Shown here: positions 1 through 64,000 of the stretch, piece by piece
Layout: each line of letters opens with the position of its first letter
Position numbering within the stretch: position 1 is the first letter of the stretch
NCBI GenBank assembly: GCA_965223505.1
Contig: CBDCWP010000013.1
Span: 96,001-160,000, forward strand
DNA: 64,000 nucleotides
Direction of reading: 5' to 3'
Origin: Planctomycetota bacterium
Lineage (GTDB): Bacteria; Planctomycetota; PLA2; JAEUHO01
Notes under the pieces: generated by a model
Seen by the model: the letters and a program-made list of their open reading frames with translations, nothing else
The model's database searches: none
Told to the model about the DNA's origin: nothing
Program-made: the position numbers and the translations under genes

Positions 1-2270
1 TTCCAGACTAAATCCGCGTCTTCGGGGTGTAAAAATTGAACAAATGCCTCCAACGTGCCGTCAAACGTTTCCGTGCCGAAAAGCCCATATATTTCTGGCG
101 ACCAGTAGACGGCTCCGGTGTCCAACTCCCAAGTCCAAACCCCCATGTCCGCTCCGGCAAGAGCGAGTTTTAGGCGCTCTTCACTCTCGCGCAACGCCGC
201 CTCCGCACGTTTTCGCAGACTGATGTCTGCAATGATGGCGACAAATCCGATGACATCTCCGTCCGGTCCCCATTCGGGCTCATACACCTCGTTCATCCAG
301 CATAACCCGAGTTGCTCATACGGCAGTTCGACTTCAAATTCGACGCGTTGTCCCGCCAAAACCGTTTCCATATGAGGTTGAAGCAACGCATACGCTTCGG
401 CGCCCACAATGTCGGCGACATGGCGCCCAATGACCTGCTGCGGCTCCAGCCCGAAGCGTTGCGCGTATGGGCGGTTGACAAATTTGAAATGATGAGATCG
501 GTCGCATTGTAAAAGGAAGACGGACGTATGGTCGGTCACCAGCCGCAACTGCGCCTCGCTAACCTGTAAAGCCGATTCGGCTTCGAGTTGCTCGGTGATG
601 TCGGTATTGGTGCCAAACCACTGGGCGACGCGACCCTGTTCATCGTGGATTGGAAACGCGCGAGAGAGAAACCAGCGGTAGTTGCCGTCGCGGCCGCGCA
701 ACGGAAACGTGTCTTCCCACACTTCCCCCGTTTGAAAGCAGCGGCTGATCTTCGCCACAACACGGTCGACGTGGTCCGGGTGATGCACGGCGCGCCATCC
801 CCAGCCCTGCATCTCGTTCAGAGTCGCGCCGGTATAATCGAACCAGCGCTGGTTATACCAGAAGATCCAACCCGAGGCGTCAGCCGTCCAGGCAAGTTGA
901 GCAATGTTATTGGCCAGCGTGCGGAAACGCGTTTCACTCTCCAACAAAGCCTCTTCGACCAAGCGTCGATCGTGAATGTCGATGACAGATGAGATAAAGC
1001 CAACACATGACCCGAAGGCATCAAACCGCGGCGCCCTGGAGTCGAGAACCCAGCGATAAGAGCCATCGTGGCGACGCAATCGGTATTCGAGCCGGCAGGG
1101 CGTAAGGTCTTTACTGGCTTGATGAAGGGCGGCGCGCAACGCCTCCCGATCGTCGGGATGCACCACGTCGAGCCAAGCAAAGTCCAAAGCCGTTTCAGGC
1201 CTTTGCCCCGTAAACTCGTACCAACTGCGATTAAAATAGGCGCAGCGGGCGTCGAGAAGCGCCAACCGCAACATGACGGACGCATGATCAGCCATATGGC
1301 GAAAGTGTTCTTCGCTTTCACGAATCTGATTCTCGGCCTCTTTAGTGGCGGTCACATCCCGCGAAATAGCTAAAAGCTTGATCGCCCGTCCCCTGTCATC
1401 GGTGATGGCTGTGACCTGCACATCCCACCATTTTGGCGTTCCCTTATAGGTGGGACAAAAAGCCTGGAACCGTCCGGCGTCGCCGAGCCTAGCGCGCGCG
1501 ATGGCCGCTTCGGCATCCTGCAGCGCCTCTGCCGGCCAACTATGGGGCCACGATTGCCCCGTGAGAGAGATGCAATCTTCAACCTCCATCAGCCTGCAAC
1601 CTGTTGAATTCATATAGAGCAAACGCCCATCGACATCCAGCATTTGGATGCAATCGCCACTACTGGCTAACAAGCTGTGGTTCAGATACTGTTCCGCCTC
1701 TATAACTGTTTTCTGTTGTTCAATCTCCTTTTGCATTGCAATCTCGCGGGTCAAGATATCGGCGAGGTCCGTCAATCCTGTCACCTCTTTACTCGACCAC
1801 AGGCGCGGCTGATGATCAATGGCGCACAGAACTCCGAGCGCTAACCCCTCCGACGTCCGCAATGGAACGCCTAGGTAAGACACAACGCCTAAATCAGTCA
1901 ACGTCGATGCCTGTTCCAAGAGCGGGTGTCGAGAGGCGTCCTCAATTTGTAGCGAGGTGTTGTTCGACACGACCTGCCGACAGAAAACGCGCGCCAGCGG
2001 CGTTTCTCGGCAAGCGTCCCAGGGCTCGGGCAACCCGCAGGCGCTCTTGAAGACCTGTCGCGTTTGATCCACGATCGAAATGATTGCAACGGGAACTTGG
2101 AGCAATCGGCAGGCCAAAGAGGTGATGCGATCAAACGACGCTTCTGGCAGGGCATCCAGTAAGCCCATGCAATGCAACGCGTCCAGGCGAGCCAGATCAG
2201 TACGATGCGCCGTCTTATCCGGCGACCCGGTCGAACAAACGGGCCTGTCTGTGGGCAACACGTGGGGCAT
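1..2270 (-). CDS. GAF + multi-PAS/PAC sensor protein (probably a histidine kinase), C-terminus outside window
   Basis: Manual translation from ATG at 2270 stays open to the window edge. GAF-like start (RLDALHCMGLLDALPEASFDRITSLACRLLQVP...YLGVPL) then about 5 PAS/PAC repeats (ESEEHFRHMADHAP, VHPDD, DGSYRW, GTNTDITE, MGVWTW). Absent from the ORF track because it has no stop in the window. Confidence 0.9.
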   Translation of the reverse strand, partial: MPHVLPTDRPVCSTGSPDKTAHRTDLARLDALHCMGLLDALPEASFDRITSLACRLLQVPVAIISIVDQTRQVFKSACGLPEPWDACRETPLARVFCRQVVSNNTSLQIEDASRHPLLEQASTLTDLGVVSYLGVPLRTSEGLALGVLCAIDHQPRLWSSKEVTGLTDLADILTREIAMQKEIEQQKTVIEAEQYLNHSLLASSGDCIQMLDVDGRLLYMNSTGCRLMEVEDCISLTGQSWPHSWPAEALQDAEAAIARARLGDAGRFQAFCPTYKGTPKWWDVQVTAITDDRGRAIKLLAISRDVTATKEAENQIRESEEHFRHMADHASVMLRLALLDARCAYFNRSWYEFTGQRPETALDFAWLDVVHPDDREALRAALHQASKDLTPCRLEYRLRRHDGSYRWVLDSRAPRFDAFGSCVGFISSVIDIHDRRLVEEALLESETRFRTLANNIAQLAWTADASGWIFWYNQRWFDYTGATLNEMQGWGWRAVHHPDHVDRVVAKISRCFQTGEVWEDTFPLRGRDGNYRWFLSRAFPIHDEQGRVAQWFGTNTDITEQLEAESALQVSEAQLRLVTDHTSVFLLQCDRSHHFKFVNRPYAQRFGLEPQQVIGRHVADIVGAEAYALLQPHMETVLAGQRVEFEVELPYEQLGLCWMNEVYEPEWGPDGDVIGFVAIIADISLRKRAEAALRESEERLKLALAGADMGVWTWELDTGAVYWSPEIYGLFGTETFDGTLEAFVQFLHPEDADLVW

Positions 2271-2508
2271 CTCCCCGATGGCGAAGTGAGGTCGTCCGAA
2301 AATTTTTTGACACCCATGCAGATGTTAAATATTAAGAACACAAAATAATGCTCAAATGCGCCATTTTTGTCAAGCTTTGAACAAAAACGATCGCGGAGCG
2401 CTATACTATCTTTACACCCCGACAACCCTCCCCTACAATGCCCCGACACCTTTTATCTTATCCGACTATCCGATTGTCCGATTCCGACCTCAGGAGCCGC
2501 CATACCCC

Positions 2509-3666
2509 ATGAAAATTACCCAACTCGAAACGTACTTCCTCCGGTGCCCGCTGCCGCAGCCGGTGTACACCTCGACCAACGCCATCAGCCAGGTGAGCGA
2601 GGTCATCGTCAAGCTCTCCACCGACGCCGGCCTCGTTGGCGTCGGCGAGGCGCACGGCCCGTTTTTGTTTCAGCAAGGGCCCGAGGGCCTGAACGCCGTC
2701 AGCCATATTCTGCAGCAACTCACGCCGCTGGTGGTGGGCGAGGATCCGTTCAACATCGAACGCATCTGGCAGGACATCTTCGCGCTTACCTATAAATCCG
2801 TGCGCGGCGTCCCGCCCATGGCGCGGCAGCAGCGGCAGCTCATCACCGCCCTGAGCGCCATCGACATTGCCCTGTGGGATCTGATGGGCAAGGCGGTGGA
2901 GCGGCCGGTGTACGCCCTGCTTGGCGGCGCCTTGCGGCAGCGACTGCCGGCCTATGTGACGGGCTTTTACTACCGCGACAACGAGACCCCGGATGACTTG
3001 CGCCGCGAGGCGGATATGTATCTCGAACATGGCTACCGCACCCTGAAGGCCAAGGTCGGGCGCCTGTCGCCGGAGGAGGACGCCAAGCGCGTGGGGGTCA
3101 TTCGCGACGCCGCTGGCGCAGACGTCGACCTCATGCTCGACGCCAATCAGGGCTGGGATCTGCCCACGGCCGTGCGCGCTGCGCAACTGATGGAGCCCCT
3201 CGGCATTTTCTGGCTCGAAGACCCGATGCCGTGGTTCGACGAGCGTTACACGCTGCAGCGCCTCAAAGCCGCCACCAGCATTCCCATCGCCGCCGGGGAA
3301 ACGGAGTACTCGCCCTTTGGCCTGCGCCACATAATGTCCGAGGGTCTGGTGGATTATCTCATCATCGACGGCACCTGGGCTGGCGGCCTCACCACTTGGC
3401 GCAAAGCCGCGGTGATGGCTGAAATGTACCAAATTCCCATGGCCGCGCACCACGATCCGCAAATTCACGTGCACGCCCAGGCCGCCAGCCCGACCGGCTT
3501 TATTCTGGAGTCGTTCGCCGACCCGACGCGCGATCCGCTGTGGTTCGATCTGTTCAGCGAGCGGCCAGCCATTGTCGACGGCTACATGAATCTGCCCGAG
3601 GCCCCTGGCCTGGGCATCGAACTGCGTGACGAGGCGCTAGAGAAATACGGCGTCAAGCTCACCTGA
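2509..3666 (+). CDS. Mandelate racemase/muconate lactonizing enzyme family (enolase superfamily)
   Basis: SAIDIALWDLMGK, KxK (KAK), DANQ, EDP, GE motifs; start at MKITQLE after AGGAG. Confidence 0.9.
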   Translation: MKITQLETYFLRCPLPQPVYTSTNAISQVSEVIVKLSTDAGLVGVGEAHGPFLFQQGPEGLNAVSHILQQLTPLVVGEDPFNIERIWQDIFALTYKSVRGVPPMARQQRQLITALSAIDIALWDLMGKAVERPVYALLGGALRQRLPAYVTGFYYRDNETPDDLRREADMYLEHGYRTLKAKVGRLSPEEDAKRVGVIRDAAGADVDLMLDANQGWDLPTAVRAAQLMEPLGIFWLEDPMPWFDERYTLQRLKAATSIPIAAGETEYSPFGLRHIMSEGLVDYLIIDGTWAGGLTTWRKAAVMAEMYQIPMAAHHDPQIHVHAQAASPTGFILESFADPTRDPLWFDLFSERPAIVDGYMNLPEAPGLGIELRDEALEKYGVKLT

Positions 3667-3706
3667 GGCGCTTGCAACCTACCGACGCGGAATTGGAGAC
3701 CACGCG

Positions 3707-4165
3707 ATGGAAGCCACGGCGATTTCCCACATTGCCATTTGCACCCGAGATATGGACAAAGCGCTCGCCTTTTACCGGGATATCTTGGGGATGCAAGTCA
3801 TCTTCGACGGTCAGACCAGCCCCAAGGAGGGCGGGCGGCCGCACAATTACGAACGCAGCCGCCGGAGCCGCCGGCGGGTCAGTTTGCGCTTTGCGAAAGG
3901 CGCCAAACCCACCCTGACCATTACCAGCCACCCTGGGGAAGAAATCACCGGGGAACCGCTCAAGTTGGATCAGATGGGCGTAACGCATTTTTCCTTTACT
4001 GTACCCAATGTGGAGGCCTTGATGGATGAGTTGTTAGCCAAAGGCGTGCAACTCGCAGGCCCCAGGGAAGCCTTTACCAACGCAGAGGGCCGCGTCCGCT
4101 CGTTCTATGTCTACGACCCGGACGGCATGATTATCCAGTTCGACAGTGGCCTCGACGAGGGCTAA
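3707..4165 (+). CDS. VOC/glyoxalase family protein
   Basis: SHIAICTRDMDKALAFYRDILG...HFSFTV...YVYDPDG. Confidence 0.9.
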   Translation: MEATAISHIAICTRDMDKALAFYRDILGMQVIFDGQTSPKEGGRPHNYERSRRSRRRVSLRFAKGAKPTLTITSHPGEEITGEPLKLDQMGVTHFSFTVPNVEALMDELLAKGVQLAGPREAFTNAEGRVRSFYVYDPDGMIIQFDSGLDEG

Positions 4166-4191
4166 ATAGCGACATTTGATAGGAGACCAAC

Positions 4192-4812
4192 ATGGAATTA
4201 TTCGACGTTATGTACAACTGCAGGGCTATGCGCCGGCTCAAACCCGATCCGGTGCCCGAAGAGACGCTGGTGAAACTCATCGACGCGGCGAACCAGGCGC
4301 CGAGCGGCTCCAACCGCCAGGGCGCGCGTTGGCTCATCGTGCGCGACGCCGAGCAAAAGGCGAAATTGGCGGAACTCAATCGCATCGCCGTCGAGGCATA
4401 CGCCTCGCCCTCGTCGGGACGCCCCACGTCGCTGCCGCACCAGTCGGACGAAAAACGCGCCCGCATGTTGAACGCCGTGCTCTGGCAGGCCGAGCATCTG
4501 GCTGAGATCCCCGCGCTCGTTATCGCGTGCCATCAGTTCGACGCCCCGGTGGACGACCTGGGCCGCGCCCGCGCTGGGGGGTCGGTGTGGCCGGGGGTGC
4601 AAAATCTGCTGCTCGCGGCCCGCGCCCTGGGCCTTGGCGCCGCCCCGACGACGCTCGGCTTGTCGAACCGCGAGGCCGCCAAAGCGGTGCTGGGGTTGCC
4701 CGATAACATGGAAGCCATTTGTTTGATTCCCGTCGGCTACCCGATGGGGAATTTCGGGCCGGTGACCCGCTTGCCGGTGGCCGAGACAATGCGCTGGGAT
4801 CGCTGGTCATAA
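4192..4812 (+). CDS. Nitroreductase family protein
   Basis: RAMRR, APSGSNRQ, QNLLLAARALGLG, IPVGYP; AGGAG RBS. Confidence 0.9.
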   Translation: MELFDVMYNCRAMRRLKPDPVPEETLVKLIDAANQAPSGSNRQGARWLIVRDAEQKAKLAELNRIAVEAYASPSSGRPTSLPHQSDEKRARMLNAVLWQAEHLAEIPALVIACHQFDAPVDDLGRARAGGSVWPGVQNLLLAARALGLGAAPTTLGLSNREAAKAVLGLPDNMEAICLIPVGYPMGNFGPVTRLPVAETMRWDRWS

Positions 4813-4845
4813 GCAACTGAGTGAGACGCGTGAGGAGCATGTGAG

Positions 4846-6609
4846 ATGGCAGATCAACCTGTAGGGGCATGGGGCGCGGGTGTCGGCAACCCGCCGGCGA
4901 GTTGGGACTTGGAGGCCGATGTGGTGGTGATCGGCGCGGGCGCCACGGGGTTGCCCGCCGCCGTCAAGGCCGCAGATGAGGGGGCGTCGGTGATCGTGGT
5001 CGAGGCCAATTACGACATCGGCGGTCACGCCATTTTAAGCGGCGGTAACGTGCCGCTTGGCGGCGGCACCAGTGCGCAGCGCAAGTACGGCATCGAGGAC
5101 TCGGCCGAACTCGTCTTCGCCGATTTGACGGATTGGTCAGTGGTGCAACCCAACGGCTGGCCGGATTACCGCTACAACGACCGAGACGTCATGCGCGGCT
5201 TTGCCGATTATTGCGCTGAAACCTACGAATTTCTCGTGGCCAATGGCGTGGCGTTCAAAGACATCGCCCCGGACAACGTCGGCGCGCATAGCACGGGCAA
5301 CTCCGCGCCACGCGAAAATCACGCTATCTGGACAGAGGGCGTCGGCCTCGGGAGCCCGAGCAACCGCGATGGCGCTGGCTTGGTGCGCCCGTTGGAGGCG
5401 AGCGCCCGCGCCAAGGGCGTGAGATTTCTGCTGCACCATCGCATGACCCGCTTGATTAGGGCCGAACTGGATGCGGCTTCCGGCGGCCGCGTGGCCGGCA
5501 TCACGGCGGCGTATGCGCCCCGCAGCCTGCCCGGCGACGCGGCGCCCCTGCAGGGCTATCGCCACGATGGCAACATTGATAGCACCCGGCCGCAGGTCAA
5601 CATTCGCGCCGCCAAAGCCGTGATCCTTGCGACTGGCGGCAGCAGCAGCAACGTCAATTTTCGCCGCATGTTCGATCCCCGCCTAACGGACGTCTACCAG
5701 GTGGCGGGAGAGCCCTACACCTACCAGGACGCCAGTGGCGAACTGGCGGCCATGGCCATTGGGGCGTCGCTCTGGGGTCTTGGCAATCAAATACTGGAAA
5801 ATGGCGACGGCATCCGCACGCAGCGCGCCCTCGGGGCCCGCTACAACTATTTCGCCTGGGATGTGAACTCCCCCATTTTTCCGCTCGTGCGCGCCGCCGG
5901 GCTGGAAGTCTCAGACTGGCAAAACGTCATTTTGGTGAATCAATTGGGGCAGCGGTTTTTCGACGAGACCAAGGGCGATTATCCGAATGGCAATCGCTAC
6001 GATGAGATTCGCCCCTACGAGGCTGGCGACTACCGAAACCATGACCGCGTTGAGTACCAACCCAACGCCTTCAATTTCTTTAATGCCGCCGTGGCGATGA
6101 ACGCGGCGTCCGGGCCGCCGGACTACGCGGCGGGCCCCATCTGGGCCATCTTCGACGACGCCGCCGCGGCCAGGGAGCAGTGGCAGGTCGCGCCGCCTTA
6201 TGTCGATCCAGAGGGCTATTGTTTCAGCGCATCGTCGCTGGAAGAGCTGGCGGCAGCCATTCGCAATCCGTATCAGACGCAGCCCATGTCGGGGGCGGCC
6301 TTGCAGGCGACGGTGGCGCGCTACAACAGCTTTGTCGATGCCGGCGCAGACGCCGATTTCGGCAAGCCCACGCCGCGCTATAAGATCGACACGCCGCCCT
6401 TTTACGCCGCCTGGTCCACGCCGCTCGTGCACGACACGCGCTCCGGCCTGCGCATCAACGCCAAATGCCAAGTAATGGACATGCAGGGCCAGGTCATCCC
6501 CGGCCTCTACTGCGGCGGGGAATCGGCGGGCGGTTTTAACCAGCACGGCCTGGGGCGCTGCACCGCACAGGGCTATATTGCGGGCAAATACGCGGCGCTG
6601 GAGGACTAA
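4846..6609 (+). CDS. FAD-dependent oxidoreductase, fumarate reductase/3-ketosteroid dehydrogenase flavoprotein-like (FAD_binding_2)
   Basis: DVVVIGAGATG, VILATGG, TVARYN...DADFGK, GLRINAKCQV, IPGLYCGGE. Confidence 0.85.
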   Translation: MADQPVGAWGAGVGNPPASWDLEADVVVIGAGATGLPAAVKAADEGASVIVVEANYDIGGHAILSGGNVPLGGGTSAQRKYGIEDSAELVFADLTDWSVVQPNGWPDYRYNDRDVMRGFADYCAETYEFLVANGVAFKDIAPDNVGAHSTGNSAPRENHAIWTEGVGLGSPSNRDGAGLVRPLEASARAKGVRFLLHHRMTRLIRAELDAASGGRVAGITAAYAPRSLPGDAAPLQGYRHDGNIDSTRPQVNIRAAKAVILATGGSSSNVNFRRMFDPRLTDVYQVAGEPYTYQDASGELAAMAIGASLWGLGNQILENGDGIRTQRALGARYNYFAWDVNSPIFPLVRAAGLEVSDWQNVILVNQLGQRFFDETKGDYPNGNRYDEIRPYEAGDYRNHDRVEYQPNAFNFFNAAVAMNAASGPPDYAAGPIWAIFDDAAAAREQWQVAPPYVDPEGYCFSASSLEELAAAIRNPYQTQPMSGAALQATVARYNSFVDAGADADFGKPTPRYKIDTPPFYAAWSTPLVHDTRSGLRINAKCQVMDMQGQVIPGLYCGGESAGGFNQHGLGRCTAQGYIAGKYAALED

Positions 6610-6803
6610 GGCGCAGCCAGTGCTAGACCCGCGCCGGCCACGACATGAGGTGATGACGCCTTGGACTTGGCGCGACGAGGCGTCTCTGTTACACCTGCGT
6701 CTTATGTCTAAGACACCTTCAGAGGCATACGAATAAGCAGACTTTTTGCACACCCTCGAATGGGGCGATCCTGACTAATCAACCCGCTTAAGCTGGTGAG
6801 TCT

Positions 6804-7901
6804 TCAGGGCAACATCTCTGTCAGTAACTCACCCGCATTCAAATCAAGGATTGCAGCGCAGTAGCGAGGTAAGAGAACATGGCAAAAACCTGCTTCTTCT
6901 TCTGGGCTTAGGGCTCCAGAACCAACAGAAAAGACCATTCTCCACCAGCCCTCGAATAAGGCCAATCGGTAGTCATTGAGGCAAGCATTGAACGAATAGC
7001 CCTCAACGCCATTTTCGACCAGTGTCTCATGATACATGTTTAGCCAGTCCATCTCATGCGCTCGGCGCACTTCCGGCCGCACACATTTACTCAAGAAATT
7101 AGCTATATCACTAACACCCCGCCCGAAAGTGATCAATTGCCAATCAACCACCATTTGCAAAAGATCACCGTTGGCCTCAGTAAAGAAAAAGATATTGGAA
7201 GCCTGGTAATCGTTGTGGCAAATCGTACGAGGCGCACTTTCCAGATAACTAAAGAATTTAACGAGCTGGCGACCCAGGTTCTCGCCAATTGCCAACATCG
7301 GTTTTGGCAGGTCTTGACTGACTCTTTCTAGAAAGGGCTCCCAGCGTTGTTGATAAACGCGCTGGATGTTTTCAAAGTCAACCGTACTGAAGCGCGGCAT
7401 CCAATCCATCTCATGCAATTGGGGACTTTCCCACCAACCGGCGTGAAACTGGGCAATTTGGCCAATAGCCAACGCCACTTCCGCTAAGGAACATTCTCCA
7501 AACTTGTAGCCATTACGACCACCCGACAAATCTTCAAGCAGCAGTACACTATGTCCGGTTTTGAGATCAATTGCACTATGGTAACAAGCGGGTGTTCGTA
7601 GCGAAATCTGGGACGCTAATTTCTCATAAAAGCGCACCTCACGTTCGTACATGTGAAGGCTGTGAAACCCAGCACGTTTCGCTGGGTTATTAGATGATAA
7701 TTTAGCGATGAGAGATGAAGGGGTATCTGTTTCATCAATATCATATGTCAAGCTCAGCCGAACGATTTGTCCAACGACGCCCTTCACTGCTTCTACACCC
7801 TCGGTATCACTTGTGATGATTCTTACCTTCGTGACGGGGCACGCCAAGGCTTCAGTAAGCCAGGAAGGCGTTAAATCTTGGATGTCGGTTGGAATCTTCA
7901 T
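6804..7901 (-). CDS. Phosphotransferase, APH/ecdysteroid-kinase-like
   Basis: YEREVRFY, LLLEDL, HNDYQASN catalytic loop, VVDWQ; visibly lower GC than neighbours. Confidence 0.85.
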   Translation of the reverse strand: MKIPTDIQDLTPSWLTEALACPVTKVRIITSDTEGVEAVKGVVGQIVRLSLTYDIDETDTPSSLIAKLSSNNPAKRAGFHSLHMYEREVRFYEKLASQISLRTPACYHSAIDLKTGHSVLLLEDLSGGRNGYKFGECSLAEVALAIGQIAQFHAGWWESPQLHEMDWMPRFSTVDFENIQRVYQQRWEPFLERVSQDLPKPMLAIGENLGRQLVKFFSYLESAPRTICHNDYQASNIFFFTEANGDLLQMVVDWQLITFGRGVSDIANFLSKCVRPEVRRAHEMDWLNMYHETLVENGVEGYSFNACLNDYRLALFEGWWRMVFSVGSGALSPEEEAGFCHVLLPRYCAAILDLNAGELLTEMLP

Positions 7902-8102
7902 TGATACGCCCCTCTTGTCGCCTTAAGATGTTACTTTGGTTGTGAAACTCATGCATGTCCGATGAGAGGCCATGAACATACGGACTGCCCATCTCATCCA
8001 TCGATTGGCGATTTGGCGATTTGGATGCGGCCGAGTCGTAGTCTCACCTGAGGCGGGAGACGCCCTGACGCCAGCCCTGGAGCCGGCGCCGCGGGCGCAA
8101 AG

Positions 8103-9011
8103 CTAGGCGAGCGCCGGCTCCAGGGCCAAAGACTCGCGATAATCGGGCTCAAAAATCTTCGTGGCCAGAACCTGGCAGCGCTTCATAAAACGATATTCAT
8201 CCGGACGATAGTCGGCGATGGCGCGATGGATCGTGCCAAAGTGCTCCCACAGCAAGACATCGCCCTCGGTCCAGGTGTAGCGATAGCGGAAGCGATCCTG
8301 CAGTTGGTGTTCAAACAGAAATGCCAGCGTCTCGTCGCTTTCCGACTGCGACATGCCATTAATTTTAATGGTGTAGCCCGGATTGGCGTACAGCACCTTG
8401 CGCCCCGTGATCGGATGCGTCAGACACACCGGATGGTTCACCACGGGCCGCATCTGGCGCTGCTCATCGGTGAGGGCAGGGCGGGTGCTGCCGTGGTTCT
8501 GCCGCATATTTTCCCAGAACTTTTCAAAGTCGTGCACGGCGGTGGCGTCCTGCAAGCGAGCCTTCAAATCCGCCGGCAGTTCTTCGTACGCCTGATGCAT
8601 ATTGGAAAATTCCGTGCCGCCCAGGGGGCGGCCGTCACGGCGCGGAACCCGAATGCCATACAGGACGTTGACAAAGCCCATGACGTCGCGGTACGACATG
8701 TCCGTATGCCAGTCTTGCCCGGCGTCGGGCGCGCCGATATAGGCGTCGTTTTGCTTGATATTCGACAAAATGCCCACGCCGGCGGGCTCGGCGGTTTTGC
8801 GTTTGCTGACCGAGCCTTGAATATCGCCAAAACGCTCGGAAAACGCCTTTAAATCCTCGGATTCAATTTGCTGCGCGGGGAAGCGCAACACGCCGTACTC
8901 GCCCAGCGCCATGATAATGCGCCGAAAGTCGTCATTGCTCAGCGGCTGCGACAGATCGATGCCCTCGATGGTCGCGCCAAGCGTCTCTCCAGTCGGTGTC
9001 ACGGTTAGCAT
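8103..9011 (-). CDS. TauD/TfdA family Fe(II)/2-oxoglutarate dioxygenase
   Basis: LGATIEGIDL, WHTD (HxD), HP..THP.TGRK.LY, distal H and R; start at MLTVTP. Confidence 0.9.
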   Translation of the reverse strand: MLTVTPTGETLGATIEGIDLSQPLSNDDFRRIIMALGEYGVLRFPAQQIESEDLKAFSERFGDIQGSVSKRKTAEPAGVGILSNIKQNDAYIGAPDAGQDWHTDMSYRDVMGFVNVLYGIRVPRRDGRPLGGTEFSNMHQAYEELPADLKARLQDATAVHDFEKFWENMRQNHGSTRPALTDEQRQMRPVVNHPVCLTHPITGRKVLYANPGYTIKINGMSQSESDETLAFLFEHQLQDRFRYRYTWTEGDVLLWEHFGTIHRAIADYRPDEYRFMKRCQVLATKIFEPDYRESLALEPALA

Positions 9012-9113
9012 CTCGAATTCATCCTCCAGCTCTTGAAGCATTGCCGCATGTCTCTTCATCAGGAGTTTAAACAACAGCGGGGCCCTTGTCTATAGTGTCC
9101 ATAGGGTTCAGCG

Positions 9114-9956
9114 TTATTCCGCCACCGTTGCCAGGCTCGCCGCCCACTGATCGAGTTTGGGCAACACCGCGTCAGCCGGCTCGGAATCGATGCTGATGAC
9201 GATGCGCTCAATACCAGCGTCCCGGTAGGCCGGCCATTCCGAGGCGTCGTGCTCGGCCCCAAAAGCCGTGATCGGCAACGTGCGGCCAGCGGCTTTTTCC
9301 ATCTCGCGAAACGCCGGCAGTTTATCGAGCAGGCGGTAGGTCGGACGCCGCGCGTGCGGAACCCAGCCGTCGCCGTAAGCCAGGGCGCGCCGCGCGCCGT
9401 AAGGCATGCCGCCGCCCACCAGCACGGGCGGGTGTGGGCGCTGAATCGGCTTCGGCCAGGTCATCATCGGCCCAAAATCGACGAACTGGCCATGGTATTC
9501 CGGTTTCGTCTGCGTCCAGATCGCCCGCATGGCCTCGATGCGCTCCCGCATTACCCGGTTGCGGCTGTTGAAATCCGTGCCGTGATCGGCCATTTCATCG
9601 GCGTTCCAGCCCGAGCCAATGCCGAACAAAAAGCGGCCGTTGGACACCTGGTCAATCGTCGCCACTTCCTTCGCCGTCTGAATGGGATCGCGCTGCGGCA
9701 CCAGGCAAATGCCGGTGGCGATCTTCAAGCGCGTGGTCACGGCCGCGGCCACGCCGAGCACGACGAAGGGGTCCATGACGTCATAGTATTTCTTGGGCAG
9801 ATCGCCGCCTTGCGGGAAGGCCGACTGGCGCGACAGGGGAATGTGGCTGTGCTCCGGCAGCCACAGCGATTCAAAGCCCCGCTCCTCCAACGCCAGCGCC
9901 AAATCCTTGGGCGGCATTGCGTAATCCGTGCAAAACATGGCCACGCCGACATGCAT
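9114..9956 (-). CDS. LLM-class (probably F420-dependent) oxidoreductase
   Basis: EERGFESLWLPEHSHIP, DPFV.L, SNGRFLFGIGSGWN, PKPIQRPHPPVLVGG. Confidence 0.9.
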   Translation of the reverse strand: MHVGVAMFCTDYAMPPKDLALALEERGFESLWLPEHSHIPLSRQSAFPQGGDLPKKYYDVMDPFVVLGVAAAVTTRLKIATGICLVPQRDPIQTAKEVATIDQVSNGRFLFGIGSGWNADEMADHGTDFNSRNRVMRERIEAMRAIWTQTKPEYHGQFVDFGPMMTWPKPIQRPHPPVLVGGGMPYGARRALAYGDGWVPHARRPTYRLLDKLPAFREMEKAAGRTLPITAFGAEHDASEWPAYRDAGIERIVISIDSEPADAVLPKLDQWAASLATVAE

Positions 9957-10146
9957 AGACAACACTCCCCGATGCTGATTTGCGTCCACAACGAAAACCG
10001 TCAAAGTTGACGCCATCGCACCATATAATCGCTGCGAAGTCAATGCCGATTGCGCCCAGGCGCCGCGCATCTTGACTCCGGCTGGACATCGCGAAAGAAT
10101 GGCGTCGAGAACCGATCAGCAGCCACCAGCATGAGGAGAACATGAT

Positions 10147-11071
<925 letters not shown>

Positions 11072-11118
11072 CGGGATCAGGCGTTGTGCGTCAGGTTGGC
11101 CAGTGATAACATGCGTCC

Positions 11119-11155
11119 CACATGGCTTATGGCTTGCCACATGGCCTATGGCTTG
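11119..11155 (+). repeat. Tandem direct repeat (period 19) CACATGGCYTATGGCTTG upstream of tartrate dehydrogenase; first copy contains a GG-N10-GC sigma54-like motif
   Basis: cacatggcttatggcttg at 11119-11136 and cacatggcctatggcttg at 11138-11155. Confidence 0.6.
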
Positions 11156-11185
11156 AATGTGACGCGAGATGAATAAGGACAGAAG

Positions 11186-12256
11186 ATGCGCACCCACAAA
11201 ATTGCCGCCATTCCCGGCGACGGCATCGGCAAGGAAGTGATCTCCGCTGGCCTGGAAGTCCTGGCCGCCCTGGCTCAGCATAGCGGCGAGTTCGAACTCG
11301 ACATCCAGCATTTTGATTGGGGATCGGACCGCTACAAAACCCAGGGCGCGCTGATGCCCGAAGACGGCGCCGACCAGCTCAAAGCCTTTGACGCCATTTT
11401 ATTTGGGGCCGTGGGGGCGCCCGACGTGCCCGATCATCTCACCTTGTGGGGCTTGCGCCTGGCCATTTGCCAGAGCCTCGATCAATACGCCAACGTCAGA
11501 CCGACGCGTATCCTGCCGGGCATCACCAGCCCGTTGCGCCACGCCACAGCGCAAAATCTCGACTGGGTTATCGTGCGCGAAAACTCCGAGGGCGAATACG
11601 CCGGCCAGGGTGGGCGCTCGCACCGCGGCTTGCCGGAGGAAGTCGCCACCGAGGTCTCGATTTTTACGCGCAGCGGCGTCGAGCGCATTATGCGTTTCGC
11701 CTTCGAACTGGCGCGCTCGCGTCCCCGCAAACAACTCACCGTGGTCACCAAGTCAAACGCCCAGCGCCACGGCATGGTGATGTGGGACGACATCGCCGCG
11801 CAAGTGGCGGCAGCCTATCCCGATGTCACGTGGGACAAGATGCTAGTCGACGCCATGACCGTGCGCATGACCATGAAGCCCGAGACCATTGATACGGTGG
11901 TGGCGACCAATCTGCACGCGGATATTCTGTCCGACCTGGCCGCAGCGCTAGCGGGCTCGATTGGCATCGCCCCGACCGCGAACGTCAACCCGGAGCGCCA
12001 TTACCCGTCTATGTTCGAGCCCATTCATGGCTCGGCCTTCGACATTACGGGCAAGGGCGTGGCCAATCCCATTGGGACATTCTGGAGCGCAGTGATGATG
12101 CTGGAGCATCTCGGCGAGACGTCTGCGGCGGCTTCCCTGATGCAGGGGATTGAGCAGGTCACGGCCGACGCCTCGCTGCATACGCCCGATCTGGGCGGCG
12201 ACGCCACGACTTACGCCGTTACGGATGCAGTGGTCAGCGCCGTCAATCGCATGTAA
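11186..12256 (+). CDS. Tartrate dehydrogenase / D-malate dehydrogenase (decarboxylating), IDH/IPMDH family
   Basis: IAAIPGDGIGKEV, PDHLTLWGL, VRENSEGEY, TKSNA, SMFEPIHGSAFDI. Confidence 0.92.
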   Translation: MRTHKIAAIPGDGIGKEVISAGLEVLAALAQHSGEFELDIQHFDWGSDRYKTQGALMPEDGADQLKAFDAILFGAVGAPDVPDHLTLWGLRLAICQSLDQYANVRPTRILPGITSPLRHATAQNLDWVIVRENSEGEYAGQGGRSHRGLPEEVATEVSIFTRSGVERIMRFAFELARSRPRKQLTVVTKSNAQRHGMVMWDDIAAQVAAAYPDVTWDKMLVDAMTVRMTMKPETIDTVVATNLHADILSDLAAALAGSIGIAPTANVNPERHYPSMFEPIHGSAFDITGKGVANPIGTFWSAVMMLEHLGETSAAASLMQGIEQVTADASLHTPDLGGDATTYAVTDAVVSAVNRM

Positions 12257-12277
12257 TCTTGAAAGGTATACAAGGGA

Positions 12278-13114
12278 ATGGAGACGAACGCTTTCGATGC
12301 GCATGCCTTTAGCGCTTTTGAGCATGAGGGCTGGAATAGCCTTGCGGAAACCTATCAAGGCGCTATTGCGTTAATGACGAGACAAGCTACCGAGTCTCTA
12401 CTCGATGCAGCAGGGGTTGCCCAGGGGAAACACACGCTGGATATCGCCTGTGGGCCGGGGTTTATGACCGCAGCCGCCAAGCAACGCCAAGCAGAGGCGG
12501 TGGGGCTGGATTTCTCGGAAGAGATGGTGCGGCTTGCGCAACGTGAATACCCCGACGTCCTTTTTCGTCAGGGAGATGCAGAGGCAATTCCCTTTCAAGA
12601 TGCCTCGTTTGATGCCGTTATTTGTGGGTTTGACATCTTGCATTTCCCGCATCCTGAGCAGGCCGTCCAGGAGGCCTATCGCATCCTACGACCAGGGGGA
12701 AAACTCGCTTTTACCTGCTGGCTTCCACCCGCGAAATCCCCTCTCTACGCTTTGGTTTTTGGTGCGCTTCAAGCTCATGTCGATCCTGCAACGCCCGTCC
12801 CGCCTGGGCCCGATATGTTTCATTATGGAAACGAAAAGCATTGTCACGAGACATTAGACCAAATCGGTTTTACAGAGATAGAGACTCAAGAACTCCCCAT
12901 CATAGCGAGACTCGAACGGGCTGAGGATGTGGTGCGGGTTTTTCGTGAAGGTGCAGCGAGATTTTATGGTGTCTTTGAACGCCAGACAGAAGCTATTCAG
13001 AATCGTATTGTGCAGCAAATTACGGAAGACGCCACGGCTTATCAGCAAGGCGGGAATATTCAAATCCCCGCCCCCGCCTTGCTTGTCGACGCCAAGAAAC
13101 CCATCAATGTCTAG
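12278..13114 (+). CDS. Class I SAM-dependent methyltransferase (UbiE-like)
   Basis: LDIACGPG, GDAEAIPF, RILRPGG. Confidence 0.88.
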   Translation: METNAFDAHAFSAFEHEGWNSLAETYQGAIALMTRQATESLLDAAGVAQGKHTLDIACGPGFMTAAAKQRQAEAVGLDFSEEMVRLAQREYPDVLFRQGDAEAIPFQDASFDAVICGFDILHFPHPEQAVQEAYRILRPGGKLAFTCWLPPAKSPLYALVFGALQAHVDPATPVPPGPDMFHYGNEKHCHETLDQIGFTEIETQELPIIARLERAEDVVRVFREGAARFYGVFERQTEAIQNRIVQQITEDATAYQQGGNIQIPAPALLVDAKKPINV

Positions 13115-13551
13115 GCGCGCATCTCAGACGGATCAACACGTGGTGTTAGGAGAGGCGCCTCTCCGGGATCGGATGGCGGCGCCGGCCATTGGTTTTCAAA
13201 CTCCATGGACGCGATGCTTACCACGGGGCCGCGGCGATTGTCTCAGAAGCCAGCATTCGGCCTGCCTCAACTACGGCAACGCCGCAAAGGGGCGCGTCGC
13301 GATCCGATCCACATGGCCTACGCCCCCTAGCCAGTCCCCAAACTCGTGGCGTTATCTAGACGCATGATGTCTCTGGAAAGCCAAGCGCAAGCTGATTAAC
13401 TTGACAGCATCGGGCGCCAAACCTTACAGTAAAAAGACACTACTAGCGATGCATATTCTACGCATGCTCGCCAGACTTGCGTCGCTGTCCATAGATTTTT
13501 ACCGAGACGTTATACCGACATATCACTTCACGCACATATAAGGAATACCGA

Positions 13552-14964
13552 ATGACGCAACCCGGTACGGAGACGAATCCCCTGCGCGTCGCCATCATTG
13601 GGGCGGGGCCCAGCGGTTTTTATGTGGCCGAGCATCTGCTGCAACAACAAGATGCCGTCGTTGAAATTGATTTATTCGATCGCCTGCCAACGCCCTACGG
13701 CCTGGTGCGCGGCGGCGTCGCCCCGGATCACCAAAAGATTAAATCCGTCACCCGAACTTACGAAAAAACCGCGCAAAACCCGCGCGTGCGCTTTTACGGC
13801 GGGGTGGAATTCGGCTCGCATATGCCCCTCTCCCTGTGCCGTCACTTGTACCATCAAATCGTCTACACCACCGGGGCGCAAACCGACCGGCAGATGGGCA
13901 TTCCGGGCGAAGATCTGCTGGGCAGCCACCCGGCCACGGCGTTTGTCGCCTGGTACAATGGGCATCCGGATTTTCGCGACTTGACGTTTGACTTTTCCCA
14001 TCCCTGCGCCGCGGTGGTCGGCGTGGGTAATGTGGCGGTGGACGTGGCGCGCATTTTGTGCCGCACAACGGACGAATTAGCCAAGACGGACATCGCCGAT
14101 TACGCCCTGGAAGCTTTGAGTGAAAGCAAGATCAAGGAAGTGCATATGCTCGGGCGCCGCGGGCCAGCGCAGGCCGCCTTTACCAACCCGGAGCTGCGGG
14201 AACTGGGCGAATTGGCCGGCGCCGATGTCTCGACGCCGCCCGACGAGGCGACGCTCGATCCCTTGAGCCAAGCGGCGTTGGAGGCTGGCGAGGATCGCGG
14301 CATGGCGCGTAAAGTGGCGATGATTAGCGACTATGCGCAGCGCGAATTAACTGGCAAAGCGCGCAAGCTGGTCCTCCGGTTTCTCGTCTCGCCTACGGAA
14401 CTCTACGGCGACGACGCCAATCAACTGACCGGCATGCGCTTGGTCCACAATGAGCTGTACGCCACAGACGACGGCAGCTTGCGGCCCCGCGCCACGGACC
14501 GGACGGAAGACCTCCCGGTCGGCCTGGTGTTTCGCTCCGTCGGCTATCAAGGCGTGCCGTTGCCGGACGTGCCGTTTGATACGCGCCGCTACACGATCCC
14601 GAACGACAAGGGCCGGGTGCTCGACCCTGAAACCAGCCAGCACGTGCTGGGCGAGTATGTCGCGGGCTGGATCAAGCGCGGCCCCTCGGGCGTCATCGGC
14701 ACCAATAAGCCCGACGCCTTGGAAACGGTGCGCTGCATGCTGGAGGATCTGCAAAGCGGCCAGGTCTTGTGTCCCAATGCGCCGTCGCCGGAAGAGGCGG
14801 CGCGGCAGATTCGCGAGCAACAGCCCCGGTTCGTGTCGTTTGACGATTGGCTGCGGCTCGACGCCATGGAGGTCGAGCAGGGCAAGCTGGCTGGCCGGCC
14901 GCGCGTTAAGTTTACGCGTGTGAGCGATATGCTGGCGGCCCTCAACGGCTCGTCAGTGAGCTAG
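13552..14964 (+). CDS. Ferredoxin/adrenodoxin-NADP+ reductase (FprA-like)
   Basis: VAIIGAGPSGFY, GLVRGGVAPDH, FVAWYNGHP, GVGNVAVDVAR, GRRGP, GWIKRGPSGVIGTN. Confidence 0.92.
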   Translation: MTQPGTETNPLRVAIIGAGPSGFYVAEHLLQQQDAVVEIDLFDRLPTPYGLVRGGVAPDHQKIKSVTRTYEKTAQNPRVRFYGGVEFGSHMPLSLCRHLYHQIVYTTGAQTDRQMGIPGEDLLGSHPATAFVAWYNGHPDFRDLTFDFSHPCAAVVGVGNVAVDVARILCRTTDELAKTDIADYALEALSESKIKEVHMLGRRGPAQAAFTNPELRELGELAGADVSTPPDEATLDPLSQAALEAGEDRGMARKVAMISDYAQRELTGKARKLVLRFLVSPTELYGDDANQLTGMRLVHNELYATDDGSLRPRATDRTEDLPVGLVFRSVGYQGVPLPDVPFDTRRYTIPNDKGRVLDPETSQHVLGEYVAGWIKRGPSGVIGTNKPDALETVRCMLEDLQSGQVLCPNAPSPEEAARQIREQQPRFVSFDDWLRLDAMEVEQGKLAGRPRVKFTRVSDMLAALNGSSVS

Positions 14965-15188
14965 ACGACATATCCCCCCATCCGGCCTCGCCCGTTCATT
15001 ACGCAAGCGGCGCGAGGCCGCCACCATGATCTTTGCTTCTCTCTCTGCGCCAGTGATCTTATCCGCAAGACATTCCCCCATCGAATTCTTACAACTGAGA
15101 TGCCCCCCGAGGCCGTTTTGCCCCGCTGACGGTGTGAGCCCCGTCACAGGCCTGGATATTTCTTGAAATTCGTCCCCCACATCCACTG

Positions 15189-15204
15189 TGGCACGCGAAT
15201 TGCT
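15189..15204 (+). promoter_or_regulatory. sigma54 -24/-12 promoter motif
   Basis: TGGCACGCGAATTGCT, near-consensus, about 75 bp upstream of ORF 15280. Confidence 0.7.
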
Positions 15205-15279
15205 CAAATAACGATTCAAATTGATTTTTTCAACTTCATATATTGATATTTGTTGACCACAGAGAGAGAGTAGAACATC

Positions 15280-15633
15280 ATGATTCCCAAACCGCTTTTT
15301 CAAGCTTCCCATATTATCAAGCAGCTCGAAGCGCACGTATGCCAAATCCGAGTTGAAGAGCATGCCCTTGTCATCCACGATCCCAAAAAGCTGCTGACGA
15401 CCGAACTCCGCGATCAAGTCAAACAACACAAATTATCCATTCTCGCCATGCTCATGCGCGGCGCCCTGTTGCGCCTGGTGCAGGTGCTCGACATGTCGCA
15501 GCCCGAAATTCCCGTGGGGATTAAAGACGAATACGCCGCCGCCTTGCTGTCGGCCATTCGCATGGTCGGCGATCCCTGGGACGGCGACGACGACGGCGAC
15601 GGCAGTATTGATTTGTGGACCGAAGAAGAATGA
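15280..15633 (+). CDS. Hypothetical protein with TubC N-terminal docking-domain-like N-terminus and acidic tail
   Basis: IIKQLEAHVCQIRVEEHALVIHDPKKLLTTELRDQVKQHKLSILAML matches the TubC_N pattern by eye; has its own sigma54 motif. Confidence 0.6.
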   Translation: MIPKPLFQASHIIKQLEAHVCQIRVEEHALVIHDPKKLLTTELRDQVKQHKLSILAMLMRGALLRLVQVLDMSQPEIPVGIKDEYAAALLSAIRMVGDPWDGDDDGDGSIDLWTEEE

Positions 15634-15652
15634 TAACGCTTTTATTTTTTTG

Positions 15653-16960
15653 CTATGCGCCCACCGCAGGTTGGTATTTGAGTGAATAGCGCCGCTCTTG
15701 CACGGCCCAACTCACAGCGCTCGCCAACAGCAACAAGATAATGACAGCGACAAACACCGCGTGGTAAGACCCCCTCACGTCGAAGAGTCGGCCGGCGAGA
15801 TACGTACTCGCCGCCCCGCCGATCTGGTGGCTTAAAAACACGAAGCCCACCAGCGTGCCCATGTGTCGCAGGCCATAGATTTCGCCAGTCAGGGCAATCG
15901 TCAGAGGCACGGATGAAGACCATGACAGCCCGGCCACCATGGCGAAGCCGTAGAGCATCCAGGGCGTGTCGGCGACCAAGAGCACGGCGATGGCCAGCGC
16001 GCGAACGAAGTAGATCGTCGCCAGGGGGATTTTGCGGCCGATGCGATCCGAGATCATGCCGCCCAACAGCAATCCTACGATGTTAAAACCGCCCAACAGC
16101 CCCAGGGCTGTGGCCGCGACGTTGGGGGCAATGCCGCGATCCGTGACATAGGACACGAAGTGGGTCTGCACCATGACCAGGGAGCAGCCGCAGACGAAAA
16201 AGCCGCTGACTAAAAACCAAAAGGGGCGCGAGGCGAACACCCCATGCCACTGCTCGGGCTCTAGAGGGGCCCGCGCCGGGGGCTTTGCCGCCGCTGCCGG
16301 CTGCTCCGTGGGCGAGGGTGGATCGCCGTCGGGTAACAGACCCATCTCTTGCGGCGTGTTGCGCAGAATAAGCGCGGCGATCGGTAAGGCCACCGCCAGA
16401 ACCAGAGCGCCCAAGACGAGATAGGCCATACGCCAACTGGTTTGCATCATGAGCATCATGCTCGCCGGAATGAGCAGCAGTTGACCCACCGAGCCGCCAG
16501 CGTTGCTAATAGCCAGGACGCGGCCGCGCAGCCGCACGAACCAACGCGAATTGAGGGTGCTGTTGGGAATCCCTCCAGCGCAACTCGTGCCTAGGGCGAA
16601 CAGAATGCCGTATACCCCAGTGAGGTACCAAATATTGGGTGTGCGCGACACGGCCAGGCAACTGAGCGCCAGCATGGCGACGCCAATGGTGATGAGACGG
16701 CGCGGCCCATAGCGATCGACCAGGCGTCCCACAATGGGCTGAAAGATGCCGCTCATCAGCGTTGCCACAGCGATCGGCAGGGTGGCTGTGGCCCGATCCC
16801 AACCGAACTCAGCGCTTATCGGCTTGATAAAATTGCCAAAGCTCCCCTGGATGCCCTGGGCGAAAAAGGCGAGCAAAAACGACGTGCCGAGAATCATCCA
16901 TCCATAGAAAAAGGCCGGCTCGCGGCTTGCCGCCGCGCCAGGCGTGGTCGAGCGTTTCAT
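15653..16960 (-). CDS. MFS transporter (MCT/OFA-like, 12 TM)
   Basis: FFYGW start, GRLVDRYGPRR and SDRIGRK motif A. Confidence 0.9.
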   Translation of the reverse strand: MKRSTTPGAAASREPAFFYGWMILGTSFLLAFFAQGIQGSFGNFIKPISAEFGWDRATATLPIAVATLMSGIFQPIVGRLVDRYGPRRLITIGVAMLALSCLAVSRTPNIWYLTGVYGILFALGTSCAGGIPNSTLNSRWFVRLRGRVLAISNAGGSVGQLLLIPASMMLMMQTSWRMAYLVLGALVLAVALPIAALILRNTPQEMGLLPDGDPPSPTEQPAAAAKPPARAPLEPEQWHGVFASRPFWFLVSGFFVCGCSLVMVQTHFVSYVTDRGIAPNVAATALGLLGGFNIVGLLLGGMISDRIGRKIPLATIYFVRALAIAVLLVADTPWMLYGFAMVAGLSWSSSVPLTIALTGEIYGLRHMGTLVGFVFLSHQIGGAASTYLAGRLFDVRGSYHAVFVAVIILLLLASAVSWAVQERRYSLKYQPAVGA

Positions 16961-17025
16961 CCAGGGGGTCCTTCATTTAGGCAATTAAGCGCTTCAGGTT
17001 ATCGATGTACAACTTCACAACAAGC

Positions 17026-18438
17026 CTACGCCCACCACTCGGGCGGATGCAGATTATGCCAATCAGTAGCGCGTTCGTAGGCGTCGCCGGCCTGCACCAA
17101 CAACGGCTCGGCCAAGGCGTGGCCGGTCAATTGCAACGACAGCGGCACACCTGCTTCGGAGAGGCCGCAGGGCAGGGAAATCGTCGGCAAGCCGGCAAAA
17201 TCCATCGGCACGGTATAGCGCGACTGCCACGGATCGCGGTCCGGCGGCATGGGGCCGTAGGCCTGTTCGAGGGTGTAGGGATAGGCGGCCTGCGACGTCG
17301 AGGGGCAGGCGAACAGATCGAGATCGCGCATCATCAACCGCAGTTCGCCCACGCAGGCGGCGCGCAGGTTGTTGGCCTGGGCGTAATCAGCTCCCGTGAC
17401 GGCGGCGCCGCGTTCTAGCCAGCCGCGAAACCAGGGGCCGTAGACCTCGGCGCGACTCGGATAGGTGTCGCGGTGCGCATTGAGCGCCTCGCTGGTGCAG
17501 AGAGTCGGCCAGGCGGCGAGGTATTCCAGCAGGCGAGCGGGCATCGACACGGGGACAATGACGGCCCCGAGGCCCTCCAGCACCCGCACGCCCTCGACCA
17601 CAGCCTGGGCGAAATCGGGCGCCATGTCGCGGGTGGCGTAGGCTTCGTCCCAGCCGATGCGCAGGCCGCGCACACCCTGACCCACTCCGGCCAGCATGTC
17701 GGGAACCGGATCGGGCAGTGAGGTCGGGTCGTTGGGGTCGAGGCCGGCGATGGCCTGCAGCACGATGCCCGCGTCGGCGCTGCTGCGCGTCAACGGCCCG
17801 ACGTGATCGAGCGATTCCGCCAAGTCCAAGACGCCGTAGCGGCTCACCCGGCCCCAAGTCGGCTTTAAGCCCACGGTTCCGCAAACTGCAGCCGGGTGGC
17901 GAATCGAGCCGCCCGTGTCGCTGCCTAGCGTGCCGTAGGCCAGCCCCGCCGCTGTGGCCGCCCCCGAACCGCTCGACGACGCCCCAGGCCAGTGGCTGGC
18001 TTTCCAGGGATTTTCCGGCACTTGCAAGGCCGGGTTGTAGCCCGCCATGGCGCCTTCGGTCGTGTTCAGCTTGCCGAGCAGCACGGCGCCGGCGTCTTGC
18101 AGGCGCTGCACCACCGTGGCGTTGAAACTGGGCACGAGATCGGCGTTGACGGCGCTGCCACCCATAGTGCGCACGCCCGCCGTGAAACACAGGTCCTTGA
18201 CCGCCACCGGCACGCCGTGCAGCGGTCCGCGGTAGGCGCCGGCGACGATGTCGCGCTCGGCGGCGCGCGCCTGCGCCATGGCCTGCTCAGCCATGACGGT
18301 GGCGTAGGCGCGCAGGCGGCCGTCGACCGCTTCGATGCGCCGTAACATCGCCTCGGTGACCTCCACCGGCGACAGCGCCTTGGATTCAAGCAGCGGCGCC
18401 AGTTCGGTAATGGTGTGGTAATGCAGTGCCTCGCTCAT
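17026..18438 (-). CDS. Amidase (amidase-signature family)
   Basis: GPLHGVPVAVKD, GASSSGSG, GSDTGGSIRHPA, GLKPTWGRVS. Confidence 0.93.
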   Translation of the reverse strand: MSEALHYHTITELAPLLESKALSPVEVTEAMLRRIEAVDGRLRAYATVMAEQAMAQARAAERDIVAGAYRGPLHGVPVAVKDLCFTAGVRTMGGSAVNADLVPSFNATVVQRLQDAGAVLLGKLNTTEGAMAGYNPALQVPENPWKASHWPGASSSGSGAATAAGLAYGTLGSDTGGSIRHPAAVCGTVGLKPTWGRVSRYGVLDLAESLDHVGPLTRSSADAGIVLQAIAGLDPNDPTSLPDPVPDMLAGVGQGVRGLRIGWDEAYATRDMAPDFAQAVVEGVRVLEGLGAVIVPVSMPARLLEYLAAWPTLCTSEALNAHRDTYPSRAEVYGPWFRGWLERGAAVTGADYAQANNLRAACVGELRLMMRDLDLFACPSTSQAAYPYTLEQAYGPMPPDRDPWQSRYTVPMDFAGLPTISLPCGLSEAGVPLSLQLTGHALAEPLLVQAGDAYERATDWHNLHPPEWWA

Positions 18439-18657
18439 GTGATGCCCTCGTTTTGCATACAGGTGGCCGATCGCGCGCGGAAATTCAGGCTATATCCTAT
18501 CACCATCGCAGCGCCAGAGATAGATGCCGCCGTTTTTTTGCCGGGCCGTCACGGCCATTTACACACGCCTCGCCACGTAAAATCCTCTTGTAAAGCAACG
18601 AGCCTAGGTGTAAGGTGAGAAGGTGACAAGCGCTTAAAGAACACGTTGGTTGGCTCT

Positions 18658-18700
18658 CGGAGCAACACAGACCGGAGTAACACAGACCGGAGAACCCAGA
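18658..18700 (+). repeat. 15-bp tandem repeat (CGGAGYAACACAGAC, about 2.9 copies) in a 5' leader
   Basis: cggagcaacacagac / cggagtaacacagac / cggagaacccaga directly before the RBS of gene 18712. Confidence 0.8.
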
Positions 18701-18711
18701 AAGGGTAAACT

Positions 18712-20165
18712 ATGCATCGGCGCGTCCAGTTTGCTGACGACATCGAGCCTTTAGTGCAGTTTATCGAGGAAACCGATCCGAGCGACATCGTCGACCAGCC
18801 CTGGCCAAATTGCGCAGCGGCGTCGCGCCGCGCACCATGCTCACCGCCGCGGCCCTGGCCGTCACCCGCTCCTCGGACATCCCGCCCGGCCACCACGGCG
18901 GCCCCTTGCACCCGCTGGTGGGCATTCACGCCCTGCATCATCTGGTCGAGCGCCTCGACGGCGAAAATCGCTTCTTGCCCATTCTCCAACACACCGCCTT
19001 GTGCAATAAACACATCCACGATCTCGCCACGGGGCCGTACGTGATGTTGGACATCGAGCCCTATGACGCAGGCGGCGTCGAGGCGACGAAAGAGGCGTTT
19101 CTCAGGGCGGCGAGCCGTGGCGAGTCGCATAAGGCCGACCACTGCATTCTTGGGTTGTGGGATCAGATGCCGGCGATTGAAGTTCTCGATCTGCTGCTGT
19201 CGGTCGCCATTCCCAAAAACGTCCTGGACGATCACTACTTTGTCTTTCCGGGCTACACCTGGCGCGCCGTTGAAGTGCTGGGACGAGAGTACCTGCCGAT
19301 TTTGATGCGGCCGGTGGCGCGGTACACGGCGCGCTACCCCATCGCGCCTGGCGTTCCCGAGCTCGATGCGCTGATCGATGAGTACGACCTGATGAACCGT
19401 TCGTTGCGTCACCAGACCGGCGACGATGAGACCGAGACGATCGGTAGTGTGGGCCGCTTCATCTCTGAATGCACCACCTTTTCCGACATTCCGGTGGCGA
19501 TCGCCAAGGCCCTGGCTGACGGCCTGTCGATGCAGGGCGCCGGCGAGGCGTTGTCGATTGGGGCGGCGGGCCTGTTTACGCGCTCGCTCACTGGCAACCC
19601 GATGGACGTGCACTTGCACACGAGCGTCAACCTGCGCCGCTACTTGGTGGATTTGGACGGTTTGAGCCTGCGCAACAAGCTGCTGTGCCTGCTGATGTGG
19701 CACACCGGCCCGGAGGTGCGCTCCACGCAGCGGCGCCTGGAAGCCTCGTCGCAGCCCGATCTCGACGCCGCCGCAGCGCTGCCGTATCACACGCAAGATG
19801 AGCTGTTGGACCTCATGACGGAGAAGATCTACGAGCAGCCGCCGATCGACTGGGCTGGCGCGGCCAATCTCGGCCAAGTGCGAGCGGCCCCGGAAGTGAA
19901 GGCGGTGTTGCATCTGGCGCAGCAGTACGTCAACAACGGCTACGACGCCAATGCCTTCATCGGACGTCTGGCCGAGATCGTCTGCCACGACAACTTCACC
20001 GAGATGCACGCCTTCAAGCACCATCAAGCGGTGATCGAGGAATTCCACAACACGCGCGAGCCCTGGCGCTGGACCCATCTGGTAGCCGGCGCGCAGGCTT
20101 CGGCGATTTCGTTCGGTAAGAATATGGAAGTGTACGAAGAGGCGATTGAGTTGTTGCACGCCTAA
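18712..20165 (+). CDS. Conserved hypothetical His-rich helical protein (about 484 aa), split by a single-base frameshift near 18797
   Basis: ORF 18712 N-terminus (MHRRVQFADDIEPLVQFIEETDP) joins ORF 18810..20165 if one base is added; strong coding-like codon usage. Confidence 0.75.
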
Positions 20166-20172
20166 GCTGTAA

Positions 20173-20220
20173 CGCGCTGCGAGCCATGCTCTCGGGCGTG
20201 GCTCGCAGCGCGGTCTTTAT
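20173..20220 (+). terminator. Intrinsic terminator-like hairpin
   Basis: cgcgctgcgagccatgc / gcgtggctcgcagcgcg stem followed by a T-rich tract just after the stop at 20165. Confidence 0.75.
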
Positions 20221-20280
20221 TCCATTCTATAGAATTTGCTCGATATCCCTCAGCAGGTCGCTAGACACAGAAGAGATGCA

Positions 20281-20745
20281 ATGAGACGTCACTGTAAGAT
20301 GCTTCTGGCGATCTGCGTGGGGCATGCCATCACCGCCCTGGCCCAAACGCCAGCCAACCTAGTGACGTCACATCAAACGCGCGTCGCCGCAAGCGGTTAC
20401 ACGCAAATTGACTTTACCCTGCGCGACATTCCCGAGCAGGCCATGCTGTCGTTTGGCGTGCGCTTTGAGCATCGGTTCGTTTGAGCCCGCACCTACCGAC
20501 CGGCCCAGGTGCGGATCGGCGGCGAACGCGTGGTTGAGATTGAGCCCGATGTCTATACGGATTCCGCGCATCCCGAGCATTCCGGCGAATTGCGCTCGTA
20601 TCGAGTGCCGGTGCCGGCTCAGGCCCTAGCCCACTTCCGGCAGGGCAACAAGATGTGGGTGCGGTTTTATCCGGGCGGTTGCCAGTTCGGCCCGGATAAG
20701 ATTCTGGGCGTCGAGCACTTCGCCATTGCCGCCAGAGCCTCATAG
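20281..20745 (+). CDS. Secreted hypothetical protein with in-frame TGA at 20482-20484 (candidate selenoprotein, or pseudogene/sequence error)
   Basis: ORF-track pieces 20236..20484 and 20509..20745 share one frame, separated only by TGA; signal-peptide-like N-terminus (MRRHCKMLLAICVGHAITALA); hairpin 11 nt after the TGA. Confidence 0.55.
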
Positions 20746-20823
20746 CTATTGGCCTCGTCTCTGCCAGCATAGCCATGTCGAGCAGTTCAACAACCCCAGG
20801 TTTCGGGCTCCCAAGGTGGGCGA

Positions 20824-21177
20824 TCAGCTCTCAAGCTGATCCCGTTTCGCTTCTAGCATTCTCAACACCGCGTCTCGAATCATCGGGCGCACGTGGTTGG
20901 CGAGACCGGGCAGCTCTCTACCTTCCTGCATGGCCGCAGCGATGTCTTCCAGCAATTCCGGCGTCGCCATCGAATACCACAGGCGATCAGGCATGACCAC
21001 CATGTTGGGGCCGACATCACAGGCGCCAAAACAAAGATACCGCTTGATCTGTAAGGTCTCGTCGTCGGCCAATAGCTGCCGCAATTGCTCCATGAGTTCA
21101 GGCGAGCCATTGCGGTGACAATTAATCCCCAAGCAAACCACGACATCGCGTTTCGCGTTCTCAGCTTCTTCACTCAT
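20824..21177 (-). CDS. Thioredoxin-like [2Fe-2S] ferredoxin
   Basis: VVVCLGINCHRNGS...CFGACDVGPNMVV.PDRLWY. Confidence 0.88.
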   Translation of the reverse strand: MSEEAENAKRDVVVCLGINCHRNGSPELMEQLRQLLADDETLQIKRYLCFGACDVGPNMVVMPDRLWYSMATPELLEDIAAAMQEGRELPGLANHVRPMIRDAVLRMLEAKRDQLES

Positions 21178-21314
21178 ATTGGCGTCACTCTCTTCAGGCT
21201 TAAGGTTAGGTTAAAGACCCTTGCCAGCAGCGATCAAAAACGGCTATAGTTCGTGCGATATCGCATGCCAACCTCATACGTCAAGTATCATACCGAGGCG
21301 CTAACGGAACCATC

Positions 21315-22259
21315 ATGACCGAATTACCCAAACGAACGCTTGGCCGCACCGGGCTCGAAGTGACCACGCTAGGCTTCGGCGCCCTCGAACTGCGCGGCGT
21401 GGTCGCGGGCATTGGCCGGACTCTGGAGCCCGGAGAGCCCGAGCGCATCCTCAACGCCGTGCTCGACGCCGGCGTCAATTATATCGATGTCGCCGTGGAC
21501 TACGGCGAGGCCGAATCCCATATCGGCCGCTGCATCGCCTCGCGGCGGCGGGAATTCTTGCTGGCCACCAAGTGCGGCTGTCCGCTCGACGTCAGCCAGT
21601 TCGCCCCCGAGCAGCGCACCCGCTACGGCGTGCCCTTGCCCAGCCTGCACGACTACAGCCGTCAAAATATCATCGCCGCCTGCCACCAAAGCTTGCGGCG
21701 CATGCGCACCGATTACCTGGACGTGCTCCAGTTTCATTTTAGCCCGGCCAGGTCGATGTTAGAGCAAGAGGACGCCATCGCCACCCTCGACGATCTCAAG
21801 CAGCAGGGCAAAATCCGCTTTCTAGGGTGCTCCTCGATGCTGCCCCATCTCACCGATCACATTGCGATGGGGGTCTTTGATGTATTTCAAATTCCCTACT
21901 CCGCGTTGCAACTCGACCACGAGGACGCCATCGCCGCGGCGGCGCAAGCTGGCGCGGGCATTGTCATTCGCGGCGGCGTGGCGCGCGGCGAACCCGGCCA
22001 GGGGCACGGGCTTGTTGACGTCTGGACGCCCTGGCGGCGGGCAAACATGGACGAGCTGCTCGACGGCATGTCGGCCACGACGTTCATGCTGCGCTTCACC
22101 CTGACGAATCCCCATACCCACACCACGATTGTCGGCACCCTGAACCCATCGCACCTGCGCGACAATGTGGCCGCGGCCTTGCAAGGCCCGCTGCCGACCG
22201 AGGTGTACCGTGAAGCCAAACGCCGCCTAACAGCGGCCCGAGATCTGCCCGAGTCTTGA
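21315..22259 (+). CDS. Aldo/keto reductase
   Basis: RTLGRTGLEVTTLGFG, GVNYIDVA..YG, LATKCG, SLRRMRTDYLD, GKIRFLGCS. Confidence 0.92.
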   Translation: MTELPKRTLGRTGLEVTTLGFGALELRGVVAGIGRTLEPGEPERILNAVLDAGVNYIDVAVDYGEAESHIGRCIASRRREFLLATKCGCPLDVSQFAPEQRTRYGVPLPSLHDYSRQNIIAACHQSLRRMRTDYLDVLQFHFSPARSMLEQEDAIATLDDLKQQGKIRFLGCSSMLPHLTDHIAMGVFDVFQIPYSALQLDHEDAIAAAAQAGAGIVIRGGVARGEPGQGHGLVDVWTPWRRANMDELLDGMSATTFMLRFTLTNPHTHTTIVGTLNPSHLRDNVAAALQGPLPTEVYREAKRRLTAARDLPES

Positions 22260-22264
22260 ACAAA

Positions 22265-23612
22265 TTAAGCTTTCCAAACGCCGATCTCGGGCCGGGACAG
22301 GCCCAAGTTTTCGCGCAGGGTCGCGCCTTGATAATCCTGGTGATACAGCCCGCGCTTTTGTAATTCCGGCACGACGTACTCGACAAAGTCCGCGTAACCG
22401 CCGGGAATATGGCTAGCCGCCACCACGAACCCATCACAGACGCGTTCGGCAAAGAGTTCTTCCAGGCCATCGGCGACTTCTTTCGGGCCGCCCACAATGG
22501 CGCCTTCCGGGCGGCCGCGCTTGCTGTGACGCAGAAAATCGCGCAGCGACGGGTTGGCTTTGCCGCTATCTCGCACCACCTGATCCCGCAAGCCTTGAAA
22601 GCCCGAAATCCCATCGATTTCCTCGCTCGTCATGGGGGCGTCCAGTTCTTTCGTGGCGAAATCGAAATTCAGGCCCTCGGCGAGCAACGACAGTTCGTCC
22701 ACTTCGAGCGTCAAGCTCTCCAACAGGGCCATTTTGTCCTCGGCCTCGCTTTTGGTTTCTGCGGCGACAGTCAACACGGGCACGCAAATCGTCATCTGGT
22801 CGGGATCACGCCCGGCCGCGGCGGTTTTCGCCCTTAGCTCGGCGTAGCTGGCTTTGCCCACCGCGATATTCGAGGCCGTGGAAAAGATAAGTTCGCCCCA
22901 CCGCGCCGCAAAGTCGCGCCCGCGCCCGCTTTGGCCCGCCTGGATGATCACCGGATGCCCCTGCTCCGATCGCGGCACAGTAAACGGCCCGCGGGAGCGG
23001 AAAAATGACCCCGGCATGATCAAGCCGGTGAACTTTGGCGGCGTCGGCGAAGCGCTTCGACGCCTTGTCCACCAGCAGCGCCCCGTCTTCCCAGGTATCC
23101 CAGTGCCCCAGCACCACTTCCATAAACTCATCCGCCCGTTCGTAGCGCAGATCGTGGTCCATGGCGCTATCGCGCCCCATATTCATGGCTTCGCCGTCAT
23201 TGACCGAGGTCACCACGTTCCAGGCCGCCCGGCCCTTGGTCATCAGATCAACCGTGGCGAACATGCGCGCGATGTGAAAGGGCTCGTAGTAAGTGGTCGA
23301 ACAAGTGGCCCCGAGCCCGAGGCGTTCCGTCGCCGCCGCCATCATCATCAGCACCGGCAAGGGGTCCATTTTGACGCAGCGAATGCCGTTTTCGACGGTG
23401 TGGGTGTGATCGCCGCCGTAGCGATCCGGCATCGCCAGGCGGTCGTCAAAGAAGGCGACTTGAAATTTGCCCGCCTCCAAGACCCTGGCGATTTCTTGGT
23501 AGTACTCGGGGCTGGTGGCGTCGACGCGCGCCTCGGGATGGCGCCATGAAAAGGGATAGTTGGTGCAGTTTTGAGCCTGTAAAAAGCCCACCATCACCAT
23601 TTGACGTGTCAT
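22265..23612 (-). CDS. NtaA/DmoA/DszA-family FMN-dependent monooxygenase (LLM), frameshifted near 23001-23012
   Basis: SWRHP, ARMFATVDLMTKGRAAWNVVTS, RYERADEF, QAGQSGRGRDFAARWGE, VVPELQKRG, TLRENLGL; two ORFs join on removing one base in a homopolymer. Confidence 0.88.
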
Positions 23613-23630
23613 GTCATCACACCTCGGCTG

Positions 23631-23660
23631 ACGGACGCGTGGCTCGGCGAACGCGTCCGT
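23631..23660. terminator. Intergenic hairpin
   Basis: acggacgcgt / acgcgtccgt inverted repeat between the MFS stop and the monooxygenase start. Confidence 0.4.
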
Positions 23661-23756
23661 GGCAATCATCACTGTCGGAATGCGCTGGCGCTCGATATGC
23701 TCTAGCTCGCAGCCGCCATTTTAGAGCCTGCCAACTGGCGCCGCAACCCGAAAAGC

Positions 23757-25346
23757 CTATTGTCCCGATGACTGCCGCTCCCCGAGGCGGCGCCGGGTCA
23801 GAAACAGCATGGGCAGCATGGCCAATAGAAAAAAGAAGCCAAAAGTGAAAAAGCTGTCGCGAAAGCCCGCCGCCACGGCTTCCGTGTCCATTTGGCTCCG
23901 GATGGCGCGCGAGGTCAGCGGGCCGATATCCGCCTCGCCAATCCCCGCCTGCCGCAAGGATAGCTCGACTTCCCGCACGGTTTCAGCGTGCTCGGGCGAC
24001 GTCTCGTGATAGGCGCTGTAGGCGAGCATTTGGTGATGCGTCTGGCGGCGCACAAAAATGACGCTGGAGATGGTCACGCCCAGAGACGCGCCAATATTGC
24101 GGACCATGCCGAGCAGACCCTGCCCCATGCGCACCTGATCAGCTTGATGAATGCGGACGTTGAGCGCCGTGATCGGCGTGTTAATGGAAAACAAACACAT
24201 GCGGTAGAGCACAATGTAGCCCACCAAGACGCTCGTGGCGGTCAGCGCCGACACGGTGGCGAACAGGTTAAAGACGATCACCAGCAGGGTAAAGCCGATG
24301 AGAATCAGCGTCCGCGGGCTGAAGGTGTCGCTCAAGCGGCCGGATAGCGTGCCGCCAAAGGCCGATAGAATCAGCGCGGGGACGATCACCAAGCCGGCTT
24401 GAAACGGACTGAGTCCCATGACTTGCTGTAAAAAAATAGGGATCATAAATTGCGCCCCGAACAAGCCCATGGTGTTAAAAAAGGCCGAAGTCAATAGCAA
24501 TCTAAAGGCGGGAATGCGAAACAAGTGCAGATTCACCGCCGGATGACGCGCGTATAACTCTCGCAAGATAAATAGAGCAGCTCCAGAAAAGGCGAGCAGT
24601 CCCAGGAACACTAGGGACAGGGTTTCCGTGTCGTCTCGCCGCGCAAAGCTAATCGCCAACAACAGTGGGGCCAGGAATAGCCCGAGAGCAGAGAGGCCGG
24701 CATAGTCAATCGGCACGCCTCGATATTCTCGCTGTTGCGGCAGGAGCAGGAAGCCCAGGACCGCGGCGACAAGCCCCGACGGCATGCCAATAAAGAAAAT
24801 CATGCGCCAGGAGTAGTGCTCAATCAAATATCCGCCTAGAACCAATGAGACGATCTGGCCCGTCGACCAGCCGATGGTGCGCAGGCCAATCGCCATACCG
24901 CGTTGATGGGCAGGAAACGTGCTCACCATGATGATGGCGCTCAGCCCCTCCATCGGCCCCATGACCAAGCCCTGCAAGAGCCGAAACACGATCAGCATGG
25001 GCAAATTCACCGCCAGGCCGCAGCCAATCGACGTCAGCACAAAGCCCAGCATAATCCCGACGAAGAGGTTGCGATAGCCCAGAAAGCCGCCCAGCCAGCC
25101 GAGGATGGGGACCATCAGGGTGCGCGTGATGAGGTAGCTGGTGAAGATCCACTGTGCTGTGGCTAAATCAGAGCCGAAGGCCGTCATGATGCGAGGCAGC
25201 GCTAGCGTCACGCTGCTGCCGCCGCCAAAGGTTTGCGTGGCCCCGGCGACGAGAACGGTCCCGGCGACGAACCATTTGTAGTGGGGGGCGGCGGGATCGA
25301 TGCGCAAAATAGGGAGAGGCGTTGTCGTTGGAGTGGTTTGCGCCAT
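23757..25346 (-). CDS. DHA2 (EmrB/QacA) family MFS efflux transporter
   Basis: About 14 hydrophobic segments, LIVFRLLQG, WRMIFFI, GRLSDTFSPR. Confidence 0.88.
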   Translation of the reverse strand: MAQTTPTTTPLPILRIDPAAPHYKWFVAGTVLVAGATQTFGGGSSVTLALPRIMTAFGSDLATAQWIFTSYLITRTLMVPILGWLGGFLGYRNLFVGIMLGFVLTSIGCGLAVNLPMLIVFRLLQGLVMGPMEGLSAIIMVSTFPAHQRGMAIGLRTIGWSTGQIVSLVLGGYLIEHYSWRMIFFIGMPSGLVAAVLGFLLLPQQREYRGVPIDYAGLSALGLFLAPLLLAISFARRDDTETLSLVFLGLLAFSGAALFILRELYARHPAVNLHLFRIPAFRLLLTSAFFNTMGLFGAQFMIPIFLQQVMGLSPFQAGLVIVPALILSAFGGTLSGRLSDTFSPRTLILIGFTLLVIVFNLFATVSALTATSVLVGYIVLYRMCLFSINTPITALNVRIHQADQVRMGQGLLGMVRNIGASLGVTISSVIFVRRQTHHQMLAYSAYHETSPEHAETVREVELSLRQAGIGEADIGPLTSRAIRSQMDTEAVAAGFRDSFFTFGFFFLLAMLPMLFLTRRRLGERQSSGQ

Positions 25347-25431
25347 ATTTGTGTGTACACCTTACTGCGATGTCATAGCTGCGAACTCGGACTTGTTCTA
25401 GCATGGCCGCGCTGATCACTGATGTCAAGGA

Positions 25432-27057
25432 TTAGGCGCGCGGCCGGTCGCTCTGCTGCGGCGTCAACACGTCTTCAACCACCTGCTCTCGCGCCGCTGG
25501 CGCTCGGCGTCGGAGCCATTGCCACCAGCGGCCATTGACGAGGAGGGCGGGCGTAATGGCGAGCAGGGCAAGCGCGCCATTAAACAGGAGATATTCGCGC
25601 CAGGCCGCCGTGCTCGCCTCCGTGTGCAGCACGCGCCCCATGAGCGCCATACTCAGGTTGGGAACTTGCCAGGCGAGTTCGCCCATCCACTGCAGCGTGT
25701 GTTGAAAGTGCGTCAGCGTGGAGGTATACGCCGACGAATCATGCGGGCTGCTCTCCGCGATGCGTTGCAAATAGTGGCCATAATTTTGGTCCCAGAGGAC
25801 CACGGACAGGGCCGTACTCAGGGCGTTCGCCACACTGCGAAACAAGCCGATGAGCCCTGACGCCATCATCACCTGCTGTTCCGACAAGGCGCGCAAGGCA
25901 GTCAGGTTATTGGGCGAGGTAATCAATGCCTCGGCGATAAAACGGCCACATAAAAAGGCATTGACCGTCCAGGCCGTCGTCCACACCGTGACGCCGGAAA
26001 AACCAAAGAAACTCGCCGCGTAGAGCAGCAAACCAGCAACGACCAGGAACTGCGGGGTAATCCGGTCCGAGAGGCGGCCGGTGGCGAGCACCGCAAGGCC
26101 GTACAGAATCTGGGAAGGCGCCATCGTCCAGGCCACATTGAGGGGCTCAAAGCCAAGCAAACCCTGCATGAGCACGGGCATCATCGGTTCGGTGCTGCGG
26201 AAGGTCATCGTCGTTAAGCAGACGACAATGGTCGCCATGAGAAATGGCGGCGTGGCGAGCAAGCGCAGCTCCACCAACGGTTCGGGATGCCGCAATTCGA
26301 TAATCACAAACAAAACCGCAGCCACAGCGGAAATAGCGAACAAGACCACAATACTCTGCGATTCCCAGCCGTAGCGGCGGCCCTGACTCAGCGCGATGAT
26401 AAAAGTCGTGACGGCAAGACTGACGGTGAGCAGCCCATAGTGATCGAGCCGCCGCCGCTCGGGCCGATGCAGCGCCGGCAGCAGCCACCAGGCCAGCAAG
26501 ACGCCAAGGCCGCTGAAGGGGACCATGACCACGTAGACGATGCGCCACGAGGCGAATTCAAGTAGATAGCCGCCCATGATCGGCCCAATCGCCGGGCCGA
26601 TGGACCAACCCATCAACGACAGTCCCAGGGCCATGCCGCGCTGGTTGGGCGGGAAAATCTGGTAGAAGATCGCCATGGAAAGCGGATTGATCAAGCCGCC
26701 GCTGGCGCCGGTGATAATCCGAAAAAACAGCAGTGACGACCAGTCCCAAGCCAGCGCGCTGCCCAGGACGCCAATGGTAAAGAGCGCTTGGCTGACCAGA
26801 TATAGCGCGCGGGGTCCAAAACGCCCGCTAAGCCAGCCGAGGGCCGGAATCGTCACGGTGCGGGCAATGCTAAATGCCGTGATCACCCAGTGAATGTAGA
26901 AAAATTCGACCCGCAGGCTGGTCATCATCTTGGGCAGAATCAGATTGGTGGTTGACGACGTAATGGCGAACACCACCAGGCCAATACCGACTAACCCCGT
27001 GGTCAGCCAGCGATCTCGCGGACTGAGATAGGTCGATTCCGATGCCGAGCTTTGCAT
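25432..27057 (-). CDS. DHA2 (EmrB/QacA) family MFS efflux transporter, tandem paralog
   Basis: GWLSGRFGPR, GPAIGPIMGGYL, EPLVELRL, GRLSDRI. Confidence 0.88.
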   Translation of the reverse strand: MQSSASESTYLSPRDRWLTTGLVGIGLVVFAITSSTTNLILPKMMTSLRVEFFYIHWVITAFSIARTVTIPALGWLSGRFGPRALYLVSQALFTIGVLGSALAWDWSSLLFFRIITGASGGLINPLSMAIFYQIFPPNQRGMALGLSLMGWSIGPAIGPIMGGYLLEFASWRIVYVVMVPFSGLGVLLAWWLLPALHRPERRRLDHYGLLTVSLAVTTFIIALSQGRRYGWESQSIVVLFAISAVAAVLFVIIELRHPEPLVELRLLATPPFLMATIVVCLTTMTFRSTEPMMPVLMQGLLGFEPLNVAWTMAPSQILYGLAVLATGRLSDRITPQFLVVAGLLLYAASFFGFSGVTVWTTAWTVNAFLCGRFIAEALITSPNNLTALRALSEQQVMMASGLIGLFRSVANALSTALSVVLWDQNYGHYLQRIAESSPHDSSAYTSTLTHFQHTLQWMGELAWQVPNLSMALMGRVLHTEASTAAWREYLLFNGALALLAITPALLVNGRWWQWLRRRAPAAREQVVEDVLTPQQSDRPRA

Positions 27058-27149
27058 GCCAAGCTAAATCCTGTCGCTCAATTTATCGAAAGCTAAAAAC
27101 CTCCGATTTGGTTCTTAACCGAACTCGCCAGTCCCCTCACATGCGCAGC

Positions 27150-28361
27150 TCAGCCGGCGATTTGATAGGCGAAGCGCTTAAACTCGTGGCTAAATGGATG
27201 CCAGAACCCCGGCATCCGCTGTGTCATACACATGCCGGTGAGATTCGCCCGGGGCGCCATCCAGGAATGGGTCCCAGCCACGCCGCCCCAGTGATATTCG
27301 TCCTGCATCGCTGCTGGCTCGTTCGCGTCTAGGCTTTGCTTGAGCGCAAACCCCAGGCCGAAGACCGTCCCCGGCATGGCCCATGTGGGAAAATGGACCC
27401 CGACACCCGACGCTAACTGATTCTCACGCATCAGCCTCAGGGTCTGTGGTTGCAGGAGGCGCACGTTGTTCCAACTGCCGCCGGCAACGATCATGCGAAT
27501 GAAGTTCAGATAATCGCTAACTGTGGAGACCAGACCACCGCCGCCCGAGAGCAGTTTGCGTGGTTGGGTGTATTGACCTGTCTGTGGGTCGTCGGCCTTG
27601 ACCAACCCGCCTTTCATGGGATCCAACAGGTCGACTGGCGCGTACATGGTGACCAAGCGGCGGCGCTTTTCCGGCGGCGCCCAAAAGTCGGTGTCCACCA
27701 TCCCTAGGGGCTCGAAAATGCGTCGTTTCAAAAACACATCAAAGGGGTCGCCGGATAGCGCCTCGACCAACCGCGCACTCACGTCAGTCGCGAAACTATA
27801 GCGCCACGAGGTTCCAGGATGATAGGCTAGGGGCAGGTCGCCAAGGGCGTCGCAAAGTTCTTCCAGGGTGATCGAAAAGTTGTTGAGGATATCGATGCCG
27901 CGGCTGGCGTACGCCTGATCGATCAGGGAGTCCGGCTCGATAAAACCGTAGGAGAGGCCGGCGCTGTGACTCAATAAGTGCCGGACGCGGATAGGCTCTC
28001 GGGCCGCCTCGGTGTCGCTTAAGGTCTGCGCGCCCGGCTTCAGCACCTGCATGTCCGCAAAGGCTGGGATGTAGGGCGAGACGGGGTCGTCCAGCGAGAA
28101 GGCATCCTGTTCATAGAGCATCATGAGGGCGACGGAGGTGACCAGCTTCGTGTTGGAGTACATCCTATAAATGGCGTCGTCGCGGAGCGGCTCGCGCGAT
28201 TCCAGGTCCATGTAGCCGAAGGTGGCGAAGTCGAGCACGTCGACGCCCCGCATGATGAGCGTATTGGCGCAGGACAAAATATTTTGATCCACATACCACT
28301 GCATGCGCTGATGCAGGGCGGAAAAATTCAGATCGCTAGGTACGGTGGTGATGGCGGTAAT
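27150..28361 (-). CDS. Serine hydrolase, beta-lactamase (class C/EstB-like) family
   Basis: SNTK (SxxK), LLSHSAG, WRYS, SGGGGLVST, YHWGG. The frame extends to an ATT at 28361 placed 7 nt after AGGAG; first ATG is 28304. Confidence 0.88.
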   Translation of the reverse strand: MTAITTVPSDLNFSALHQRMQWYVDQNILSCANTLIMRGVDVLDFATFGYMDLESREPLRDDAIYRMYSNTKLVTSVALMMLYEQDAFSLDDPVSPYIPAFADMQVLKPGAQTLSDTEAAREPIRVRHLLSHSAGLSYGFIEPDSLIDQAYASRGIDILNNFSITLEELCDALGDLPLAYHPGTSWRYSFATDVSARLVEALSGDPFDVFLKRRIFEPLGMVDTDFWAPPEKRRRLVTMYAPVDLLDPMKGGLVKADDPQTGQYTQPRKLLSGGGGLVSTVSDYLNFIRMIVAGGSWNNVRLLQPQTLRLMRENQLASGVGVHFPTWAMPGTVFGLGFALKQSLDANEPAAMQDEYHWGGVAGTHSWMAPRANLTGMCMTQRMPGFWHPFSHEFKRFAYQIAG

Positions 28362-28475
28362 GACAACTCTCCTTCCGATTGTTGGCTAGAGTGCGGCCAA
28401 GGCTCCCTCGATAATCCCTCGCGCCGCTCCCGCCGCCGAGGCCCTTTATTCGCCAAGCGCGCCGCCCGTCCTCGA

Positions 28476-29960
28476 TCAATGGCGCGCCGGGTTGTCAAAG
28501 ATCAACACCCCGTCCTCCAGATCACATCCCGGCAGGGTGTCCTTCTCCTGATAGTAGTCCTGCGAATTGATCCAAGGCTCTCGATCACCCTGGCGCGGGA
28601 AACTAGCTAGCGACCTCGCCATATAACCGGGCGAAAAGTCCTCCTCGTCGATAAACCGGCGCGCTGTCATGCCGGCATCTTCGGGACGCAGCCTTGGAGT
28701 GCATTGCCGCACGCCTTGGTCATCCATATGTTGCAGGAGGCGGCAGACGAATTCCGAGATCATGTCGGAGCGCATCGTCCACGAGGTTCTGATGTAGCCA
28801 AACGTCCACGCCATATTGGGAATGTCCGAATACATCATGCCCTTGTAGGTCCAGGTCTTGGCGATCTCAACGCCCGCTCCATCCACGGTGAAATCGATAT
28901 TGCCCAGGGGACAGAGCTGCAAGCCGGTGGCTGACACGATAATGTCGGCCGTCAGTTCCTGACCGGATTTCAGCCGGATGCCAGCTTTAGTAAACGTCTC
29001 AATTTCATCTGTGACGATGGAAATGTTGCCGCCCCGGATGGCCTTGAACAGATCGTTATCCGGCACGAGGCAAAGCCGCTGCTCCCATGGCATATACCGA
29101 GGCGTAAAGTGCGTGTCGACATCGACGTCCGGCAGTTGCTCCCGGACCGCGCCAATCAGATCATTGCGCAATTTCTCGGGCTGATAGCGCGCCATTTTGG
29201 CGATCAGTTCGGAATCCTTGAGATTGCGCCGCCGCAGTATCTCATGCACCCATTCATCCGGCAGGTCGAGTCCATCGAGCAAGACGCTCAGCGGCGGCTT
29301 ATTGTCTCGGGAGATGATGTAACTGGGCGAGCGTTGCAGCATGGTCAGATGCGCCGCCTTCTCAGCCATGGCCGGGATCAGGGTCACGGCAGTGGCCCCA
29401 GAGCCGATCACGATGACCGTCTTGCCGCTATAGTCCAGATCCTCCGGCCAGAATTGCGGATGCACAAACGCGCCCTGGTATTGATCAAGACCTGGAAAGT
29501 CCGGCGTATAGGCCTGTTCGTAGTTGTAATACCCCTGGCACATCCACAAGAAATTACAGGTGAACCAACGGGTTTCACCCTGGCATTCGGCCTGCACCGT
29601 CCAACACGCGTCTGGCGAAGACCAACTGACCTGCTGCACGCGGTGGCCGTAGCGAATCTGGTCCGCCAGCCCGTACTCCCCGATTGTTTCGTCGAGATAG
29701 TTCAGAATTTCCGGGGCAGTCGCGATCGGCTTGCCCTGCCAGGGTTTAAATTTGTAGCCATAGGTATAGAGGTCGCTATCGGAGCGAATCCCTGGAAAGC
29801 GGAACAAGTCCCACGTGCCGCCAAAGGCGTCGCGCCCCTCCAGGATGAGAAACGATTTGTCAGGGCAGCTTTGCCGCAAGTGGCAAGCGCCGCCAATACC
29901 GGAAATACCTGCGCCGACGATGAGGACGTCGACATGCTGATGCGTGGTGGTGTCCGCCAT
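28476..29960 (-). CDS. Flavin-containing (Baeyer-Villiger type, EthA-like) monooxygenase
   Basis: VGAGISG, GGTWDLFRFPGIRSDSD, FVHPQFWP, IGSGATA, LQRSPSY. Confidence 0.92.
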   Translation of the reverse strand: MADTTTHQHVDVLIVGAGISGIGGACHLRQSCPDKSFLILEGRDAFGGTWDLFRFPGIRSDSDLYTYGYKFKPWQGKPIATAPEILNYLDETIGEYGLADQIRYGHRVQQVSWSSPDACWTVQAECQGETRWFTCNFLWMCQGYYNYEQAYTPDFPGLDQYQGAFVHPQFWPEDLDYSGKTVIVIGSGATAVTLIPAMAEKAAHLTMLQRSPSYIISRDNKPPLSVLLDGLDLPDEWVHEILRRRNLKDSELIAKMARYQPEKLRNDLIGAVREQLPDVDVDTHFTPRYMPWEQRLCLVPDNDLFKAIRGGNISIVTDEIETFTKAGIRLKSGQELTADIIVSATGLQLCPLGNIDFTVDGAGVEIAKTWTYKGMMYSDIPNMAWTFGYIRTSWTMRSDMISEFVCRLLQHMDDQGVRQCTPRLRPEDAGMTARRFIDEEDFSPGYMARSLASFPRQGDREPWINSQDYYQEKDTLPGCDLEDGVLIFDNPARH

Positions 29961-30052
29961 AACATCTCCATCATGCTATTAATTGCCAGTAGGGCGATGA
30001 TCCCAGAGCGCCGCCGCTTGCGATGCCCCATCCCAAACGATCCGGTTCGGTG

Positions 30053-31300
30053 TTAGTGAGGTCGCGACAAGGTGGGCAGCTCGCGGGAAAAGACGCGCCG
30101 ACCCCGTTTCCACCCAGAGAGCGGCAAGGCGCATTTGGCGATGATGTCGCCGGTTCTAACCTCATCCCACACCACCAGGTCAGCCGCTTTTCCCACCGCG
30201 ATGCCGTAATCGTCGAGCCGCATGAGCTGCGCCGCCCGGTTCGTAATCATCTCAAAGCACACCCCCAAATCCGCCTGCCCATAGCGCTGCACGACATTCG
30301 CATAGAGATTGGCGATGCGCGTCAGCGAGCCGTCGCCGTAAGGCGTAAAGGCGTTTAAAACATTGTTGGTGGACAGCGTGCAGTTGGCGCCGTGTTCGAT
30401 CAGCGTATTGGCGTCGGTGACGCCGCGCATGACGCTATGCTCCATGTGCCGTCCGGCATTGAAGAGGTCGGTCGCCGGCAAGACGGCAAGCGACACCCCG
30501 GACTCGCCGAGCCGCTTGCCGATGGCCACCTGTTGTTTGACCGGCAAACAGGAAAATTTCGACCCGTGCCCAAACGCGACCCGCGCCTGCCAGCCAATGC
30601 GGTCCGTGATCTCGCACACTTGCGGGTAATCCAGTTGCTCGGCCTGATAGCCGCCATCCAGATGAAAATCGACATCGATGTTATAGCGCTGCGCCAACTC
30701 GAAAACGCGGCGGATTTGCCCAGGGCCGTCCTTGTCATAGCGAATGCCGCCGCCGATCACCGGCGCCCCGCGCTCCAGGCAGGCGACCAAATTTTCATCC
30801 GCCCCAGGCACGTCCGTCCAACCCTCCTGCAAAAAGACGCACGGCTGGATATCAATGGCCCAGGCGTAATCCTGGCGCAGTTGCTCAATCACCTCAAACC
30901 CGGCCAGCCCGACATTCGGGTCGACCTCGACCTGGGTGCGCATATGGGTGACGCCGTGCAGCAGGCACTGTTCGAGCGTCGCCTGCGCCCGCTGGTAAAT
31001 ATCTTCCGGGGTGAAGCTCAATGTATGCTTAATTGACGCCGTCCGCTCCATGTGATCGCGGATCATGCGATCCGGCTGCATCGGCGCGCGATCGATGGTC
31101 ATCGCCTTGTCGAGGTGAAAATGGCTCTCCACCAGGCCAGGCGACACCAGTTTGCCGCCGACGTCTTGTTCCGGGCCTTCGGCGGCGAGGTTCGGTTCGA
31201 GCGCGGCGATCACGCCGTCCCGCACGCCAATATCGACCGGCGGCTGCCCCGGCCCGGACGTTGATAGCCTTGCGTTTCGTAGAATGAGCTCCAATGCCAT
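30053..31300 (-). CDS. Metal-dependent amidohydrolase, cytosine/creatinine deaminase-like
   Basis: PGLVESHFHLDK, GVTHMRTQV, DFHLD, STNNVLNAFTPYGDG, GKAADLVV. Confidence 0.88.
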   Translation of the reverse strand: MALELILRNARLSTSGPGQPPVDIGVRDGVIAALEPNLAAEGPEQDVGGKLVSPGLVESHFHLDKAMTIDRAPMQPDRMIRDHMERTASIKHTLSFTPEDIYQRAQATLEQCLLHGVTHMRTQVEVDPNVGLAGFEVIEQLRQDYAWAIDIQPCVFLQEGWTDVPGADENLVACLERGAPVIGGGIRYDKDGPGQIRRVFELAQRYNIDVDFHLDGGYQAEQLDYPQVCEITDRIGWQARVAFGHGSKFSCLPVKQQVAIGKRLGESGVSLAVLPATDLFNAGRHMEHSVMRGVTDANTLIEHGANCTLSTNNVLNAFTPYGDGSLTRIANLYANVVQRYGQADLGVCFEMITNRAAQLMRLDDYGIAVGKAADLVVWDEVRTGDIIAKCALPLSGWKRGRRVFSRELPTLSRPH

Positions 31301-31457
31301 GGGTTCCCCTTTTTCTGCCAGAACGATTCGCGCGCCACATGGTAGCATGAAATCCGTTGACAAGCAGGCTTGACTATGGCGGCGAGAGGGTTGAGAATCG
31401 ACCAGCGCCCGTTTTTGCCCGACGCTCCACCTCACACGTCAGCAAGGAGCTGCAACC

Positions 31458-32461
31458 ATGAGCCCTCTCGATCTACAACCATTGCCCCATTCAACCTTCG
31501 GCGGCCTGGTTCGGTTTTCCCGGCTGCGCGGATGCGCAAGCCATCGTGGCCGCGGCGGAAGCGGCTCCTGATGCCTTGCCTCGCGCGCTCGATGCTTCTG
31601 ATGGTCTGCTCTTCCTGCCTGGCCCTGCACGGCGTCAGCGACGATCCTGAGCTATTGGTTCGTCTGAGCCGGTTGTTCGGCGACGAGGTCGAAGACTATC
31701 GCGAGACGCTCTCCGCCACCAACTTAATCCACGAACAAACGCCCGAAATATTCGTGGTCTCCAATCTGCCCCCCGCCAATCGCCAGCCGCCTCCGCGTCC
31801 CGAGCCGCCGCTGAACGCAGATGGCGGCTTGCCGACGCAATTTCCGCATCGGCGCGGCTGGCATACGGACCAGAGCTACCGCCGCCCGCCGCCCGATATT
31901 TCCCTTTTTTACGCCGTGATTCCATCGCCCAAGGGGCAGGGGCAAACCCTGTACGCCAACGGCATCGCGGCCTACGAAGCGCTGCCCGACGACCTCAAGG
32001 CGCGCGTTGACGGGTTGGAGGGCATTCATATTCAGCCTGGGATGGGACGCTCGGAATCTGCAGTGCGCGCCGGGGAGCCGCCAAAGGCGCTCAGTCCGCT
32101 GCAGCAGCCGCAGCGCCAGCCCGTGGTGCGCACGCATCCGGTGACCGGGAAGCGCGCCCTGTATATGTGCGAAGCTGGCCAGATGGACTGGGTGCAGGGG
32201 CCATTTGCCGGCCTGGAGCCTGGGCCAGAGGGCGAAGGGGCGGAGCTGCTCTACACGCTCATGGCGCATTACACGCAGCCGCAATTTACCTACACCCATA
32301 ACTGGGACGAGGGTGACCTGATCATTTATGATAATCGCACCCTGGTGCACGCCGCCACTTGGTTTGACGCCGAGAGTCACCCGCGGCTGATGTGGCGCAC
32401 GACGGTCTTCGGCAATCCGGGCGAGGTTTATGCTGGCGAGACGAAAAGCTGGGTCGCGTGA
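31458..32461 (+). CDS. TauD/TfdA family dioxygenase, two +1 homopolymer frameshifts near 31515-31521 and 31623-31625
   Basis: WHTDQSY, RTHPVTGKRALY, DNRTLVHAAT, RLMWRT; AAGGAG RBS before ATG 31458; removing 2 bases gives a continuous ORF. Confidence 0.85.
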
Positions 32462-32804
32462 GGGCGCGCCTCATGCGTGATCAGACTGGGCGTCAGGAAT
32501 GGAATCTATGTCAGTCCAAACCCTAATTTACGGGTTCCTCCTTTTATGGGGGGACCTTCTCTGCAACTCACTGCTGCTCATAACACCTTGGGATGCTTGT
32601 CTTATTATGGCCCCAAAAGCCGCACCCGCTTAAAAGTCTATACGTTTCATGAGCCATACTTTGATCAACTAGCAGGCTGGACTGTCCAACCTCTACCTCG
32701 CTATGGAGTCAAAAAGGTGGTGTCCCTTGGGACCGCATAGGTGATTGACCCCATGAGAAAGTATGGCAAAATAAAGTATCCCATTGAGATATACCTTTTA
32801 TAAT

Positions 32805-33107
32805 TTATAGCAAACTTTTTGCGCCCTTTAACGTCAAAAAATAAATTGGCCCAGCACCTTGAGCTTTTAACAAACCATCTTCTTCCAGCTCCAAGGCTAT
32901 ATTCATACTGCTAAGATCATCTATATTGCACTGACGCCCGATTTCGTAGATATCGATATTCAGAATTCGTGAATTTCTCGACTTAATAAAGCATTTCAAG
33001 AATTCTGCATGTTTTGGCGTCTTATAGTATCTATTTATCCTGACATACTTCATGCAATATAAGTATATAGCATAAAAGCATGACGACATGATATACAGTA
33101 TTAACAT
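32805..33107 (-). CDS. Hypothetical protein in an AT-rich patch
   Basis: 100-aa ORF with hydrophobic N-terminus and wHTH-like C-terminus (LEEDGLL...YFLTLKG); very AT-rich relative to the window. Confidence 0.4.
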   Translation of the reverse strand: MLILYIMSSCFYAIYLYCMKYVRINRYYKTPKHAEFLKCFIKSRNSRILNIDIYEIGRQCNIDDLSSMNIALELEEDGLLKAQGAGPIYFLTLKGAKSLL

Positions 33108-33193
33108 TTCTACACCTCTTTATTATACATTAACGACATGAAAATACATATCGTTTTTCATATATGATGTTTCCAATTATTCAGCCTCTTAGA

Positions 33194-33520
33194 TTATTTG
33201 ATTTCGATCTGATTGATAACCTCTTTAACGCCTGCAGTCTGTTTCGCCACATCGCTTGCCAGTTGGCGCTGTGACGCCGTTTCGACAAAGCCGTTCAATT
33301 GTATACGACCATTTGACGCCTCCACTTCGATGGCTGCAGCGCTCAACTTGGAAGTCTCGATGAGAGCTGCCTTAACCCTCATGGCCATGAGAATATCTTC
33401 TTGCGGCTTTTCTTCGACGCCTTCCATATCACTGAATAGACGAGCGCAGCCATTCAACGTGACGACAATCATTACTAAGGCGGCGCATAACAAAAATAGA
33501 TGTCGAGTATGCATCATCAT
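33194..33520 (-). CDS. BON-domain lipoprotein (OsmY-like)
   Basis: Lipobox LNGC; VKAALI...IEVEASNGRIQLNGFV...GVKEVINQI. Confidence 0.88.
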   Translation of the reverse strand: MMMHTRHLFLLCAALVMIVVTLNGCARLFSDMEGVEEKPQEDILMAMRVKAALIETSKLSAAAIEVEASNGRIQLNGFVETASQRQLASDVAKQTAGVKEVINQIEIK

Positions 33521-33527
33521 ACTTCTC

Positions 33528-36500
33528 TTAGCGTCCCTTGTTGATTGCAGCCATAAAATCAGAGCAATAGCGATTCTTGCTCTGATCCTTTGATGTGTCG
33601 GACTCCTCTGGATTGAGGAGTGGAATTAAGGCCGCGAGGGGGGCGACAGGCAACATCGCCAGTGAGGCAGCGCCGCGAATGAGAGCCGATGCTCCAGGAC
33701 GTATTCTGGGTTCGGCAAAGGTTCCTTGTATATGCAAAGGGGCGCGAGCGGAAAACAAACTCAAGTCCTTGGGTTTAGGATCGATGATCAGATCCATGCC
33801 TTCTTGAGTAAAATCGATGGCGCCATCACCCAGAAACAGGGTGTCGTCCGTATCGACCACAAACGTTTTCAGCTGTGCGACCCCTTGTTTGGCGTGTATA
33901 TCTGCAAAGGCGCAGTTGATGGCGAACTTTTCCTCTTGATCACCAAACAAGGCTGCCAGCGTCTCGCCGAGATCAAGGCCGGCAAGCTCGACCAGCAAAT
34001 CGTCGAAGCGGCCACCCGTCATCAGGAGTAAGAGGCCGCCATCTGCGGAAGCAAGCATGTCGGCGACAGAGTCGCCTTGGAGCCACATTTTGGCCTGTCC
34101 CCCAATGATGCCGGCGCTCTCGTCGGCGATGTCGAAATGGGCGACGATGTCCTTAAGGCTGACATGTCTGATCTCCACGTCGATATTCGCCTTAGGCGGT
34201 TGCGTTCGCGTGTCGAGTTCGATGCGCGAGCGCACCTTGCCGCTGGCAACGCCAAAGTCGAGAGGCTTAAGCGTCAGGCGACCTGCCTCAATGGTGATCT
34301 CGGTCGTGAGATTGTCCAGGGGCAAAACCGTTTTGATATGCTGGCTGCGCAGCTTGATGGCGGCGTCAAGGCGGCGCAGATTGTCGAAATTGATGGGCTT
34401 CTTGGGCAACACGGTGGGGCTGGCGTCTTCCTCGACTTGTTCGCGCTTTTGTTCAGCCGACGCCGTTTCGCCTCCTTCAGCCTCAGGCGCCTTACCGATG
34501 AGCGGGGCGAGATCGTCGAAATCAAGGCGGCGCGAATCCAGCTCCGCCTGCGCAAAAGGCCGCTCGCCGCCCAGCTTAATCCTCATGTCGCCCGACAGCT
34601 CGCTATCGCCCACCTGCCCTGTAAAATTCGACAACGTCCACATCTGCTCTTGATTGACGAGTTGCCCTCGTAACTTGTAGGGCGGTAAGGGAGGCAACGG
34701 CAATCCAAGCAGCGGAGATAGGCGTTTCGGATTGGGGCCGGCCATCGTGAGATGCATGTCCACGCGCGGCAGCGTCAGTGGATTGAATACCCGGCCCTTG
34801 GCGTGCGCCTCAGTCTGCGCGACGGTGATCGAAGCGTCCAATGCATAGGGCTTGTCCGTGTCGCGCAAGTTAAGCAGGGGATCGCCTTGAAAACGTAATG
34901 TAAAAGGTTCTTGTTGGTATGTCCCCTGAGCGTCAATGCGCACCGCCTGAGACTGGTTGTCCAGATTTGTCATCTCAATGCTGGCCTCAACATCGATATG
35001 GCGCGCTTGATCTCTATAAGCTAGCCGGCTTTTCTTGATGGCCAAACGACCTAGAAACGGCATGGCGATGTCAGGCGCAGCTTGCGTGTGGTCGACGCCA
35101 GTCGCCACCAGATTGAGGTCGCCGCTCAATACGCCAAAGGGATGATTTGTCTCAACAAACGGTTGCAGAACCTTCCCTAGGTCCAAACGTTTAATACGAC
35201 TTCGAACCGCGCCACGCCAGGGCTGATCCGTCGCGCCTGGCGCCAGCTCAGCCTGCATCTGAAGATCGACTCCGTCAGACAATACGGTCATTTGCTCGAC
35301 GTTCCAGGCATCCGATGCGCGCCGAAAAGTTCCCTTGAGTTGATAGTCAGAGAGGGGCGGCAGCCATGCCCCCAGGAGAGGCTTAAGAGTGGTTAGATCT
35401 TCCCCTTGAATATCCACCTGCGTCGCCAGGGATGGGTCGTCCAGGTTCGCGTGTAGCTGAATCTGGGCGCCCTGGAGCGCCACATCGGCTGACACCGTAT
35501 AATTGGACTCTGGATCAGGGACGAGGCGCGACAGCGAATCGGCTTCAGCATGAATGTCAATCTTCTCGCCTCGGTAGCGCCCCTGTCCTGTGATCTTGAT
35601 TACGGACTTGCCATTGGTGTGTTCCGGACGGATTGCCACCTCGATGTCCGCCTCTGCGGTAGGATCGCGATAGCGCAACTCGCTGCTTTCGACATGAAGG
35701 CGTCGCAGCAGTGATGAGGGCGTCAGGGGCGTTGCAGGAGCGTCGGTTGAGGCCAGAGCCAGGTTGAGCCTGCCGTCCAGCGCCCCGGCTTTCCCAATGC
35801 CCATCCCCAACAGGGTGAGCATTCGATCAACGCCCGCTTGCTCGAATTCCACCTTGAGTTCCCCTTGAATAGGGCCCGAACTCGCATCAAGCGTCGCCTG
35901 CGCTCGCATAACGCCATCGCCAATAGCGAGTCGTAAGGGGGCGATGCGCAACTGACCCGATTGAAGCGTCGCCTCGACCGCGATCTCATTGAGCGTCCCC
36001 GCTTGCAGAACAAGGCTCTGGATCTGCCATGAGACATTTGCGTCGAACGCGCGCAGCAGTTGCGTATCAAGAGGGGTCTCGGCCTCGCGCGAATGCGCAT
36101 CCAGGGCGGCATTCGTGCTGAGCGCGGCCTGTAATTGAGCCGCATGGAGCGTCTGCGACGCGAGGGACGCCTGCAGCATGGGACGCCCGTCTATGATGTC
36201 GAGCGTCGCCTGGCCGGTGAGATAGCTCTGGCCCAGAGACGCCTGGAGCTTCTTGAGGCGCCACTGGTTGTCGAGCCGTGAGAGTTGCGCCTGCACCTGG
36301 TGGGGCGGCAACGCGCCTACTCCTTCGCCCTGCGCCTCGATGGCGAGATCAAGGCCATTGAGCTGCAGCGGTTGCTCAATGGCGCCTTCGATCTTTACCG
36401 TGGTCGACGGCGCCTTGACCTGTATGGCGACGGGGTAAGGTTCGTCATGTTGCCGAAGCTCGAGGGCCGATCCGCTTTGCGCCTGAAAGTGAAGTGGCTT

Positions 36501-37085
36501 TCCCCCAACCGTCCCTTTCCCCTGCAGGTTCAGGGTGTCATGGCCAGCCCGGTCGCGGACGGTCGTTATGGTCGCCGTCATCTCGGTGGCGCTAGATAAA
36601 TCGCGGTAAACCACACGTCCTTCTTCAATCCGCAAGTGTTTGATCGTCGGCAGCTCTAAGCGCTCTTCCGGCGCCGCGGCTTCGTCCTCCGTGACCGGGT
36701 CGGCTCCAAACACCCAGTTGGGCCTACCTGCGGCGGAGATTTCCAAAACCACACGGGGTCGGGTGAGGCGCAATTCCGGAATGACGAGGCGACCTGTAAA
36801 TAGCGCTAGGAGGTCGAGGCGAATTTCGAGCGCCGCCAGTTCCAACATGTGCGCCTCCTGGCTCCAGGAGGCGTTGGCAAAACGTATCTGCTCAGCGCGG
36901 ATGCGAGGCTCTAAGGACCATTCGATATTTAAGTCGCCCGCGATCGCGAGGGAGCGACCGGTCATTTGACTCACCTGGCGCGCAGCGTAATCACGAACTA
37001 CGTTCCAATCAAGCAAAAAAAGCAGTAATACCAACAGAAGCAAGAGTGAGCCCAGCGCAATGCCTAGCCATTTAATCAGAGTCAT
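33528..37085 (-). CDS. AsmA-family protein (YhjG-like), unusually long (about 1185 aa)
   Basis: N-terminal TM + DWN, TGRSLAIAGDL, GRPNW, VGDSELSGD, LDFDDL, INCAFAD, RAPLHIQGTF. Confidence 0.88.
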   Translation of the reverse strand: MTLIKWLGIALGSLLLLLVLLLFLLDWNVVRDYAARQVSQMTGRSLAIAGDLNIEWSLEPRIRAEQIRFANASWSQEAHMLELAALEIRLDLLALFTGRLVIPELRLTRPRVVLEISAAGRPNWVFGADPVTEDEAAAPEERLELPTIKHLRIEEGRVVYRDLSSATEMTATITTVRDRAGHDTLNLQGKGTVGGKPLHFQAQSGSALELRQHDEPYPVAIQVKAPSTTVKIEGAIEQPLQLNGLDLAIEAQGEGVGALPPHQVQAQLSRLDNQWRLKKLQASLGQSYLTGQATLDIIDGRPMLQASLASQTLHAAQLQAALSTNAALDAHSREAETPLDTQLLRAFDANVSWQIQSLVLQAGTLNEIAVEATLQSGQLRIAPLRLAIGDGVMRAQATLDASSGPIQGELKVEFEQAGVDRMLTLLGMGIGKAGALDGRLNLALASTDAPATPLTPSSLLRRLHVESSELRYRDPTAEADIEVAIRPEHTNGKSVIKITGQGRYRGEKIDIHAEADSLSRLVPDPESNYTVSADVALQGAQIQLHANLDDPSLATQVDIQGEDLTTLKPLLGAWLPPLSDYQLKGTFRRASDAWNVEQMTVLSDGVDLQMQAELAPGATDQPWRGAVRSRIKRLDLGKVLQPFVETNHPFGVLSGDLNLVATGVDHTQAAPDIAMPFLGRLAIKKSRLAYRDQARHIDVEASIEMTNLDNQSQAVRIDAQGTYQQEPFTLRFQGDPLLNLRDTDKPYALDASITVAQTEAHAKGRVFNPLTLPRVDMHLTMAGPNPKRLSPLLGLPLPPLPPYKLRGQLVNQEQMWTLSNFTGQVGDSELSGDMRIKLGGERPFAQAELDSRRLDFDDLAPLIGKAPEAEGGETASAEQKREQVEEDASPTVLPKKPINFDNLRRLDAAIKLRSQHIKTVLPLDNLTTEITIEAGRLTLKPLDFGVASGKVRSRIELDTRTQPPKANIDVEIRHVSLKDIVAHFDIADESAGIIGGQAKMWLQGDSVADMLASADGGLLLLMTGGRFDDLLVELAGLDLGETLAALFGDQEEKFAINCAFADIHAKQGVAQLKTFVVDTDDTLFLGDGAIDFTQEGMDLIIDPKPKDLSLFSARAPLHIQGTFAEPRIRPGASALIRGAASLAMLPVAPLAALIPLLNPEESDTSKDQSKNRYCSDFMAAINKGR

Positions 37086-37210
37086 AGACAAATTTCCGCG
37101 AGAATAGAGGGGCTCGGTCTGCACATGATCTACAGAGATCGAAGACAAGGGCGCCGACTCACCGCCAGCTTCGACTTCCTCACGTTACTTTCGTGTTATC
37201 ACATAGCAAT

Positions 37211-37226
37211 AGCAATTTTTATGCCT
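37211..37226 (-). promoter_or_regulatory. sigma54 -24/-12 promoter (asmA-BON)
   Basis: AGGCATAAAAATTGCT on the minus strand. Confidence 0.75.
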
Positions 37227-37280
37227 AACCCTAATAAAACGATGGAATACGAAAATGAAGATCTTGAGCAGTTTAAATAC

Positions 37281-37314
37281 GCTCAAAACGAGATAGACTC
37301 CTCTCATTTTGAGA
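37281..37314. promoter_or_regulatory. Tandem palindrome pair, putative bEBP enhancer (UAS)
   Basis: GCTCAAAACGAGA (37281) + TCTCATTTTGAGA (37302), 21-bp spacing. Confidence 0.7.
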
Positions 37315-37477
37315 GGAGTACTTCGGTTGAAAGCTCGACGTATGTCCTCCTCTCTCTCGAGATTAAAAAAGCTTAAGAGAAAGCGGCGCGCCTGTGGGAT
37401 GTTTCCAACAGACGTTGAGGCCCATCTCGCCCGCGCATTAGCCGGGGGCATTAATATACATGGGGATCTCGGCGTTT

Positions 37478-37493
37478 TGGCATGTTCTTTGCC
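37478..37493 (+). promoter_or_regulatory. sigma54 -24/-12 promoter (AI-2E)
   Basis: TGGCATGTTCTTTGCC. Confidence 0.75.
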
Positions 37494-37578
37494 TCGCAGC
37501 ACAGCCAAACGGCGCCATTGACGCCCATCATCACACAAGGGGCGCCTGAAGCTCCCCAGTACGCTTCGGAGGGAAAAG

Positions 37579-38673
37579 ATGCCCGACTTGTTCACCCAGG
37601 GGCTCCTACGGCTCGCCTCGATTTTCATTATTCTATGGGGCATCCGAGCTGCTCAGCCCATCGCCGCGCCTCTCATCTTTGCATTATTCTTGATGGGTGT
37701 TTGTTGGCCCCTCTATCGATGGGTTCAGCGTCTGGCGCCGCGAGTTGTGGCTGCGGCGATTGCCCTGCTCGTCTGTTTGATCGCGCTTGGAGGGATCGGC
37801 GGCGGTCTGTACTACAGCGGCGTTCAGATCGCGGGCGATTCCCAAAAGATGGCGCAACTGATCTCTTTGGAGGCCCTGCAACTGCGCTCCTTGGCCGAGG
37901 GGCTGGGGGTGCCGATTCCGCCCCCAGAGAAGGCCGCGTCTGCCGTCGGGACTTTTCTCAAGTACCTATCCTCGCAGGCGCTTTCAGCCAGCACAGGGCT
38001 TTTTCTGGCGCTCACTTTTTTGATGTTGGGTTTGCTCGAAGCGCCAGCCTTTCGCACGAAGCTCGTCGGCAATCGCGCCGATAGCGCTCTGCTTCACAGT
38101 CTGTCGGAAATCGCTTCAGATTTTCAGCGATATATCGCCGCCCGCACGTTTTTGGGGTTGTTGACCGGCCTCCTGAGCGGGCTCGGGGCCTGGGCCATTG
38201 GTCTCGACTATCCTTTTATCTGGGGTCTGACGAATTTTCTCCTCAACTATTTTCCAACCATTGGCTCGATTCTTGGCGTCATCCCATCCACGCTGTATGC
38301 GCTGGCCCAATCAGATGGCGGCGCAGGGTTGGCCCTGGCCGCGCTCGGCGTCATCGGCGGCGTCCAGCTCATCATGGGAAATTACATCGACCCGCTCGTG
38401 CAAGGGCGCGTCTTGTCGCTATCGCCTCTCATTGTGCTGTTATCAGTGGCGTTTTGGGGGTGGATGTGGGGTGTGGCGGGCGCGTTTATCGGCGTGCCGA
38501 TCACGATTGCGATCGTTTTGATCTGTCGACGTTTTGCGTCCACCCGGTGGATTGCCACGCTTCTGGCTGGGACCAACGATGACAACGCCACTCCGATTGT
38601 TTGCGATCTGCGCGTCACAAGGCGACAGCAAGAGGGCGATGTCCCGACATCAACAACGCTCGGCAATAAATAG
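37579..38673 (+). CDS. AI-2E family transporter
   Basis: LLNYFPTIGS, GNYIDP, LSPLIVLLSVAFWGWMWGVAGAFIGVP. Confidence 0.9.
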   Translation: MPDLFTQGLLRLASIFIILWGIRAAQPIAAPLIFALFLMGVCWPLYRWVQRLAPRVVAAAIALLVCLIALGGIGGGLYYSGVQIAGDSQKMAQLISLEALQLRSLAEGLGVPIPPPEKAASAVGTFLKYLSSQALSASTGLFLALTFLMLGLLEAPAFRTKLVGNRADSALLHSLSEIASDFQRYIAARTFLGLLTGLLSGLGAWAIGLDYPFIWGLTNFLLNYFPTIGSILGVIPSTLYALAQSDGGAGLALAALGVIGGVQLIMGNYIDPLVQGRVLSLSPLIVLLSVAFWGWMWGVAGAFIGVPITIAIVLICRRFASTRWIATLLAGTNDDNATPIVCDLRVTRRQQEGDVPTSTTLGNK

Positions 38674-40266
38674 AGAGGCGCAAGGCGAAGATGGGCCTTG
38701 GTGATAAACCAAGACAGCGTCCTCGATGTCCCGGTCAGCGACTGTAAACCGGTCGCGCTGTCTCAAGTATTCGCCCCAGGTTTCCACGATAAACGATTCG
38801 AGATAACGGCCAGTTTCAGCCGCATCAGCAAAAACGCCCCAGCGCAGGGCGCCGTCCCGGCGGCGTATCCTGCCGAGCTGACGGATGGCAAGAAAAAAAG
38901 CCTCACATTGATCTGGGTCAATCTGATAGTCGATGGTGACCAAAACCGGGCCTTTTTCATCATCGGGCTCTTCCTCTATGTCCGGCGTAGGCCAATGTCG
39001 GGAGGGGCTCGTGTCATAGTCGCTGCTGGTGACGAGTGGACAACGATGCGTCGCAGCCAGAGCAACCAGCGCGCCGCCCGCTGCGACCCACAGGGTTGCC
39101 CCAATGCCGATCCGGTCGGCCACCGCCCCCCAGAGGGCGCTGCCGCCGGCCATGCCCCCAAAAAACACGAGGATATAGGCGGCCAGGGCGCGGCCTCGCA
39201 CCCAGGTGGGCAAGGCCGCTTGGGCGCTGGCGCTGAACGACGTAAGCAAGATGAGCCAGGCGCTTCCGCCTAACAGCATGATCAGACAAAACAGGACTGA
39301 CGCCTTGACCAGCCCAGCGAGCGCGAGAACGAGGGCGAAGATCATGGTCGCTGTTGCAACGAGATGTTCCCGCGTGAAATGGGGTTGTAAACGCGGCAGG
39401 ACGAATGTGCTGAGGGACGCGCCAAGACCAAAGCAACCGAGCACGAGTCCATAGCCAGATGCGCCTTGCCCCAGGTGTTCGCGCACAACGAGCGGCAGCA
39501 TTGCCCAGAGGGCGCTGCCGCAGAGCATGAAGGCGCCGGCGCGCGCCATGACAGACCACATAGCCGGGGCGTGCCAAACGTAGCGGAGCCCAGCTTGCAT
39601 CGCGCCCCAAAAGTGTTCTGCCGGCAAGCGCGTTCGGCGTTGGGAACGCCGCCAGGTATAGAACACAACGATGACGCCCAAAAACGAGACGGCATTAAGT
39701 AGGAAGAGAACAGCCGGCCCCAATGCGGCCATGAGAAATCCGCCCAAAACGGGACCGAGCGCCCGCGCGACATTGACCGACGCCGTTTTGAGAGAAATGG
39801 CCCCTGACAGGTCTTCGCGCGGCACGAGTTCCGCCGTAACGGCGCGGCGAGCAGGCGAGTTGAAGGCCAGCCCAAGGCTCATCACCCCCGTTAAGCTCAG
39901 CAAGAGCCACGGGGTCATCACGCCGAGCCATACGGCGACGCCATAGCCCAGAGCGGTGAGACAGACCCAACTTTGCGTGATTAAGAGCAAGCGGCGTCGA
40001 TCGATCACGTCGGCCAACACGCCGGCCGGCAGCGCAAAGAGCACCATGGGGAGACTGGTCGCCACTTGCACCAGCGCCACCATGACAGGAGAAGGGGACA
40101 ACGTGGTCATCAGCCACGCCCCGCCGACGTCCTGCATCCAATTGCCAATATTGGATATGAAGGTTGCAATCCACAGCCACCGAAATACGGCGTGGCGCAG
40201 CGGACGCCAGGCGCTTGCCTGACGCTGCTCGTCTCCCTCGCCATGAGGCTTCGAACACGGCGCCAT
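38650..40266 (-). CDS. MFS transporter (MFS_3/transmembrane secretion effector) with C-terminal soluble domain
   Basis: FRWLWIATFISNIGNWMQ, GVLADVIDRRR, GPVLVTIDY, RRRDGALRWG; GGAGG RBS. Confidence 0.9.
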   Translation of the reverse strand: MAPCSKPHGEGDEQRQASAWRPLRHAVFRWLWIATFISNIGNWMQDVGGAWLMTTLSPSPVMVALVQVATSLPMVLFALPAGVLADVIDRRRLLLITQSWVCLTALGYGVAVWLGVMTPWLLLSLTGVMSLGLAFNSPARRAVTAELVPREDLSGAISLKTASVNVARALGPVLGGFLMAALGPAVLFLLNAVSFLGVIVVFYTWRRSQRRTRLPAEHFWGAMQAGLRYVWHAPAMWSVMARAGAFMLCGSALWAMLPLVVREHLGQGASGYGLVLGCFGLGASLSTFVLPRLQPHFTREHLVATATMIFALVLALAGLVKASVLFCLIMLLGGSAWLILLTSFSASAQAALPTWVRGRALAAYILVFFGGMAGGSALWGAVADRIGIGATLWVAAGGALVALAATHRCPLVTSSDYDTSPSRHWPTPDIEEEPDDEKGPVLVTIDYQIDPDQCEAFFLAIRQLGRIRRRDGALRWGVFADAAETGRYLESFIVETWGEYLRQRDRFTVADRDIEDAVLVYHQGPSSPCASLFIAERC

Positions 40267-40354
40267 GATTTCCTCCTTTGCAAGACTCCAGTAGCCAAGG
40301 GGAGCTATCCCATTTTGAGACAAGCCGCTCGTTACATGCCTGAGGCGGACCGGA

Positions 40355-40900
40355 ATGGCAGACCATTGGCGGGTGATTCACTTGCCGGAAACGCTGGTGC
40401 GGCTGTTGGGCCATGTCGCGAATTGGCATGAGGATTTTGCGGATCGTTGGTCCACCGGCGAGCATCGACGGGATCGCGACCAGTTTCTGGGCTGGATCGC
40501 CGAGCACCAACGGCGATACCCAATGCAACGCGTCGTGCTCTTAGGAGGCGACATCCATATCGGCTGTGTCCACGAGATCCGCTGGGCGCGGCAGGGACCT
40601 AAACTCTATCAGTTAATCTCAAGCGGCATTACGAACGATACGGGCGCGCTGACGCAATACCTCTCCACACTTATCATCCGCTTGAATCATGAGGCGAGCA
40701 CAGCCGATGGAGCGCTACGCGCCAAGGTGCGCTTGCTCAAAGGCGCGGGCCGACAACGCAGGAATCCCTATGGCGGCTTGAATGTCGGCGTCCTTGAAAT
40801 TGAGACCCCGACATCGGGAGACGCGCCAAACCTGCGCTTTTACCTTTACAGACACCGCGGAGAGGAGCCCGTCTGTGTCTACCGCTCAGTGCTGGTTTAA
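40355..40900 (+). pseudogene. C-terminal fragment of a PhoD-like metallophosphatase
   Basis: DFADRW, VVLLGGDIHIG, YQLISSGI, N.GVLEI motifs; N-terminal part and RBS absent. Confidence 0.6.
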
Positions 40901-40906
40901 CCATGA

Positions 40907-41268
40907 TCAGGAGAGTGACTCTGGCGCGCCATTGGGCTCCGGCTCTTCGGGTTGAGCCAAGATGGCGTTGGTGACCGCGCTGATCGCCACACTCCGTATC
41001 GCACCGAATAGACTGGTCTGCACGAAAGACAACAGAGGCGATTTCGAACTCGGCTGATCGGTTGTCTTTCGGGACGGTAATAGGCCTGACGCCATGAACC
41101 CGGCTAGGACGCCGGCGCCCACTGATGGCCAAGGATGCGCCTGTGTCCACGCCTGCACGTCGGCGGCCGTTTTCGCCGTCTCACGCATCTCGGCAAAGGT
41201 CTGCTGCATAGCTTGCTTTGCCTCCTCGGCTTGTCGCCGTAAGAACGCGGCTTCATCGCGCTCGTCAT
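40907..41268 (-). CDS. DUF883/DUF3618-like membrane-anchored stress protein (start uncertain)
   Basis: Helical region then WTQAHPWPSVGAGVLAGF; an ATGA overlap at 41268 is one base out of frame. Confidence 0.55.
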
Positions 41269-41753
41269 GCCTCTGTATGGTTAGCGCGGCCGGCGGCGCT
41301 GCGCCCAAATTGTAAGTGCTGTTGTTGCTGTCGTTCGGCATAATCTTGAACTCTCTGGGCATGGGCTCGCCCCTGAATACGGGATTTGCCGATAAGCACC
41401 GCAATCCCAAACAAGATGAGGAGTCCGAGCCCTACGATAAGTTGACCTAACCACAAGACCCCGCCAACAGCCGCGCCCACGCCTGAGGACAATCCGGTCA
41501 AAAAGAGAATCACCGCCATGACAAGGGCGCTCACAGCGGCGATGGCGCCTAGAATGCCAACGACCGCCCATAGGGCGGCTTGACGTCCGGACATCTTGAG
41601 AAGATCGAGTTGGGCCCGGATATAATGTGAAAAATAGGCGTACAGTTCGACGCCTTGCTGTAACAGGGTATGCAAGGCTTCTTGCGCCTCTGAAGCGGCG
41701 GTGTTAGGCGCTTCCGCCTCAGAGGACATTGTGGGATCTGCGTGCTCGCTCAT
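41265..41753 (-). CDS. Phage-holin-like (YqjE-type) membrane protein
   Basis: Two long TM helices after IRAQLDLLK; sits in a YqjD/E/K-like gene order. Confidence 0.65.
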   Translation of the reverse strand: MSEHADPTMSSEAEAPNTAASEAQEALHTLLQQGVELYAYFSHYIRAQLDLLKMSGRQAALWAVVGILGAIAAVSALVMAVILFLTGLSSGVGAAVGGVLWLGQLIVGLGLLILFGIAVLIGKSRIQGRAHAQRVQDYAERQQQQHLQFGRSAAGRANHTEA

Positions 41754-41810
41754 ATCTGACTCATTGCGTTAGTTGGTCGCTCTGGCATCGCCGCCAGCGG
41801 GCGTCTTCAA

Positions 41811-41841
41811 GCCTGAAAGCGCTCCAACAACGCTTTCAGGC
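41811..41841 (-). terminator. Hairpin downstream of BON gene
   Basis: gcctgaaagcg / cgctttcaggc. Confidence 0.55.
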
Positions 41842-41858
41842 CGATGGCGACCCAACGG

Positions 41859-42173
41859 CTACTTGACAATCAGGTTGTTTTTGACCTCTTGAACGCCTCG
41901 CACACTCCGCGCAATTTGTTCCGCTTTCTTAGCCTGAGCCATGGTGTCGACGAAACCGCCGAGTTGCACCGTACCCTTAAAGGTCTCAACTTCAACCTGC
42001 AAACCCTTGACCTCCTCGTCTGCTAGCAGCGCCGTTTTGACCTTTGACGCAATGACGCCGTCATCAATCATTTCTCCAGCGCTTTTTTGAGTTCGAGTCC
42101 CAGCGCAACCCAGCATCGTCGCGACGATGCTGACCAAGAGCGCGAGCATAATAGAAGAGATTACTTTCCGCAT
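41859..42173 (-). CDS. BON-domain lipoprotein (OsmY-like)
   Basis: LGC lipobox, SAGEMIDDGVIASKVKTALL, VETFKGTVQLGGFVD, VRGVQEVKNNL. Confidence 0.92.
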   Translation of the reverse strand: MRKVISSIMLALLVSIVATMLGCAGTRTQKSAGEMIDDGVIASKVKTALLADEEVKGLQVEVETFKGTVQLGGFVDTMAQAKKAEQIARSVRGVQEVKNNLIVK

Positions 42174-42283
42174 ACTTTATATCCTCCAAGCTAGCCAGTC
42201 AGTTAGTCTTGATACAAACGGCGCCGCCATTTGACATGGTCATCAACAATTCTGTCGAGGCCGAGCGCCAACGCCCGCATACA

Positions 42284-42610
42284 TTATCGACGGCACAGAA
42301 TGCCTAATAACAGCCCAATGCCGCCTGCGATCAGAAGGGATTGAATCGGCTTTTCACGAATTTGCCGCTCTAGCTGGCGCTCCCAATCAGCCGCTTGCTG
42401 GCGGCCTTGCTGATAATACTCAGAAGCAATGGCTTTACCTTGCTCGCCAAGGTGTTGCGCTTTTTCCGCAATATCTTCCCCAACTTGTTGAACTTTTTGG
42501 GCCACCTCTCTCCCGGCCTCCTGCGCCTGATCGCGCAGATGACCTATAGAATCTGGAGATGATGCCATTGTCGTCTCTTGAGGCGTCTCAGGATTGTACG
42601 GCGTTGTCAT
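42284..42610 (-). CDS. YqjD/ElaB (DUF883) family protein
   Basis: Amphipathic helices and C-terminal IREKPIQSLLIAGGIGLLLGILCRR. Confidence 0.85.
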   Translation of the reverse strand: MTTPYNPETPQETTMASSPDSIGHLRDQAQEAGREVAQKVQQVGEDIAEKAQHLGEQGKAIASEYYQQGRQQAADWERQLERQIREKPIQSLLIAGGIGLLLGILCRR

Positions 42611-42627
42611 TGATATTCCTTTCACAT

Positions 42628-42680
42628 AAAAAAGATCTAGATGTCGGATTCTGGCAAGGGCCGTGAGCCGACATCTAGAT
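42628..42680 (-). terminator. Intrinsic terminator-like hairpin
   Basis: atctagatgtcgg / ccgacatctagat 13-bp stem followed on the minus strand by a T-tract. Confidence 0.65.
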
Positions 42681-42751
42681 TCTTAGATAGACAATGTCCC
42701 TAAGCCGATTTAGCCATCACATCGCGTGCGCGCCGAACGCAAGTCTAGCAG

Positions 42752-42937
42752 TTAGTTTTGAGTTTCTTTTTTAATTTTGTCTCCAGCCTTCTCAACTTCT
42801 TCACCCGTTTTTTCAATCATATTATCAATTTTTTTACCCGCCTGTTCCGCAGGCCCTTCTTGGGCTTTGCAGGCGATTACTATGTTAAGTAGAGAAAGAG
42901 CGCATAACAACATGAACATACGCTTGATTAGTGACAT
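42752..42937 (-). CDS. Small stress lipoprotein (EGPAExAGKKID type)
   Basis: IAC lipobox then EGPAEQAGKKIDNMIEKTGEEVEKAGDKIK. Confidence 0.8.
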   Translation of the reverse strand: MSLIKRMFMLLCALSLLNIVIACKAQEGPAEQAGKKIDNMIEKTGEEVEKAGDKIKKETQN

Positions 42938-43021
42938 ATCTATTTTCCTCAAAAGTTGTCATACGCCATGCATGGCGTATAATCGTTATGTATGGCGAGC
43001 CCCATGTCCGTTATTGTGCGG

Positions 43022-43171
43022 TCACAATGCGCGACGTCCCTGTACGAGCCTGATGACGATCACGACAAGTGCGATTAACAGCAGGAGATGGAGAAGGCCG
43101 CCTAGGGTATAGGACGAGACCATCCCGAGTAACCACAAGATAAGCGCAATAATCACGATGGTCCATAACAT
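43022..43171 (-). CDS. lmo0937/DUF5670-like small membrane protein (49 aa)
   Basis: MLWTIVIIALILWLLGMVSSYTLGGLLHLLLLIALVVIVIRLVQGRR; AAGGAG RBS. Confidence 0.88.
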   Translation of the reverse strand: MLWTIVIIALILWLLGMVSSYTLGGLLHLLLLIALVVIVIRLVQGRRAL

Positions 43172-43284
43172 CGGCATTTCTCCTTTGCGAGGTCGTGTGG
43201 GCGAAACAGGACAATTCAACGTTTAGCCTACAAGGCTGCGCGCCTGCTCCCATGCCCAACGCAGGGTTTCAAACCTACTGAGTG

Positions 43285-43300
43285 AGCAAAAGGCGTGCCA
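43285..43300 (-). promoter_or_regulatory. sigma54 -24/-12 promoter
   Basis: TGGCACGCCTTTTGCT. Confidence 0.8.
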
Positions 43301-43410
43301 AAGTCTTAATACCTATATTCTAGAGCGTAGCCTCTAGGCGCTAACCTGGCATAAAGGTCGTCCAATGCGGTTTGCAGGTAGTGAGAATAACGAAGAATAT
43401 CGAATTCATC

Positions 43411-43444
43411 TCTCGTTTTGCAATCATACCCTCTCATTTTGAGA
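43411..43444. promoter_or_regulatory. Tandem palindrome pair, putative bEBP enhancer
   Basis: TCTCGTTTTGCAA (43411) + TCTCATTTTGAGA (43432), 21-bp spacing. Confidence 0.7.
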
Positions 43445-43687
43445 GAGTAATCGTCGACTGGTGTTGACGCGCCGATGGTCATGGTTGTTGCCGGATGACA
43501 ATCCGTTACCCAACCACGCTGGCGATATCGATAAGCAAGTCGCTCTCGATCCATCCGTCTCGCGCTTGTTCGATGCCGTCCGATATCGTTGTGGCGGCGG
43601 CGTGGGCATGGCGCTTGGCCAGGCGCTTGGGGCGCGCATTCTAGCGCGTCCGCGGCTCCGTCATGGCGTCATCTGTCGCGATGCCGT

Positions 43688-43703
43688 TGGTATATTTTTT
43701 GCT
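43688..43703 (+). promoter_or_regulatory. sigma54 -24/-12 promoter
   Basis: TGGTATATTTTTTGCT. Confidence 0.65.
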
Positions 43704-43967
43704 ATCTACCGAGATAAACCGTTATCCCTCGATCAACTCCAAGCTGAAAGGACGCCACTTATGCAGACCTCTCATCTAAGAGCGAGTGGCGCGGGCATGG
43801 CGCTGAGCGCCCCACCCAGATCCGTGTATCATCGTAATTTATGGGGTTGCAGGCGACCTTGCCCGTCGCACGTTGATCCCTGCGCTTTGCGCCCTTTACC
43901 GCTGCCAGAGCCTGTCCGCGCCATTCGCCGTTATTGGAGGGGCGAGGCGCTCAGATTGGGTTTGTGC

Positions 43968-44114
43968 CAAGCTTGGTCGATCGTCGATCCACTGATCGCC
44001 AACTGGGAAGCGTTGCCGCCTCCCGACTTGCCGAACTATGCGGCGGGCTCTTGGGGCCCAGAGGCGGCCAACTCGCTGCTTGAGCAAGATGGACGAACAT
44101 GGTATATGGCCTAA
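43968..44114 (+). pseudogene. zwf: C-terminal remnant of glucose-6-phosphate dehydrogenase
   Basis: AWSIVDPLIANWE...NYAAGSWGPEAANSLLEQDGRTW is the characteristic G6PDH C-terminus; the rest of the gene is absent. Confidence 0.8.
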
Positions 44115-44136
44115 GATGATGAGAGTGGAGCGTGTC

Positions 44137-45150
44137 ATGACATCCGAAGAAGCGCGAGAAGCGCGCGCGCGGGGCGGCGCCAATGCAATGGAATATTCCC
44201 TAACGCCTGAAAGTCCTCTGTTTATCGTCCTCAACGCCGGTTCGGGCAGGCGTGACGCCCAAGCCACGGAGGCCACCATCCGACGCGTGCTGGAACAAGC
44301 TGGCAGGCGTTACCACTTGGCCCTTGCCAGCCACCCCCGGCAGCTTCCTGCTCTCATCAAGCGCGCTGTCGAATCGGCGCAACAGCAACTGGGCGTCGTT
44401 GTCGCGGCCGGCGGCGACGGCACGCTCAATGCTGCCGCGCAGGCGGTGTTGGAGAGTGGGCGGCCCTTTGGGGTGCTGCCGCAGGGCACTTATAACTATT
44501 TTGGCCGCACTTATGGCATTCCTGAGGATACCGCCGAAGCGACGCGGGTATTGCTCGACGCGACCATTCGACCAGCGCAAGTGGGGTGGCTCAATGGGCG
44601 CCTGTTTCTCGTCAACGCTAGCCTGGGACTATACCCGCGTCTGTTTGAGGAACGCGAGGTCTACAAGCGCCAATTTGGCCGCAGCCGTTTTGTGTCCATA
44701 TGCGCGGGGATGATCACGTTATTGCGTCGGCATCGCCAGTTGGTATTGGACCTTGAGTGCGAAGGGCATCGCCGCACGATGCGCGCGCCGACGCTCGTGG
44801 CCGGGAACAATGCGCTGCAGCTCGAACAGATTGGCATCCCGCAAGCGCCTGCTGTCGAGCAAGGACAGCTCGTCGCCATCGCAGCGCGCTCCGTCGGCGC
44901 GCTAGCCCTGCTCGCTTTGTTGTACCGCGGCGCCTTGGGGCAAATTGGCGATGACGCCAATATTGAGAGCTTTGCGTTCGATAAGCTCACCGTACGCCCC
45001 CGGCGGCGACGGCGCGTTAAGGCGGCCATTGATGGCGAGGTCATTTGGCTGCGTACGCCTTTGGTGTTCGAGGTGGCGCCGCGTCCCTTGCCGCTATTGG
45101 TTCCGGCCCGCGCGCCGAGTGCTTCGCTTGCCGATTCGGGTGCGGCGTGA
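44137..45150 (+). CDS. Diacylglycerol kinase family lipid kinase
   Basis: LNAGSG, AAGGDGT, GVLPQGTYNYF, FLVNASLGLY, IDGE. Confidence 0.9.
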   Translation: MTSEEAREARARGGANAMEYSLTPESPLFIVLNAGSGRRDAQATEATIRRVLEQAGRRYHLALASHPRQLPALIKRAVESAQQQLGVVVAAGGDGTLNAAAQAVLESGRPFGVLPQGTYNYFGRTYGIPEDTAEATRVLLDATIRPAQVGWLNGRLFLVNASLGLYPRLFEEREVYKRQFGRSRFVSICAGMITLLRRHRQLVLDLECEGHRRTMRAPTLVAGNNALQLEQIGIPQAPAVEQGQLVAIAARSVGALALLALLYRGALGQIGDDANIESFAFDKLTVRPRRRRRVKAAIDGEVIWLRTPLVFEVAPRPLPLLVPARAPSASLADSGAA

Positions 45151-45233
45151 GCGGCGCGCTCTCTACCTCAGCGCATAAAAGCTTATCCAGGGTGCGGGTC
45201 GGTCGTGTTGACGATTGCGGTCTCACCACGGCG

Positions 45234-45575
45234 TTATTTCGGCGCGGTGTTATTGGCTGGGCAACGGGTATCGACGGCGCAGCGGCGCAGATGAGCGATG
45301 TCGCTTTGCTGTATAAAGGTGCGAAGCGAATCAGGAATACGCAGCTCTGCGGCCGCGTCTCTGCGAGTGAGGTCATCAGCCTGGAGAAATGTCTCTAACG
45401 TGGCAGGCGCTCGCAATTCGACGTCGATTCTTAGCGCCTCGGGTGAGGATGAGCTGTGTACATGCCGCTCTGACTCAGGCTCCCTGGATGAAGGCTCCGA
45501 CGCCGCAATGCCGGAATTGCCCAAGCAAATGCATACGCACAGGAAAATCACTGTGCGAATCGCATAAGAAGCCAT
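45234..45575 (-). CDS. Secreted hypothetical protein
   Basis: Signal-peptide-like N-terminus, GAGG RBS, own sigma54 motif. Confidence 0.6.
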   Translation of the reverse strand: MASYAIRTVIFLCVCICLGNSGIAASEPSSREPESERHVHSSSSPEALRIDVELRAPATLETFLQADDLTRRDAAAELRIPDSLRTFIQQSDIAHLRRCAVDTRCPANNTAPK

Positions 45576-45623
45576 ATGCGCTTTCCTCTCAACAAGGTTC
45601 ACTGGATCCTGATGTGCGGAAAG

Positions 45624-45639
45624 TGCAACTTTTATGCCA
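45624..45639 (-). promoter_or_regulatory. sigma54 -24/-12 promoter
   Basis: TGGCATAAAAGTTGCA. Confidence 0.75.
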
Positions 45640-45664
45640 CGACAGCATCAATTCAGGAGGCGCT

Positions 45665-46675
45665 TCATGGAGCGCTAGATGGCTGGCGCAACGCGTTGAC
45701 AAACGCCAGTAGCGGGTCGATGCGCGTCACGTAGGTAAAGGCGGCGGCAGGATACATGGTGGCCGCGACTAGGCCAACCAGCACAGGTTGTTTTCCTTGT
45801 AGAGCCAATACGGGAGAGCCAGAATCCCCTGGCTGCACATCGACATCGGTCGTAAACATATTCACATTGAGTTTCGTCTGGGTCATGCTGTTGACGGCTA
45901 CCGGGGCCTTTGCCAAGACTTTGCCCACGGCGAGGCGACGGGAGCCCGTATCCTGGCGCTGGGCGTTGCGGACGGGCACGATGGCGGCCACGCAGTCCCC
46001 CGCTTTCAAGCCGCCGATAGGTTTGGCCGGATCGCCTACGCCATACGATAGCGCCGTGGGATAACGCAGCGGCTCTAAAGCGACGTGATCCGGCGTTTGC
46101 ACCAAAGCCAAATCGTATCGTTCATTCTTGTGGACAATGGCGGCTGCAATGCCGTTGGAGCCTCGATCACGATGCACCGTGAGGGTCATTTGCGAGACGC
46201 GCAACGGCGTAGTGGTCACGACGTCCTGCGACGTGACGCGCACATCAACGCTGTCGGGCGTCAAGGCGTGCGCGACTGTAGCCAGTAGATGGGGGGTCAA
46301 AACCACGGCGCTAGATTCCTGATGAAACGAGGCTTCCACCACCTCTCGCGGCGTGTGAGACGCTACCCCGAAAATCGCTTCAAGAGAAGGCTTCCCGACG
46401 ATTTCAGGCCGAGGGGCGCGCGTCGCCAATGCCGTCCCTTGAAGTGATAGCCGCGGCGCCGCAGTCCACGGCGACACAGACTGAGACTGGCTTCCAGCGT
46501 CGATTCCCCACATTTTATTTAGCGCCGGGTCTTGGGCGAACCCATCACACGCTTTCACAAATCCCTGTGGCGCCGCCTGCGCGCCCCCCCCTACACTCAC
46601 GACGATGAACACGGACAATACCGCTGACGCCATACCTAGGAGGCGGTCCCCCCAATAGCGGTTGCATGGGTTCAT
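45665..46675 (-). CDS. Trypsin-like serine protease, exported
   Basis: ATVAH (His), YDLALV (Asp), PGDSGSPV (Ser); N-terminal hydrophobic segment. Confidence 0.8.
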   Translation of the reverse strand: MNPCNRYWGDRLLGMASAVLSVFIVVSVGGGAQAAPQGFVKACDGFAQDPALNKMWGIDAGSQSQSVSPWTAAPRLSLQGTALATRAPRPEIVGKPSLEAIFGVASHTPREVVEASFHQESSAVVLTPHLLATVAHALTPDSVDVRVTSQDVVTTTPLRVSQMTLTVHRDRGSNGIAAAIVHKNERYDLALVQTPDHVALEPLRYPTALSYGVGDPAKPIGGLKAGDCVAAIVPVRNAQRQDTGSRRLAVGKVLAKAPVAVNSMTQTKLNVNMFTTDVDVQPGDSGSPVLALQGKQPVLVGLVAATMYPAAAFTYVTRIDPLLAFVNALRQPSSAP

Positions 46676-47152
46676 CGCCTGCTTCGCAACCCCCCATTGA
46701 GCCCGGTATTTTAATGAGTTATCAGAAACGCTCACAATCGTGCTTCCGGAGCAATAGATTCTCATGGTAGGAAAGACGCAGCCTTCCGCCTCAAGCCCTT
46801 CATGCAAGCCTAACCTTGCGATGCGGCGCAAGTCAATGCCTAAGCACTCGTGTCATTTTGGGGGTTCGGTCGGCGCTGCAACACGCTCGCCGCCGGGTCC
46901 AAAACGCAGATGCGTAGCAATGATCCGGGGGAGGGGAGGGGAGACGTGCAAAACTCCAGACATATTCATTAATAGAGGAAGTGTTGAAAATGGACACGCT
47001 GGTCGAGGGGCGCTTCGAAAGCTGTCATATACAAACTGCAAGCGGCAAGGAAGGCAGAGAGAGTCAGGCCATGTAGCGGCGAAACAACTGAGCTTAGCAA
47101 CATGGCTCAACCCGACATGAAAGCAACTCTATCAGTGACTACAACTTGCTTA

Positions 47153-47407
47153 CTAATTCTGAATCGAATTTAGTTTGAGAAAATGTTGAATAAATTGTCC
47201 ACAGTCATCCTGATATATATCATGCACCACTCTCCATAGCTCGCTTCCTATAACATCTTGGGATTTCAGATTCTGTAGAATAAGATGGGATAGAGGACTT
47301 GATAATATGGCGCAAACAATCATACATGCTCCTGGATTACCGTCGATCACATCCAAGGCCAATTGCTCACTCTCTTGGTCCCACGTTGCACCGTTATAAG
47401 ACGCCAT
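47153..47407 (-). CDS. Hypothetical protein (84 aa), AT-rich
   Basis: AAGGA RBS, own sigma54 motif, DGNPGA motif. Confidence 0.55.
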   Translation of the reverse strand: MASYNGATWDQESEQLALDVIDGNPGACMIVCAILSSPLSHLILQNLKSQDVIGSELWRVVHDIYQDDCGQFIQHFLKLNSIQN

Positions 47408-47489
47408 GTCTATCCTTACGCGTTGCTTAGAGTTAATTAGGGGCTTGCCTAGACGTCGCAGTGGCAAACACGCTTTAGTGAGTAAGCTC

Positions 47490-47505
47490 AGCAATAATAA
47501 TGCCA
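47490..47505 (-). promoter_or_regulatory. sigma54 -24/-12 promoter
   Basis: TGGCATTATTATTGCT. Confidence 0.72.
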
Positions 47506-47621
47506 AATTGTCTTCGGCGTATCGAGCTACGATATATCTGCGGCGGCGACTAACCGTCTAAAGGGGATGTCTAACCGACATTTTCATCACCTCATGATAA
47601 AAACATAGATTATTGATGTGT

Positions 47622-47637
47622 TGGCATAAATTTTGCG
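47622..47637 (+). promoter_or_regulatory. sigma54 -24/-12 promoter (PRC-barrel gene)
   Basis: TGGCATAAATTTTGCG. Confidence 0.72.
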
Positions 47638-47788
47638 CCTCCTAGTTTAAAAATGTTTGAGTCGTTGCATATCTTTCGGTTTAGATATCAATTCGCATGT
47701 AAACATAATGGAGGGATCGACATCGGGTCCGCCGCTTATCTCGATCTTCAATAAGCGGTGGAGCGTCAACCATCCTATGGGTGACGTC

Positions 47789-47822
47789 TCTCAAAACAAA
47801 ACTCAGCTCTCTCATTATGAGA
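47789..47822. promoter_or_regulatory. Tandem palindrome pair, putative bEBP enhancer
   Basis: TCTCAAAACAAAA (47789) + TCTCATTATGAGA (47810), 21-bp spacing. Confidence 0.65.
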
Positions 47823-47865
47823 GGGTTGAGTTGGGATCGACGTTTTCTGATCTGAAAGGAAAACC

Positions 47866-48594
47866 ATGCTGCGAAGTATTAAAGCCTTACACAGCTACGC
47901 CATCGAGGCGACGGATGGAGACCTCGGCGTGGTCTACGCGTTTTATTTTGATGATCTGTCCTGGACGATCCGCTACGTGGTCGTGGACACTGGGGCCTGG
48001 TTGCCCGGGCGCCGCGTTTTGATCTCGCCGACTGTCGTCGGGGAGCCGCGCTGGGAGATGCGGCAACTGCCGGTGAATCTCACCCAGGAGCAGGTTAAAA
48101 ATAGTCCGGATATGGATACGGACCAACCCGTTTCGCGCCAACATCAAATGGCGTTGCACGACTATTACGCCTGGCCGATGTACTGGACAGTGGCGCCCAT
48201 CGGCCCAGGGGCGGTGGCGATGCCGCCGGAGTTGGCGGAGGAGTACGCCTCGGAAACCGGCGATCCCCACCTGCGCAGCACCCAGGAAGTGATCGACTAT
48301 TACATCCATGCGAGCGATGGCGATCTTGGCCATGTGGAGGATTTCATTGTCGACGATGACGACTGGACGATTCGCTATATGGTCGTTGATACGCGCAACT
48401 GGCTGCCTGGCAAAAAAGTGCTGGTCGCGCCGGAATGGATTACGGAGGTGAATTGGGGCGAGTCAAAAGTGTATGTCAATCTGACCCAAGACGCGATCAA
48501 AGACAGCCCGGAATATGATCCGACCGAAACGGTGAATCGCTGGTATGAAGAACGCCTTTACGATTTTTACGGCCGGCCCAAGTATTGGAGCTAA
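47866..48594 (+). CDS. Double PRC-barrel domain protein
   Basis: Two repeats of ATDGDLG.V..F..DD..WTIRY.VVDT..WLPG++VL. Confidence 0.92.
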   Translation: MLRSIKALHSYAIEATDGDLGVVYAFYFDDLSWTIRYVVVDTGAWLPGRRVLISPTVVGEPRWEMRQLPVNLTQEQVKNSPDMDTDQPVSRQHQMALHDYYAWPMYWTVAPIGPGAVAMPPELAEEYASETGDPHLRSTQEVIDYYIHASDGDLGHVEDFIVDDDDWTIRYMVVDTRNWLPGKKVLVAPEWITEVNWGESKVYVNLTQDAIKDSPEYDPTETVNRWYEERLYDFYGRPKYWS

Positions 48595-48610
48595 TTTAGC
48601 ATGCGCCTAA

Positions 48611-48655
48611 GCGTCGCCTGCGATGCGTGAAGCTGCCACGCATCGCAGGCGACGC
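48611..48655. terminator. Bidirectional hairpin between convergent genes
   Basis: Perfect 19-bp stem gcgtcgcctgcgatgcgtg / cacgcatcgcaggcgacgc. Confidence 0.75.
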
Positions 48656-48669
48656 AACGCTCTTGCGCG

Positions 48670-50037
48670 CTACGGCATATAGACGGTCTTGACGTTGACA
48701 AACTCTTTAATGCCGTAGTGCGACAGCTCCCGGCCATAGCCGCTGGTCTTGACGCCGCCGAAGGGCAACCTTGGGTCAGACTTGACAAATGCATTCACAA
48801 AGCAACAGCCGGCGTCGAGCGCTTCTGACGCCAAGCGTTCTCCCTTGGACAGATCTTGGGTAAAAATAGCAGCGCCAAGGCCAAACTCGGAATCGTTGGC
48901 GATCTCGATCGCGCTTTGTTCATCCGGCGCCGTAATAATCGTGGCGACCGGCCCGAAGAGTTCCTCGTGGTAGGCCAACATCCCCTTGCGCACGTTGGTC
49001 AACACGGTCGGGGGATAATAAGCCCCAGCGCCTGGCGGTATTTCCCCGCCAAGCAAACACTGCGCCCCCGCCGCAATGCTGGCCATGACTTGCCCGTGCA
49101 ACTCGTCTCGCAAATCGCGCCGGGCCATCGGGCCGAGAACGGTGTCTTCCTCCATCGGGTCGCCAGGCGATATGGCTTGCATTCGCGCCACCACGCGTTC
49201 GGTAAAGGGTTCCAGGACAGGCGCCTCGACGATAAAGCGTTTGGCCGCAATGCAGCTCTGGCCGCCATTGACCAAGCGTCCTGTGACGCACGCTTCGGCC
49301 GCCTGATCGAGATCGGCATCGGCCAAAACGATATAGGGATCGCTGCCGCCAAGTTCCAAAACCGTTTTTTTGATCAGCGAGCCGGCCCGCTTCGCCACGG
49401 CTTGCCCTGCCGGCGTGCTGCCCGTTAACGTGACAGCTCGCACCAAGGGATGCGAGATGACGGCCTCCATTTGGTCGCTGCCAATGAGGAGCGTGCGGAA
49501 GAGGTGTTCCGGAAAGGCCGCATGTCGAAAGAGGTCTTCAATGGCTAAAGCGCATCCCGGCACACTTGAGGCATGTTTTAACACCGCGGCATTGCCAGCC
49601 ATCAGAGCTGGGGCCGCAAAGCGAAACACTTGCCAAAACGGAAAATTCCAGGGCATGATGGCGCACACCACGCCAAGCGGTTGAAAGGCGACGTAGCTCT
49701 TGGCCGCCTCGGTTTCAATCGTTTCAGGCTGCAAAAAATGTTCGGCGCGCTCGGCATAGTATTCACACACCCAAGCGCATTTTTCAGCCTCCGCACGGCC
49801 GTCTTTGACGGGCTTGCCCATTTCCTCGGCCATTAACTGAGCTAACTCGTTGGCCTGCTCACGCAGCAGGGCCGCCGCTTGCCGCATGTGGTCCGCCCGC
49901 TGCGAAAACGCAATGCGACGCCAGCCCTGAAACGCGATGTGCGACTTTGAGATCGCATCTTCAACGGCATCCATGGACATGTCGTCATATGTTTTAATCA
50001 GTTCACCGGTTGCCGGATTAATGGATTGAATGGCCAT
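48670..50037 (-). CDS. NAD(P)-dependent succinate-semialdehyde dehydrogenase (Sad/GabD1-like ALDH)
   Basis: SINPATG, IMPWNFPFWQVFR, LELGGSD, GQSCIAAKRF, EELFGP, PFGGVKTSGYGREL. Confidence 0.93.
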   Translation of the reverse strand: MAIQSINPATGELIKTYDDMSMDAVEDAISKSHIAFQGWRRIAFSQRADHMRQAAALLREQANELAQLMAEEMGKPVKDGRAEAEKCAWVCEYYAERAEHFLQPETIETEAAKSYVAFQPLGVVCAIMPWNFPFWQVFRFAAPALMAGNAAVLKHASSVPGCALAIEDLFRHAAFPEHLFRTLLIGSDQMEAVISHPLVRAVTLTGSTPAGQAVAKRAGSLIKKTVLELGGSDPYIVLADADLDQAAEACVTGRLVNGGQSCIAAKRFIVEAPVLEPFTERVVARMQAISPGDPMEEDTVLGPMARRDLRDELHGQVMASIAAGAQCLLGGEIPPGAGAYYPPTVLTNVRKGMLAYHEELFGPVATIITAPDEQSAIEIANDSEFGLGAAIFTQDLSKGERLASEALDAGCCFVNAFVKSDPRLPFGGVKTSGYGRELSHYGIKEFVNVKTVYMP

Positions 50038-50111
50038 ATTGATCTCCTTTTACGCTGCTGTGGAATGCGCCGGCTCGCCTTCGACTCGCCTTGCGCCATT
50101 ACAAAAAAATG

Positions 50112-50127
50112 GGCAAAATCCGTGCCA
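50112..50127 (-). promoter_or_regulatory. sigma54 -24/-12 promoter (SSADH)
   Basis: TGGCACGGATTTTGCC. Confidence 0.8.
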
Positions 50128-50198
50128 TGTCATGCGATGCCTGCCGTGCAATAACGCATCCCATCTCGGGGCGGCCTTGTCGCCTGTCGGCGGCGCGA

Positions 50199-50214
50199 TG
50201 GCATAAGGCTTGCA
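50199..50214 (+). promoter_or_regulatory. sigma54 -24/-12 promoter (transglutaminase operon)
   Basis: TGGCATAAGGCTTGCA. Confidence 0.8.
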
Positions 50215-50360
50215 CTCAAAACTTGCCGAACCGTTAGCCTGTCATCACCTGAGGCGACCAGAGCCGCGGCGCCGCGCGCAACCAGTGGGCCAACGCCTGG
50301 TCTTCGCCTCATATCATTTGCGTTTTGACCAACTTGTCTAACTGAGAGACCACACGCCCT

Positions 50361-51281
50361 ATGCGACAGATACGCATCCACCACACGACGACATACACCT
50401 ATGACAGTCCCGTAACCTTTGGCCCACACGCCTTGCTTTTGCGCCCTCGCGAGGGTCATGATTTACGCATCTCATCCTCTCAGCTCAATATCGCGCCTGC
50501 GCATACAGTCCGCTGGCGCCGTGACGCCAGCGACAATAGCGTCGCCATTGTCAGCTTCCAAGAACCGTCTACCGTTTTGAGTGTTGAGAGCGAAGTCGTT
50601 GTCCAACATTTCGATGAAGCGCCGCTTGACTTCATCGTAGAGGAGGAGGCGCTGCACTTTCCCTTTCACTATGATCCGCTCGAGCGCATCGATCTTCTCC
50701 CCTATGTGACGTCCGTGTTTCCAGAGGACAGTCAGGCGCTGCATGACTGGGTTCAGCAGTTTTGGCAACACGGCAAAGTCATCGAAACCTATGTCTTGCT
50801 CGACCAGATGAACGCCGCCATTGCGACCCAGATGACTTATATGATGCGCGAAGCGCCGGGCGTACAGGCGCCAGGCGTCACGTTGGCGCAACAAAATGGC
50901 TCGTGCCGGGATTTCGCCACCCTTTTTATGGAAGCGTGCCGCTTAATCGGCTTAGCCGCTCGCTTTGTCAGCGGCTATCTGCATTGTCCGGCAACGGAAG
51001 TCGGTCATGGCGCGACGCATGCCTGGACCGAGGTCTATCTGCCGGGGGCAGGGTGGAAAGGGTTTGACCCCACGAGCGGCAACGTGGTTGGCGCGGATCA
51101 TATTCCGGTCGCTGTGCATCGCCATCCAGAGACCATCCCTCCGGTTGCGGGTTCGTTTGTCGGACAGCTTAGCCAACCGCCCTCGTTGTGCGTCGATGTG
51201 CAGGTTCACACCTTGACTCACGAGGCAGGGGATGACGAAGTAGAAAATGTCGAGGAGCGCGCGGGGCTCCGCTCGGCGTGA
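50361..51281 (+). CDS. Transglutaminase-like cysteine protease family
   Basis: HHTTTYTY, GSCRDFA, ARFVSGYL, HAWTEVYLPGAGWKGFDPT. Confidence 0.92.
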   Translation: MRQIRIHHTTTYTYDSPVTFGPHALLLRPREGHDLRISSSQLNIAPAHTVRWRRDASDNSVAIVSFQEPSTVLSVESEVVVQHFDEAPLDFIVEEEALHFPFHYDPLERIDLLPYVTSVFPEDSQALHDWVQQFWQHGKVIETYVLLDQMNAAIATQMTYMMREAPGVQAPGVTLAQQNGSCRDFATLFMEACRLIGLAARFVSGYLHCPATEVGHGATHAWTEVYLPGAGWKGFDPTSGNVVGADHIPVAVHRHPETIPPVAGSFVGQLSQPPSLCVDVQVHTLTHEAGDDEVENVEERAGLRSA

Positions 51282-51292
51282 GGGGGGTGGCG

Positions 51293-52786
51293 ATGAGACG
51301 ATGTCAGGACCATGAACGTGACATCGCATTTGGGCCGTTGAAGCATGGACGAACGGAGCGCCAGCAGTGGAAGGGTGTCTTGCTGTGCGGTTTTGTCGTG
51401 GTCATCGCGCTTGTGGGCGCCCCAGCTTGGGCGCAATCTGATCCCAACCCGCCTGCGGCGCGCAGTGAAGACGAACAACCTGGCGAGGAGCCGCAAGCGC
51501 CGAAGGAAGTCGACGTGCAACCCGTGGCGCGAGATGAGGAGATCCGCGATCGCTTACGCCACATTTTAGAAGCGACTGCATGGTTTCAAGAGCCGCAAGT
51601 TGAGGTGCGAGAAGGCGTCGTGTTTTTGGACGGGCGCACCGGCTCCAAGGAGTACAAAACCTGGGCCAAAGAGCTCGCCAGCCGCACCCAAGATGTGGTT
51701 GCAGTCGTCAATCGCATCGCCATTGCCGAGCGCTCGCCCTGGGACTTTTCGCCCGCCTGGCAAGGGCTCCGGCAATTGTGGCGCGACATCGTGCAGATGT
51801 TGCCTTTTGCCGGATTTGCGCTCGTCGTTTTAATCGTCACCTGGTGGGCGGCGAAATTGGCAAGTCGATGCGCTCGACGGTTTTTTCAGCGTCGCATCGC
51901 CAGCGCCTTGCTGCGCGATGTGGTCGCCAAAGCGGTGAGCCTGCCTGTCTTTTTAATTGGGGTCTACATCGTGTTGCACGTCGCCGGCTTAACCCGCTTG
52001 GCCCTCACCGTGGTGGGCAGCACCGGGGTCGCCGGTTTGGTGATCGGTATTGCCTTTCGAGATATCATGGAAAACTTTTTGGCCAGTCTTCTCATTAGTA
52101 TGCAGCGGCCCTTTCAGCTTCAAGATCTCATTGCAGTGGATGGGCATCTGGGTTTGGTGCAGAGTATGACCACGCGCGGCACGGTGTTGATGTCACTCGA
52201 AGGCAACCACATTCAGATTCCGAACGCCACGATTTATAAAAATACGATTCAAAACTATACCGCCAACCCCAACCGGCGAGGAGATTTTGTCGTTGGCATT
52301 GGCTACGATGACGCCATTCCAATGGCCCAGGAGGTGGTCATGCAGGTCTTGGCCGACCATCCAGCAATCTTGCGAGACCCCCCGCCCGCCGTGCTGGTGG
52401 ATGCGTTGGGGGCGGCAACCGTGAACTTGCGGGTGTTATTCTGGCTCGATGGCAAACAGCATGATTATTTCAAAACCAAGTCTTCAGTCATTCGCATGGT
52501 GAAACGAACCCTGCAAGACGCGAGCATATCCATGCCGGATGAATTGCGCGAAGTGATCTTTCCCGATGGCGTGCCGGTGCGGCTCCTGGAGGAGCGCTTG
52601 GATCGGCCTCGCGATGGAGGACGGCCAGGTCCGCCGCCGTCATCCGACGCGCCGGATCCGGTGTCCACAGCGGCGGAAGGCGACCTGGAGAGCGAGACGC
52701 CGCGCCTGCAAGATCAGGCGCGGCGGGCGCGTCTGCCAGAAGAGGGAAAGAACTTATTGGAGGACTCTGGAAATTCTCCCCGTTAA
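51293..52786 (+). CDS. BON-domain-containing MscS mechanosensitive channel
   Basis: VREGVVFLDG...VVAVVNRI (BON), GLVIGIAFRDIMENF, QIPNATIY, VGIGYDD. Confidence 0.9.
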   Translation: MRRCQDHERDIAFGPLKHGRTERQQWKGVLLCGFVVVIALVGAPAWAQSDPNPPAARSEDEQPGEEPQAPKEVDVQPVARDEEIRDRLRHILEATAWFQEPQVEVREGVVFLDGRTGSKEYKTWAKELASRTQDVVAVVNRIAIAERSPWDFSPAWQGLRQLWRDIVQMLPFAGFALVVLIVTWWAAKLASRCARRFFQRRIASALLRDVVAKAVSLPVFLIGVYIVLHVAGLTRLALTVVGSTGVAGLVIGIAFRDIMENFLASLLISMQRPFQLQDLIAVDGHLGLVQSMTTRGTVLMSLEGNHIQIPNATIYKNTIQNYTANPNRRGDFVVGIGYDDAIPMAQEVVMQVLADHPAILRDPPPAVLVDALGAATVNLRVLFWLDGKQHDYFKTKSSVIRMVKRTLQDASISMPDELREVIFPDGVPVRLLEERLDRPRDGGRPGPPPSSDAPDPVSTAAEGDLESETPRLQDQARRARLPEEGKNLLEDSGNSPR

Positions 52787-52842
52787 TCGATGACACAGGC
52801 GTGTCGTTGGACAACAAACCATCATGCATGAGGAGCATATCA

Positions 52843-53094
52843 ATGATCGACATTAATCAAGCCATGTCGAATCCGTCTGCCGTTTTTGCTTCGCCACACG
52901 AGGTGCTGCATCATCAGGCGTTATCTCACCAGCAAAAAATAGAGATATTGCGCCAGTGGGCGCAGGATGCGCAAGCTTTACAAGTCGCGGAAGACGAAAG
53001 CATGACAGCGCCGCAAACTCAACCTTCCAGCCGCTTAGACGACGTCATGCAGGCCCTGCATGAACTCGGTGAGGAGCGGGATCCCGCATCCTGA
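52843..53094 (+). CDS. Conserved hypothetical protein (83 aa)
   Basis: GAGGAG RBS; PSAVFASPHEVL...KIEILRQW...ALQVAEDESM. Confidence 0.75.
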   Translation: MIDINQAMSNPSAVFASPHEVLHHQALSHQQKIEILRQWAQDAQALQVAEDESMTAPQTQPSSRLDDVMQALHELGEERDPAS

Positions 53095-53125
53095 AAACCC
53101 TAGACTCTATCATAGTGAGGAAACC

Positions 53126-54493
53126 ATGATCATCATCAATCGCGCGTCTGAAATTGACCGTAGCGAAGCTTATAAAACGTACGCTGAGAGATTCGCCAGC
53201 GGTCAAATCATCATCCCTCCTTTATTGTTGTCCAAACACGAGCGCCGTTTACACGTGCGCCGCACGCTGCGCGAAGATCACCAACAACGCATCCACAATC
53301 GGCCCGAAGGAGCGCAAGAGAAATTTGAAAAACTCGCCGACTCGGCGTTTTCATTTTTCCGCGGCACGGCGCTGCTTTACTATCGCGACTACGCCGGTTC
53401 TGATGCGCATTTGCCGCTCGTCTTCACCATCGGCGATGTGCATCCCGAAAACTTTGGCGTCATGCCCAATGAGGACGGCGCGCCCTTTTTCGGCGTCAAC
53501 GATTTTGACGAAGCCTGGGTGGCGCCCTTTTCTTACGATATCAAACGCGGCGCGGTCGGCTTTTATATCACGGCAAAAGAACAAGGGTTCAAAAAAAAGC
53601 GCCGCCGCCACGTGGTGCGCGCGTTTGTCGGCGGCTATCTCAAGGCTCTGGAAGAATTCGCCCGCGACGATCGCGAAACGACGTTCCAGTTTCGCATTGA
53701 CAACAGTCCGAAAATGATCAGAAAGCTTTTGCAAGGGGCGGTGACCACCCGTAAGGCGTTTCTTGAAGAGTTGATCGATTTAGACAAGGGGCAGTTCATC
53801 CCTACGGATGAAATCGTGCCGCACTCCGGCCAGATCGAGAAATTTCAACGCGTCGTCAATAAGTACAAGGCCGAAACGGACATCGGCGGCCGGACCAAAC
53901 CCAAAACCTTTTTCAAGGTCAAAGACGTCGCGATCAAAACGGGCAGCGGCACCGCTAGTTTGGGTCTTGACCGCTATTTCGTGTTGGTCGAAGGCTGGAG
54001 TAAGGACATCAGCGATTGCGTCGTGTTGGAGATGAAGCAGGCGCGGCGCTCGGCGCTTTACGGACTCGTGCCCGCCAACGATTTTGAAGAGGCCGAGAAG
54101 GCCGAACAGATCGTCATGGCGCACCAAATTCACTTAGCTGGCGGCGACCCCTTTTATGGTCGAGCGGTCATCGATAACGAGAGCTTTCTGGTTCGCGAGC
54201 GCAGTCCCTTCAAGGACGATATCGACGTTGACGACTTGAGCGCAAGCGAACTCAAGACCTACGCGGCGATTTGCGGCCGCGCCTTGGCGCAGCCGCACGC
54301 CCGCTCAGACGAAGATACGGGCTTCATGCAAGGCGACGCTGAAAAGCGGATTCTTCAGTCGATTCAAGCTGACGTCTTCTGCGATGATGTCATCGATTTT
54401 GCCGAGCACGCGAGTAAGCGTATCTATGCGGATTACGCCTTGTTTCGGCGAGACCACGCCCTCGGGGTGTTCAAGTTCTTGCACGACGATTAG
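53126..54493 (+). CDS. DUF2252 family kinase-like protein
   Basis: FSFFRGTA, GDVHPENFG, VNDFDEA, GTASLG..RY, LEMKQA, LAQPHARS. Confidence 0.9.
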   Translation: MIIINRASEIDRSEAYKTYAERFASGQIIIPPLLLSKHERRLHVRRTLREDHQQRIHNRPEGAQEKFEKLADSAFSFFRGTALLYYRDYAGSDAHLPLVFTIGDVHPENFGVMPNEDGAPFFGVNDFDEAWVAPFSYDIKRGAVGFYITAKEQGFKKKRRRHVVRAFVGGYLKALEEFARDDRETTFQFRIDNSPKMIRKLLQGAVTTRKAFLEELIDLDKGQFIPTDEIVPHSGQIEKFQRVVNKYKAETDIGGRTKPKTFFKVKDVAIKTGSGTASLGLDRYFVLVEGWSKDISDCVVLEMKQARRSALYGLVPANDFEEAEKAEQIVMAHQIHLAGGDPFYGRAVIDNESFLVRERSPFKDDIDVDDLSASELKTYAAICGRALAQPHARSDEDTGFMQGDAEKRILQSIQADVFCDDVIDFAEHASKRIYADYALFRRDHALGVFKFLHDD

Positions 54494-54666
54494 CGCGCGT
54501 CAGGGTTTTTCATTCTCGGTCTCTCACAAATTGCAAATTCGTGATAATATCTCCTCTCAGGCCATCGGCATGTCGCCCCAGACAGCTCCCCGGCCAAGCC
54601 GACGCAGCGCCACGGCGTTAGGGGCGGCATAGCTATCCACGCTTATGCCAAAGAGGGACGGGAGAT

Positions 54667-55954
54667 ATGAACGATAATCGCGCCACCATCGTCGCTTCTG
54701 ATTATTTAGAGCAAAACGCCGAGGCGCTTGTCACCAGTTGGATTGAGTGGGTCAGAGGGCGAGTGCAGACGACCGTTATCAATGCGTTGCCGCACCGCGC
54801 GCTTCGAAATCACGTGCCGCCCGTGTTGCGGAGCTTGGCGAAATTTCTGCGCAATCCAATCGAACTCGCGCGCCAGGACCTCTGCAACCATTTGCGCCTA
54901 CACGGCCAGATACGCCGCGATCAAGGCTATTCGCTCGAAGAGGTCTTAGCTGAGTTTGAAGGCCTCGCCGATGTGGTGACGCGCGGCGTGAGCCAAGCGA
55001 TTCAGGAACATGCGAGCGACGCCGAATCTCACGATGTGCTCGAAGTCGCCAACCGGCTGGCGTCAGGCCTGCGCTCTGTCAGTTACATTGCAATGGGAAC
55101 CTATATTAGAGCCGATCAAGACAGAGAGCAATTGATGGCTGCAAGCCTTGAAGAGTTTTCTCGCGCCATCGCCCATGAGCTACGCAATCCTCTCAACACG
55201 CTAACTTTAAACCTGCAAGTCCTTCAAGAAGAATTGGCTGATCACGAAGACCTGGTGCACTTATATCGAAGCGATGGATGTGGCTGTTAATCGGTCGACG
55301 TATCTGCTCGACACTATTCGCATCTTGACGATTGCCGAAAGCGCCCGAGCAGGACAACGCTTAGTCACTTTAGAAGAAGCTCTCAATCGCATTCAGAAGG
55401 AGTTCAATGACGAAATTTTTCATTTAGGGCTGGAGTTTCGAGTCGAGTCGCCTCTCCCCGAGGTGAGCATGGAGGCAACCGTCCTGTATCTCGTGTTAGT
55501 CAATCTTGTTGGAAACTCGATCAAGTATTGTGATTGCGACAAAAGCGAGAGATGGGTTGCCGTTAGCGCCACAATCATTGAGGAGGAAAATGATTCGGGT
55601 TTCTGTGAAATCCAAGTTGAAGATAATGGCCTTGGCATTGGAGAGGAATATCTGTCACGGGTTTTCCAAAAAGGGTTTCGAGCCCACCCAGAGCACGCCC
55701 AGGGCACTGGGTCGGGGCTTTTCATCGTCCAACAAGCGCTCAATTCCCGAGGGGCAAGCATCTCTATCGAAAGCCATGAAGGCGAAGGCACAGCGGTAAA
55801 GGTGCGACTGCGTTGTCTCCACCCGGAAGCCGCGGTCTTGTCTGCCGATCAATTCCGTGTCGAAAGCCTCATGGGAGAGTTTATCTGGAATGAGCTAACC
55901 GCTGCCCCGGGGCTTCCGGATAATGAGAGACAAACAGAGGCCGAAGAGAGTTAG
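54667..55954 (+). CDS. Histidine kinase with RsbRD_N-like sensor, HisKA and HATPase_c; frameshift near 55261
   Basis: HGQIRRDQGYSLEEVLAEF, IAHELRNPL, NLVGNSIKY, VEDNGLGI, GTGSGL; the ORFs join on removing one T. Confidence 0.85.
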
Positions 55955-56016
55955 CGTCGGCGTCAAACGTGGATCAGAGACGGCGACTCAGCTGTCAACC
56001 GTCATCGTTGACGTGG

Positions 56017-56319
56017 TTAACGGAGTTGTTTTTGAAAAGTCTTTTGCACGATTTCCTGGACGCCGCTCGAAAGACGACCGCCCAACAAATGTCCTAAGAC
56101 AGGTATATCTCCCGTTACATGCACTAAGACGTCGTCCACTGACATCTCAATCCAAAAGCCTCTGCCGTCAAGTCGCACTTCGCTTTGGTCAGACGACCAC
56201 ACCGTTTGTCGAATCAGCATCCCAAGGAGATCGTGGACTTGCTGGACAACCGACTTCAGATCCCCACGCGCTTCTTCTAGAGTCTTATCGTGTTTTAACG
56301 ATAGGGCAATCAGAGACAT
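56017..56319 (-). CDS. Putative polyhydroxyalkanoic-acid-system (PHA_gran_rgn-like) protein
   Basis: LKHDKTLEEAR, W, VDDVLVHVTGDIP pattern. Confidence 0.65.
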   Translation of the reverse strand: MSLIALSLKHDKTLEEARGDLKSVVQQVHDLLGMLIRQTVWSSDQSEVRLDGRGFWIEMSVDDVLVHVTGDIPVLGHLLGGRLSSGVQEIVQKTFQKQLR

Positions 56320-56488
56320 ATTTCTTGCCTTTCTATCCTATGATAAGCGATATACATAATCTCATGAGACAAAGCCTCATTTTATCAAAGTTCTCGTGCA
56401 AAAACCATGCGCGCCAATGAGGCGGTGTAGGCCATTTTCACCCCTCGGCTCTATTTGCCCTTTCTTACAATCCGGTGCAAACAAAATA

Positions 56489-56504
56489 AGGCATAGAAAT
56501 TGCA
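56489..56504 (+). promoter_or_regulatory. sigma54 -24/-12 promoter
   Basis: AGGCATAGAAATTGCA. Confidence 0.7.
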
Positions 56505-56674
56505 GATATTCATTATATGATTTCTGCTCTATGCATGAATCATTTTGTATAGAGGTGAGTGGTGAATTCATATTGGCCGCAATTGCATGATGTGTTGCTC
56601 GTAGTGCGCCAAGTAGAAAATCCATCTACCCACCTAGTGGTGAAATCTAAACTTATACGTTAGGAGAAAGATCA

Positions 56675-56755
56675 ATGAGAGGTGGAACGCTTACGACAGT
56701 CGTTCTCATATTGGTTGGTATCGCTGCGGTCATTTTCATTGCCCGAGCGATCTAA
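56675..56755 (+). CDS. 26-aa single-TM small protein
   Basis: TAGGAG RBS; MRGGTLTTVVLILVGIAAVIFIARAI*; downstream of the sigma54 motif at 56489. Confidence 0.65.
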   Translation: MRGGTLTTVVLILVGIAAVIFIARAI

Positions 56756-56905
56756 ACAGAGTTTGTGACTCGCACAACATCCGGGCGGCGCATTGATGTT
56801 GCCTGGGATGTGATCTGAGACGCATAAGTTTTGGCAATGCGTCTCAGAATAAATCTCTCAAAAACCACCACGACATATACCGCTCGTCGGAACCAACGAG
56901 CTGCC

Positions 56906-57751
56906 CTATGCTGCAATACGCCGGTAGCGCGCCTGCGAGAAGCAATAAACGCCATAGGCGACAAGACCGAGCGCCACGATCCCTAGGAGCCACGGACCAT
57001 AAGGCTGGCGGGCCAGCGTGTCGAGCGCCCCGGAGAGGCCTTTGGCCTGACTCGGATCCGCCTGAAGGGCCGCGATTATAAAAAAACCGCCAATGATCGA
57101 AAACGTGACGCCGCGCGCCGAAAGGCCGAATTGGCCGATACGCTTGGCCCAGCGACGCTCCGTGGCCGACATCTCACCGGACTTGTAACGCTCCATGAAT
57201 TTTGCTTTGTAGGCTCGGTAGAAGTGATAGATGCCCACGCCGATCACAATTGCGCCGACAGCACCAACGAGCCACAGACCAAAGGGCTGGGACATGAGCT
57301 TCGCGGTCAATTCCTGCTTGGAGCTGTCGCCGCTACCGCCGCTACTGCCGCCGCTTATAGCCATGCGGCCAGCAAGAAACGCAAGGCCCGCATAGGTAAC
57401 GCCACTGACGGCATAGCCGATGCGAGCGATAATCCCCTTGGCGTCGGAGCCCTTGCCTTCCGGATCTTTAAAAGCCTGAACAAACCGCCAGATGACATAG
57501 CCAATGAGCCCCAGCGCCGTCAATGCAACCAGAATGCGGCCGAAGGGTTGTTGGGCAATCGTCTCAATCGCGCCTTTTGAACCCTCTGTGGAACCGCCCG
57601 CGCCAACGGCCGTCATCACGGCAAGCACGCCGACGATAACATAGACCACGCCTTTGGTGGCATAGCCAAACCGCGCCAAGGTTTCCACCTTATCGCCCGC
57701 AGCTTGAGTGGCCTGCTGCACCGCTCCGCTTGTAGAAGATACGTCCCTCAT
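56906..57751 (-). CDS. DUF1206 family membrane protein
   Basis: Three repeats: LARFGYATKGVVY, QPFG, SARGV.F, GL.GALDTL..QPYG. Confidence 0.9.
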   Translation of the reverse strand: MRDVSSTSGAVQQATQAAGDKVETLARFGYATKGVVYVIVGVLAVMTAVGAGGSTEGSKGAIETIAQQPFGRILVALTALGLIGYVIWRFVQAFKDPEGKGSDAKGIIARIGYAVSGVTYAGLAFLAGRMAISGGSSGGSGDSSKQELTAKLMSQPFGLWLVGAVGAIVIGVGIYHFYRAYKAKFMERYKSGEMSATERRWAKRIGQFGLSARGVTFSIIGGFFIIAALQADPSQAKGLSGALDTLARQPYGPWLLGIVALGLVAYGVYCFSQARYRRIAA

Positions 57752-57820
57752 GATTAAATCTCCATCATGTTTCCCCGGAATCCATGCCAAACAACTTTTA
57801 AACTGATGATGCTTGTATGT

Positions 57821-57836
57821 CGCAAATATTGTGCCA
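57821..57836 (-). promoter_or_regulatory. sigma54 -24/-12 promoter (DUF1206)
   Basis: TGGCACAATATTTGCG. Confidence 0.78.
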
Positions 57837-57906
57837 CGCTGCAGAACCGCAACTAATATTTGTGGAGCCTGCGTGATATTCTGATGAAATTGCTGCAATT
57901 GATGTA

Positions 57907-57940
57907 TGCCATTTTGAAACATCTTTGCATCATTTTGAGA
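57907..57940. promoter_or_regulatory. Tandem palindrome pair, putative bEBP enhancer
   Basis: TGCCATTTTGAAA (57907) + CATCATTTTGAGA (57928), 21-bp spacing. Confidence 0.6.
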
Positions 57941-58004
57941 GAGTCGCACGGGAAAATACATCTTATGACGCCGCTTTTATTCTCCACTTTTTAGGCTGGG
58001 CGTT

Positions 58005-58020
58005 TGGTATGTTTTTTGCT
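58005..58020 (+). promoter_or_regulatory. sigma54 -24/-12 promoter (metallothionein)
   Basis: TGGTATGTTTTTTGCT. Confidence 0.68.
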
Positions 58021-58180
58021 TTGTATCGCATCCTGAGGCTGGTTGTGTATTTATACCTTACCGTCCGCAGGCCCCTAAAGGAAATTAGCGTCAAGGCTTC
58101 ATCTCGTGACCTGTCAAGCAGTGATCTGATGAGCTGGTCTGCATGATGGTCTATTTCACTCAAACAACAAGGAAATCAAG

Positions 58181-58327
58181 ATGAAATGCGCTTGCCAACG
58201 TCAATGTATGTGCGAGGTAACCCCTGCTCAGAGTCTTGAACGAAACGGACACCTGTATTGCAGTGAAGCTTGCGCCAATGGCCACACCCGAGGAGAAGGT
58301 TGCGGTCACAGCGACTGTCGTTGTTAG
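58181..58327 (+). CDS. smtA: Bacterial metallothionein (SmtA/BmtA family), 48 aa
   Basis: MKCACQRQCMCEVTPAQSLERNGHLYCSEACANGHTRGEGCGHSDCRC*; KCAC..C.C, YCSEACA.GH and GCGH..C.C match SmtA; AAGGA RBS. Below the ORF-track size cutoff. Confidence 0.92.
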   Translation: MKCACQRQCMCEVTPAQSLERNGHLYCSEACANGHTRGEGCGHSDCRC

Positions 58328-58593
58328 GGCGGATGAACAACTTTATGTCTAGCTGTCCGCCACCGCCTTCCAGGCGGTGGCGGACGATATCGTTGTCGAT
58401 TCGCCGGACAACACGAGAGAATGTCCACATGCTAGCTCGATACCGACAGGCGCGGCTTTATCACCTCTGAGGCCATCTCTGATGTGCGTGTAGAGATGAC
58501 CAAAGCATCTTCAGGCCGCTAGGGGTCCAGGGCTAGAGGGGAGGCGGCGGTTCAATCCTAGTCGCCATAAAACCTTTTTGAAATGGAAAACAT

Positions 58594-59004
58594 ATGACTC
58601 AACCATGGCAGTCATCTCGCCCGGAAAAATGGCGGGACACCAAGTCAGTTCACGAAGTTAGCTCAAGATTAAACCGAGTTCGCAAGTTGACCCATCTACT
58701 CGATTCGAGCTTTGGTATACCAGGGACATCAGTTCGCTTTGGGCTCGATAGCCTTTTGGGTCTGGTCCCTGGCGTTGGCGACATCGTCGGCGCCCTATTG
58801 TCAGGCTATATTGTCTATGAGGCGCTGCGGCTTCGCGCCCCCAAGCGCCTTCTAGCGCGCATGATCGGCAACATTGCCATTGATACGGCAATCGGCGCGA
58901 TACCGATTGCCGGCGACCTATTCGACATTGTGTGGAAAGCCAACAGAAGGAATCTGAGGCTATTAAATTGGCATGTCAAGCAGAACGCAAACGACATTGA
59001 CTGA
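58594..59004 (+). CDS. DUF4112 family membrane protein
   Basis: LLDSSFGIPGTSVRFGLDSLLGLVPGVGD, GDLFDIVWKANRRN. Confidence 0.92.
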   Translation: MTQPWQSSRPEKWRDTKSVHEVSSRLNRVRKLTHLLDSSFGIPGTSVRFGLDSLLGLVPGVGDIVGALLSGYIVYEALRLRAPKRLLARMIGNIAIDTAIGAIPIAGDLFDIVWKANRRNLRLLNWHVKQNANDID

Positions 59005-59006
59005 TA

Positions 59007-59180
59007 TCAATATTTCAAGATGACATACAAAGCGTGGACAATTCCTGGAATAAAGCCAAATAGAGTAAGCAAGATATTGAGCCAAAAGTGACCTTTGAAG
59101 CCTACTTCAAAAAAAACGCCTAAGGGAGGCAACAAAATCGCAAACACGATTTTGATCGGGTCGGTAATGGTAACAGCCAT
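59007..59180 (-). CDS. yqaE: YqaE/Pmp3 family membrane proteolipid (57 aa)
   Basis: AILLPPLGVFFEVGFKGHFWLNILLTLFGFIPGIVHALYVI; AGGAG RBS. Not in the ORF track. Confidence 0.92.
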   Translation of the reverse strand: MAVTITDPIKIVFAILLPPLGVFFEVGFKGHFWLNILLTLFGFIPGIVHALYVILKY

Positions 59181-59255
59181 GCGCATCTCCTGTACTCAAG
59201 ATAAGGGAATAGTAAAGGCTTTACAGATTTACTCCGTCTTGCCTTATGATCAAGG

Positions 59256-59271
59256 AGCAAATCTTATGCCA
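59256..59271 (-). promoter_or_regulatory. sigma54 -24/-12 promoter (yqaE)
   Basis: TGGCATAAGATTTGCT. Confidence 0.8.
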
Positions 59272-59331
59272 AGATGTCGCAAGTCGGAGGCAATCCGCCA
59301 AAGGCTGACTGCTTAAATCCCTCAGCGACCC

Positions 59332-59365
59332 TCTCAAAATAAAAACGAAGTCTCTCAAATTAATA
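59332..59365. promoter_or_regulatory. Tandem half-conserved palindrome pair, putative bEBP enhancer
   Basis: TCTCAAAATAAAA (59332) + TCTCAAATTAATA (59353), 21-bp spacing. Confidence 0.55.
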
Positions 59366-59449
59366 GATGCGGTCAAGACCACGTTGAGGCAAAATACAAA
59401 TGGCGCGAGCGGCGCGAGCGAGCTATGAGGCGTTCGGCTGCATCGAATA

Positions 59450-59465
59450 TGGCATGGAACTTGCT
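59450..59465 (+). promoter_or_regulatory. sigma54 -24/-12 promoter (AI-2E-cox operon)
   Basis: TGGCATGGAACTTGCT. Confidence 0.8.
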
Positions 59466-59570
59466 CTCCTTGAAAAATTTGGATTCGCTGTGACGCATAG
59501 GTGTTACAATAGCTTAAATCCTGCATAGACATGTGGAACCCAGCTCAAATTTTATACAAACGAGATTCGC

Positions 59571-60704
59571 ATGGAAAAAGATCATGCCTTCGAGGAATCA
59601 ATCTCTGCGCCACAGCAATCTCTGAGCATGGCCGAATTGGCGCGTTTGTTACGCGGCCCTCTCGATATCCGCTCTTTCGCTCTGAGTGTTTTGATGATTT
59701 TAGCACTTGGCGCAATGTTCTACGTCGCTCGCGCTGTGCTTCTTCCCATTCTATTGGCTCTGTTGTTGAGCTTTCTCTTGTCTCCAATGGTGCGAAAATT
59801 GGCTCGCCTGGGCATACCCGAAGCAGCGGGAGCAGCACTACTGCTTATCGCTATTGTAAGCCTGCTTGTTTTCGGCGTCTATCAACTCTGGGTGCCTGCC
59901 ACTCAATGGGTACAGCGACTGCCTTCCAGCATATCTCAGATTGAAGCTAAGATACGACCGGTCAAGCAATCCGTCAAGGAGATCAACGAAGCGACCAAAC
60001 AGGTTGAAAAAGTGACGACGATGAAGAAGGAGGCGGCGCCATCAACGGTTAAAGTTGAAGTGCAACGCCCTAGTCTCATCGGCGTCGCGCTTAATCAGAC
60101 CCTAAACTTATTGGCGACGGTGGGCGCGATGACGATTTTGTTGTATTTTTTACTCGCTTCAGGCGATCTGTTCCTCCTCAAACTCGTTCGCATTCTGCCG
60201 CGCTTTGAAGATAAAAAGCTTGCCGTCACCATCGTGCACGCCGTGCGACACGACATTTCGCACTATTTGTTAACGATTACCTTGATCAATGCCGGACTCG
60301 GCGCCGCGGTGGGCGTCGCCATGTTTGGGCTCGGCATGCCGAACCCTTGGTTATGGGGGGTCATGGCCGCCGTTTTCAACTTCATCCCCTATTTGGGCGC
60401 TGTAGCCAGCGGCGGCATTCTCACCATCGTGGCGCTCCTCACCTTTGACACCCTCGGTCAGGCCATGCTTGTACCTGGCGTCTTTCTTGGCCTAACGGGG
60501 CTGGAAGGGTTCTTGGTCACCCCCACCATTGTCGGACGTCGGCTCACGCTCAACCCGGTGGCGATTTTTATCTGGCTGGCATTTTGGGGCTGGCTGTGGG
60601 GGGTGCCGGGCATGTTACTCGCCGTACCTTTGTTAGCTGCCTTAAAAATCGTCTGCGATCATATAACGCCCCTCAATGCGGTTGGAGAATTTTTAGGGGA
60701 TTAA
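59571..60704 (+). CDS. AI-2E family transporter
   Basis: FNFIPYLG, LTLNPVAIF, FWGWLWGVPGMLLAVP. Confidence 0.92.
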   Translation: MEKDHAFEESISAPQQSLSMAELARLLRGPLDIRSFALSVLMILALGAMFYVARAVLLPILLALLLSFLLSPMVRKLARLGIPEAAGAALLLIAIVSLLVFGVYQLWVPATQWVQRLPSSISQIEAKIRPVKQSVKEINEATKQVEKVTTMKKEAAPSTVKVEVQRPSLIGVALNQTLNLLATVGAMTILLYFLLASGDLFLLKLVRILPRFEDKKLAVTIVHAVRHDISHYLLTITLINAGLGAAVGVAMFGLGMPNPWLWGVMAAVFNFIPYLGAVASGGILTIVALLTFDTLGQAMLVPGVFLGLTGLEGFLVTPTIVGRRLTLNPVAIFIWLAFWGWLWGVPGMLLAVPLLAALKIVCDHITPLNAVGEFLGD

Positions 60705-60707
60705 AGG

Positions 60708-61799
60708 GTGATCGCCACACGGATGTCTACATGCGCCGCGGCGTCAAGCCCACTGGGAAAAGGATTAATATTGTTACGTCTTTGGGGGTTACGTCTTTGG
60801 GGGTTGCGCCTTTGGGGCCGATGGCCCGGTTTATGGATAGGACTATGGCTAGCGGGCTGTCGCGGGCCTCAATCGGCTTTGGCGCCAGCTGGACGCGCGG
60901 CTGAGCGCATCGCCGATCTCTTTTGGGCGATGACGGCTGGGGCAGCCGTCATCTGGATCGTGGTGGTGAGCCTGGCCATTTACGTCATGCGCGCTCGCCC
61001 CGAGTCGCATGGCCAACGTTTTGCGCCATGGCTCATTATTGGCGGCGGCGTCGTTTTGCCAACCCTGACGCTAGCGGCGCTGCTCGCCTACGGTTTGGCG
61101 ATGATGCCGGACCTCCTGGCGCCGCCGTCGGGAGAACATGTCAAGATTGCGGTTTCGGGTGAGCAGTGGTGGTGGCGTGTGCGCTATTTGCCGCCTAGCG
61201 GCGACATGGGCGATCCTATCGAACTCGCTAATGAAGTGCGGCTCCCCGTCGGAACGCCGGTGATGTTTGAAGTGGAGAGCCCCGATGTGGTGCACGCCTT
61301 CTGGATTCCGTCGCTCGGCGGCAAAATTGATATGATTCCGGGGCGCGTCAATCGGCTGACCCTGGAGCCCACCCGAACCGGGGTGTTTCGCGGCGTCTGC
61401 GCCGAGTATTGCGGCGCGTCTCACGCCTTGATGGCCCTGGATGTCGTGGTTTTAGAAAAAGAGGCGTACACCGCTTGGCTGCAGCGCCAGCGAGAACCAG
61501 CGCAGGCGCCTGCGCAAGCTGAGACGCGGCGTGGACAAGAGGTGTTTATCGCCAATGGCTGCGGCGCTTGTCATACCATTCGCGGCGCTTCGGCCGACGG
61601 CGTGCTGGGTCCAGACCTCACCCATGTCGGCAGCCGCTTGAGCCTTGGCGCCGGCACGTTGCCCAACGACATCGAATCGCTCGTACAGTGGCTGGCCCAC
61701 ACGGACACCGTGAAACCGGGTGCGCATATGCCGGCCTTTGGCATGCTGCCGCCCGAGGACCTGAGGGCCCTAGCCGTTTATCTGGACGGACTGAAATGA
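60708..61799 (+). CDS. ctaC: Cytochrome c oxidase subunit II with fused cytochrome c (caa3 type)
   Basis: LAGC lipobox, QWWW, DVVHAFW, CuA motif CAEYCGASHALM, heme CGACH. Confidence 0.92.
   Translation: MIATRMSTCAAASSPLGKGLILLRLWGLRLWGLRLWGRWPGLWIGLWLAGCRGPQSALAPAGRAAERIADLFWAMTAGAAVIWIVVVSLAIYVMRARPESHGQRFAPWLIIGGGVVLPTLTLAALLAYGLAMMPDLLAPPSGEHVKIAVSGEQWWWRVRYLPPSGDMGDPIELANEVRLPVGTPVMFEVESPDVVHAFWIPSLGGKIDMIPGRVNRLTLEPTRTGVFRGVCAEYCGASHALMALDVVVLEKEAYTAWLQRQREPAQAPAQAETRRGQEVFIANGCGACHTIRGASADGVLGPDLTHVGSRLSLGAGTLPNDIESLVQWLAHTDTVKPGAHMPAFGMLPPEDLRALAVYLDGLK
60773..60817 (+). repeat. 15-bp tandem repeat x3 encoding (LRLWG)3
   Basis: gttacgtctttgggg x2 + gttgcgcctttgggg. Confidence 0.85.
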
Positions 61800-64000
61800 A
61801 ACAAGATCCCGAACCGCTTCCCCATGCGCCGCCTGAGGCTGTGCAGCGCGCGCAACAAGAGCGTCTGTTAGAGGCGTGGAAAACGCCGGTGGGCTGGCGC
61901 TATTGGTCGGCCGTGAACAACTCCGAAGTCGGACTCTGGTACACCACGACGGCGTTTGTCTTTTTTCTCTTTGGCGGTTTGCTGGCGTTGCTGATGCGCA
62001 CGCAGCTTGCCGTCCCAGGAAACACCTTTCTCTCCGCCGATTTGTATAACCAGATCTTTACCTTGCACGGCTCGGTCATGATGTTTTTATTCGCCATCCC
62101 GATCTTTGAAGCCTTTTCCATCATGGTGCTGCCGGAAATGCTTGGCGCTCGCGATCTCCCTTTTCCGCGCCTTTCCGCCTTCGGATTTTGGAGCTTTCTG
62201 CTTGGCGGCATTTTTGTCTGCGGCTCGATTTTCTTTAACGCTGCGCCCAAAGGCGGCTGGTTTATGTATCCGCCGCTCACCACCACGTATCAGCCCGGCG
62301 TCGGCGCCGACATCTGGCTCCTTGGCCTGTCCTTTATCGAAGTGGCCTCGATTGCCGCAGCGGTCGAACTCATCGTCGGGGTGCTCAAATGCCGGCCTCC
62401 GGGTATGCGAATCAATCTCATTCCGCTCTATTCCTGGTACATCTTAGTGACCGCCGGCATGATCTTGTTCGCCTTCCCACCGCTCATCGCCGGCGATATT
62501 TTGCTCGAACTTGAACGCCTGCTGCACTGGCCTTTTTTCGACCCGGCCCGAGGCGGCGACCCGCTGCTCTGGCAGCATCTCTTTTGGATCTTTGGCCATC
62601 CCGAGGTCTACATTATCTTTTTGCCCTCCGTCGCTTTGATCGCGATGATCGTGCCCACCTTCGCCCGCACCCCCATCGTGGGGTATGGATGGATTGTCCT
62701 GGCCGCCGTCGGCACCGGCTTTTTGAGCTTTGGCCTGTGGGTGCACCACATGTTCACCACGGGTTTGCCCGGCGTTTCGCTCGGCTTTTTTTCCGCCGCT
62801 TCCGAGGCTGTAGCCATTCCCACAGGCGTGCAGTTTTTCTGCTTCTTGGCCACGTTACTGGTGGGTAATGTCACTCACTCCGTGCCCATGCGCTTTGTCT
62901 TCGCCGGCCTAGCCACGTTTGTGCTCGGCGGCCTCACTGGCGTCATGGTCGCTCTGGCGCCGTTTGATTTTCAGGCCCACGACACCTATTTCGTGGTGGG
63001 CCACTTGCACTACGTGCTGATGGGCGGCACGATTTTTCCGGTGGTGGCCGGGCTGTATTACTTTTTTCCCCTTATTGGCGGTAAAAAGCTGTCGGACAAG
63101 CTCGGCCGCATCGTCTTCTGGCTCCTGTTCATTGGATTCAATGTGACGTTTTTGCCCATGCATCTCACCGGTTTGATTGGCATGACGCGGCGCGTATTTA
63201 CCTATCCCGCGGGGCTTGGCTTTGATCTCTTAAATCTCGCGTCGAGCCTGGGCGCGTTCATCTTGGCCGCCGGTTTCGCTGTGCTCGTCTGGGATATCTT
63301 CCGGCCCAAAAACAAGCAACCTTACGCCGAACGCAATCCCTGGGGGGCGGGCACGCTGGAATGGCTAGCGGAGGTTCCGGACAAACCGTGGGGCGTGCGC
63401 TCGATTCCGGAAATCGACGCCCGCTATCCGCTATGGGATCAGCCCAATTTTGTAAGAGACGTGGACGAAGGGCGCTTTTATTTGCCTGACGCCGAAGAGG
63501 GCAAACGCGAAACCTTGGTGACCACCGCCATCGACGCGCAGCCCATTCAATGTCTACGGGTGCCCGGCCCGACCTTTCTCACATTTGTCGCGGCCATGTT
63601 CACCGGCGGGGTGTTCATTTTTTCCACGTATCACTGGTGGACATTGGCCGCCATCAGCGGCGGTTTTGCGCTTGTGGCCATTCTCATCTGGCTGTGGACC
63701 GGCACCGCCTTGATGCCGGAAAAAGAGTCGAAGGACGTCGGGCTTGGCCTCACCTTGCCCCTTTACGCCTCAGGGTCGGCTTCGGTGGGTTGGTGGGCCA
63801 TGCTGATCACCATGCTTGGCGATATGACCGCCTTTATCGCGCTCGTCTTCGGCTACTTTTTTTACTGGACGGTCAACGACAATTTTCCGCCCGATTCCTC
63901 TGTCGGGCCGGGCGTCCTTTGGCCCATTGCGAGCGGCGTCTTGCTATTGGGCGCGTGGGGGCTGACGGTGTTCGCCCGGCGCTGGAACCAAAGCGATCAA
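61796..64000 (+). CDS. ctaD: Cytochrome c oxidase subunit I fused to a subunit III-like C-terminus; runs off the window
   Basis: ATGA overlap with subunit II; TLHGSVM, WIFGHPEVY, WVHHMF, HDTYFVVGHLHYV; frame stays open into SVGWWAMLITM. Confidence 0.93.
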   Translation, partial: MKQDPEPLPHAPPEAVQRAQQERLLEAWKTPVGWRYWSAVNNSEVGLWYTTTAFVFFLFGGLLALLMRTQLAVPGNTFLSADLYNQIFTLHGSVMMFLFAIPIFEAFSIMVLPEMLGARDLPFPRLSAFGFWSFLLGGIFVCGSIFFNAAPKGGWFMYPPLTTTYQPGVGADIWLLGLSFIEVASIAAAVELIVGVLKCRPPGMRINLIPLYSWYILVTAGMILFAFPPLIAGDILLELERLLHWPFFDPARGGDPLLWQHLFWIFGHPEVYIIFLPSVALIAMIVPTFARTPIVGYGWIVLAAVGTGFLSFGLWVHHMFTTGLPGVSLGFFSAASEAVAIPTGVQFFCFLATLLVGNVTHSVPMRFVFAGLATFVLGGLTGVMVALAPFDFQAHDTYFVVGHLHYVLMGGTIFPVVAGLYYFFPLIGGKKLSDKLGRIVFWLLFIGFNVTFLPMHLTGLIGMTRRVFTYPAGLGFDLLNLASSLGAFILAAGFAVLVWDIFRPKNKQPYAERNPWGAGTLEWLAEVPDKPWGVRSIPEIDARYPLWDQPNFVRDVDEGRFYLPDAEEGKRETLVTTAIDAQPIQCLRVPGPTFLTFVAAMFTGGVFIFSTYHWWTLAAISGGFALVAILIWLWTGTALMPEKESKDVGLGLTLPLYASGSASVGWWAMLITMLGDMTAFIALVFGYFFYWTVNDNFPPDSSVGPGVLWPIASGVLLLGAWGLTVFARRWNQSDQ

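Follow-up and report, generated by a model that had tools for sequence, protein, structure and literature searches.

Sigma-54-type promoter motifs cluster in a low-GC accessory stress island of a Planctomycetota genome

Introduction

Stress genes of the kind described here are under RpoS, SigB or EcfG in other bacteria. The families assigned to RpoS or SigB include OsmY/BON, ElaB/YqjD (DUF883), YqjE-like, CsbD/YjbJ, YtjA (DUF1328), YqaE (Pmp3) and YebE (DUF533) proteins, GabD-type succinate-semialdehyde dehydrogenase (SSADH), catalase, trehalose synthesis, Usp and MscS. Sigma-54 regulons have been described for other functions. The Klebsiella nif cluster is compact, with many sigma-54 promoters, some of them divergent, and a dedicated activator; PspF-psp is a stress response that depends on sigma-54. 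The activator NifA contains a GAF domain, and PspF is without a receiver. To our knowledge, neither nif nor psp controls an OsmY/CsbD-type set.

Sigma-54 promoters have been predicted in Planctomycetia before MscS (COG0668), Usp (COG0589), chaperone and NtrC/ZraR-like genes by a 2025 survey in PLoS One, which cites an analysis of Pirellula sp. strain 1 (PMC12316311). In its available text, that survey reports statistical enrichment by COG, with no island, activator assignment or enhancer, and the terms CsbD, BON and general stress are not found there (PMC12316311). In the Rrp2-RpoN-RpoS cascade of Borrelia, an NtrC-type activator and sigma-54 drive a sigma-70-family sigma gene (PMC3037356).

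Here we analyse a 64-kb stretch of a Planctomycetota genome (the window, meaning the whole stretch) on the 267-kb contig C13, in which 14 -24/-12 motifs had been predicted to wire a general-stress gene cluster to sigma-54. It is likely that about 25 sigma-54 (RpoN) promoters, these 14 included, serve a ~67-kb low-GC accessory stress island that encodes its own activators.

Results

The strict pattern WGGYAY-N5-TTGC matches the window 15 times, compared with 1.51 +/- 1.27 expected from 100 dinucleotide-preserving shuffles, none of which reached 15 (largest count 4). All 14 motifs of the original prediction are among these matches (Table 1); those on the minus strand start 1 nt later than first listed. 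The remaining match, 15189(+), is the only strict one at 2-32 kb, for which the by-eye count had been two. Motif density is not equal across the genome: 32 of its 48 strict matches lie on C13 and 28 within C13:133-200 kb, a set of which the window's 14 are the first half. We found no excess elsewhere, with 16 motifs outside C13 versus 65 for the reversed control. Within this 67 kb, the reversed, non-complemented pattern has no match, the half-sites at any spacing of 2-4 or 6-9 nt match 0-3 times, and shuffles inside 200-bp blocks give a mean of 0.86 (maximum 4) versus 28 observed. Density is 6.3 per 10 kb in 37211..59465 versus 0.36 per 10 kb in 80 activator-centred loci of other bacteria, which hold at most 4 strict motifs each. 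The aligned sites follow TGGCAY-[A/G]A[A/T][A/T][T/C]-TTGC-T with GG and GC 10 bp apart, in agreement with the predicted sigma-54 geometry; the PWM was derived from the very sites that it scores. Their flanks are unrelated, and the sites are therefore not copies of a repeat.

Although coding sequence makes up 81% of the stretch, 25 of the 28 sites are intergenic (binomial p about 2e-15) and oriented into a gene, a count that uses a hand-curated gene list with a few gene starts picked when motif positions were known. As predicted, the motifs point into adjacent transcription units: a same-strand ORF begins 37-244 nt past the motif start at each of the 14 window sites. Twelve of these form 6 divergent pairs, and the full 28-site set has 10.

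Table 1. Promoter motifs, candidate activator sites and genes of the island. Positions are window coordinates unless prefixed C13; distances are from the motif start.
Feature	Position	Strand	Genes or context
Sigma-54-type -24/-12 element AGGCATAAAAATTGC	37212..37226	-	AsmA-family gene, 78 nt
Perfect palindrome CTCTCA-TTT-TGAGAG, candidate activator-binding site	37301..37315		Between divergent 37212(-) and 37478(+)
-24/-12 element	37478..37492	+	AI-2E family transporter, ATG 37579, 101 nt
-24/-12 element	43286..43300	-	Small-gene run, 43219 down to 40907: DUF5670, 66-aa ORF, DUF883, BON, Holin-X-like, 167-aa ORF
Perfect palindrome CTCTCA-TTT-TGAGAG	43431..43445		Between 43286(-) and 43688(+)
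-24/-12 element	43688..43702	+	117-aa ORF, G6PD_C-like tail, ATG 43761; then YegS/DAGK-type lipid kinase
-24/-12 element	45625..45639	-	122-aa ORF, GTG 45602, 37 nt
-24/-12 element	47491..47505	-	104-aa and 85-aa ORFs, then trypsin-like peptidase (45665-46831)
-24/-12 element	47622..47636	+	PRC-barrel protein, ATG 47866, 244 nt
Perfect palindrome CTCTCA-TTA-TGAGAG	47809..47823		~300 nt upstream of 47491(-), within 47622(+) leader
-24/-12 element	50113..50127	-	SSADH, ATG 50037, 90 nt, RBS AAGGAG
-24/-12 element	50199..50213	+	Transglutaminase-like (50361), BON-MscS fusion (51278), DUF2252 (53060), RsbRD_N histidine kinase
RsbRD_N histidine kinase	54667-55954		Behind 50199(+); split by one frame shift
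-24/-12 element, AGG form	56489..56503	+	26-aa hydrophobic peptide ORF 56675-56755 with RBS; then hairpin 56818-56846
-24/-12 element	57822..57836	-	DUF1206 membrane protein, probable start ATG 57751, 85 nt
-24/-12 element	58005..58019	+	Prokaryotic metallothionein, ATG 58181, 176 nt; then DUF4112 (58594)
-24/-12 element	59257..59271	-	Pmp3/YqaE proteolipid, ATG 59186, 85 nt
Palindrome-like site, 2 mismatches to CTCTCA-N3-TGAGAG	59352..59366		Between 59257(-) and 59450(+)
-24/-12 element	59450..59464	+	Second AI-2E transporter, ATG 59571, 121 nt; then COX2-cytochrome c (60708), more oxidase genes past window end
Low-GC stress island, window part	33528..64000		Continues to ~C13:200 kb (window coordinate ~104,000)
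Island past window: EBP1	C13:165866-167221	-	
Island past window: EBP2	C13:196752-198101	-	
Island past window: other			14 more strict sites; HK1, sigma-70-family gene, CsbD, DUF1328, Usp, MscS, TreS, catalase

Pfam families bear out the general-stress character claimed for the targets: the island encodes BON/OsmY-like, DUF883, CsbD, DUF1328, Pmp3 and Usp proteins, together with three MscS, TreS, catalase, SSADH and metallothionein. Elsewhere the genome has no homologue of 29 of the 39 island proteins tested. On a Roseobacter plasmid, a homologous gene set has EcfG-like motifs in place of sigma-54-type ones, as does one metagenome homologue, in line with the earlier statement that sigma-70-family factors normally control such genes; the plasmid has SSADH, BON-MscS, MscS and PRC-barrel genes, and GGAAC-N16-CGTT precedes two of its operons. 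The island part of the window has no EcfG-like motif.

Activators and kinases are encoded within the island. EBP1 and EBP2 are NtrC-type proteins (REC, Sigma54_activat and HTH_8 domains), mutually 66% identical, and alignment confirms the GAFTGA loop and receiver Asp of EBP1. EBP1 belongs to a large family of ~451 aa, all of its best 120 hits being at least 62% identical; 400 Planctomycetota genomes contain no orthologue above 48% identity. Its best-scoring models are ntrC, AtoC and ZraR, none of whose cut-offs it reaches. The histidine kinases are HK1, a cytoplasmic PAS kinase, the RsbRD_N kinase and a GAF hybrid kinase. EBP1 is encoded in a csbD-DUF1328-EBP1 operon, and EBP1 and HK1 lie behind a divergent pair of sigma-54-type promoters. 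A 512-aa RpoD/RpoS-like gene of the sigma-70 family, which scores below the RpoS and RpoD model cut-offs, begins 58 nt past motif 91561(+). The genome also has rpoN, with its DNA-binding domain and RpoN box, though frame-broken as assembled into three frames (region I; the start of the core-binding domain; the remainder); no second rpoN was found in this 92% complete genome.

Upstream of the motifs, TCTCAAA occurs in 16 of 28 regions versus 2.2 expected. Allowing up to 2 mismatches, we count 10 copies of the palindrome CTCTCA-N3-TGAGAG in the island versus 40 in the other 5.09 Mb; eight of the island copies are no more than 260 nt upstream of a strict motif. No palindrome is common exactly to at least 5 of 15 promoter regions, and a recognisable site is absent at several promoters (45625, 50113/50199, 75182/75253, 91561). 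The palindrome and its half-sites are candidate activator-binding sites.

Conservation of the motif before orthologues, which the original prediction had proposed as a check, extends to one related locus. In the metagenome locus L106, the closest outside BON-MscS homologue (74% identical) has TGGTATGGAATTTGCT 88 nt before its ATG; the gene divergent from it encodes a PAS kinase of 375 aa that aligns with HK1 without gaps at 50% identity. The motif precedes none of five BON-MscS homologues at 49-52% identity, and neither an excess nor a cluster of the motif appears in 29 genomes from the host's family and order. No sigma-54 consensus site lies within 1.5 kb of host dnaK or groES2. Attributing the predicted sigma-54 wiring to "this lineage" is too broad: these 29 relatives are without the motif cluster, which does not extend beyond a low-GC accessory stretch. 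The wiring belongs to the low-GC accessory island, not to the lineage at large.

Discussion

Like NtrBC-glnAp2, ZraSR-zraP and AtoSC, the island combines a regulator with REC, AAA+ and Fis-type HTH domains, a partner kinase, upstream sites and -24/-12 promoters. EBP1 is, however, only 42-46% identical to ZraR and NtrC, and NtrC-family regulons have one to a few promoters serving nitrogen, zinc or acetoacetate genes, in contrast to ~25 in one island with general-stress targets. Like Klebsiella nif, the island packs many predicted sigma-54 promoters, some divergent, into a compact regulon, but it differs from nif and psp in function and in activator type. In the rpoN2 locus of the Ralstonia solanacearum megaplasmid, DUF1328, a small ORF and YihY/BrkB come after an activator gene, and sigma-54-like motifs precede DUF1328, rpoN2 and two small genes. 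The island likewise has csbD-DUF1328-EBP1 and two BrkB genes; unlike the much smaller Ralstonia locus it has no rpoN of its own, and the activators are only 40% identical. The available text of the rpoN2 paper mentions no stress role (PMC4371752). As in Borrelia (PMC3037356), a sigma-70-family gene lies behind a sigma-54-type promoter, but here sigma-54 is predicted also to drive effector genes directly. The architecture had been called uncharacterised; we found no experiments in the literature searched, although sigma-54 promoters of MscS and Usp genes were already predicted in Planctomycetia (PMC12316311, available text). The host's own family has no motif excess.

The regulon could be real but its host misassigned, the low-GC part of C13 deriving from another organism (e.g. 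a proteobacterium or acidobacterium) and joined by assembly or binning. GC is 0.52-0.60 across the island versus 0.68 in the first 65 kb of C13 and other contigs, and, apart from the SSADH gene, nothing in 20 relatives corresponds to the island DNA. CsbD was found in only 1 of 5 other Planctomycetota genomes checked, and BON-MscS fusions are commonest in Pseudomonadota (Atlas). A foreign host would also suit the many proteins without a homologue elsewhere in the genome, the lack of a close planctomycete EBP1 and the host family's lack of a consensus excess. However, horizontal acquisition fits the same features equally well. The island shares its contig with 65 kb of 68%-GC DNA that matches 20 of 20 relatives at 72-79% identity, the GC drop is gradual over ~30 kb with no sharp joint, and estimated contamination is 1.66%. 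We regard a misassigned host as unlikely.

Slightly less likely still is a decaying, now silent acquisition in which the promoters look intact but the genes for host sigma-54 and for one or more island kinases have become pseudogenes. The three-frame rpoN, the split RsbRD_N kinase, a G6PD_C-like 117-aa remnant (43761-44111) and a HATPase fragment (L002:13037-13213) would fit such decay. Against it, 25 near-consensus sites would not be expected to last without selection, the genome has 23 other activator genes without internal stops, and relatives' RpoN is full-length (512-716 aa). The rpoN breaks point to assembly error, since an independent contig of this sample differs by indels at those very positions; with one such letter removed, the frame grows from 321 to 451 aa, but the listed changes leave region I unjoined. 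It is improbable that the motif is the site of another DNA-binding protein (a repressor, or another kind of promoter) that merely resembles the sigma-54 consensus. In its favour is the lack of a consensus excess in the rest of the genome; against it, the match spans both the -24 and -12 blocks, the spacing is strictly N5, the site is asymmetric with its strand tracking the downstream gene, and sigma-54 activators are encoded among the targets. The spacers are A/T-rich, like island intergenic DNA, but an artefact of chance or composition is refuted by the shuffle and reversed-pattern controls.

A stress regulon run by sigma-54 and its activators is a credible reading of the sequence. We infer that a trigger would act through the three island kinases, which may pair with and phosphorylate EBP1 and EBP2. 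The activators would bind upstream sites, probably the palindrome and its half-sites, between back-to-back promoters and, with ATP, open promoter complexes of the host sigma-54 holoenzyme for transcription; a single enhancer could then fire two operons in opposite directions. The placement of EBP1 and HK1 behind a divergent promoter pair suggests positive feedback, and that of the sigma factor gene behind a sigma-54-type promoter suggests a second regulatory tier.

On the most likely reading, most of a protection kit against general, osmotic and desiccation stress has its only genomic copies in the island. The island has target families in common with the RpoS (E. coli), SigB (Bacillus) and EcfG/PhyR (Alphaproteobacteria) regulons, but is not a member of them, because its predicted promoters fall in the sigma-54 class and depend on an ATPase activator. 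The same stress-protection job would here be run by a different promoter class.

Sigma-54-type sites are concentrated on one island

Sigma-54 promoters carry GG and GC dinucleotides 10 bp apart in a TGGCAC-N5-TTGCW-like sequence, and transcription from them begins some 11-13 nt downstream of the GC and requires rpoN and an activator. The strict form of this -24/-12 element (WGGYAY-N5-TTGC) is present 15 times in the 64-kb window (G000:C13:96001-160000), against 1.51 ± 1.27 expected from 100 dinucleotide-preserving shuffles (largest count, 4). All 14 sites of the original prediction are among these matches, with minus-strand sites starting one base later than written. The fifteenth, at 15189(+), was outside that list. 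It is a consensus site, TGGCACGCGAATTGC at 15189-15203(+), that lies outside the island and 91 nt upstream of an ORF of 117 aa that matches the TubC_N docking domain weakly. The 5.15-Mb assembly holds 48 strict sites, of which 32 are on the 267-kb contig C13 and 28 fall within C13:133-200 kb; the 14 sites first noticed are thus the first half of a larger set. Our best-supported reading is that this region is an acquired stress-protection island, with operons that would be fired by the host sigma-54 holoenzyme under the island's own kinase-activator pairs. This reading draws, at the level of sequence, on how many motifs there are and where they lie, the families of the genes, the domain make-up of the activators, the confinement of the sites to the island, and one conserved related locus.

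Several controls bear on the density of sites. In the same 67 kb (C13:133-200 kb), the reversed, non-complemented pattern has no match, half-sites with spacers of 2-4 or 6-9 give 0-3 matches, and 200-bp-block shuffles, which keep local composition, average 0.86 matches and never exceed 4, versus the 28 observed. Motif density is 6.3 per 10 kb in the 22 kb of the original prediction. Across 80 loci centred on NtrC-like activators in other bacteria (1.2 Mb) it is 0.36 per 10 kb, with at most four motifs per locus. When aligned, the 28 island sites read TGGCAY-[A/G]A[A/T][A/T][T/C]-TTGC-T, with A or T after TTGC in 20; their flanks are unrelated, which argues that they are independent sites rather than copies of a repeat.

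Placement was assessed against a gene list hand-curated from Pfam-supported ORFs, in which a few starts were picked with motif positions known (e.g. DUF1206, ATG 57751). On this list, 25 of 28 sites are intergenic in a stretch that is 81% coding (p ~2e-15), and every intergenic site has a same-strand gene downstream. This is true of all 14 window sites, where the distance from motif start to start codon is 37-244 nt. Six divergent pairs account for 12 of these 14, and four more pairs lie beyond the window. Promoter function is unlikely for the three intragenic sites. In sequence geometry and in gene-facing placement, the island sites have the properties of predicted sigma-54 -24/-12 elements. 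Downstream of the orphan motif 56489(+), at 186 nt, is a 26-residue hydrophobic ORF (56675-56755(+)) that has a good ribosome-binding site and precedes a hairpin (56818-56846). Its product is a candidate for a tiny stress peptide of the membrane, of a size that ORF lists would overlook.

Textbook general stress responses are controlled by alternative sigma-70-family factors. Judged on the EcfG-type and sigma-70-like consensus, the stretch does not show promoters of that family as a general stress regulon would. The sequence GGAAC-N16/17-CGTT, which we take to be the EcfG-type consensus, is absent from window 33-64 kb (the sole window match is at 8644), and sigma-70-like consensus sites number 19 versus 11.6 ± 3.1 in shuffles, with few inside promoter gaps. 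The best sigma-70-like consensus of the stretch (TTGTCA-16-TATAAT, 11/12) lies at 42956-42983(+), antisense in a minus-strand run of small stress genes.

Features of the island and of host rpoN (positions are window coordinates, or window-equivalent above 64000, unless a contig is named)
Feature	Location	Strand	Remarks
rpoN	L001 (G000:C37:17543-20944), ~1489-2960	-	
EBP1, NtrC-type activator	C13:165866-167221	-	REC PF00072, Sigma54_activat PF00158, HTH_8 PF02954
EBP2, paralogue of EBP1	C13:196752-198101	-	REC PF00072, Sigma54_activat PF00158, HTH_8 PF02954
Perfect CTCTCA-N3-TGAGAG	37301, 43431, 47809; C13:174176		
Intragenic strict sites	72425, 96044, 103220		TGGTAT or AGGCAT, weaker forms
AsmA family; AI-2E transporter (two); DUF5670	island, window		Pfam
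DUF883 C-terminal zipper	window		weak, 19.6 bits
BON protein	window		OsmY-like by NCBIfam
Holin-X/YqjE-like protein	window		slightly below cut-off
YegS/DAGK lipid kinase; trypsin-like peptidase; PRC-barrel protein	island, window		Pfam
Succinate-semialdehyde dehydrogenase (SSADH); transglutaminase-like protein; BON-MscS fusion; DUF2252	island, window		Pfam
RsbRD_N histidine kinase; DUF1206; SmtA-type metallothionein; DUF4112; Pmp3/YqaE	island, window		Pfam
CsbD; DUF1328; Usp; MscS; PRC-barrel (two more); YihY/BrkB (two)	island, beyond window		
Catalase; DUF3618; clear Holin-X protein; DUF533; potassium-channel-like protein	island, beyond window		
Trehalose synthase TreS	island, beyond window		642.6 bits vs cut-off 678

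Genes behind the sites

The claim that the targets are stress-type genes was borne out by Pfam and NCBIfam, which place BON, DUF883, CsbD, DUF1328, Pmp3, Usp, MscS, TreS, catalase, DUF533 and SSADH among them. Most of these families depend on RpoS in E. coli or on SigB in Bacillus. For 29 of 39 island proteins no homologue was found elsewhere in the genome (tblastn, E < 1e-6, at least half length), so the island supplies a stress kit rather than duplicating one. Pfam gave no match for the ORFs at 40355, 40910, 45237, 47156, 47657 and 55923, and no Rfam family reached the gathering score in window 33-64 kb.

Some individual genes warrant comment. One frame shift within HisKA divides the RsbRD_N-HisKA-HATPase kinase (54667-55954(+)) between two ORFs that overlap, 54667-55290 and 55274-55954; this shift is either an assembly indel or the mark of a pseudogene. 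Behind motif 43688(+), a 117-aa ORF (43761-44111(+)) overlaps the start of the lipid-kinase ORF. The final 47 residues of this 117-aa ORF resemble the C terminus of glucose-6-phosphate dehydrogenase (PF02781), and the ORF may be either a remnant or the gene of a small domain protein. Behind motif 59450(+), the second AI-2E transporter gene heads a same-strand series that continues with genes for COX2-cytochrome c, COX1 and a further cytochrome c (59571-64000, L002:1-3450). The stress genes may share their induction with a terminal oxidase.

Activators, kinases and a candidate enhancer

The genome encodes about 23 strong activator genes. Three are on C13, and two of those, EBP1 and EBP2, are inside the island and are 66% identical to one another. 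The GAFTGA loop of such activators contacts sigma-54. At the residue level we inspected EBP1 only, and by alignment it has both this loop (...GYEKGAFTGA...) and the receiver aspartate. No NCBIfam equivalog score assigns EBP1 to a named regulator (NtrC, ZraR, AtoC or others), all being below their cut-offs (e.g. ntrC, 438.8 versus 558.6). Close relatives of EBP1 abound in metagenomes: one at 94% identity, then eighteen clusters at 76-81%, with no entry among the best 120 listed falling below 62%. One of them carries the name Candidatus Tectomicrobia. Given these closer metagenome relatives, identities of at most 49% among the matches listed in a search of genome contigs are no sign of rarity. 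The protein Atlas gave generic neighbours only, and a plasmid-borne counterpart of EBP1 was sought and set aside, as the plasmid search yielded only generic ZraR/NtrC-level identity.

The regulators are themselves placed behind sites. Motif 71948(-) precedes csbD, DUF1328 and EBP1, in that order, and the divergent motif 72161(+) precedes a CDP-alcohol phosphatidyltransferase gene and then HK1, a 375-aa PAS-HisKA-HATPase kinase. With EBP1 and HK1 behind these two motifs, the system would induce its own sensor and activator, in positive feedback. Motif 91561(+) is 58 nt upstream of a gene for a 512-aa RpoD/RpoS-like sigma factor, and a second tier could run through this island-encoded sigma-70-family factor. 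Motif 100216(-) heads genes for a VWA protein, a PP2C protein, a kinase-like protein and a 1108-aa GAF hybrid kinase. We infer the phosphotransfer partners, the inducing signal, the enhancer and transcription itself.

The candidate enhancer is a palindrome, CTCTCA-N3-TGAGAG. One half of it, TCTCAAA, occurs on either strand in 16 of 28 upstream 260-nt regions, against 2.2 expected from island background. With up to two mismatches, the palindrome is found 10 times on C13, always in the island, versus 40 times in the other 5.09 Mb. Eight of the 10 copies precede a strict site by 55-260 nt, most of them between the two promoters of a pair, and one copy is 80 nt upstream of EBP2; enhancers of this kind would be shared between divergent promoters. 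The palindrome is not universal, as several promoters show no site, and no exact palindrome is common to at least five of 15 promoter regions. It is possible that EBP2 has an activator specificity distinct from that of EBP1.

Host rpoN and the origin of the island

Firing of these operons would depend on the host's RpoN, and the single rpoN of the genome is broken as assembled. One frame of 321 codons holds the DNA-binding domain and RpoN box, both intact, together with most of the core-binding domain. The beginning of the latter domain and region I are found upstream in two further frames, making three in total. The gene may be a genuine pseudogene, but the breaks are probably assembly errors in a low-complexity stretch. 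In just this part of rpoN, an independent-assembly contig of the same sample (X2, record 13) shows a 137-nt skip and seven deletions of one or two bases, and the other X2 pieces listed match the assembly without gaps. Removing the first of the letters that X2 lacks extends the frame from 321 to 451 codons. Taken as a full repair, the X2 indels fail, giving a frame of 449-451 aa with region I still not joined. Full-length relatives of RpoN have 512-716 aa, and the five with an organism name are all labelled Planctomycetota, Planctomycetes or Planctomycetales. About 20 activator genes sit in the genome outside C13. Strict motifs there number 16 versus 65 for the reversed control despite these activators; the host's own sigma-54 promoters must therefore be few or depart from the classical consensus. 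Neither a strict nor a relaxed motif was found within 1.5 kb of host dnaK or groES2. The groES on C13 has one strict site about 500 nt upstream, and dnaK is immediately preceded, on its own strand, by a gene for a sigma-54 activator (G000:C10:35384-38241).

The island might likewise owe its place on C13 to assembly, as a chimera. The first 65 kb of the contig have a GC content of 0.65-0.70, like other contigs; GC then drops across some 30 kb to 0.52-0.60 and remains low through the contig end (versus 0.68 elsewhere). A 20-kb piece of high-GC C13 aligns over kilobases, at 72-79% identity, with 20 of 20 relatives (12 same-family and 8 same-order genomes), and a 20-kb island piece matches only at the SSADH gene, in a few of the genomes. 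Tyrosine integrases gave 17 matches in the genome and none on C13, and no credible tRNA was found in C13:60-212 kb. The single ARAGORN call in the window, a 'tRNA-???' at 6042-6132(-) with the four-base anticodon catc, lies inside an FAD-binding oxidoreductase ORF (4846-6606) and is probably false. Low GC and the lack of a counterpart in relatives indicate that the island is accessory, and acquired DNA is the simplest account of its sequence. The proposal that "this lineage" runs its stress regulon through RpoN is too broad: none of 30 relatives shows an excess or cluster of the motif.

Related loci and published work

The best outside homologue of BON-MscS, on a metagenome locus (L106), is 74% identical and has TGGTATGGAATTTGCT 88 nt upstream of its ATG. 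It is divergent from an HK1-type kinase that is 50% identical to HK1 over 334 residues, without gaps. None of five BON-MscS homologues of 49-52% identity is preceded by a sigma-54 motif; GGAAC-N16/17-CGTT is found instead in one of these and on a Roseobacter litoralis plasmid. That plasmid, pROLI81 (L112, 13155-38405), resembles the island in having SSADH, BON-MscS, MscS (three there) and PRC-barrel genes, and adds entericidin and STAS. Unlike the island, it carries GGAAC-N16-CGTT before two operons and no sigma-54 motif. Judging by these motifs, this natural counterpart of the island would be controlled by an ECF-type sigma factor. The rpoN2 locus of the Ralstonia solanacearum megaplasmid (L113) has an activator-DUF1328-BrkB group with sigma-54-like motifs, which are located 79 nt before rpoN2, before DUF1328-hyp-BrkB and before two small ORFs, with two activator genes adjoining. 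Its activator is only 40% identical to EBP1.

The consensus is abundant in some lineages among the 300 genomes of Planctomycetota scanned. G319 has 173 matches versus 3 for the control, and G044 (2.9 Mb) has 49 strict sites, mostly identical (TGGCACGATATTTGCT) and scattered over contigs; these look like very large or repeat-borne sets of sigma-54 sites. The motif-rich genomes G319, G263, G044, G118 and G213 were considered as island donors and rejected, as their BON-MscS proteins are at most 29% identical and their sites are dispersed rather than clustered.

Literature searches pairing sigma-54 with general stress, CsbD, OsmY/ElaB, BON, desiccation or trehalose returned no description of such a regulon; supplementary promoter tables may list relevant genes. 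The nearest published work is a 2025 position-matrix survey of Planctomycetia, which, in the portions available, reports predicted sigma-54 promoters enriched before MscS, Usp, chaperone and NtrC/ZraR-like genes (PMC12316311). Excerpts of Francke et al. (2011) mention the general stress response solely as the domain of SigB (PMC3162934). In Bradyrhizobium, a second RpoN encoded on a plasmid is credited with stress-adaptation roles by a 2026 paper (PMC13207237), whose available sections do not bring in these gene families.

A possible portable stress response

One could envision the island as a portable, self-contained stress response, with its own sensors, a family of NtrC-type activators, enhancers and about 25 sigma-54 promoters, that needs only the recipient's RpoN. 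With its activator family abundant in metagenomes, such sigma-54 control would then represent a third, undescribed architecture of the bacterial general stress response beside RpoS/SigB and EcfG. We offer this only tentatively and consider it rather doubtful; its appeal is that sigma-54 promoters are silent without an activator and hence safe to move between hosts. On the main reading, given earlier, the same kind of gene set that sigma-70-family factors usually govern, here about 25 operons, would be under enhancer-dependent sigma-54 and packaged with sensors and activators on accessory DNA. The compact island offers clean test material, with short divergent promoter regions, a candidate enhancer and two paralogous activators. 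If the main reading is confirmed, a whole stress regulon can switch promoter class, the tight off-state of sigma-54 makes such a regulon transferable between hosts, and a large unnamed activator family of environmental bacteria would gain a definable function.

Follow-up and report, generated by a model that had tools for sequence, protein, structure and literature searches.

Results

The DNA analyzed here (the window, 64,000 nucleotides) is the 96-160 kb segment of contig C13 in a 5.15-Mb Planctomycetota genome assembly of metagenome origin. Its setting is a low-GC, foreign-looking island of stress genes, approximately 65-75 kb long, with 28 strict sigma-54 promoter matches in approximately 63 kb. 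Strict -24/-12 matches number 35 on C13, with those 28 at 133-197 kb, and 68 on the other 43 contigs together. The GC content of C13 shifts at approximately 65-70 kb, and this may be a chimeric contig. Features in the window are listed below; bits are scores from a 19-bp weight matrix that was built from 11 strong dyads, with the weak partners left out of training, and promoter distances are from the inferred transcription start.

37211..37226, minus strand: sigma-54 -24/-12 promoter AGGCATAAAAATTGCT of an AsmA-family gene (33528-37148); dyads at about -87/-108
37280..37315, no strand: tandem module 1, weak dyad 37280-37294 (15.0 bits) and strong dyad CTCTCATTTTGAGAG 37301-37315 (25.6 bits), 21 bp centre to centre
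37478..37493, plus strand: sigma-54 promoter TGGCATGTTCTTTGCC of an AI-2E-family transporter gene (37579-38673); dyads at about -217/-196
40307..40321, no strand: lone dyad-like site ATCCCATTTTGAGAC, 15.2 bits, with the probable start codon of an MFS_3 gene (ATG, 40267) about 40 bp downstream
43285..43300, minus strand: sigma-54 promoter TGGCACGCCTTTTGCT of a small ORF (43011-43259), then DUF883-like, BON and holin-X-like genes; strong dyad at about -164
43410..43445, no strand: tandem module 2, weak dyad 43410-43424 (6.6 bits) and strong dyad CTCTCATTTTGAGAG 43431-43445 (26.2 bits)
43688..43703, plus strand: sigma-54 promoter TGGTATATTTTTTGCT upstream of a diacylglycerol-kinase-like gene (44038-45150); strong dyad at about -276
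45624..45639, minus strand: sigma-54 promoter TGGCATAAAAGTTGCA, no recognisable dyad
47490..47505, minus strand: sigma-54 promoter TGGCATTATTATTGCT of an ORF without assignment and a trypsin-like protease gene (45665-46831)
47622..47637, plus strand: sigma-54 promoter TGGCATAAATTTTGCG of a PRC-barrel gene (47866-48594), conserved in the metagenome relative L105
47788..47823, no strand: tandem module 3 in the PRC-barrel leader, weak dyad 47788-47802 (12.6 bits) and strong dyad CTCTCATTATGAGAG 47809-47823 (25.4 bits)
50112..50214, no strand: back-to-back sigma-54 promoters 50127(-), aldehyde dehydrogenase gene, and 50199(+), transglutaminase-like, MscS/BON, DUF2252 and kinase genes; 72 bp apart, no recognisable dyad
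56489..56504, plus strand: sigma-54 promoter-like site AGGCATAGAAATTGCA, no recognisable dyad
57821..57836, minus strand: sigma-54 promoter TGGCACAATATTTGCG of a DUF1206 gene; dyad at about -124
57906..57941, no strand: tandem module 4, very weak partner 57906-57920 (4.8 bits) and dyad GCATCATTTTGAGAG 57927-57941 (18.5 bits)
58005..58020, plus strand: sigma-54 promoter TGGTATGTTTTTTGCT of a prokaryotic metallothionein gene (58181-58327) and a DUF4112 gene (58594-59004); dyad at about -97
59256..59271, minus strand: sigma-54 promoter TGGCATAAGATTTGCT of a Pmp3-family small membrane protein gene (59007-59186); dyads at about -93/-114
59331..59366, no strand: tandem module 5, CTCTCAAAATAAAAA 59331-59345 (14.0 bits) and CTCTCAAATTAATAG 59352-59366 (21.4 bits), just the left half-sites being conserved
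59450..59465, plus strand: sigma-54 promoter TGGCATGGAACTTGCT of an AI-2E transporter gene (59571-60704) and cytochrome oxidase subunit II/I genes; dyads at about -138/-117

The listed DUF1206 ORF (56906-57961) reaches too far at the 5' side.

All 11 sites of the preliminary description, five pairs and the single site at 40308, were recovered at their coordinates. It had given the motif as a tandem TCTCA-N3-TGAGA palindrome, which is exact for 37302, 43432 and 47810 and inexact for the other eight. Three exact copies in the window compare with 0.04 expected, a count of at least three being reached in 0 of 100 shuffles, and the 34-bp tandem pattern with 2-3 mismatches gave three matches against 0.00 expected. 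Right-hand dyads of the five modules scored 18.5 to 26.2 bits and left-hand partners 4.8 to 15.0 bits, so each "pair" comprises one good dyad and one degenerate partner and not two palindromes; the unit is in fact a single strong dyad, CTCTCA-WWW-TGAGAG, with a degenerate partner 21 bp off. The partner sites at 4.8 and 6.6 bits barely exceed background. The exact 21-bp spacing held up: among 42 matches of at least 6 bits at C13 125-200 kb there were 11 pairs 5-80 bp apart, seven at exactly 21 bp and one at 20 bp, compared with 21-bp pairs in 0 of 200 local dinucleotide shuffles. Tandem modules total nine, five inside the window and four past it, and across them mean pairwise identity was 75% for the strong dyad, 52% for the weak dyad, 25.5% for the spacer and 24.6-24.9% for the flanks. 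Because only the two 15-bp blocks are conserved, the modules are not a repeat element, and the dispersed-repeat family named beforehand as the finding that would speak against an enhancer is not what they form. An alternative explanation could be a leader hairpin or terminator acting at the RNA level, or else a relic left by a mobile element or dispersed repeat. The strong dyad is able to fold a 6-bp hairpin, the 47809 copy would be transcribed if promoter 47622 is active, and at least seven pattern matches in metagenomes resemble terminator hairpins, but in the window four of five modules are flanked by divergent promoters and would be transcribed from neither, the weak partner is not self-complementary, spacer and flanks are at random identity (about 25%), the genome's copies have no T-runs after them, and an Rfam search of window positions 36000-60500 (E up to 0.1) found nothing. 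We regard this explanation as highly improbable.

The dyad is restricted to the island. All five exact 13-mers in the genome are on C13, and matrix matches of at least 14 bits number 16 at C13 125-200 kb, 0 in the remainder of C13 and one in the other 4.89 Mb. Eight matches of at least 12 bits fell outside the training set, whereas 200 local shuffles averaged 1.27 and never gave more than 5. Off the island, 0 of 8 matches of at least 12 bits had a sigma-54 promoter within 500 bp, in keeping with an association of dyad and sigma-54 promoter that is particular to the island.

For 22 strict or near-strict promoters, dyad centres range from -87 to -364 relative to the inferred start, the PRC-barrel module excepted, and 14 of 20 C13 dyad matches with at most three mismatches are within 350 bp of a strict promoter. 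In the four intergenic pairs the distance to the nearest -24 element measured 62-138 bp, in line with the approximately 60-140 bp estimated previously, and the proposal of enhancers common to both directions agrees with the position of dyad modules shared by divergent promoter pairs. The third module does lie in the PRC-barrel leader, between sigma-54 promoter 47622 and the ATG at 47866, at +147/+168 from promoter 47622(+) and -316/-337 from promoter 47505(-). Enhancers are not typically found in a transcribed leader, and this position would fit a roadblock or an RNA hairpin as well. There was no strict sigma-54 promoter near the single site at 40307..40321, just a one-off TGGCAGACCATTGGC at 40364(+) by our own reading, and the role of this site is uncertain. 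Six good promoters, 45639(-), 50127(-), 50199(+) and 56489(+) in the window and 171196(-) and 171253(+) on C13, had no dyad scoring 7 bits or more between -420 and +260, and a search for a second motif common to the six found none. Co-activation of the whole cluster is thus in keeping with most sigma-54 promoters, which adjoin a dyad, but because of these six the idea of one activator for all of it is only partly right. The resemblance of the dyads to sigma-54 enhancers is supported by where they lie, by their symmetry and by their tandem spacing on one face of the helix.

In the close metagenome relatives L105 and L151 (75-93% amino-acid identity), promoter and tandem dyad form conserved blocks. 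The module 2 block is identical in L151 and module 3 is kept in L105, the sequence around the blocks in the PRC-barrel leader being only about half identical by eye. The tandem dyad with a strict sigma-54 promoter also occurs on unrelated metagenome contigs, with DUF1206 and beta/gamma-crystallin genes (L142), a sigma-70-family factor gene (L148), a CsbD-like gene (L155 and L169), a short-chain dehydrogenase gene (L118, L121, L124, L156 and L173, with TPM-domain genes next in L124), or SRPBCC and glyoxalase genes (L115). A strict sigma-54 promoter lay within 500 bp at 13 of 86 pattern-matching metagenome loci. The dyad is conserved in both orthologous and non-orthologous sigma-54 promoter regions. 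At approximately 48 metagenome loci the same dyad core, in 21-bp tandem, overlaps the sigma-70-like promoter in front of a gene with a nucleotidyltransferase domain, and thus the dyad sequence is not exclusive to sigma-54 activators. These loci raise an explanation that we consider unlikely, that the dyads are operators of some other transcription factor, a repressor or co-regulator and possibly an unannotated small island protein, on sigma-54 or independent sigma-70 promoters. The leader module would suit a repressor roadblock, and several island ORFs have no Pfam match. Against this explanation, a homologue of the nucleotidyltransferase-domain protein is absent from the genome (tblastn, E up to 0.01), the dyads are approximately 90-280 bp from -24 elements without overlap, which is the geometry of an enhancer and not of an operator, and in 65 island ORFs compared with Pfam (33 + 32) DNA-binding domains occurred only in two REC-AAA+-HTH_8 activators and one sigma-70-family factor.

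A profile search listed 23 strong PF00158 matches genome-wide, 20 off C13 and two on the island. The three on C13, at 39.7, 166.3 and 197.2 kb, are all outside 96-160 kb, as anticipated by the suggestion that the activator is not encoded in the window. A single bEBP had been proposed; instead there are two paralogous candidates, at C13 165863-167221 and 196746-198101, on the same island but 6 and 37 kb outside the window. Both are NtrC-type response regulators (REC, AAA+ with GAFTGA, Fis-type HTH), 66% identical, with near-identical HTH (QLAIAPATLYRKLKEYQ helices in both) and intact GAFTGA and Walker A. The 196.7-kb activator has a 24.4-bit dyad approximately 81 bp upstream of its ATG. The 165.9-kb activator is downstream of a CsbD-like gene, and a tandem dyad stands at -106/-126 from the sigma-54 promoter (167962-) of the CsbD-like gene. 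An AtoS-like kinase gene is part of the divergent operon. Both activator genes appear to be autoregulated. The activator subfamily includes at least 119 other clusters in metagenomes, 67-91% identical, with two organism-named clusters among the matches listed, both Candidatus Tectomicrobia; the HTH is strongly conserved across clusters, which fits a motif kept across organisms. None of the metagenome contigs with dyad and sigma-54 promoter encodes the activator, so the link between regulator and motif is one of co-location in a single genome.

Discussion

We consider it likely that the dyad, as a rule accompanied by a weaker copy two helical turns (21 bp) off, is the enhancer (UAS) of a sigma-54 regulon of the island, bound by its two paralogous NtrC-type activators. 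It is also conceivable, but quite unlikely, that the dyads are enhancers for a sigma-54 activator whose gene lies outside the island. Only two of the 23 strong PF00158 matches are on the island, and the island link between activator and motif lacks cross-genome support, but the good dyads all fall within the island and a dyad is present in the own upstream region of both island activators. Across 400 other genomes of the phylum, moreover, the exact dyad was as frequent as the controls, and 0 of 40 close relatives had it, so that its cognate regulator would be expected to travel with the island.

If the island activators are responsible, one or both would bind the dyads. Island-encoded histidine kinases would phosphorylate the activator, with a dimer on the strong dyad and a second recruited cooperatively to the weak dyad on the same DNA face, and the two bound dimers may nucleate an active AAA+ ring. 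Through DNA looping the ring could reach sigma-54 holoenzyme at a promoter on either side and drive open complex formation, and one module could thereby serve two divergent promoters. The PRC-barrel module would either act from downstream of its promoter or serve the opposite promoter approximately 330 bp away. A dyad upstream of both activator genes would provide positive feedback.

Related response-regulator activators are known from the NtrC enhancer of glnAp2 in enteric bacteria and from AtoC and ZraR sites, including the zraP-zraSR divergent promoters. In this class, tandem dyad-symmetric sites lie on the same helical face approximately 100-150 bp upstream of a -24/-12 promoter, and one enhancer is able to serve divergent promoters. 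The island activators share the REC-AAA+-Fis-type HTH architecture, with AtoC, NtrC and ZraR as best NCBIfam matches, but neither reaches any of the named equivalog cut-offs (the AtoC score, for instance, is 466.6 bits with a cut-off of 714, and the NtrC score 438.8 with one of 558.6). The island half-site sequence is different and undescribed, and its spacing is 21 bp whereas that of NtrC sites is about three turns.

A comparable arrangement occurs with PexR of Myxococcus xanthus, a sigma-54 activator of oxidative-stress genes including catalase. In that report, tandem interrupted palindromes (CACCG-n6-CGGTG, three perfect and two pseudo repeats) lie upstream of the sigma-54 promoter, EMSA backed binding, and PexR has an N-terminal GAF domain (PMC12754779). 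Compared with PexR, the island similarly has tandem interrupted palindromes upstream of sigma-54 promoters, but its activators are of phospho-receiver type, its dyad is CTCTCA-W3-TGAGAG in pairs, and its regulon is far larger. Paralogous sigma-54 activators of a single genome that work on common promoters are described for HrpR/HrpS (PMC3105312), RedR1/RedR2 (PMC10084136) and VnfA/AnfA (PMC9542535); in comparison with these, interaction of the island paralogues or sharing of sites between them is suggested only by the near-identical HTH.

Literature searches found no description of the motif. The sites are ordinary in kind, resembling sigma-54 enhancers, and it is the motif and the regulon that are undescribed. 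That regulon would comprise stress and envelope genes, as opposed to the nitrogen, acetoacetate or zinc functions of NtrC, AtoC and ZraR.

Results

All 11 sites of the preliminary description were found in the window where it had placed them, and its rendering of them as TCTCA-N3-TGAGA palindromes holds exactly for three (37302, 43432 and 47810) and inexactly for the rest. Three exact copies compare with 0.04 expected in the window and were reached in none of 100 shuffles; a 34-bp double pattern was matched there at two to three mismatches only. Alignment resolves the unit into a strong 15-bp dyad, CTCTCA-WWW-TGAGAG, with a degenerate copy 21 bp before it (centre to centre) in which the left arm TCTC and the A/T run are mostly kept. 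Dyad symmetry over 15 bp is of a size fitting an HTH dimer. A symmetric 19-bp weight matrix was built from 11 strong dyads on contig CBDCWP010000013.1 (C13; G000:C13:96001-160000 is the window, so that window coordinate plus 96000 gives the C13 coordinate), with the weak partners left out of training. Its information is concentrated in both arms, and in the window it scores the right-hand members of pairs at 18.5-26.2 bits, the left-hand members at 4.8-15.0 bits and the lone site at 40308 at 15.2 bits. The consensus for IHF is WATCAANNNNTTR, and the dyad arms, judged by eye, do not fit it.

Spacing was as regular as first described. Among 42 matches of at least 6 bits on the island, the low-GC stress-gene stretch of C13, there were 11 pairs 5-80 bp apart, seven of them at exactly 21 bp and one at 20 bp, that is, at whole helical turns. 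Pairs at 21 bp did not arise in 200 shuffles preserving local (500-bp) dinucleotide content; elsewhere in the genome there are three close pairs, with spacings other than 21 bp. Because the weak partners were absent from training, this spacing signal does not derive from the matrix. In eight of nine modules (C13 133-186 kb) the right-hand dyad on the plus strand is the better one, whichever genes flank it, the exception being 177473/177494; this strand bias is statistically marginal.

The five exact 13-mers in the genome are all on C13 (133302, 139432, 143810, 174177 and 198182), and matrix matches of at least 14 bits number 16 in C13 125-200 kb, none on the remainder of C13 and one in the other 4.89 Mb. 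Even untrained island matches of at least 12 bits are in excess (eight, where the 200 shuffles averaged 1.27 and never exceeded 5), and the eight matches off the island at that threshold all lack a sigma-54 promoter in the 500 bp to either side.

The island stands apart in composition. The assembly (44 contigs, 5,154,780 bp) has mostly 67-70% GC per contig, with 61.3% for C13 as a whole and 58.0% for the window; about the first 65 kb of C13 lie at 65-70%, and from about 70 kb to the end (267 kb) it runs at 52-64%, with a minimum at 125-200 kb. GC drops at 65-70 kb and stays low for about 200 kb; this part of C13 is a foreign island of very large size, or else the contig is a chimera of the metagenome assembly. 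C13 yielded no ordinary tRNA gene; the one tRNA-like gene reported by ARAGORN, at window 6042-6132 (C13 102042-102132, minus strand), has a four-base anticodon (catc) and was given no definite type, and may be a false call or else a frameshift-suppressor-like tRNA. Strict -24/-12 matches number 35 on C13 (13.1 per 100 kb), 28 of them within 133-197 kb, and 68 on the other 43 contigs combined (about 1.4 per 100 kb), and divergent pairs are common among the C13 sites. The gene content is of stress, envelope and dormancy type:

Genes of the island
Window, behind sigma-54 promoters: AsmA-family; two AI-2E transporters; DUF883-like; BON; holin-X-like; diacylglycerol-kinase-like; PRC-barrel; trypsin-like protease; aldehyde dehydrogenase; transglutaminase-like; MscS channel with BON domain; DUF2252; DUF1206; prokaryotic metallothionein; DUF4112; Pmp3-family proteolipid; cytochrome oxidase subunits
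Past the window: two PRC-barrel, CsbD, Usp, catalase, another MscS, two BrkB-family, DUF3618, DUF533, ion-channel-domain protein, sigma-70-family factor (512 aa)
Past the window, signalling: AtoS-like histidine kinase, GAF hybrid kinase, PP2C phosphatase, lone receiver

Two of these genes fell below the 60-aa ORF cut-off and so were missed at first, a 48-aa prokaryotic metallothionein (window 58181-58327; PF02069, 64.7 bits) and a 59-aa Pmp3-family proteolipid (59007-59186; PF01679, 75 bits), each directly behind a dyad-served sigma-54 promoter. There were also some irregular reading frames in the window. A histidine kinase at 54667-55954 appears divided between two overlapping ORFs, RsbRD_N with a truncated HisKA (54667-55290) and HATPase_c (55274-55954), the cause being a frameshift, decay to a pseudogene or an error of assembly. 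The ORF at 43461-44114, whose final 47 or so residues match the glucose-6-phosphate dehydrogenase C-terminal domain, looks like a gene remnant and extends over both the sigma-54 promoter at 43688 and the beginning of the kinase-like gene.

The dyads keep company with the promoters. Enhancers of sigma-54 promoters (-24/-12, GG-N10-GC) are typically placed about 80-200 bp upstream and in any case within a few hundred bp. For 14 of the 20 C13 matches to the 15-mer at up to three mismatches, a strict promoter is no more than 350 bp away, and with a relaxed promoter score and a start assumed 26 bp past the T of TGG, the dyads are centred at -87 to -364 from the inferred starts of 22 promoters, the exceptions being one module at +147/+168 and one site at +55.

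Dyad positions relative to inferred starts
Window 37226(-) / 37478(+): -87/-108 and -217/-196
Window 43300(-) / 43688(+): -164 and -276
Window 57836(-) / 58005(+): -124 and -97
Window 59271(-) / 59450(+): -93/-114 and -138/-117
C13 164496(-): -119 and -364
C13 167962(-) / 168161(+): -106/-126 and -145/-125
C13 174011(-) / 174302(+): -177/-198 and -166/-145
C13 177556(+), catalase: -109/-88
C13 185504(-) / 185703(+): -117/-138 and -134/-113
C13 187561(+), sigma-70-family factor: -162
C13 196230(-): -258 (and +55)

Four of the five window modules thus lie between divergent sigma-54 promoters, and the fifth (47788-47823) in the leader of the PRC-barrel gene, at +147/+168 from promoter 47622(+), both as originally proposed; relative to the opposite promoter 47505(-), which stands 117 bp from 47622, this leader module is at -316/-337. 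For six good promoters, namely 45639(-), 50127(-)/50199(+) and 56489(+) in the window and C13 171196(-)/171253(+), the region between -420 and +260 contains no dyad reaching 7 bits, and a search for another motif common to them (9-mers, up to one mismatch) gave nothing convincing. Two dyad-less promoter pairs stand back to back, at window 50112-50214 (72 bp apart) and C13 171181-171268 (57 bp apart). By eye there was no obvious helical phasing of dyad-promoter distances.

Could the dyads be an RNA hairpin or a repeat element instead? Over nine tandem modules, mean pairwise identity is 75% in the strong dyad and 52% in the weak dyad, versus 25.5% in the 6-bp spacer and 24.6-24.9% in the 60-bp flanks. 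Dyads conserved amid a random spacer and flanks are the signature of two protein-sized recognition blocks rather than of a repeat element, so that the dispersed repeat family raised by the preliminary description as a counter-explanation is not what the modules resemble, nor is a miniature mobile element. Rfam covariance models gave no match in window 36000-60500 at E up to 0.1, and with four modules in five between divergent promoters, a hairpin or repeat origin is very improbable.

Candidates for the binding protein lie past the window end. Matches to the sigma-54-interaction domain occur on C13 at 39.7, 166.3 and 197.2 kb only, bearing out the expectation that the activator is not encoded in the window, and the latter two belong to paralogous genes:

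C13 165863-167221, minus strand: activator 1, 452 aa, REC - AAA+ - AAA-lid - HTH_8
C13 196746-198101, minus strand: activator 2, 451 aa, REC - AAA+ - AAA-lid - HTH_8

Both have the NtrC-type response-regulator layout (PF00072, PF00158, PF25601 and PF02954), with GAFTGA and Walker A (GESGTGKE) intact; they are 66% identical (295/450), and the recognition helix, ...QLAIAPATLYRKLKEYQ..., is identical in the two. Their closest PDB structures are NtrC-family activators, and the best named models for both are AtoC (466.6 bits, cut-off 714), NtrC (438.8, cut-off 558.6) and ZraR (433.6, cut-off 760), under curated NCBIfam cut-offs. Neither is assignable to a named equivalog, since every NCBIfam score (NtrC, AtoC, ZraR, NtrX, LuxO, GlrR, FlbD) is below its cut-off. 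The idea of one enhancer-binding protein (bEBP) for the whole cluster survives in that most promoters are dyad-served; it does not survive in its simple form, there being two candidate binders and six promoters without a dyad. The genome has one sigma-54 gene (on contig C37) and 23 strong sigma-54-interaction-domain matches, three of them on C13. That a regulator encoded elsewhere in the genome binds the dyads we regard as distinctly improbable. In a Pfam scan of 65 island ORFs (33 + 32), the only DNA-binding domains were those of the two activators and the sigma-70-family factor.

The two activators themselves are set among dyads. A 24.4-bit dyad lies about 81 bp 5' of the ATG of the 196.7-kb activator, and the 165.9-kb activator lies 3' of a CsbD gene and a small membrane ORF, behind promoter 167962(-), whose tandem dyad is common to a divergent operon with the AtoS-like kinase. 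Promoter 196230(-), with its dyad at -258, is followed by VWA, PP2C, kinase-like and GAF-hybrid-kinase genes. Dyads upstream of both activator genes are a layout that suggests feedback on them.

Relatives of the activators form at least 119 other clusters at 67-91% identity, almost all metagenomic and several of them on contigs of 50-265 kb, with the HTH strongly conserved across them and Candidatus Tectomicrobia as the sole two organism labels. The best 80 related loci in genome contigs among the matches listed were at most 49% identical, with no tandem dyad and two stray matches at up to two mismatches; true orthologues were probably missed. The exact 15-mer was found in none of 40 relatives, in eight of 400 other genomes of the phylum (one copy each; reversed control in six genomes) and in none of 121 genomes from the phylum of a Rokubacteria-labelled locus. 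By these results the regulon was not found in the genomes searched, and the exact dyad is not characteristic of the host lineage.

A tandem-pattern scan of metagenome contigs gave 86 loci (L-numbers below), mostly unrelated uses; the automatic classes (37 'A', 7 'C', 42 'other') were imperfect and the rows were re-read by eye. A strict sigma-54 promoter lies within 500 bp at 13 of the 86. Contigs more distant from the island have the module ahead of stress genes that are homologous or similar to its own.

Metagenome loci with a module before identifiable genes
L142: DUF1206 (62% identical) and beta/gamma-crystallin genes
L148: sigma-70-family factor gene (45% identical)
L155, L169: CsbD gene (67-72% identical)
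L118, L121, L124, L156, L173: short-chain dehydrogenase, then TPM-domain genes in L124
L114, L172: short-chain dehydrogenase group, loci cut by contig ends
L115: SRPBCC and glyoxalase genes

Two further loci, L105 and L151, are closely related to the island, at 75-93% amino-acid identity. L151 keeps the 35-bp tandem block without change; the PRC-barrel leader of L105 agrees, by eye, at only about half of its positions, with the promoter and both dyads standing out as conserved and changes restricted to the A/T core and spacer. Conservation of the dyad in orthologous promoter regions amid diverging DNA is thus apparent from these alignments. L142 (1250-2014) is an independent repeat of the leader layout, with promoters 1250(-) and 1408(+) 158 bp apart and a tandem dyad at 1566-1600, about 160 bp 3' of the plus promoter and just before the beta/gamma-crystallin gene (ORF start 1643). 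None of the metagenome contigs bearing the dyad with a sigma-54 promoter encodes the activator, and the link between regulator and motif therefore rests on co-location in one genome.

At about 48 of the 86 loci (e.g. L102:5960-6673, L089, L097, L103, L143) the tandem dyad lies over a sigma-70-like promoter, TTGAC...TACAAT, in the sequence GCTCTCAAAATG.GTAC-AATT-GCTCTCATTATGAGAGC, and overlaps the start of a nucleotidyltransferase-domain gene; an ATG within the second dyad appears to start this gene (Polbeta domain) as a leaderless one. The element looks like an autoregulated operator without link to sigma-54. The existence of such an operator family, and the module placed in a leader, would be in keeping with the island dyads being operators of a transcription factor that is not an activator, but island distances are of enhancer type and the host genome has no homologue of the nucleotidyltransferase-domain protein, and we consider this explanation unlikely. 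Terminator-like hairpins account for at least seven of the 86 loci; in four (L098:995-2372, L125, L165, L112) a hairpin with the CTCTCA-W3-TGAGAG core comes directly after the gene for a 38-42% identical sigma-54 activator on low-GC contigs, which is probably a coincidence within one gene family.

Discussion

The sites, their geometry, their restriction to the island, their conservation and the domain structure of the activators are solid as observations, and to read the dyads as enhancers is plausible. For NtrC-type activators there is an established model of dimer binding, AAA+ ring formation and DNA looping. By analogy, phosphorylated dimers would occupy the strong and weak dyads on the same face of the DNA and assemble an AAA+ ring, which would loop to sigma-54 holoenzyme on either side, so that one module could serve two divergent promoters. 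Where the promoters are too close (117-158 bp), the module would lie to one side of both, within the leader of one of the genes. The sites are probably common to both paralogues, and paralogues sharing sites would integrate two sensory inputs. A second regulatory tier is suggested by the sigma-70-family factor, whose gene follows a promoter with a dyad.

In kind the island layout is the textbook sigma-54 enhancer arrangement, and would work like the classic enhancers of NtrC, AtoC and ZraR. Paralogous activator pairs are already known from HrpR/HrpS, RedR1/RedR2 and VnfA/AnfA. PexR (PMC12754779) likewise has tandem interrupted palindromes, in its case CACCG-n6-CGGTG, upstream of the sigma-54 promoter of oxidative-stress genes. 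Our search of the literature gave no description of the dyad motif, the activator subfamily or a sigma-54 regulon with this gene set.

A wider reading, which we offer tentatively as possible and short of an even chance, is that the dyad serves as the cis-code of a sigma-54 'general stress or dormancy' regulon that is horizontally mobile and has gone unrecognised. Such a regulon would be run by a distinct NtrC-type subfamily, with HTH GNR..A.R.L.I.PATLYRK.KEYQ, frequent among uncultured bacteria of soil and sediment, and would turn on dozens of stress genes, replacing a system of sigma-B, sigma-S or EcfG type. Its genes would include CsbD, catalase, Usp, BON, PRC-barrel, DUF883, Pmp3, metallothionein, MscS and a second-tier sigma-70-family factor; its enhancers would be bidirectional, with leader enhancers in at least two independent cases (PRC-barrel here and the crystallin gene of L142); and the entire package would have moved as one island into the planctomycete.

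If the enhancer reading is right, the island provides a binding motif and a regulon map that takes in at least 11 enhancer modules and some 22 promoters. In metagenomes the activator subfamily is abundant (119 or more other clusters at 67% identity and above), and the motif is short and sharp enough to be used to mine metagenomes for more regulon members. It would follow that sigma-54 and two-component signalling can control a large set of classic general-stress genes, and that such stress genes can cross phyla together with their regulators.
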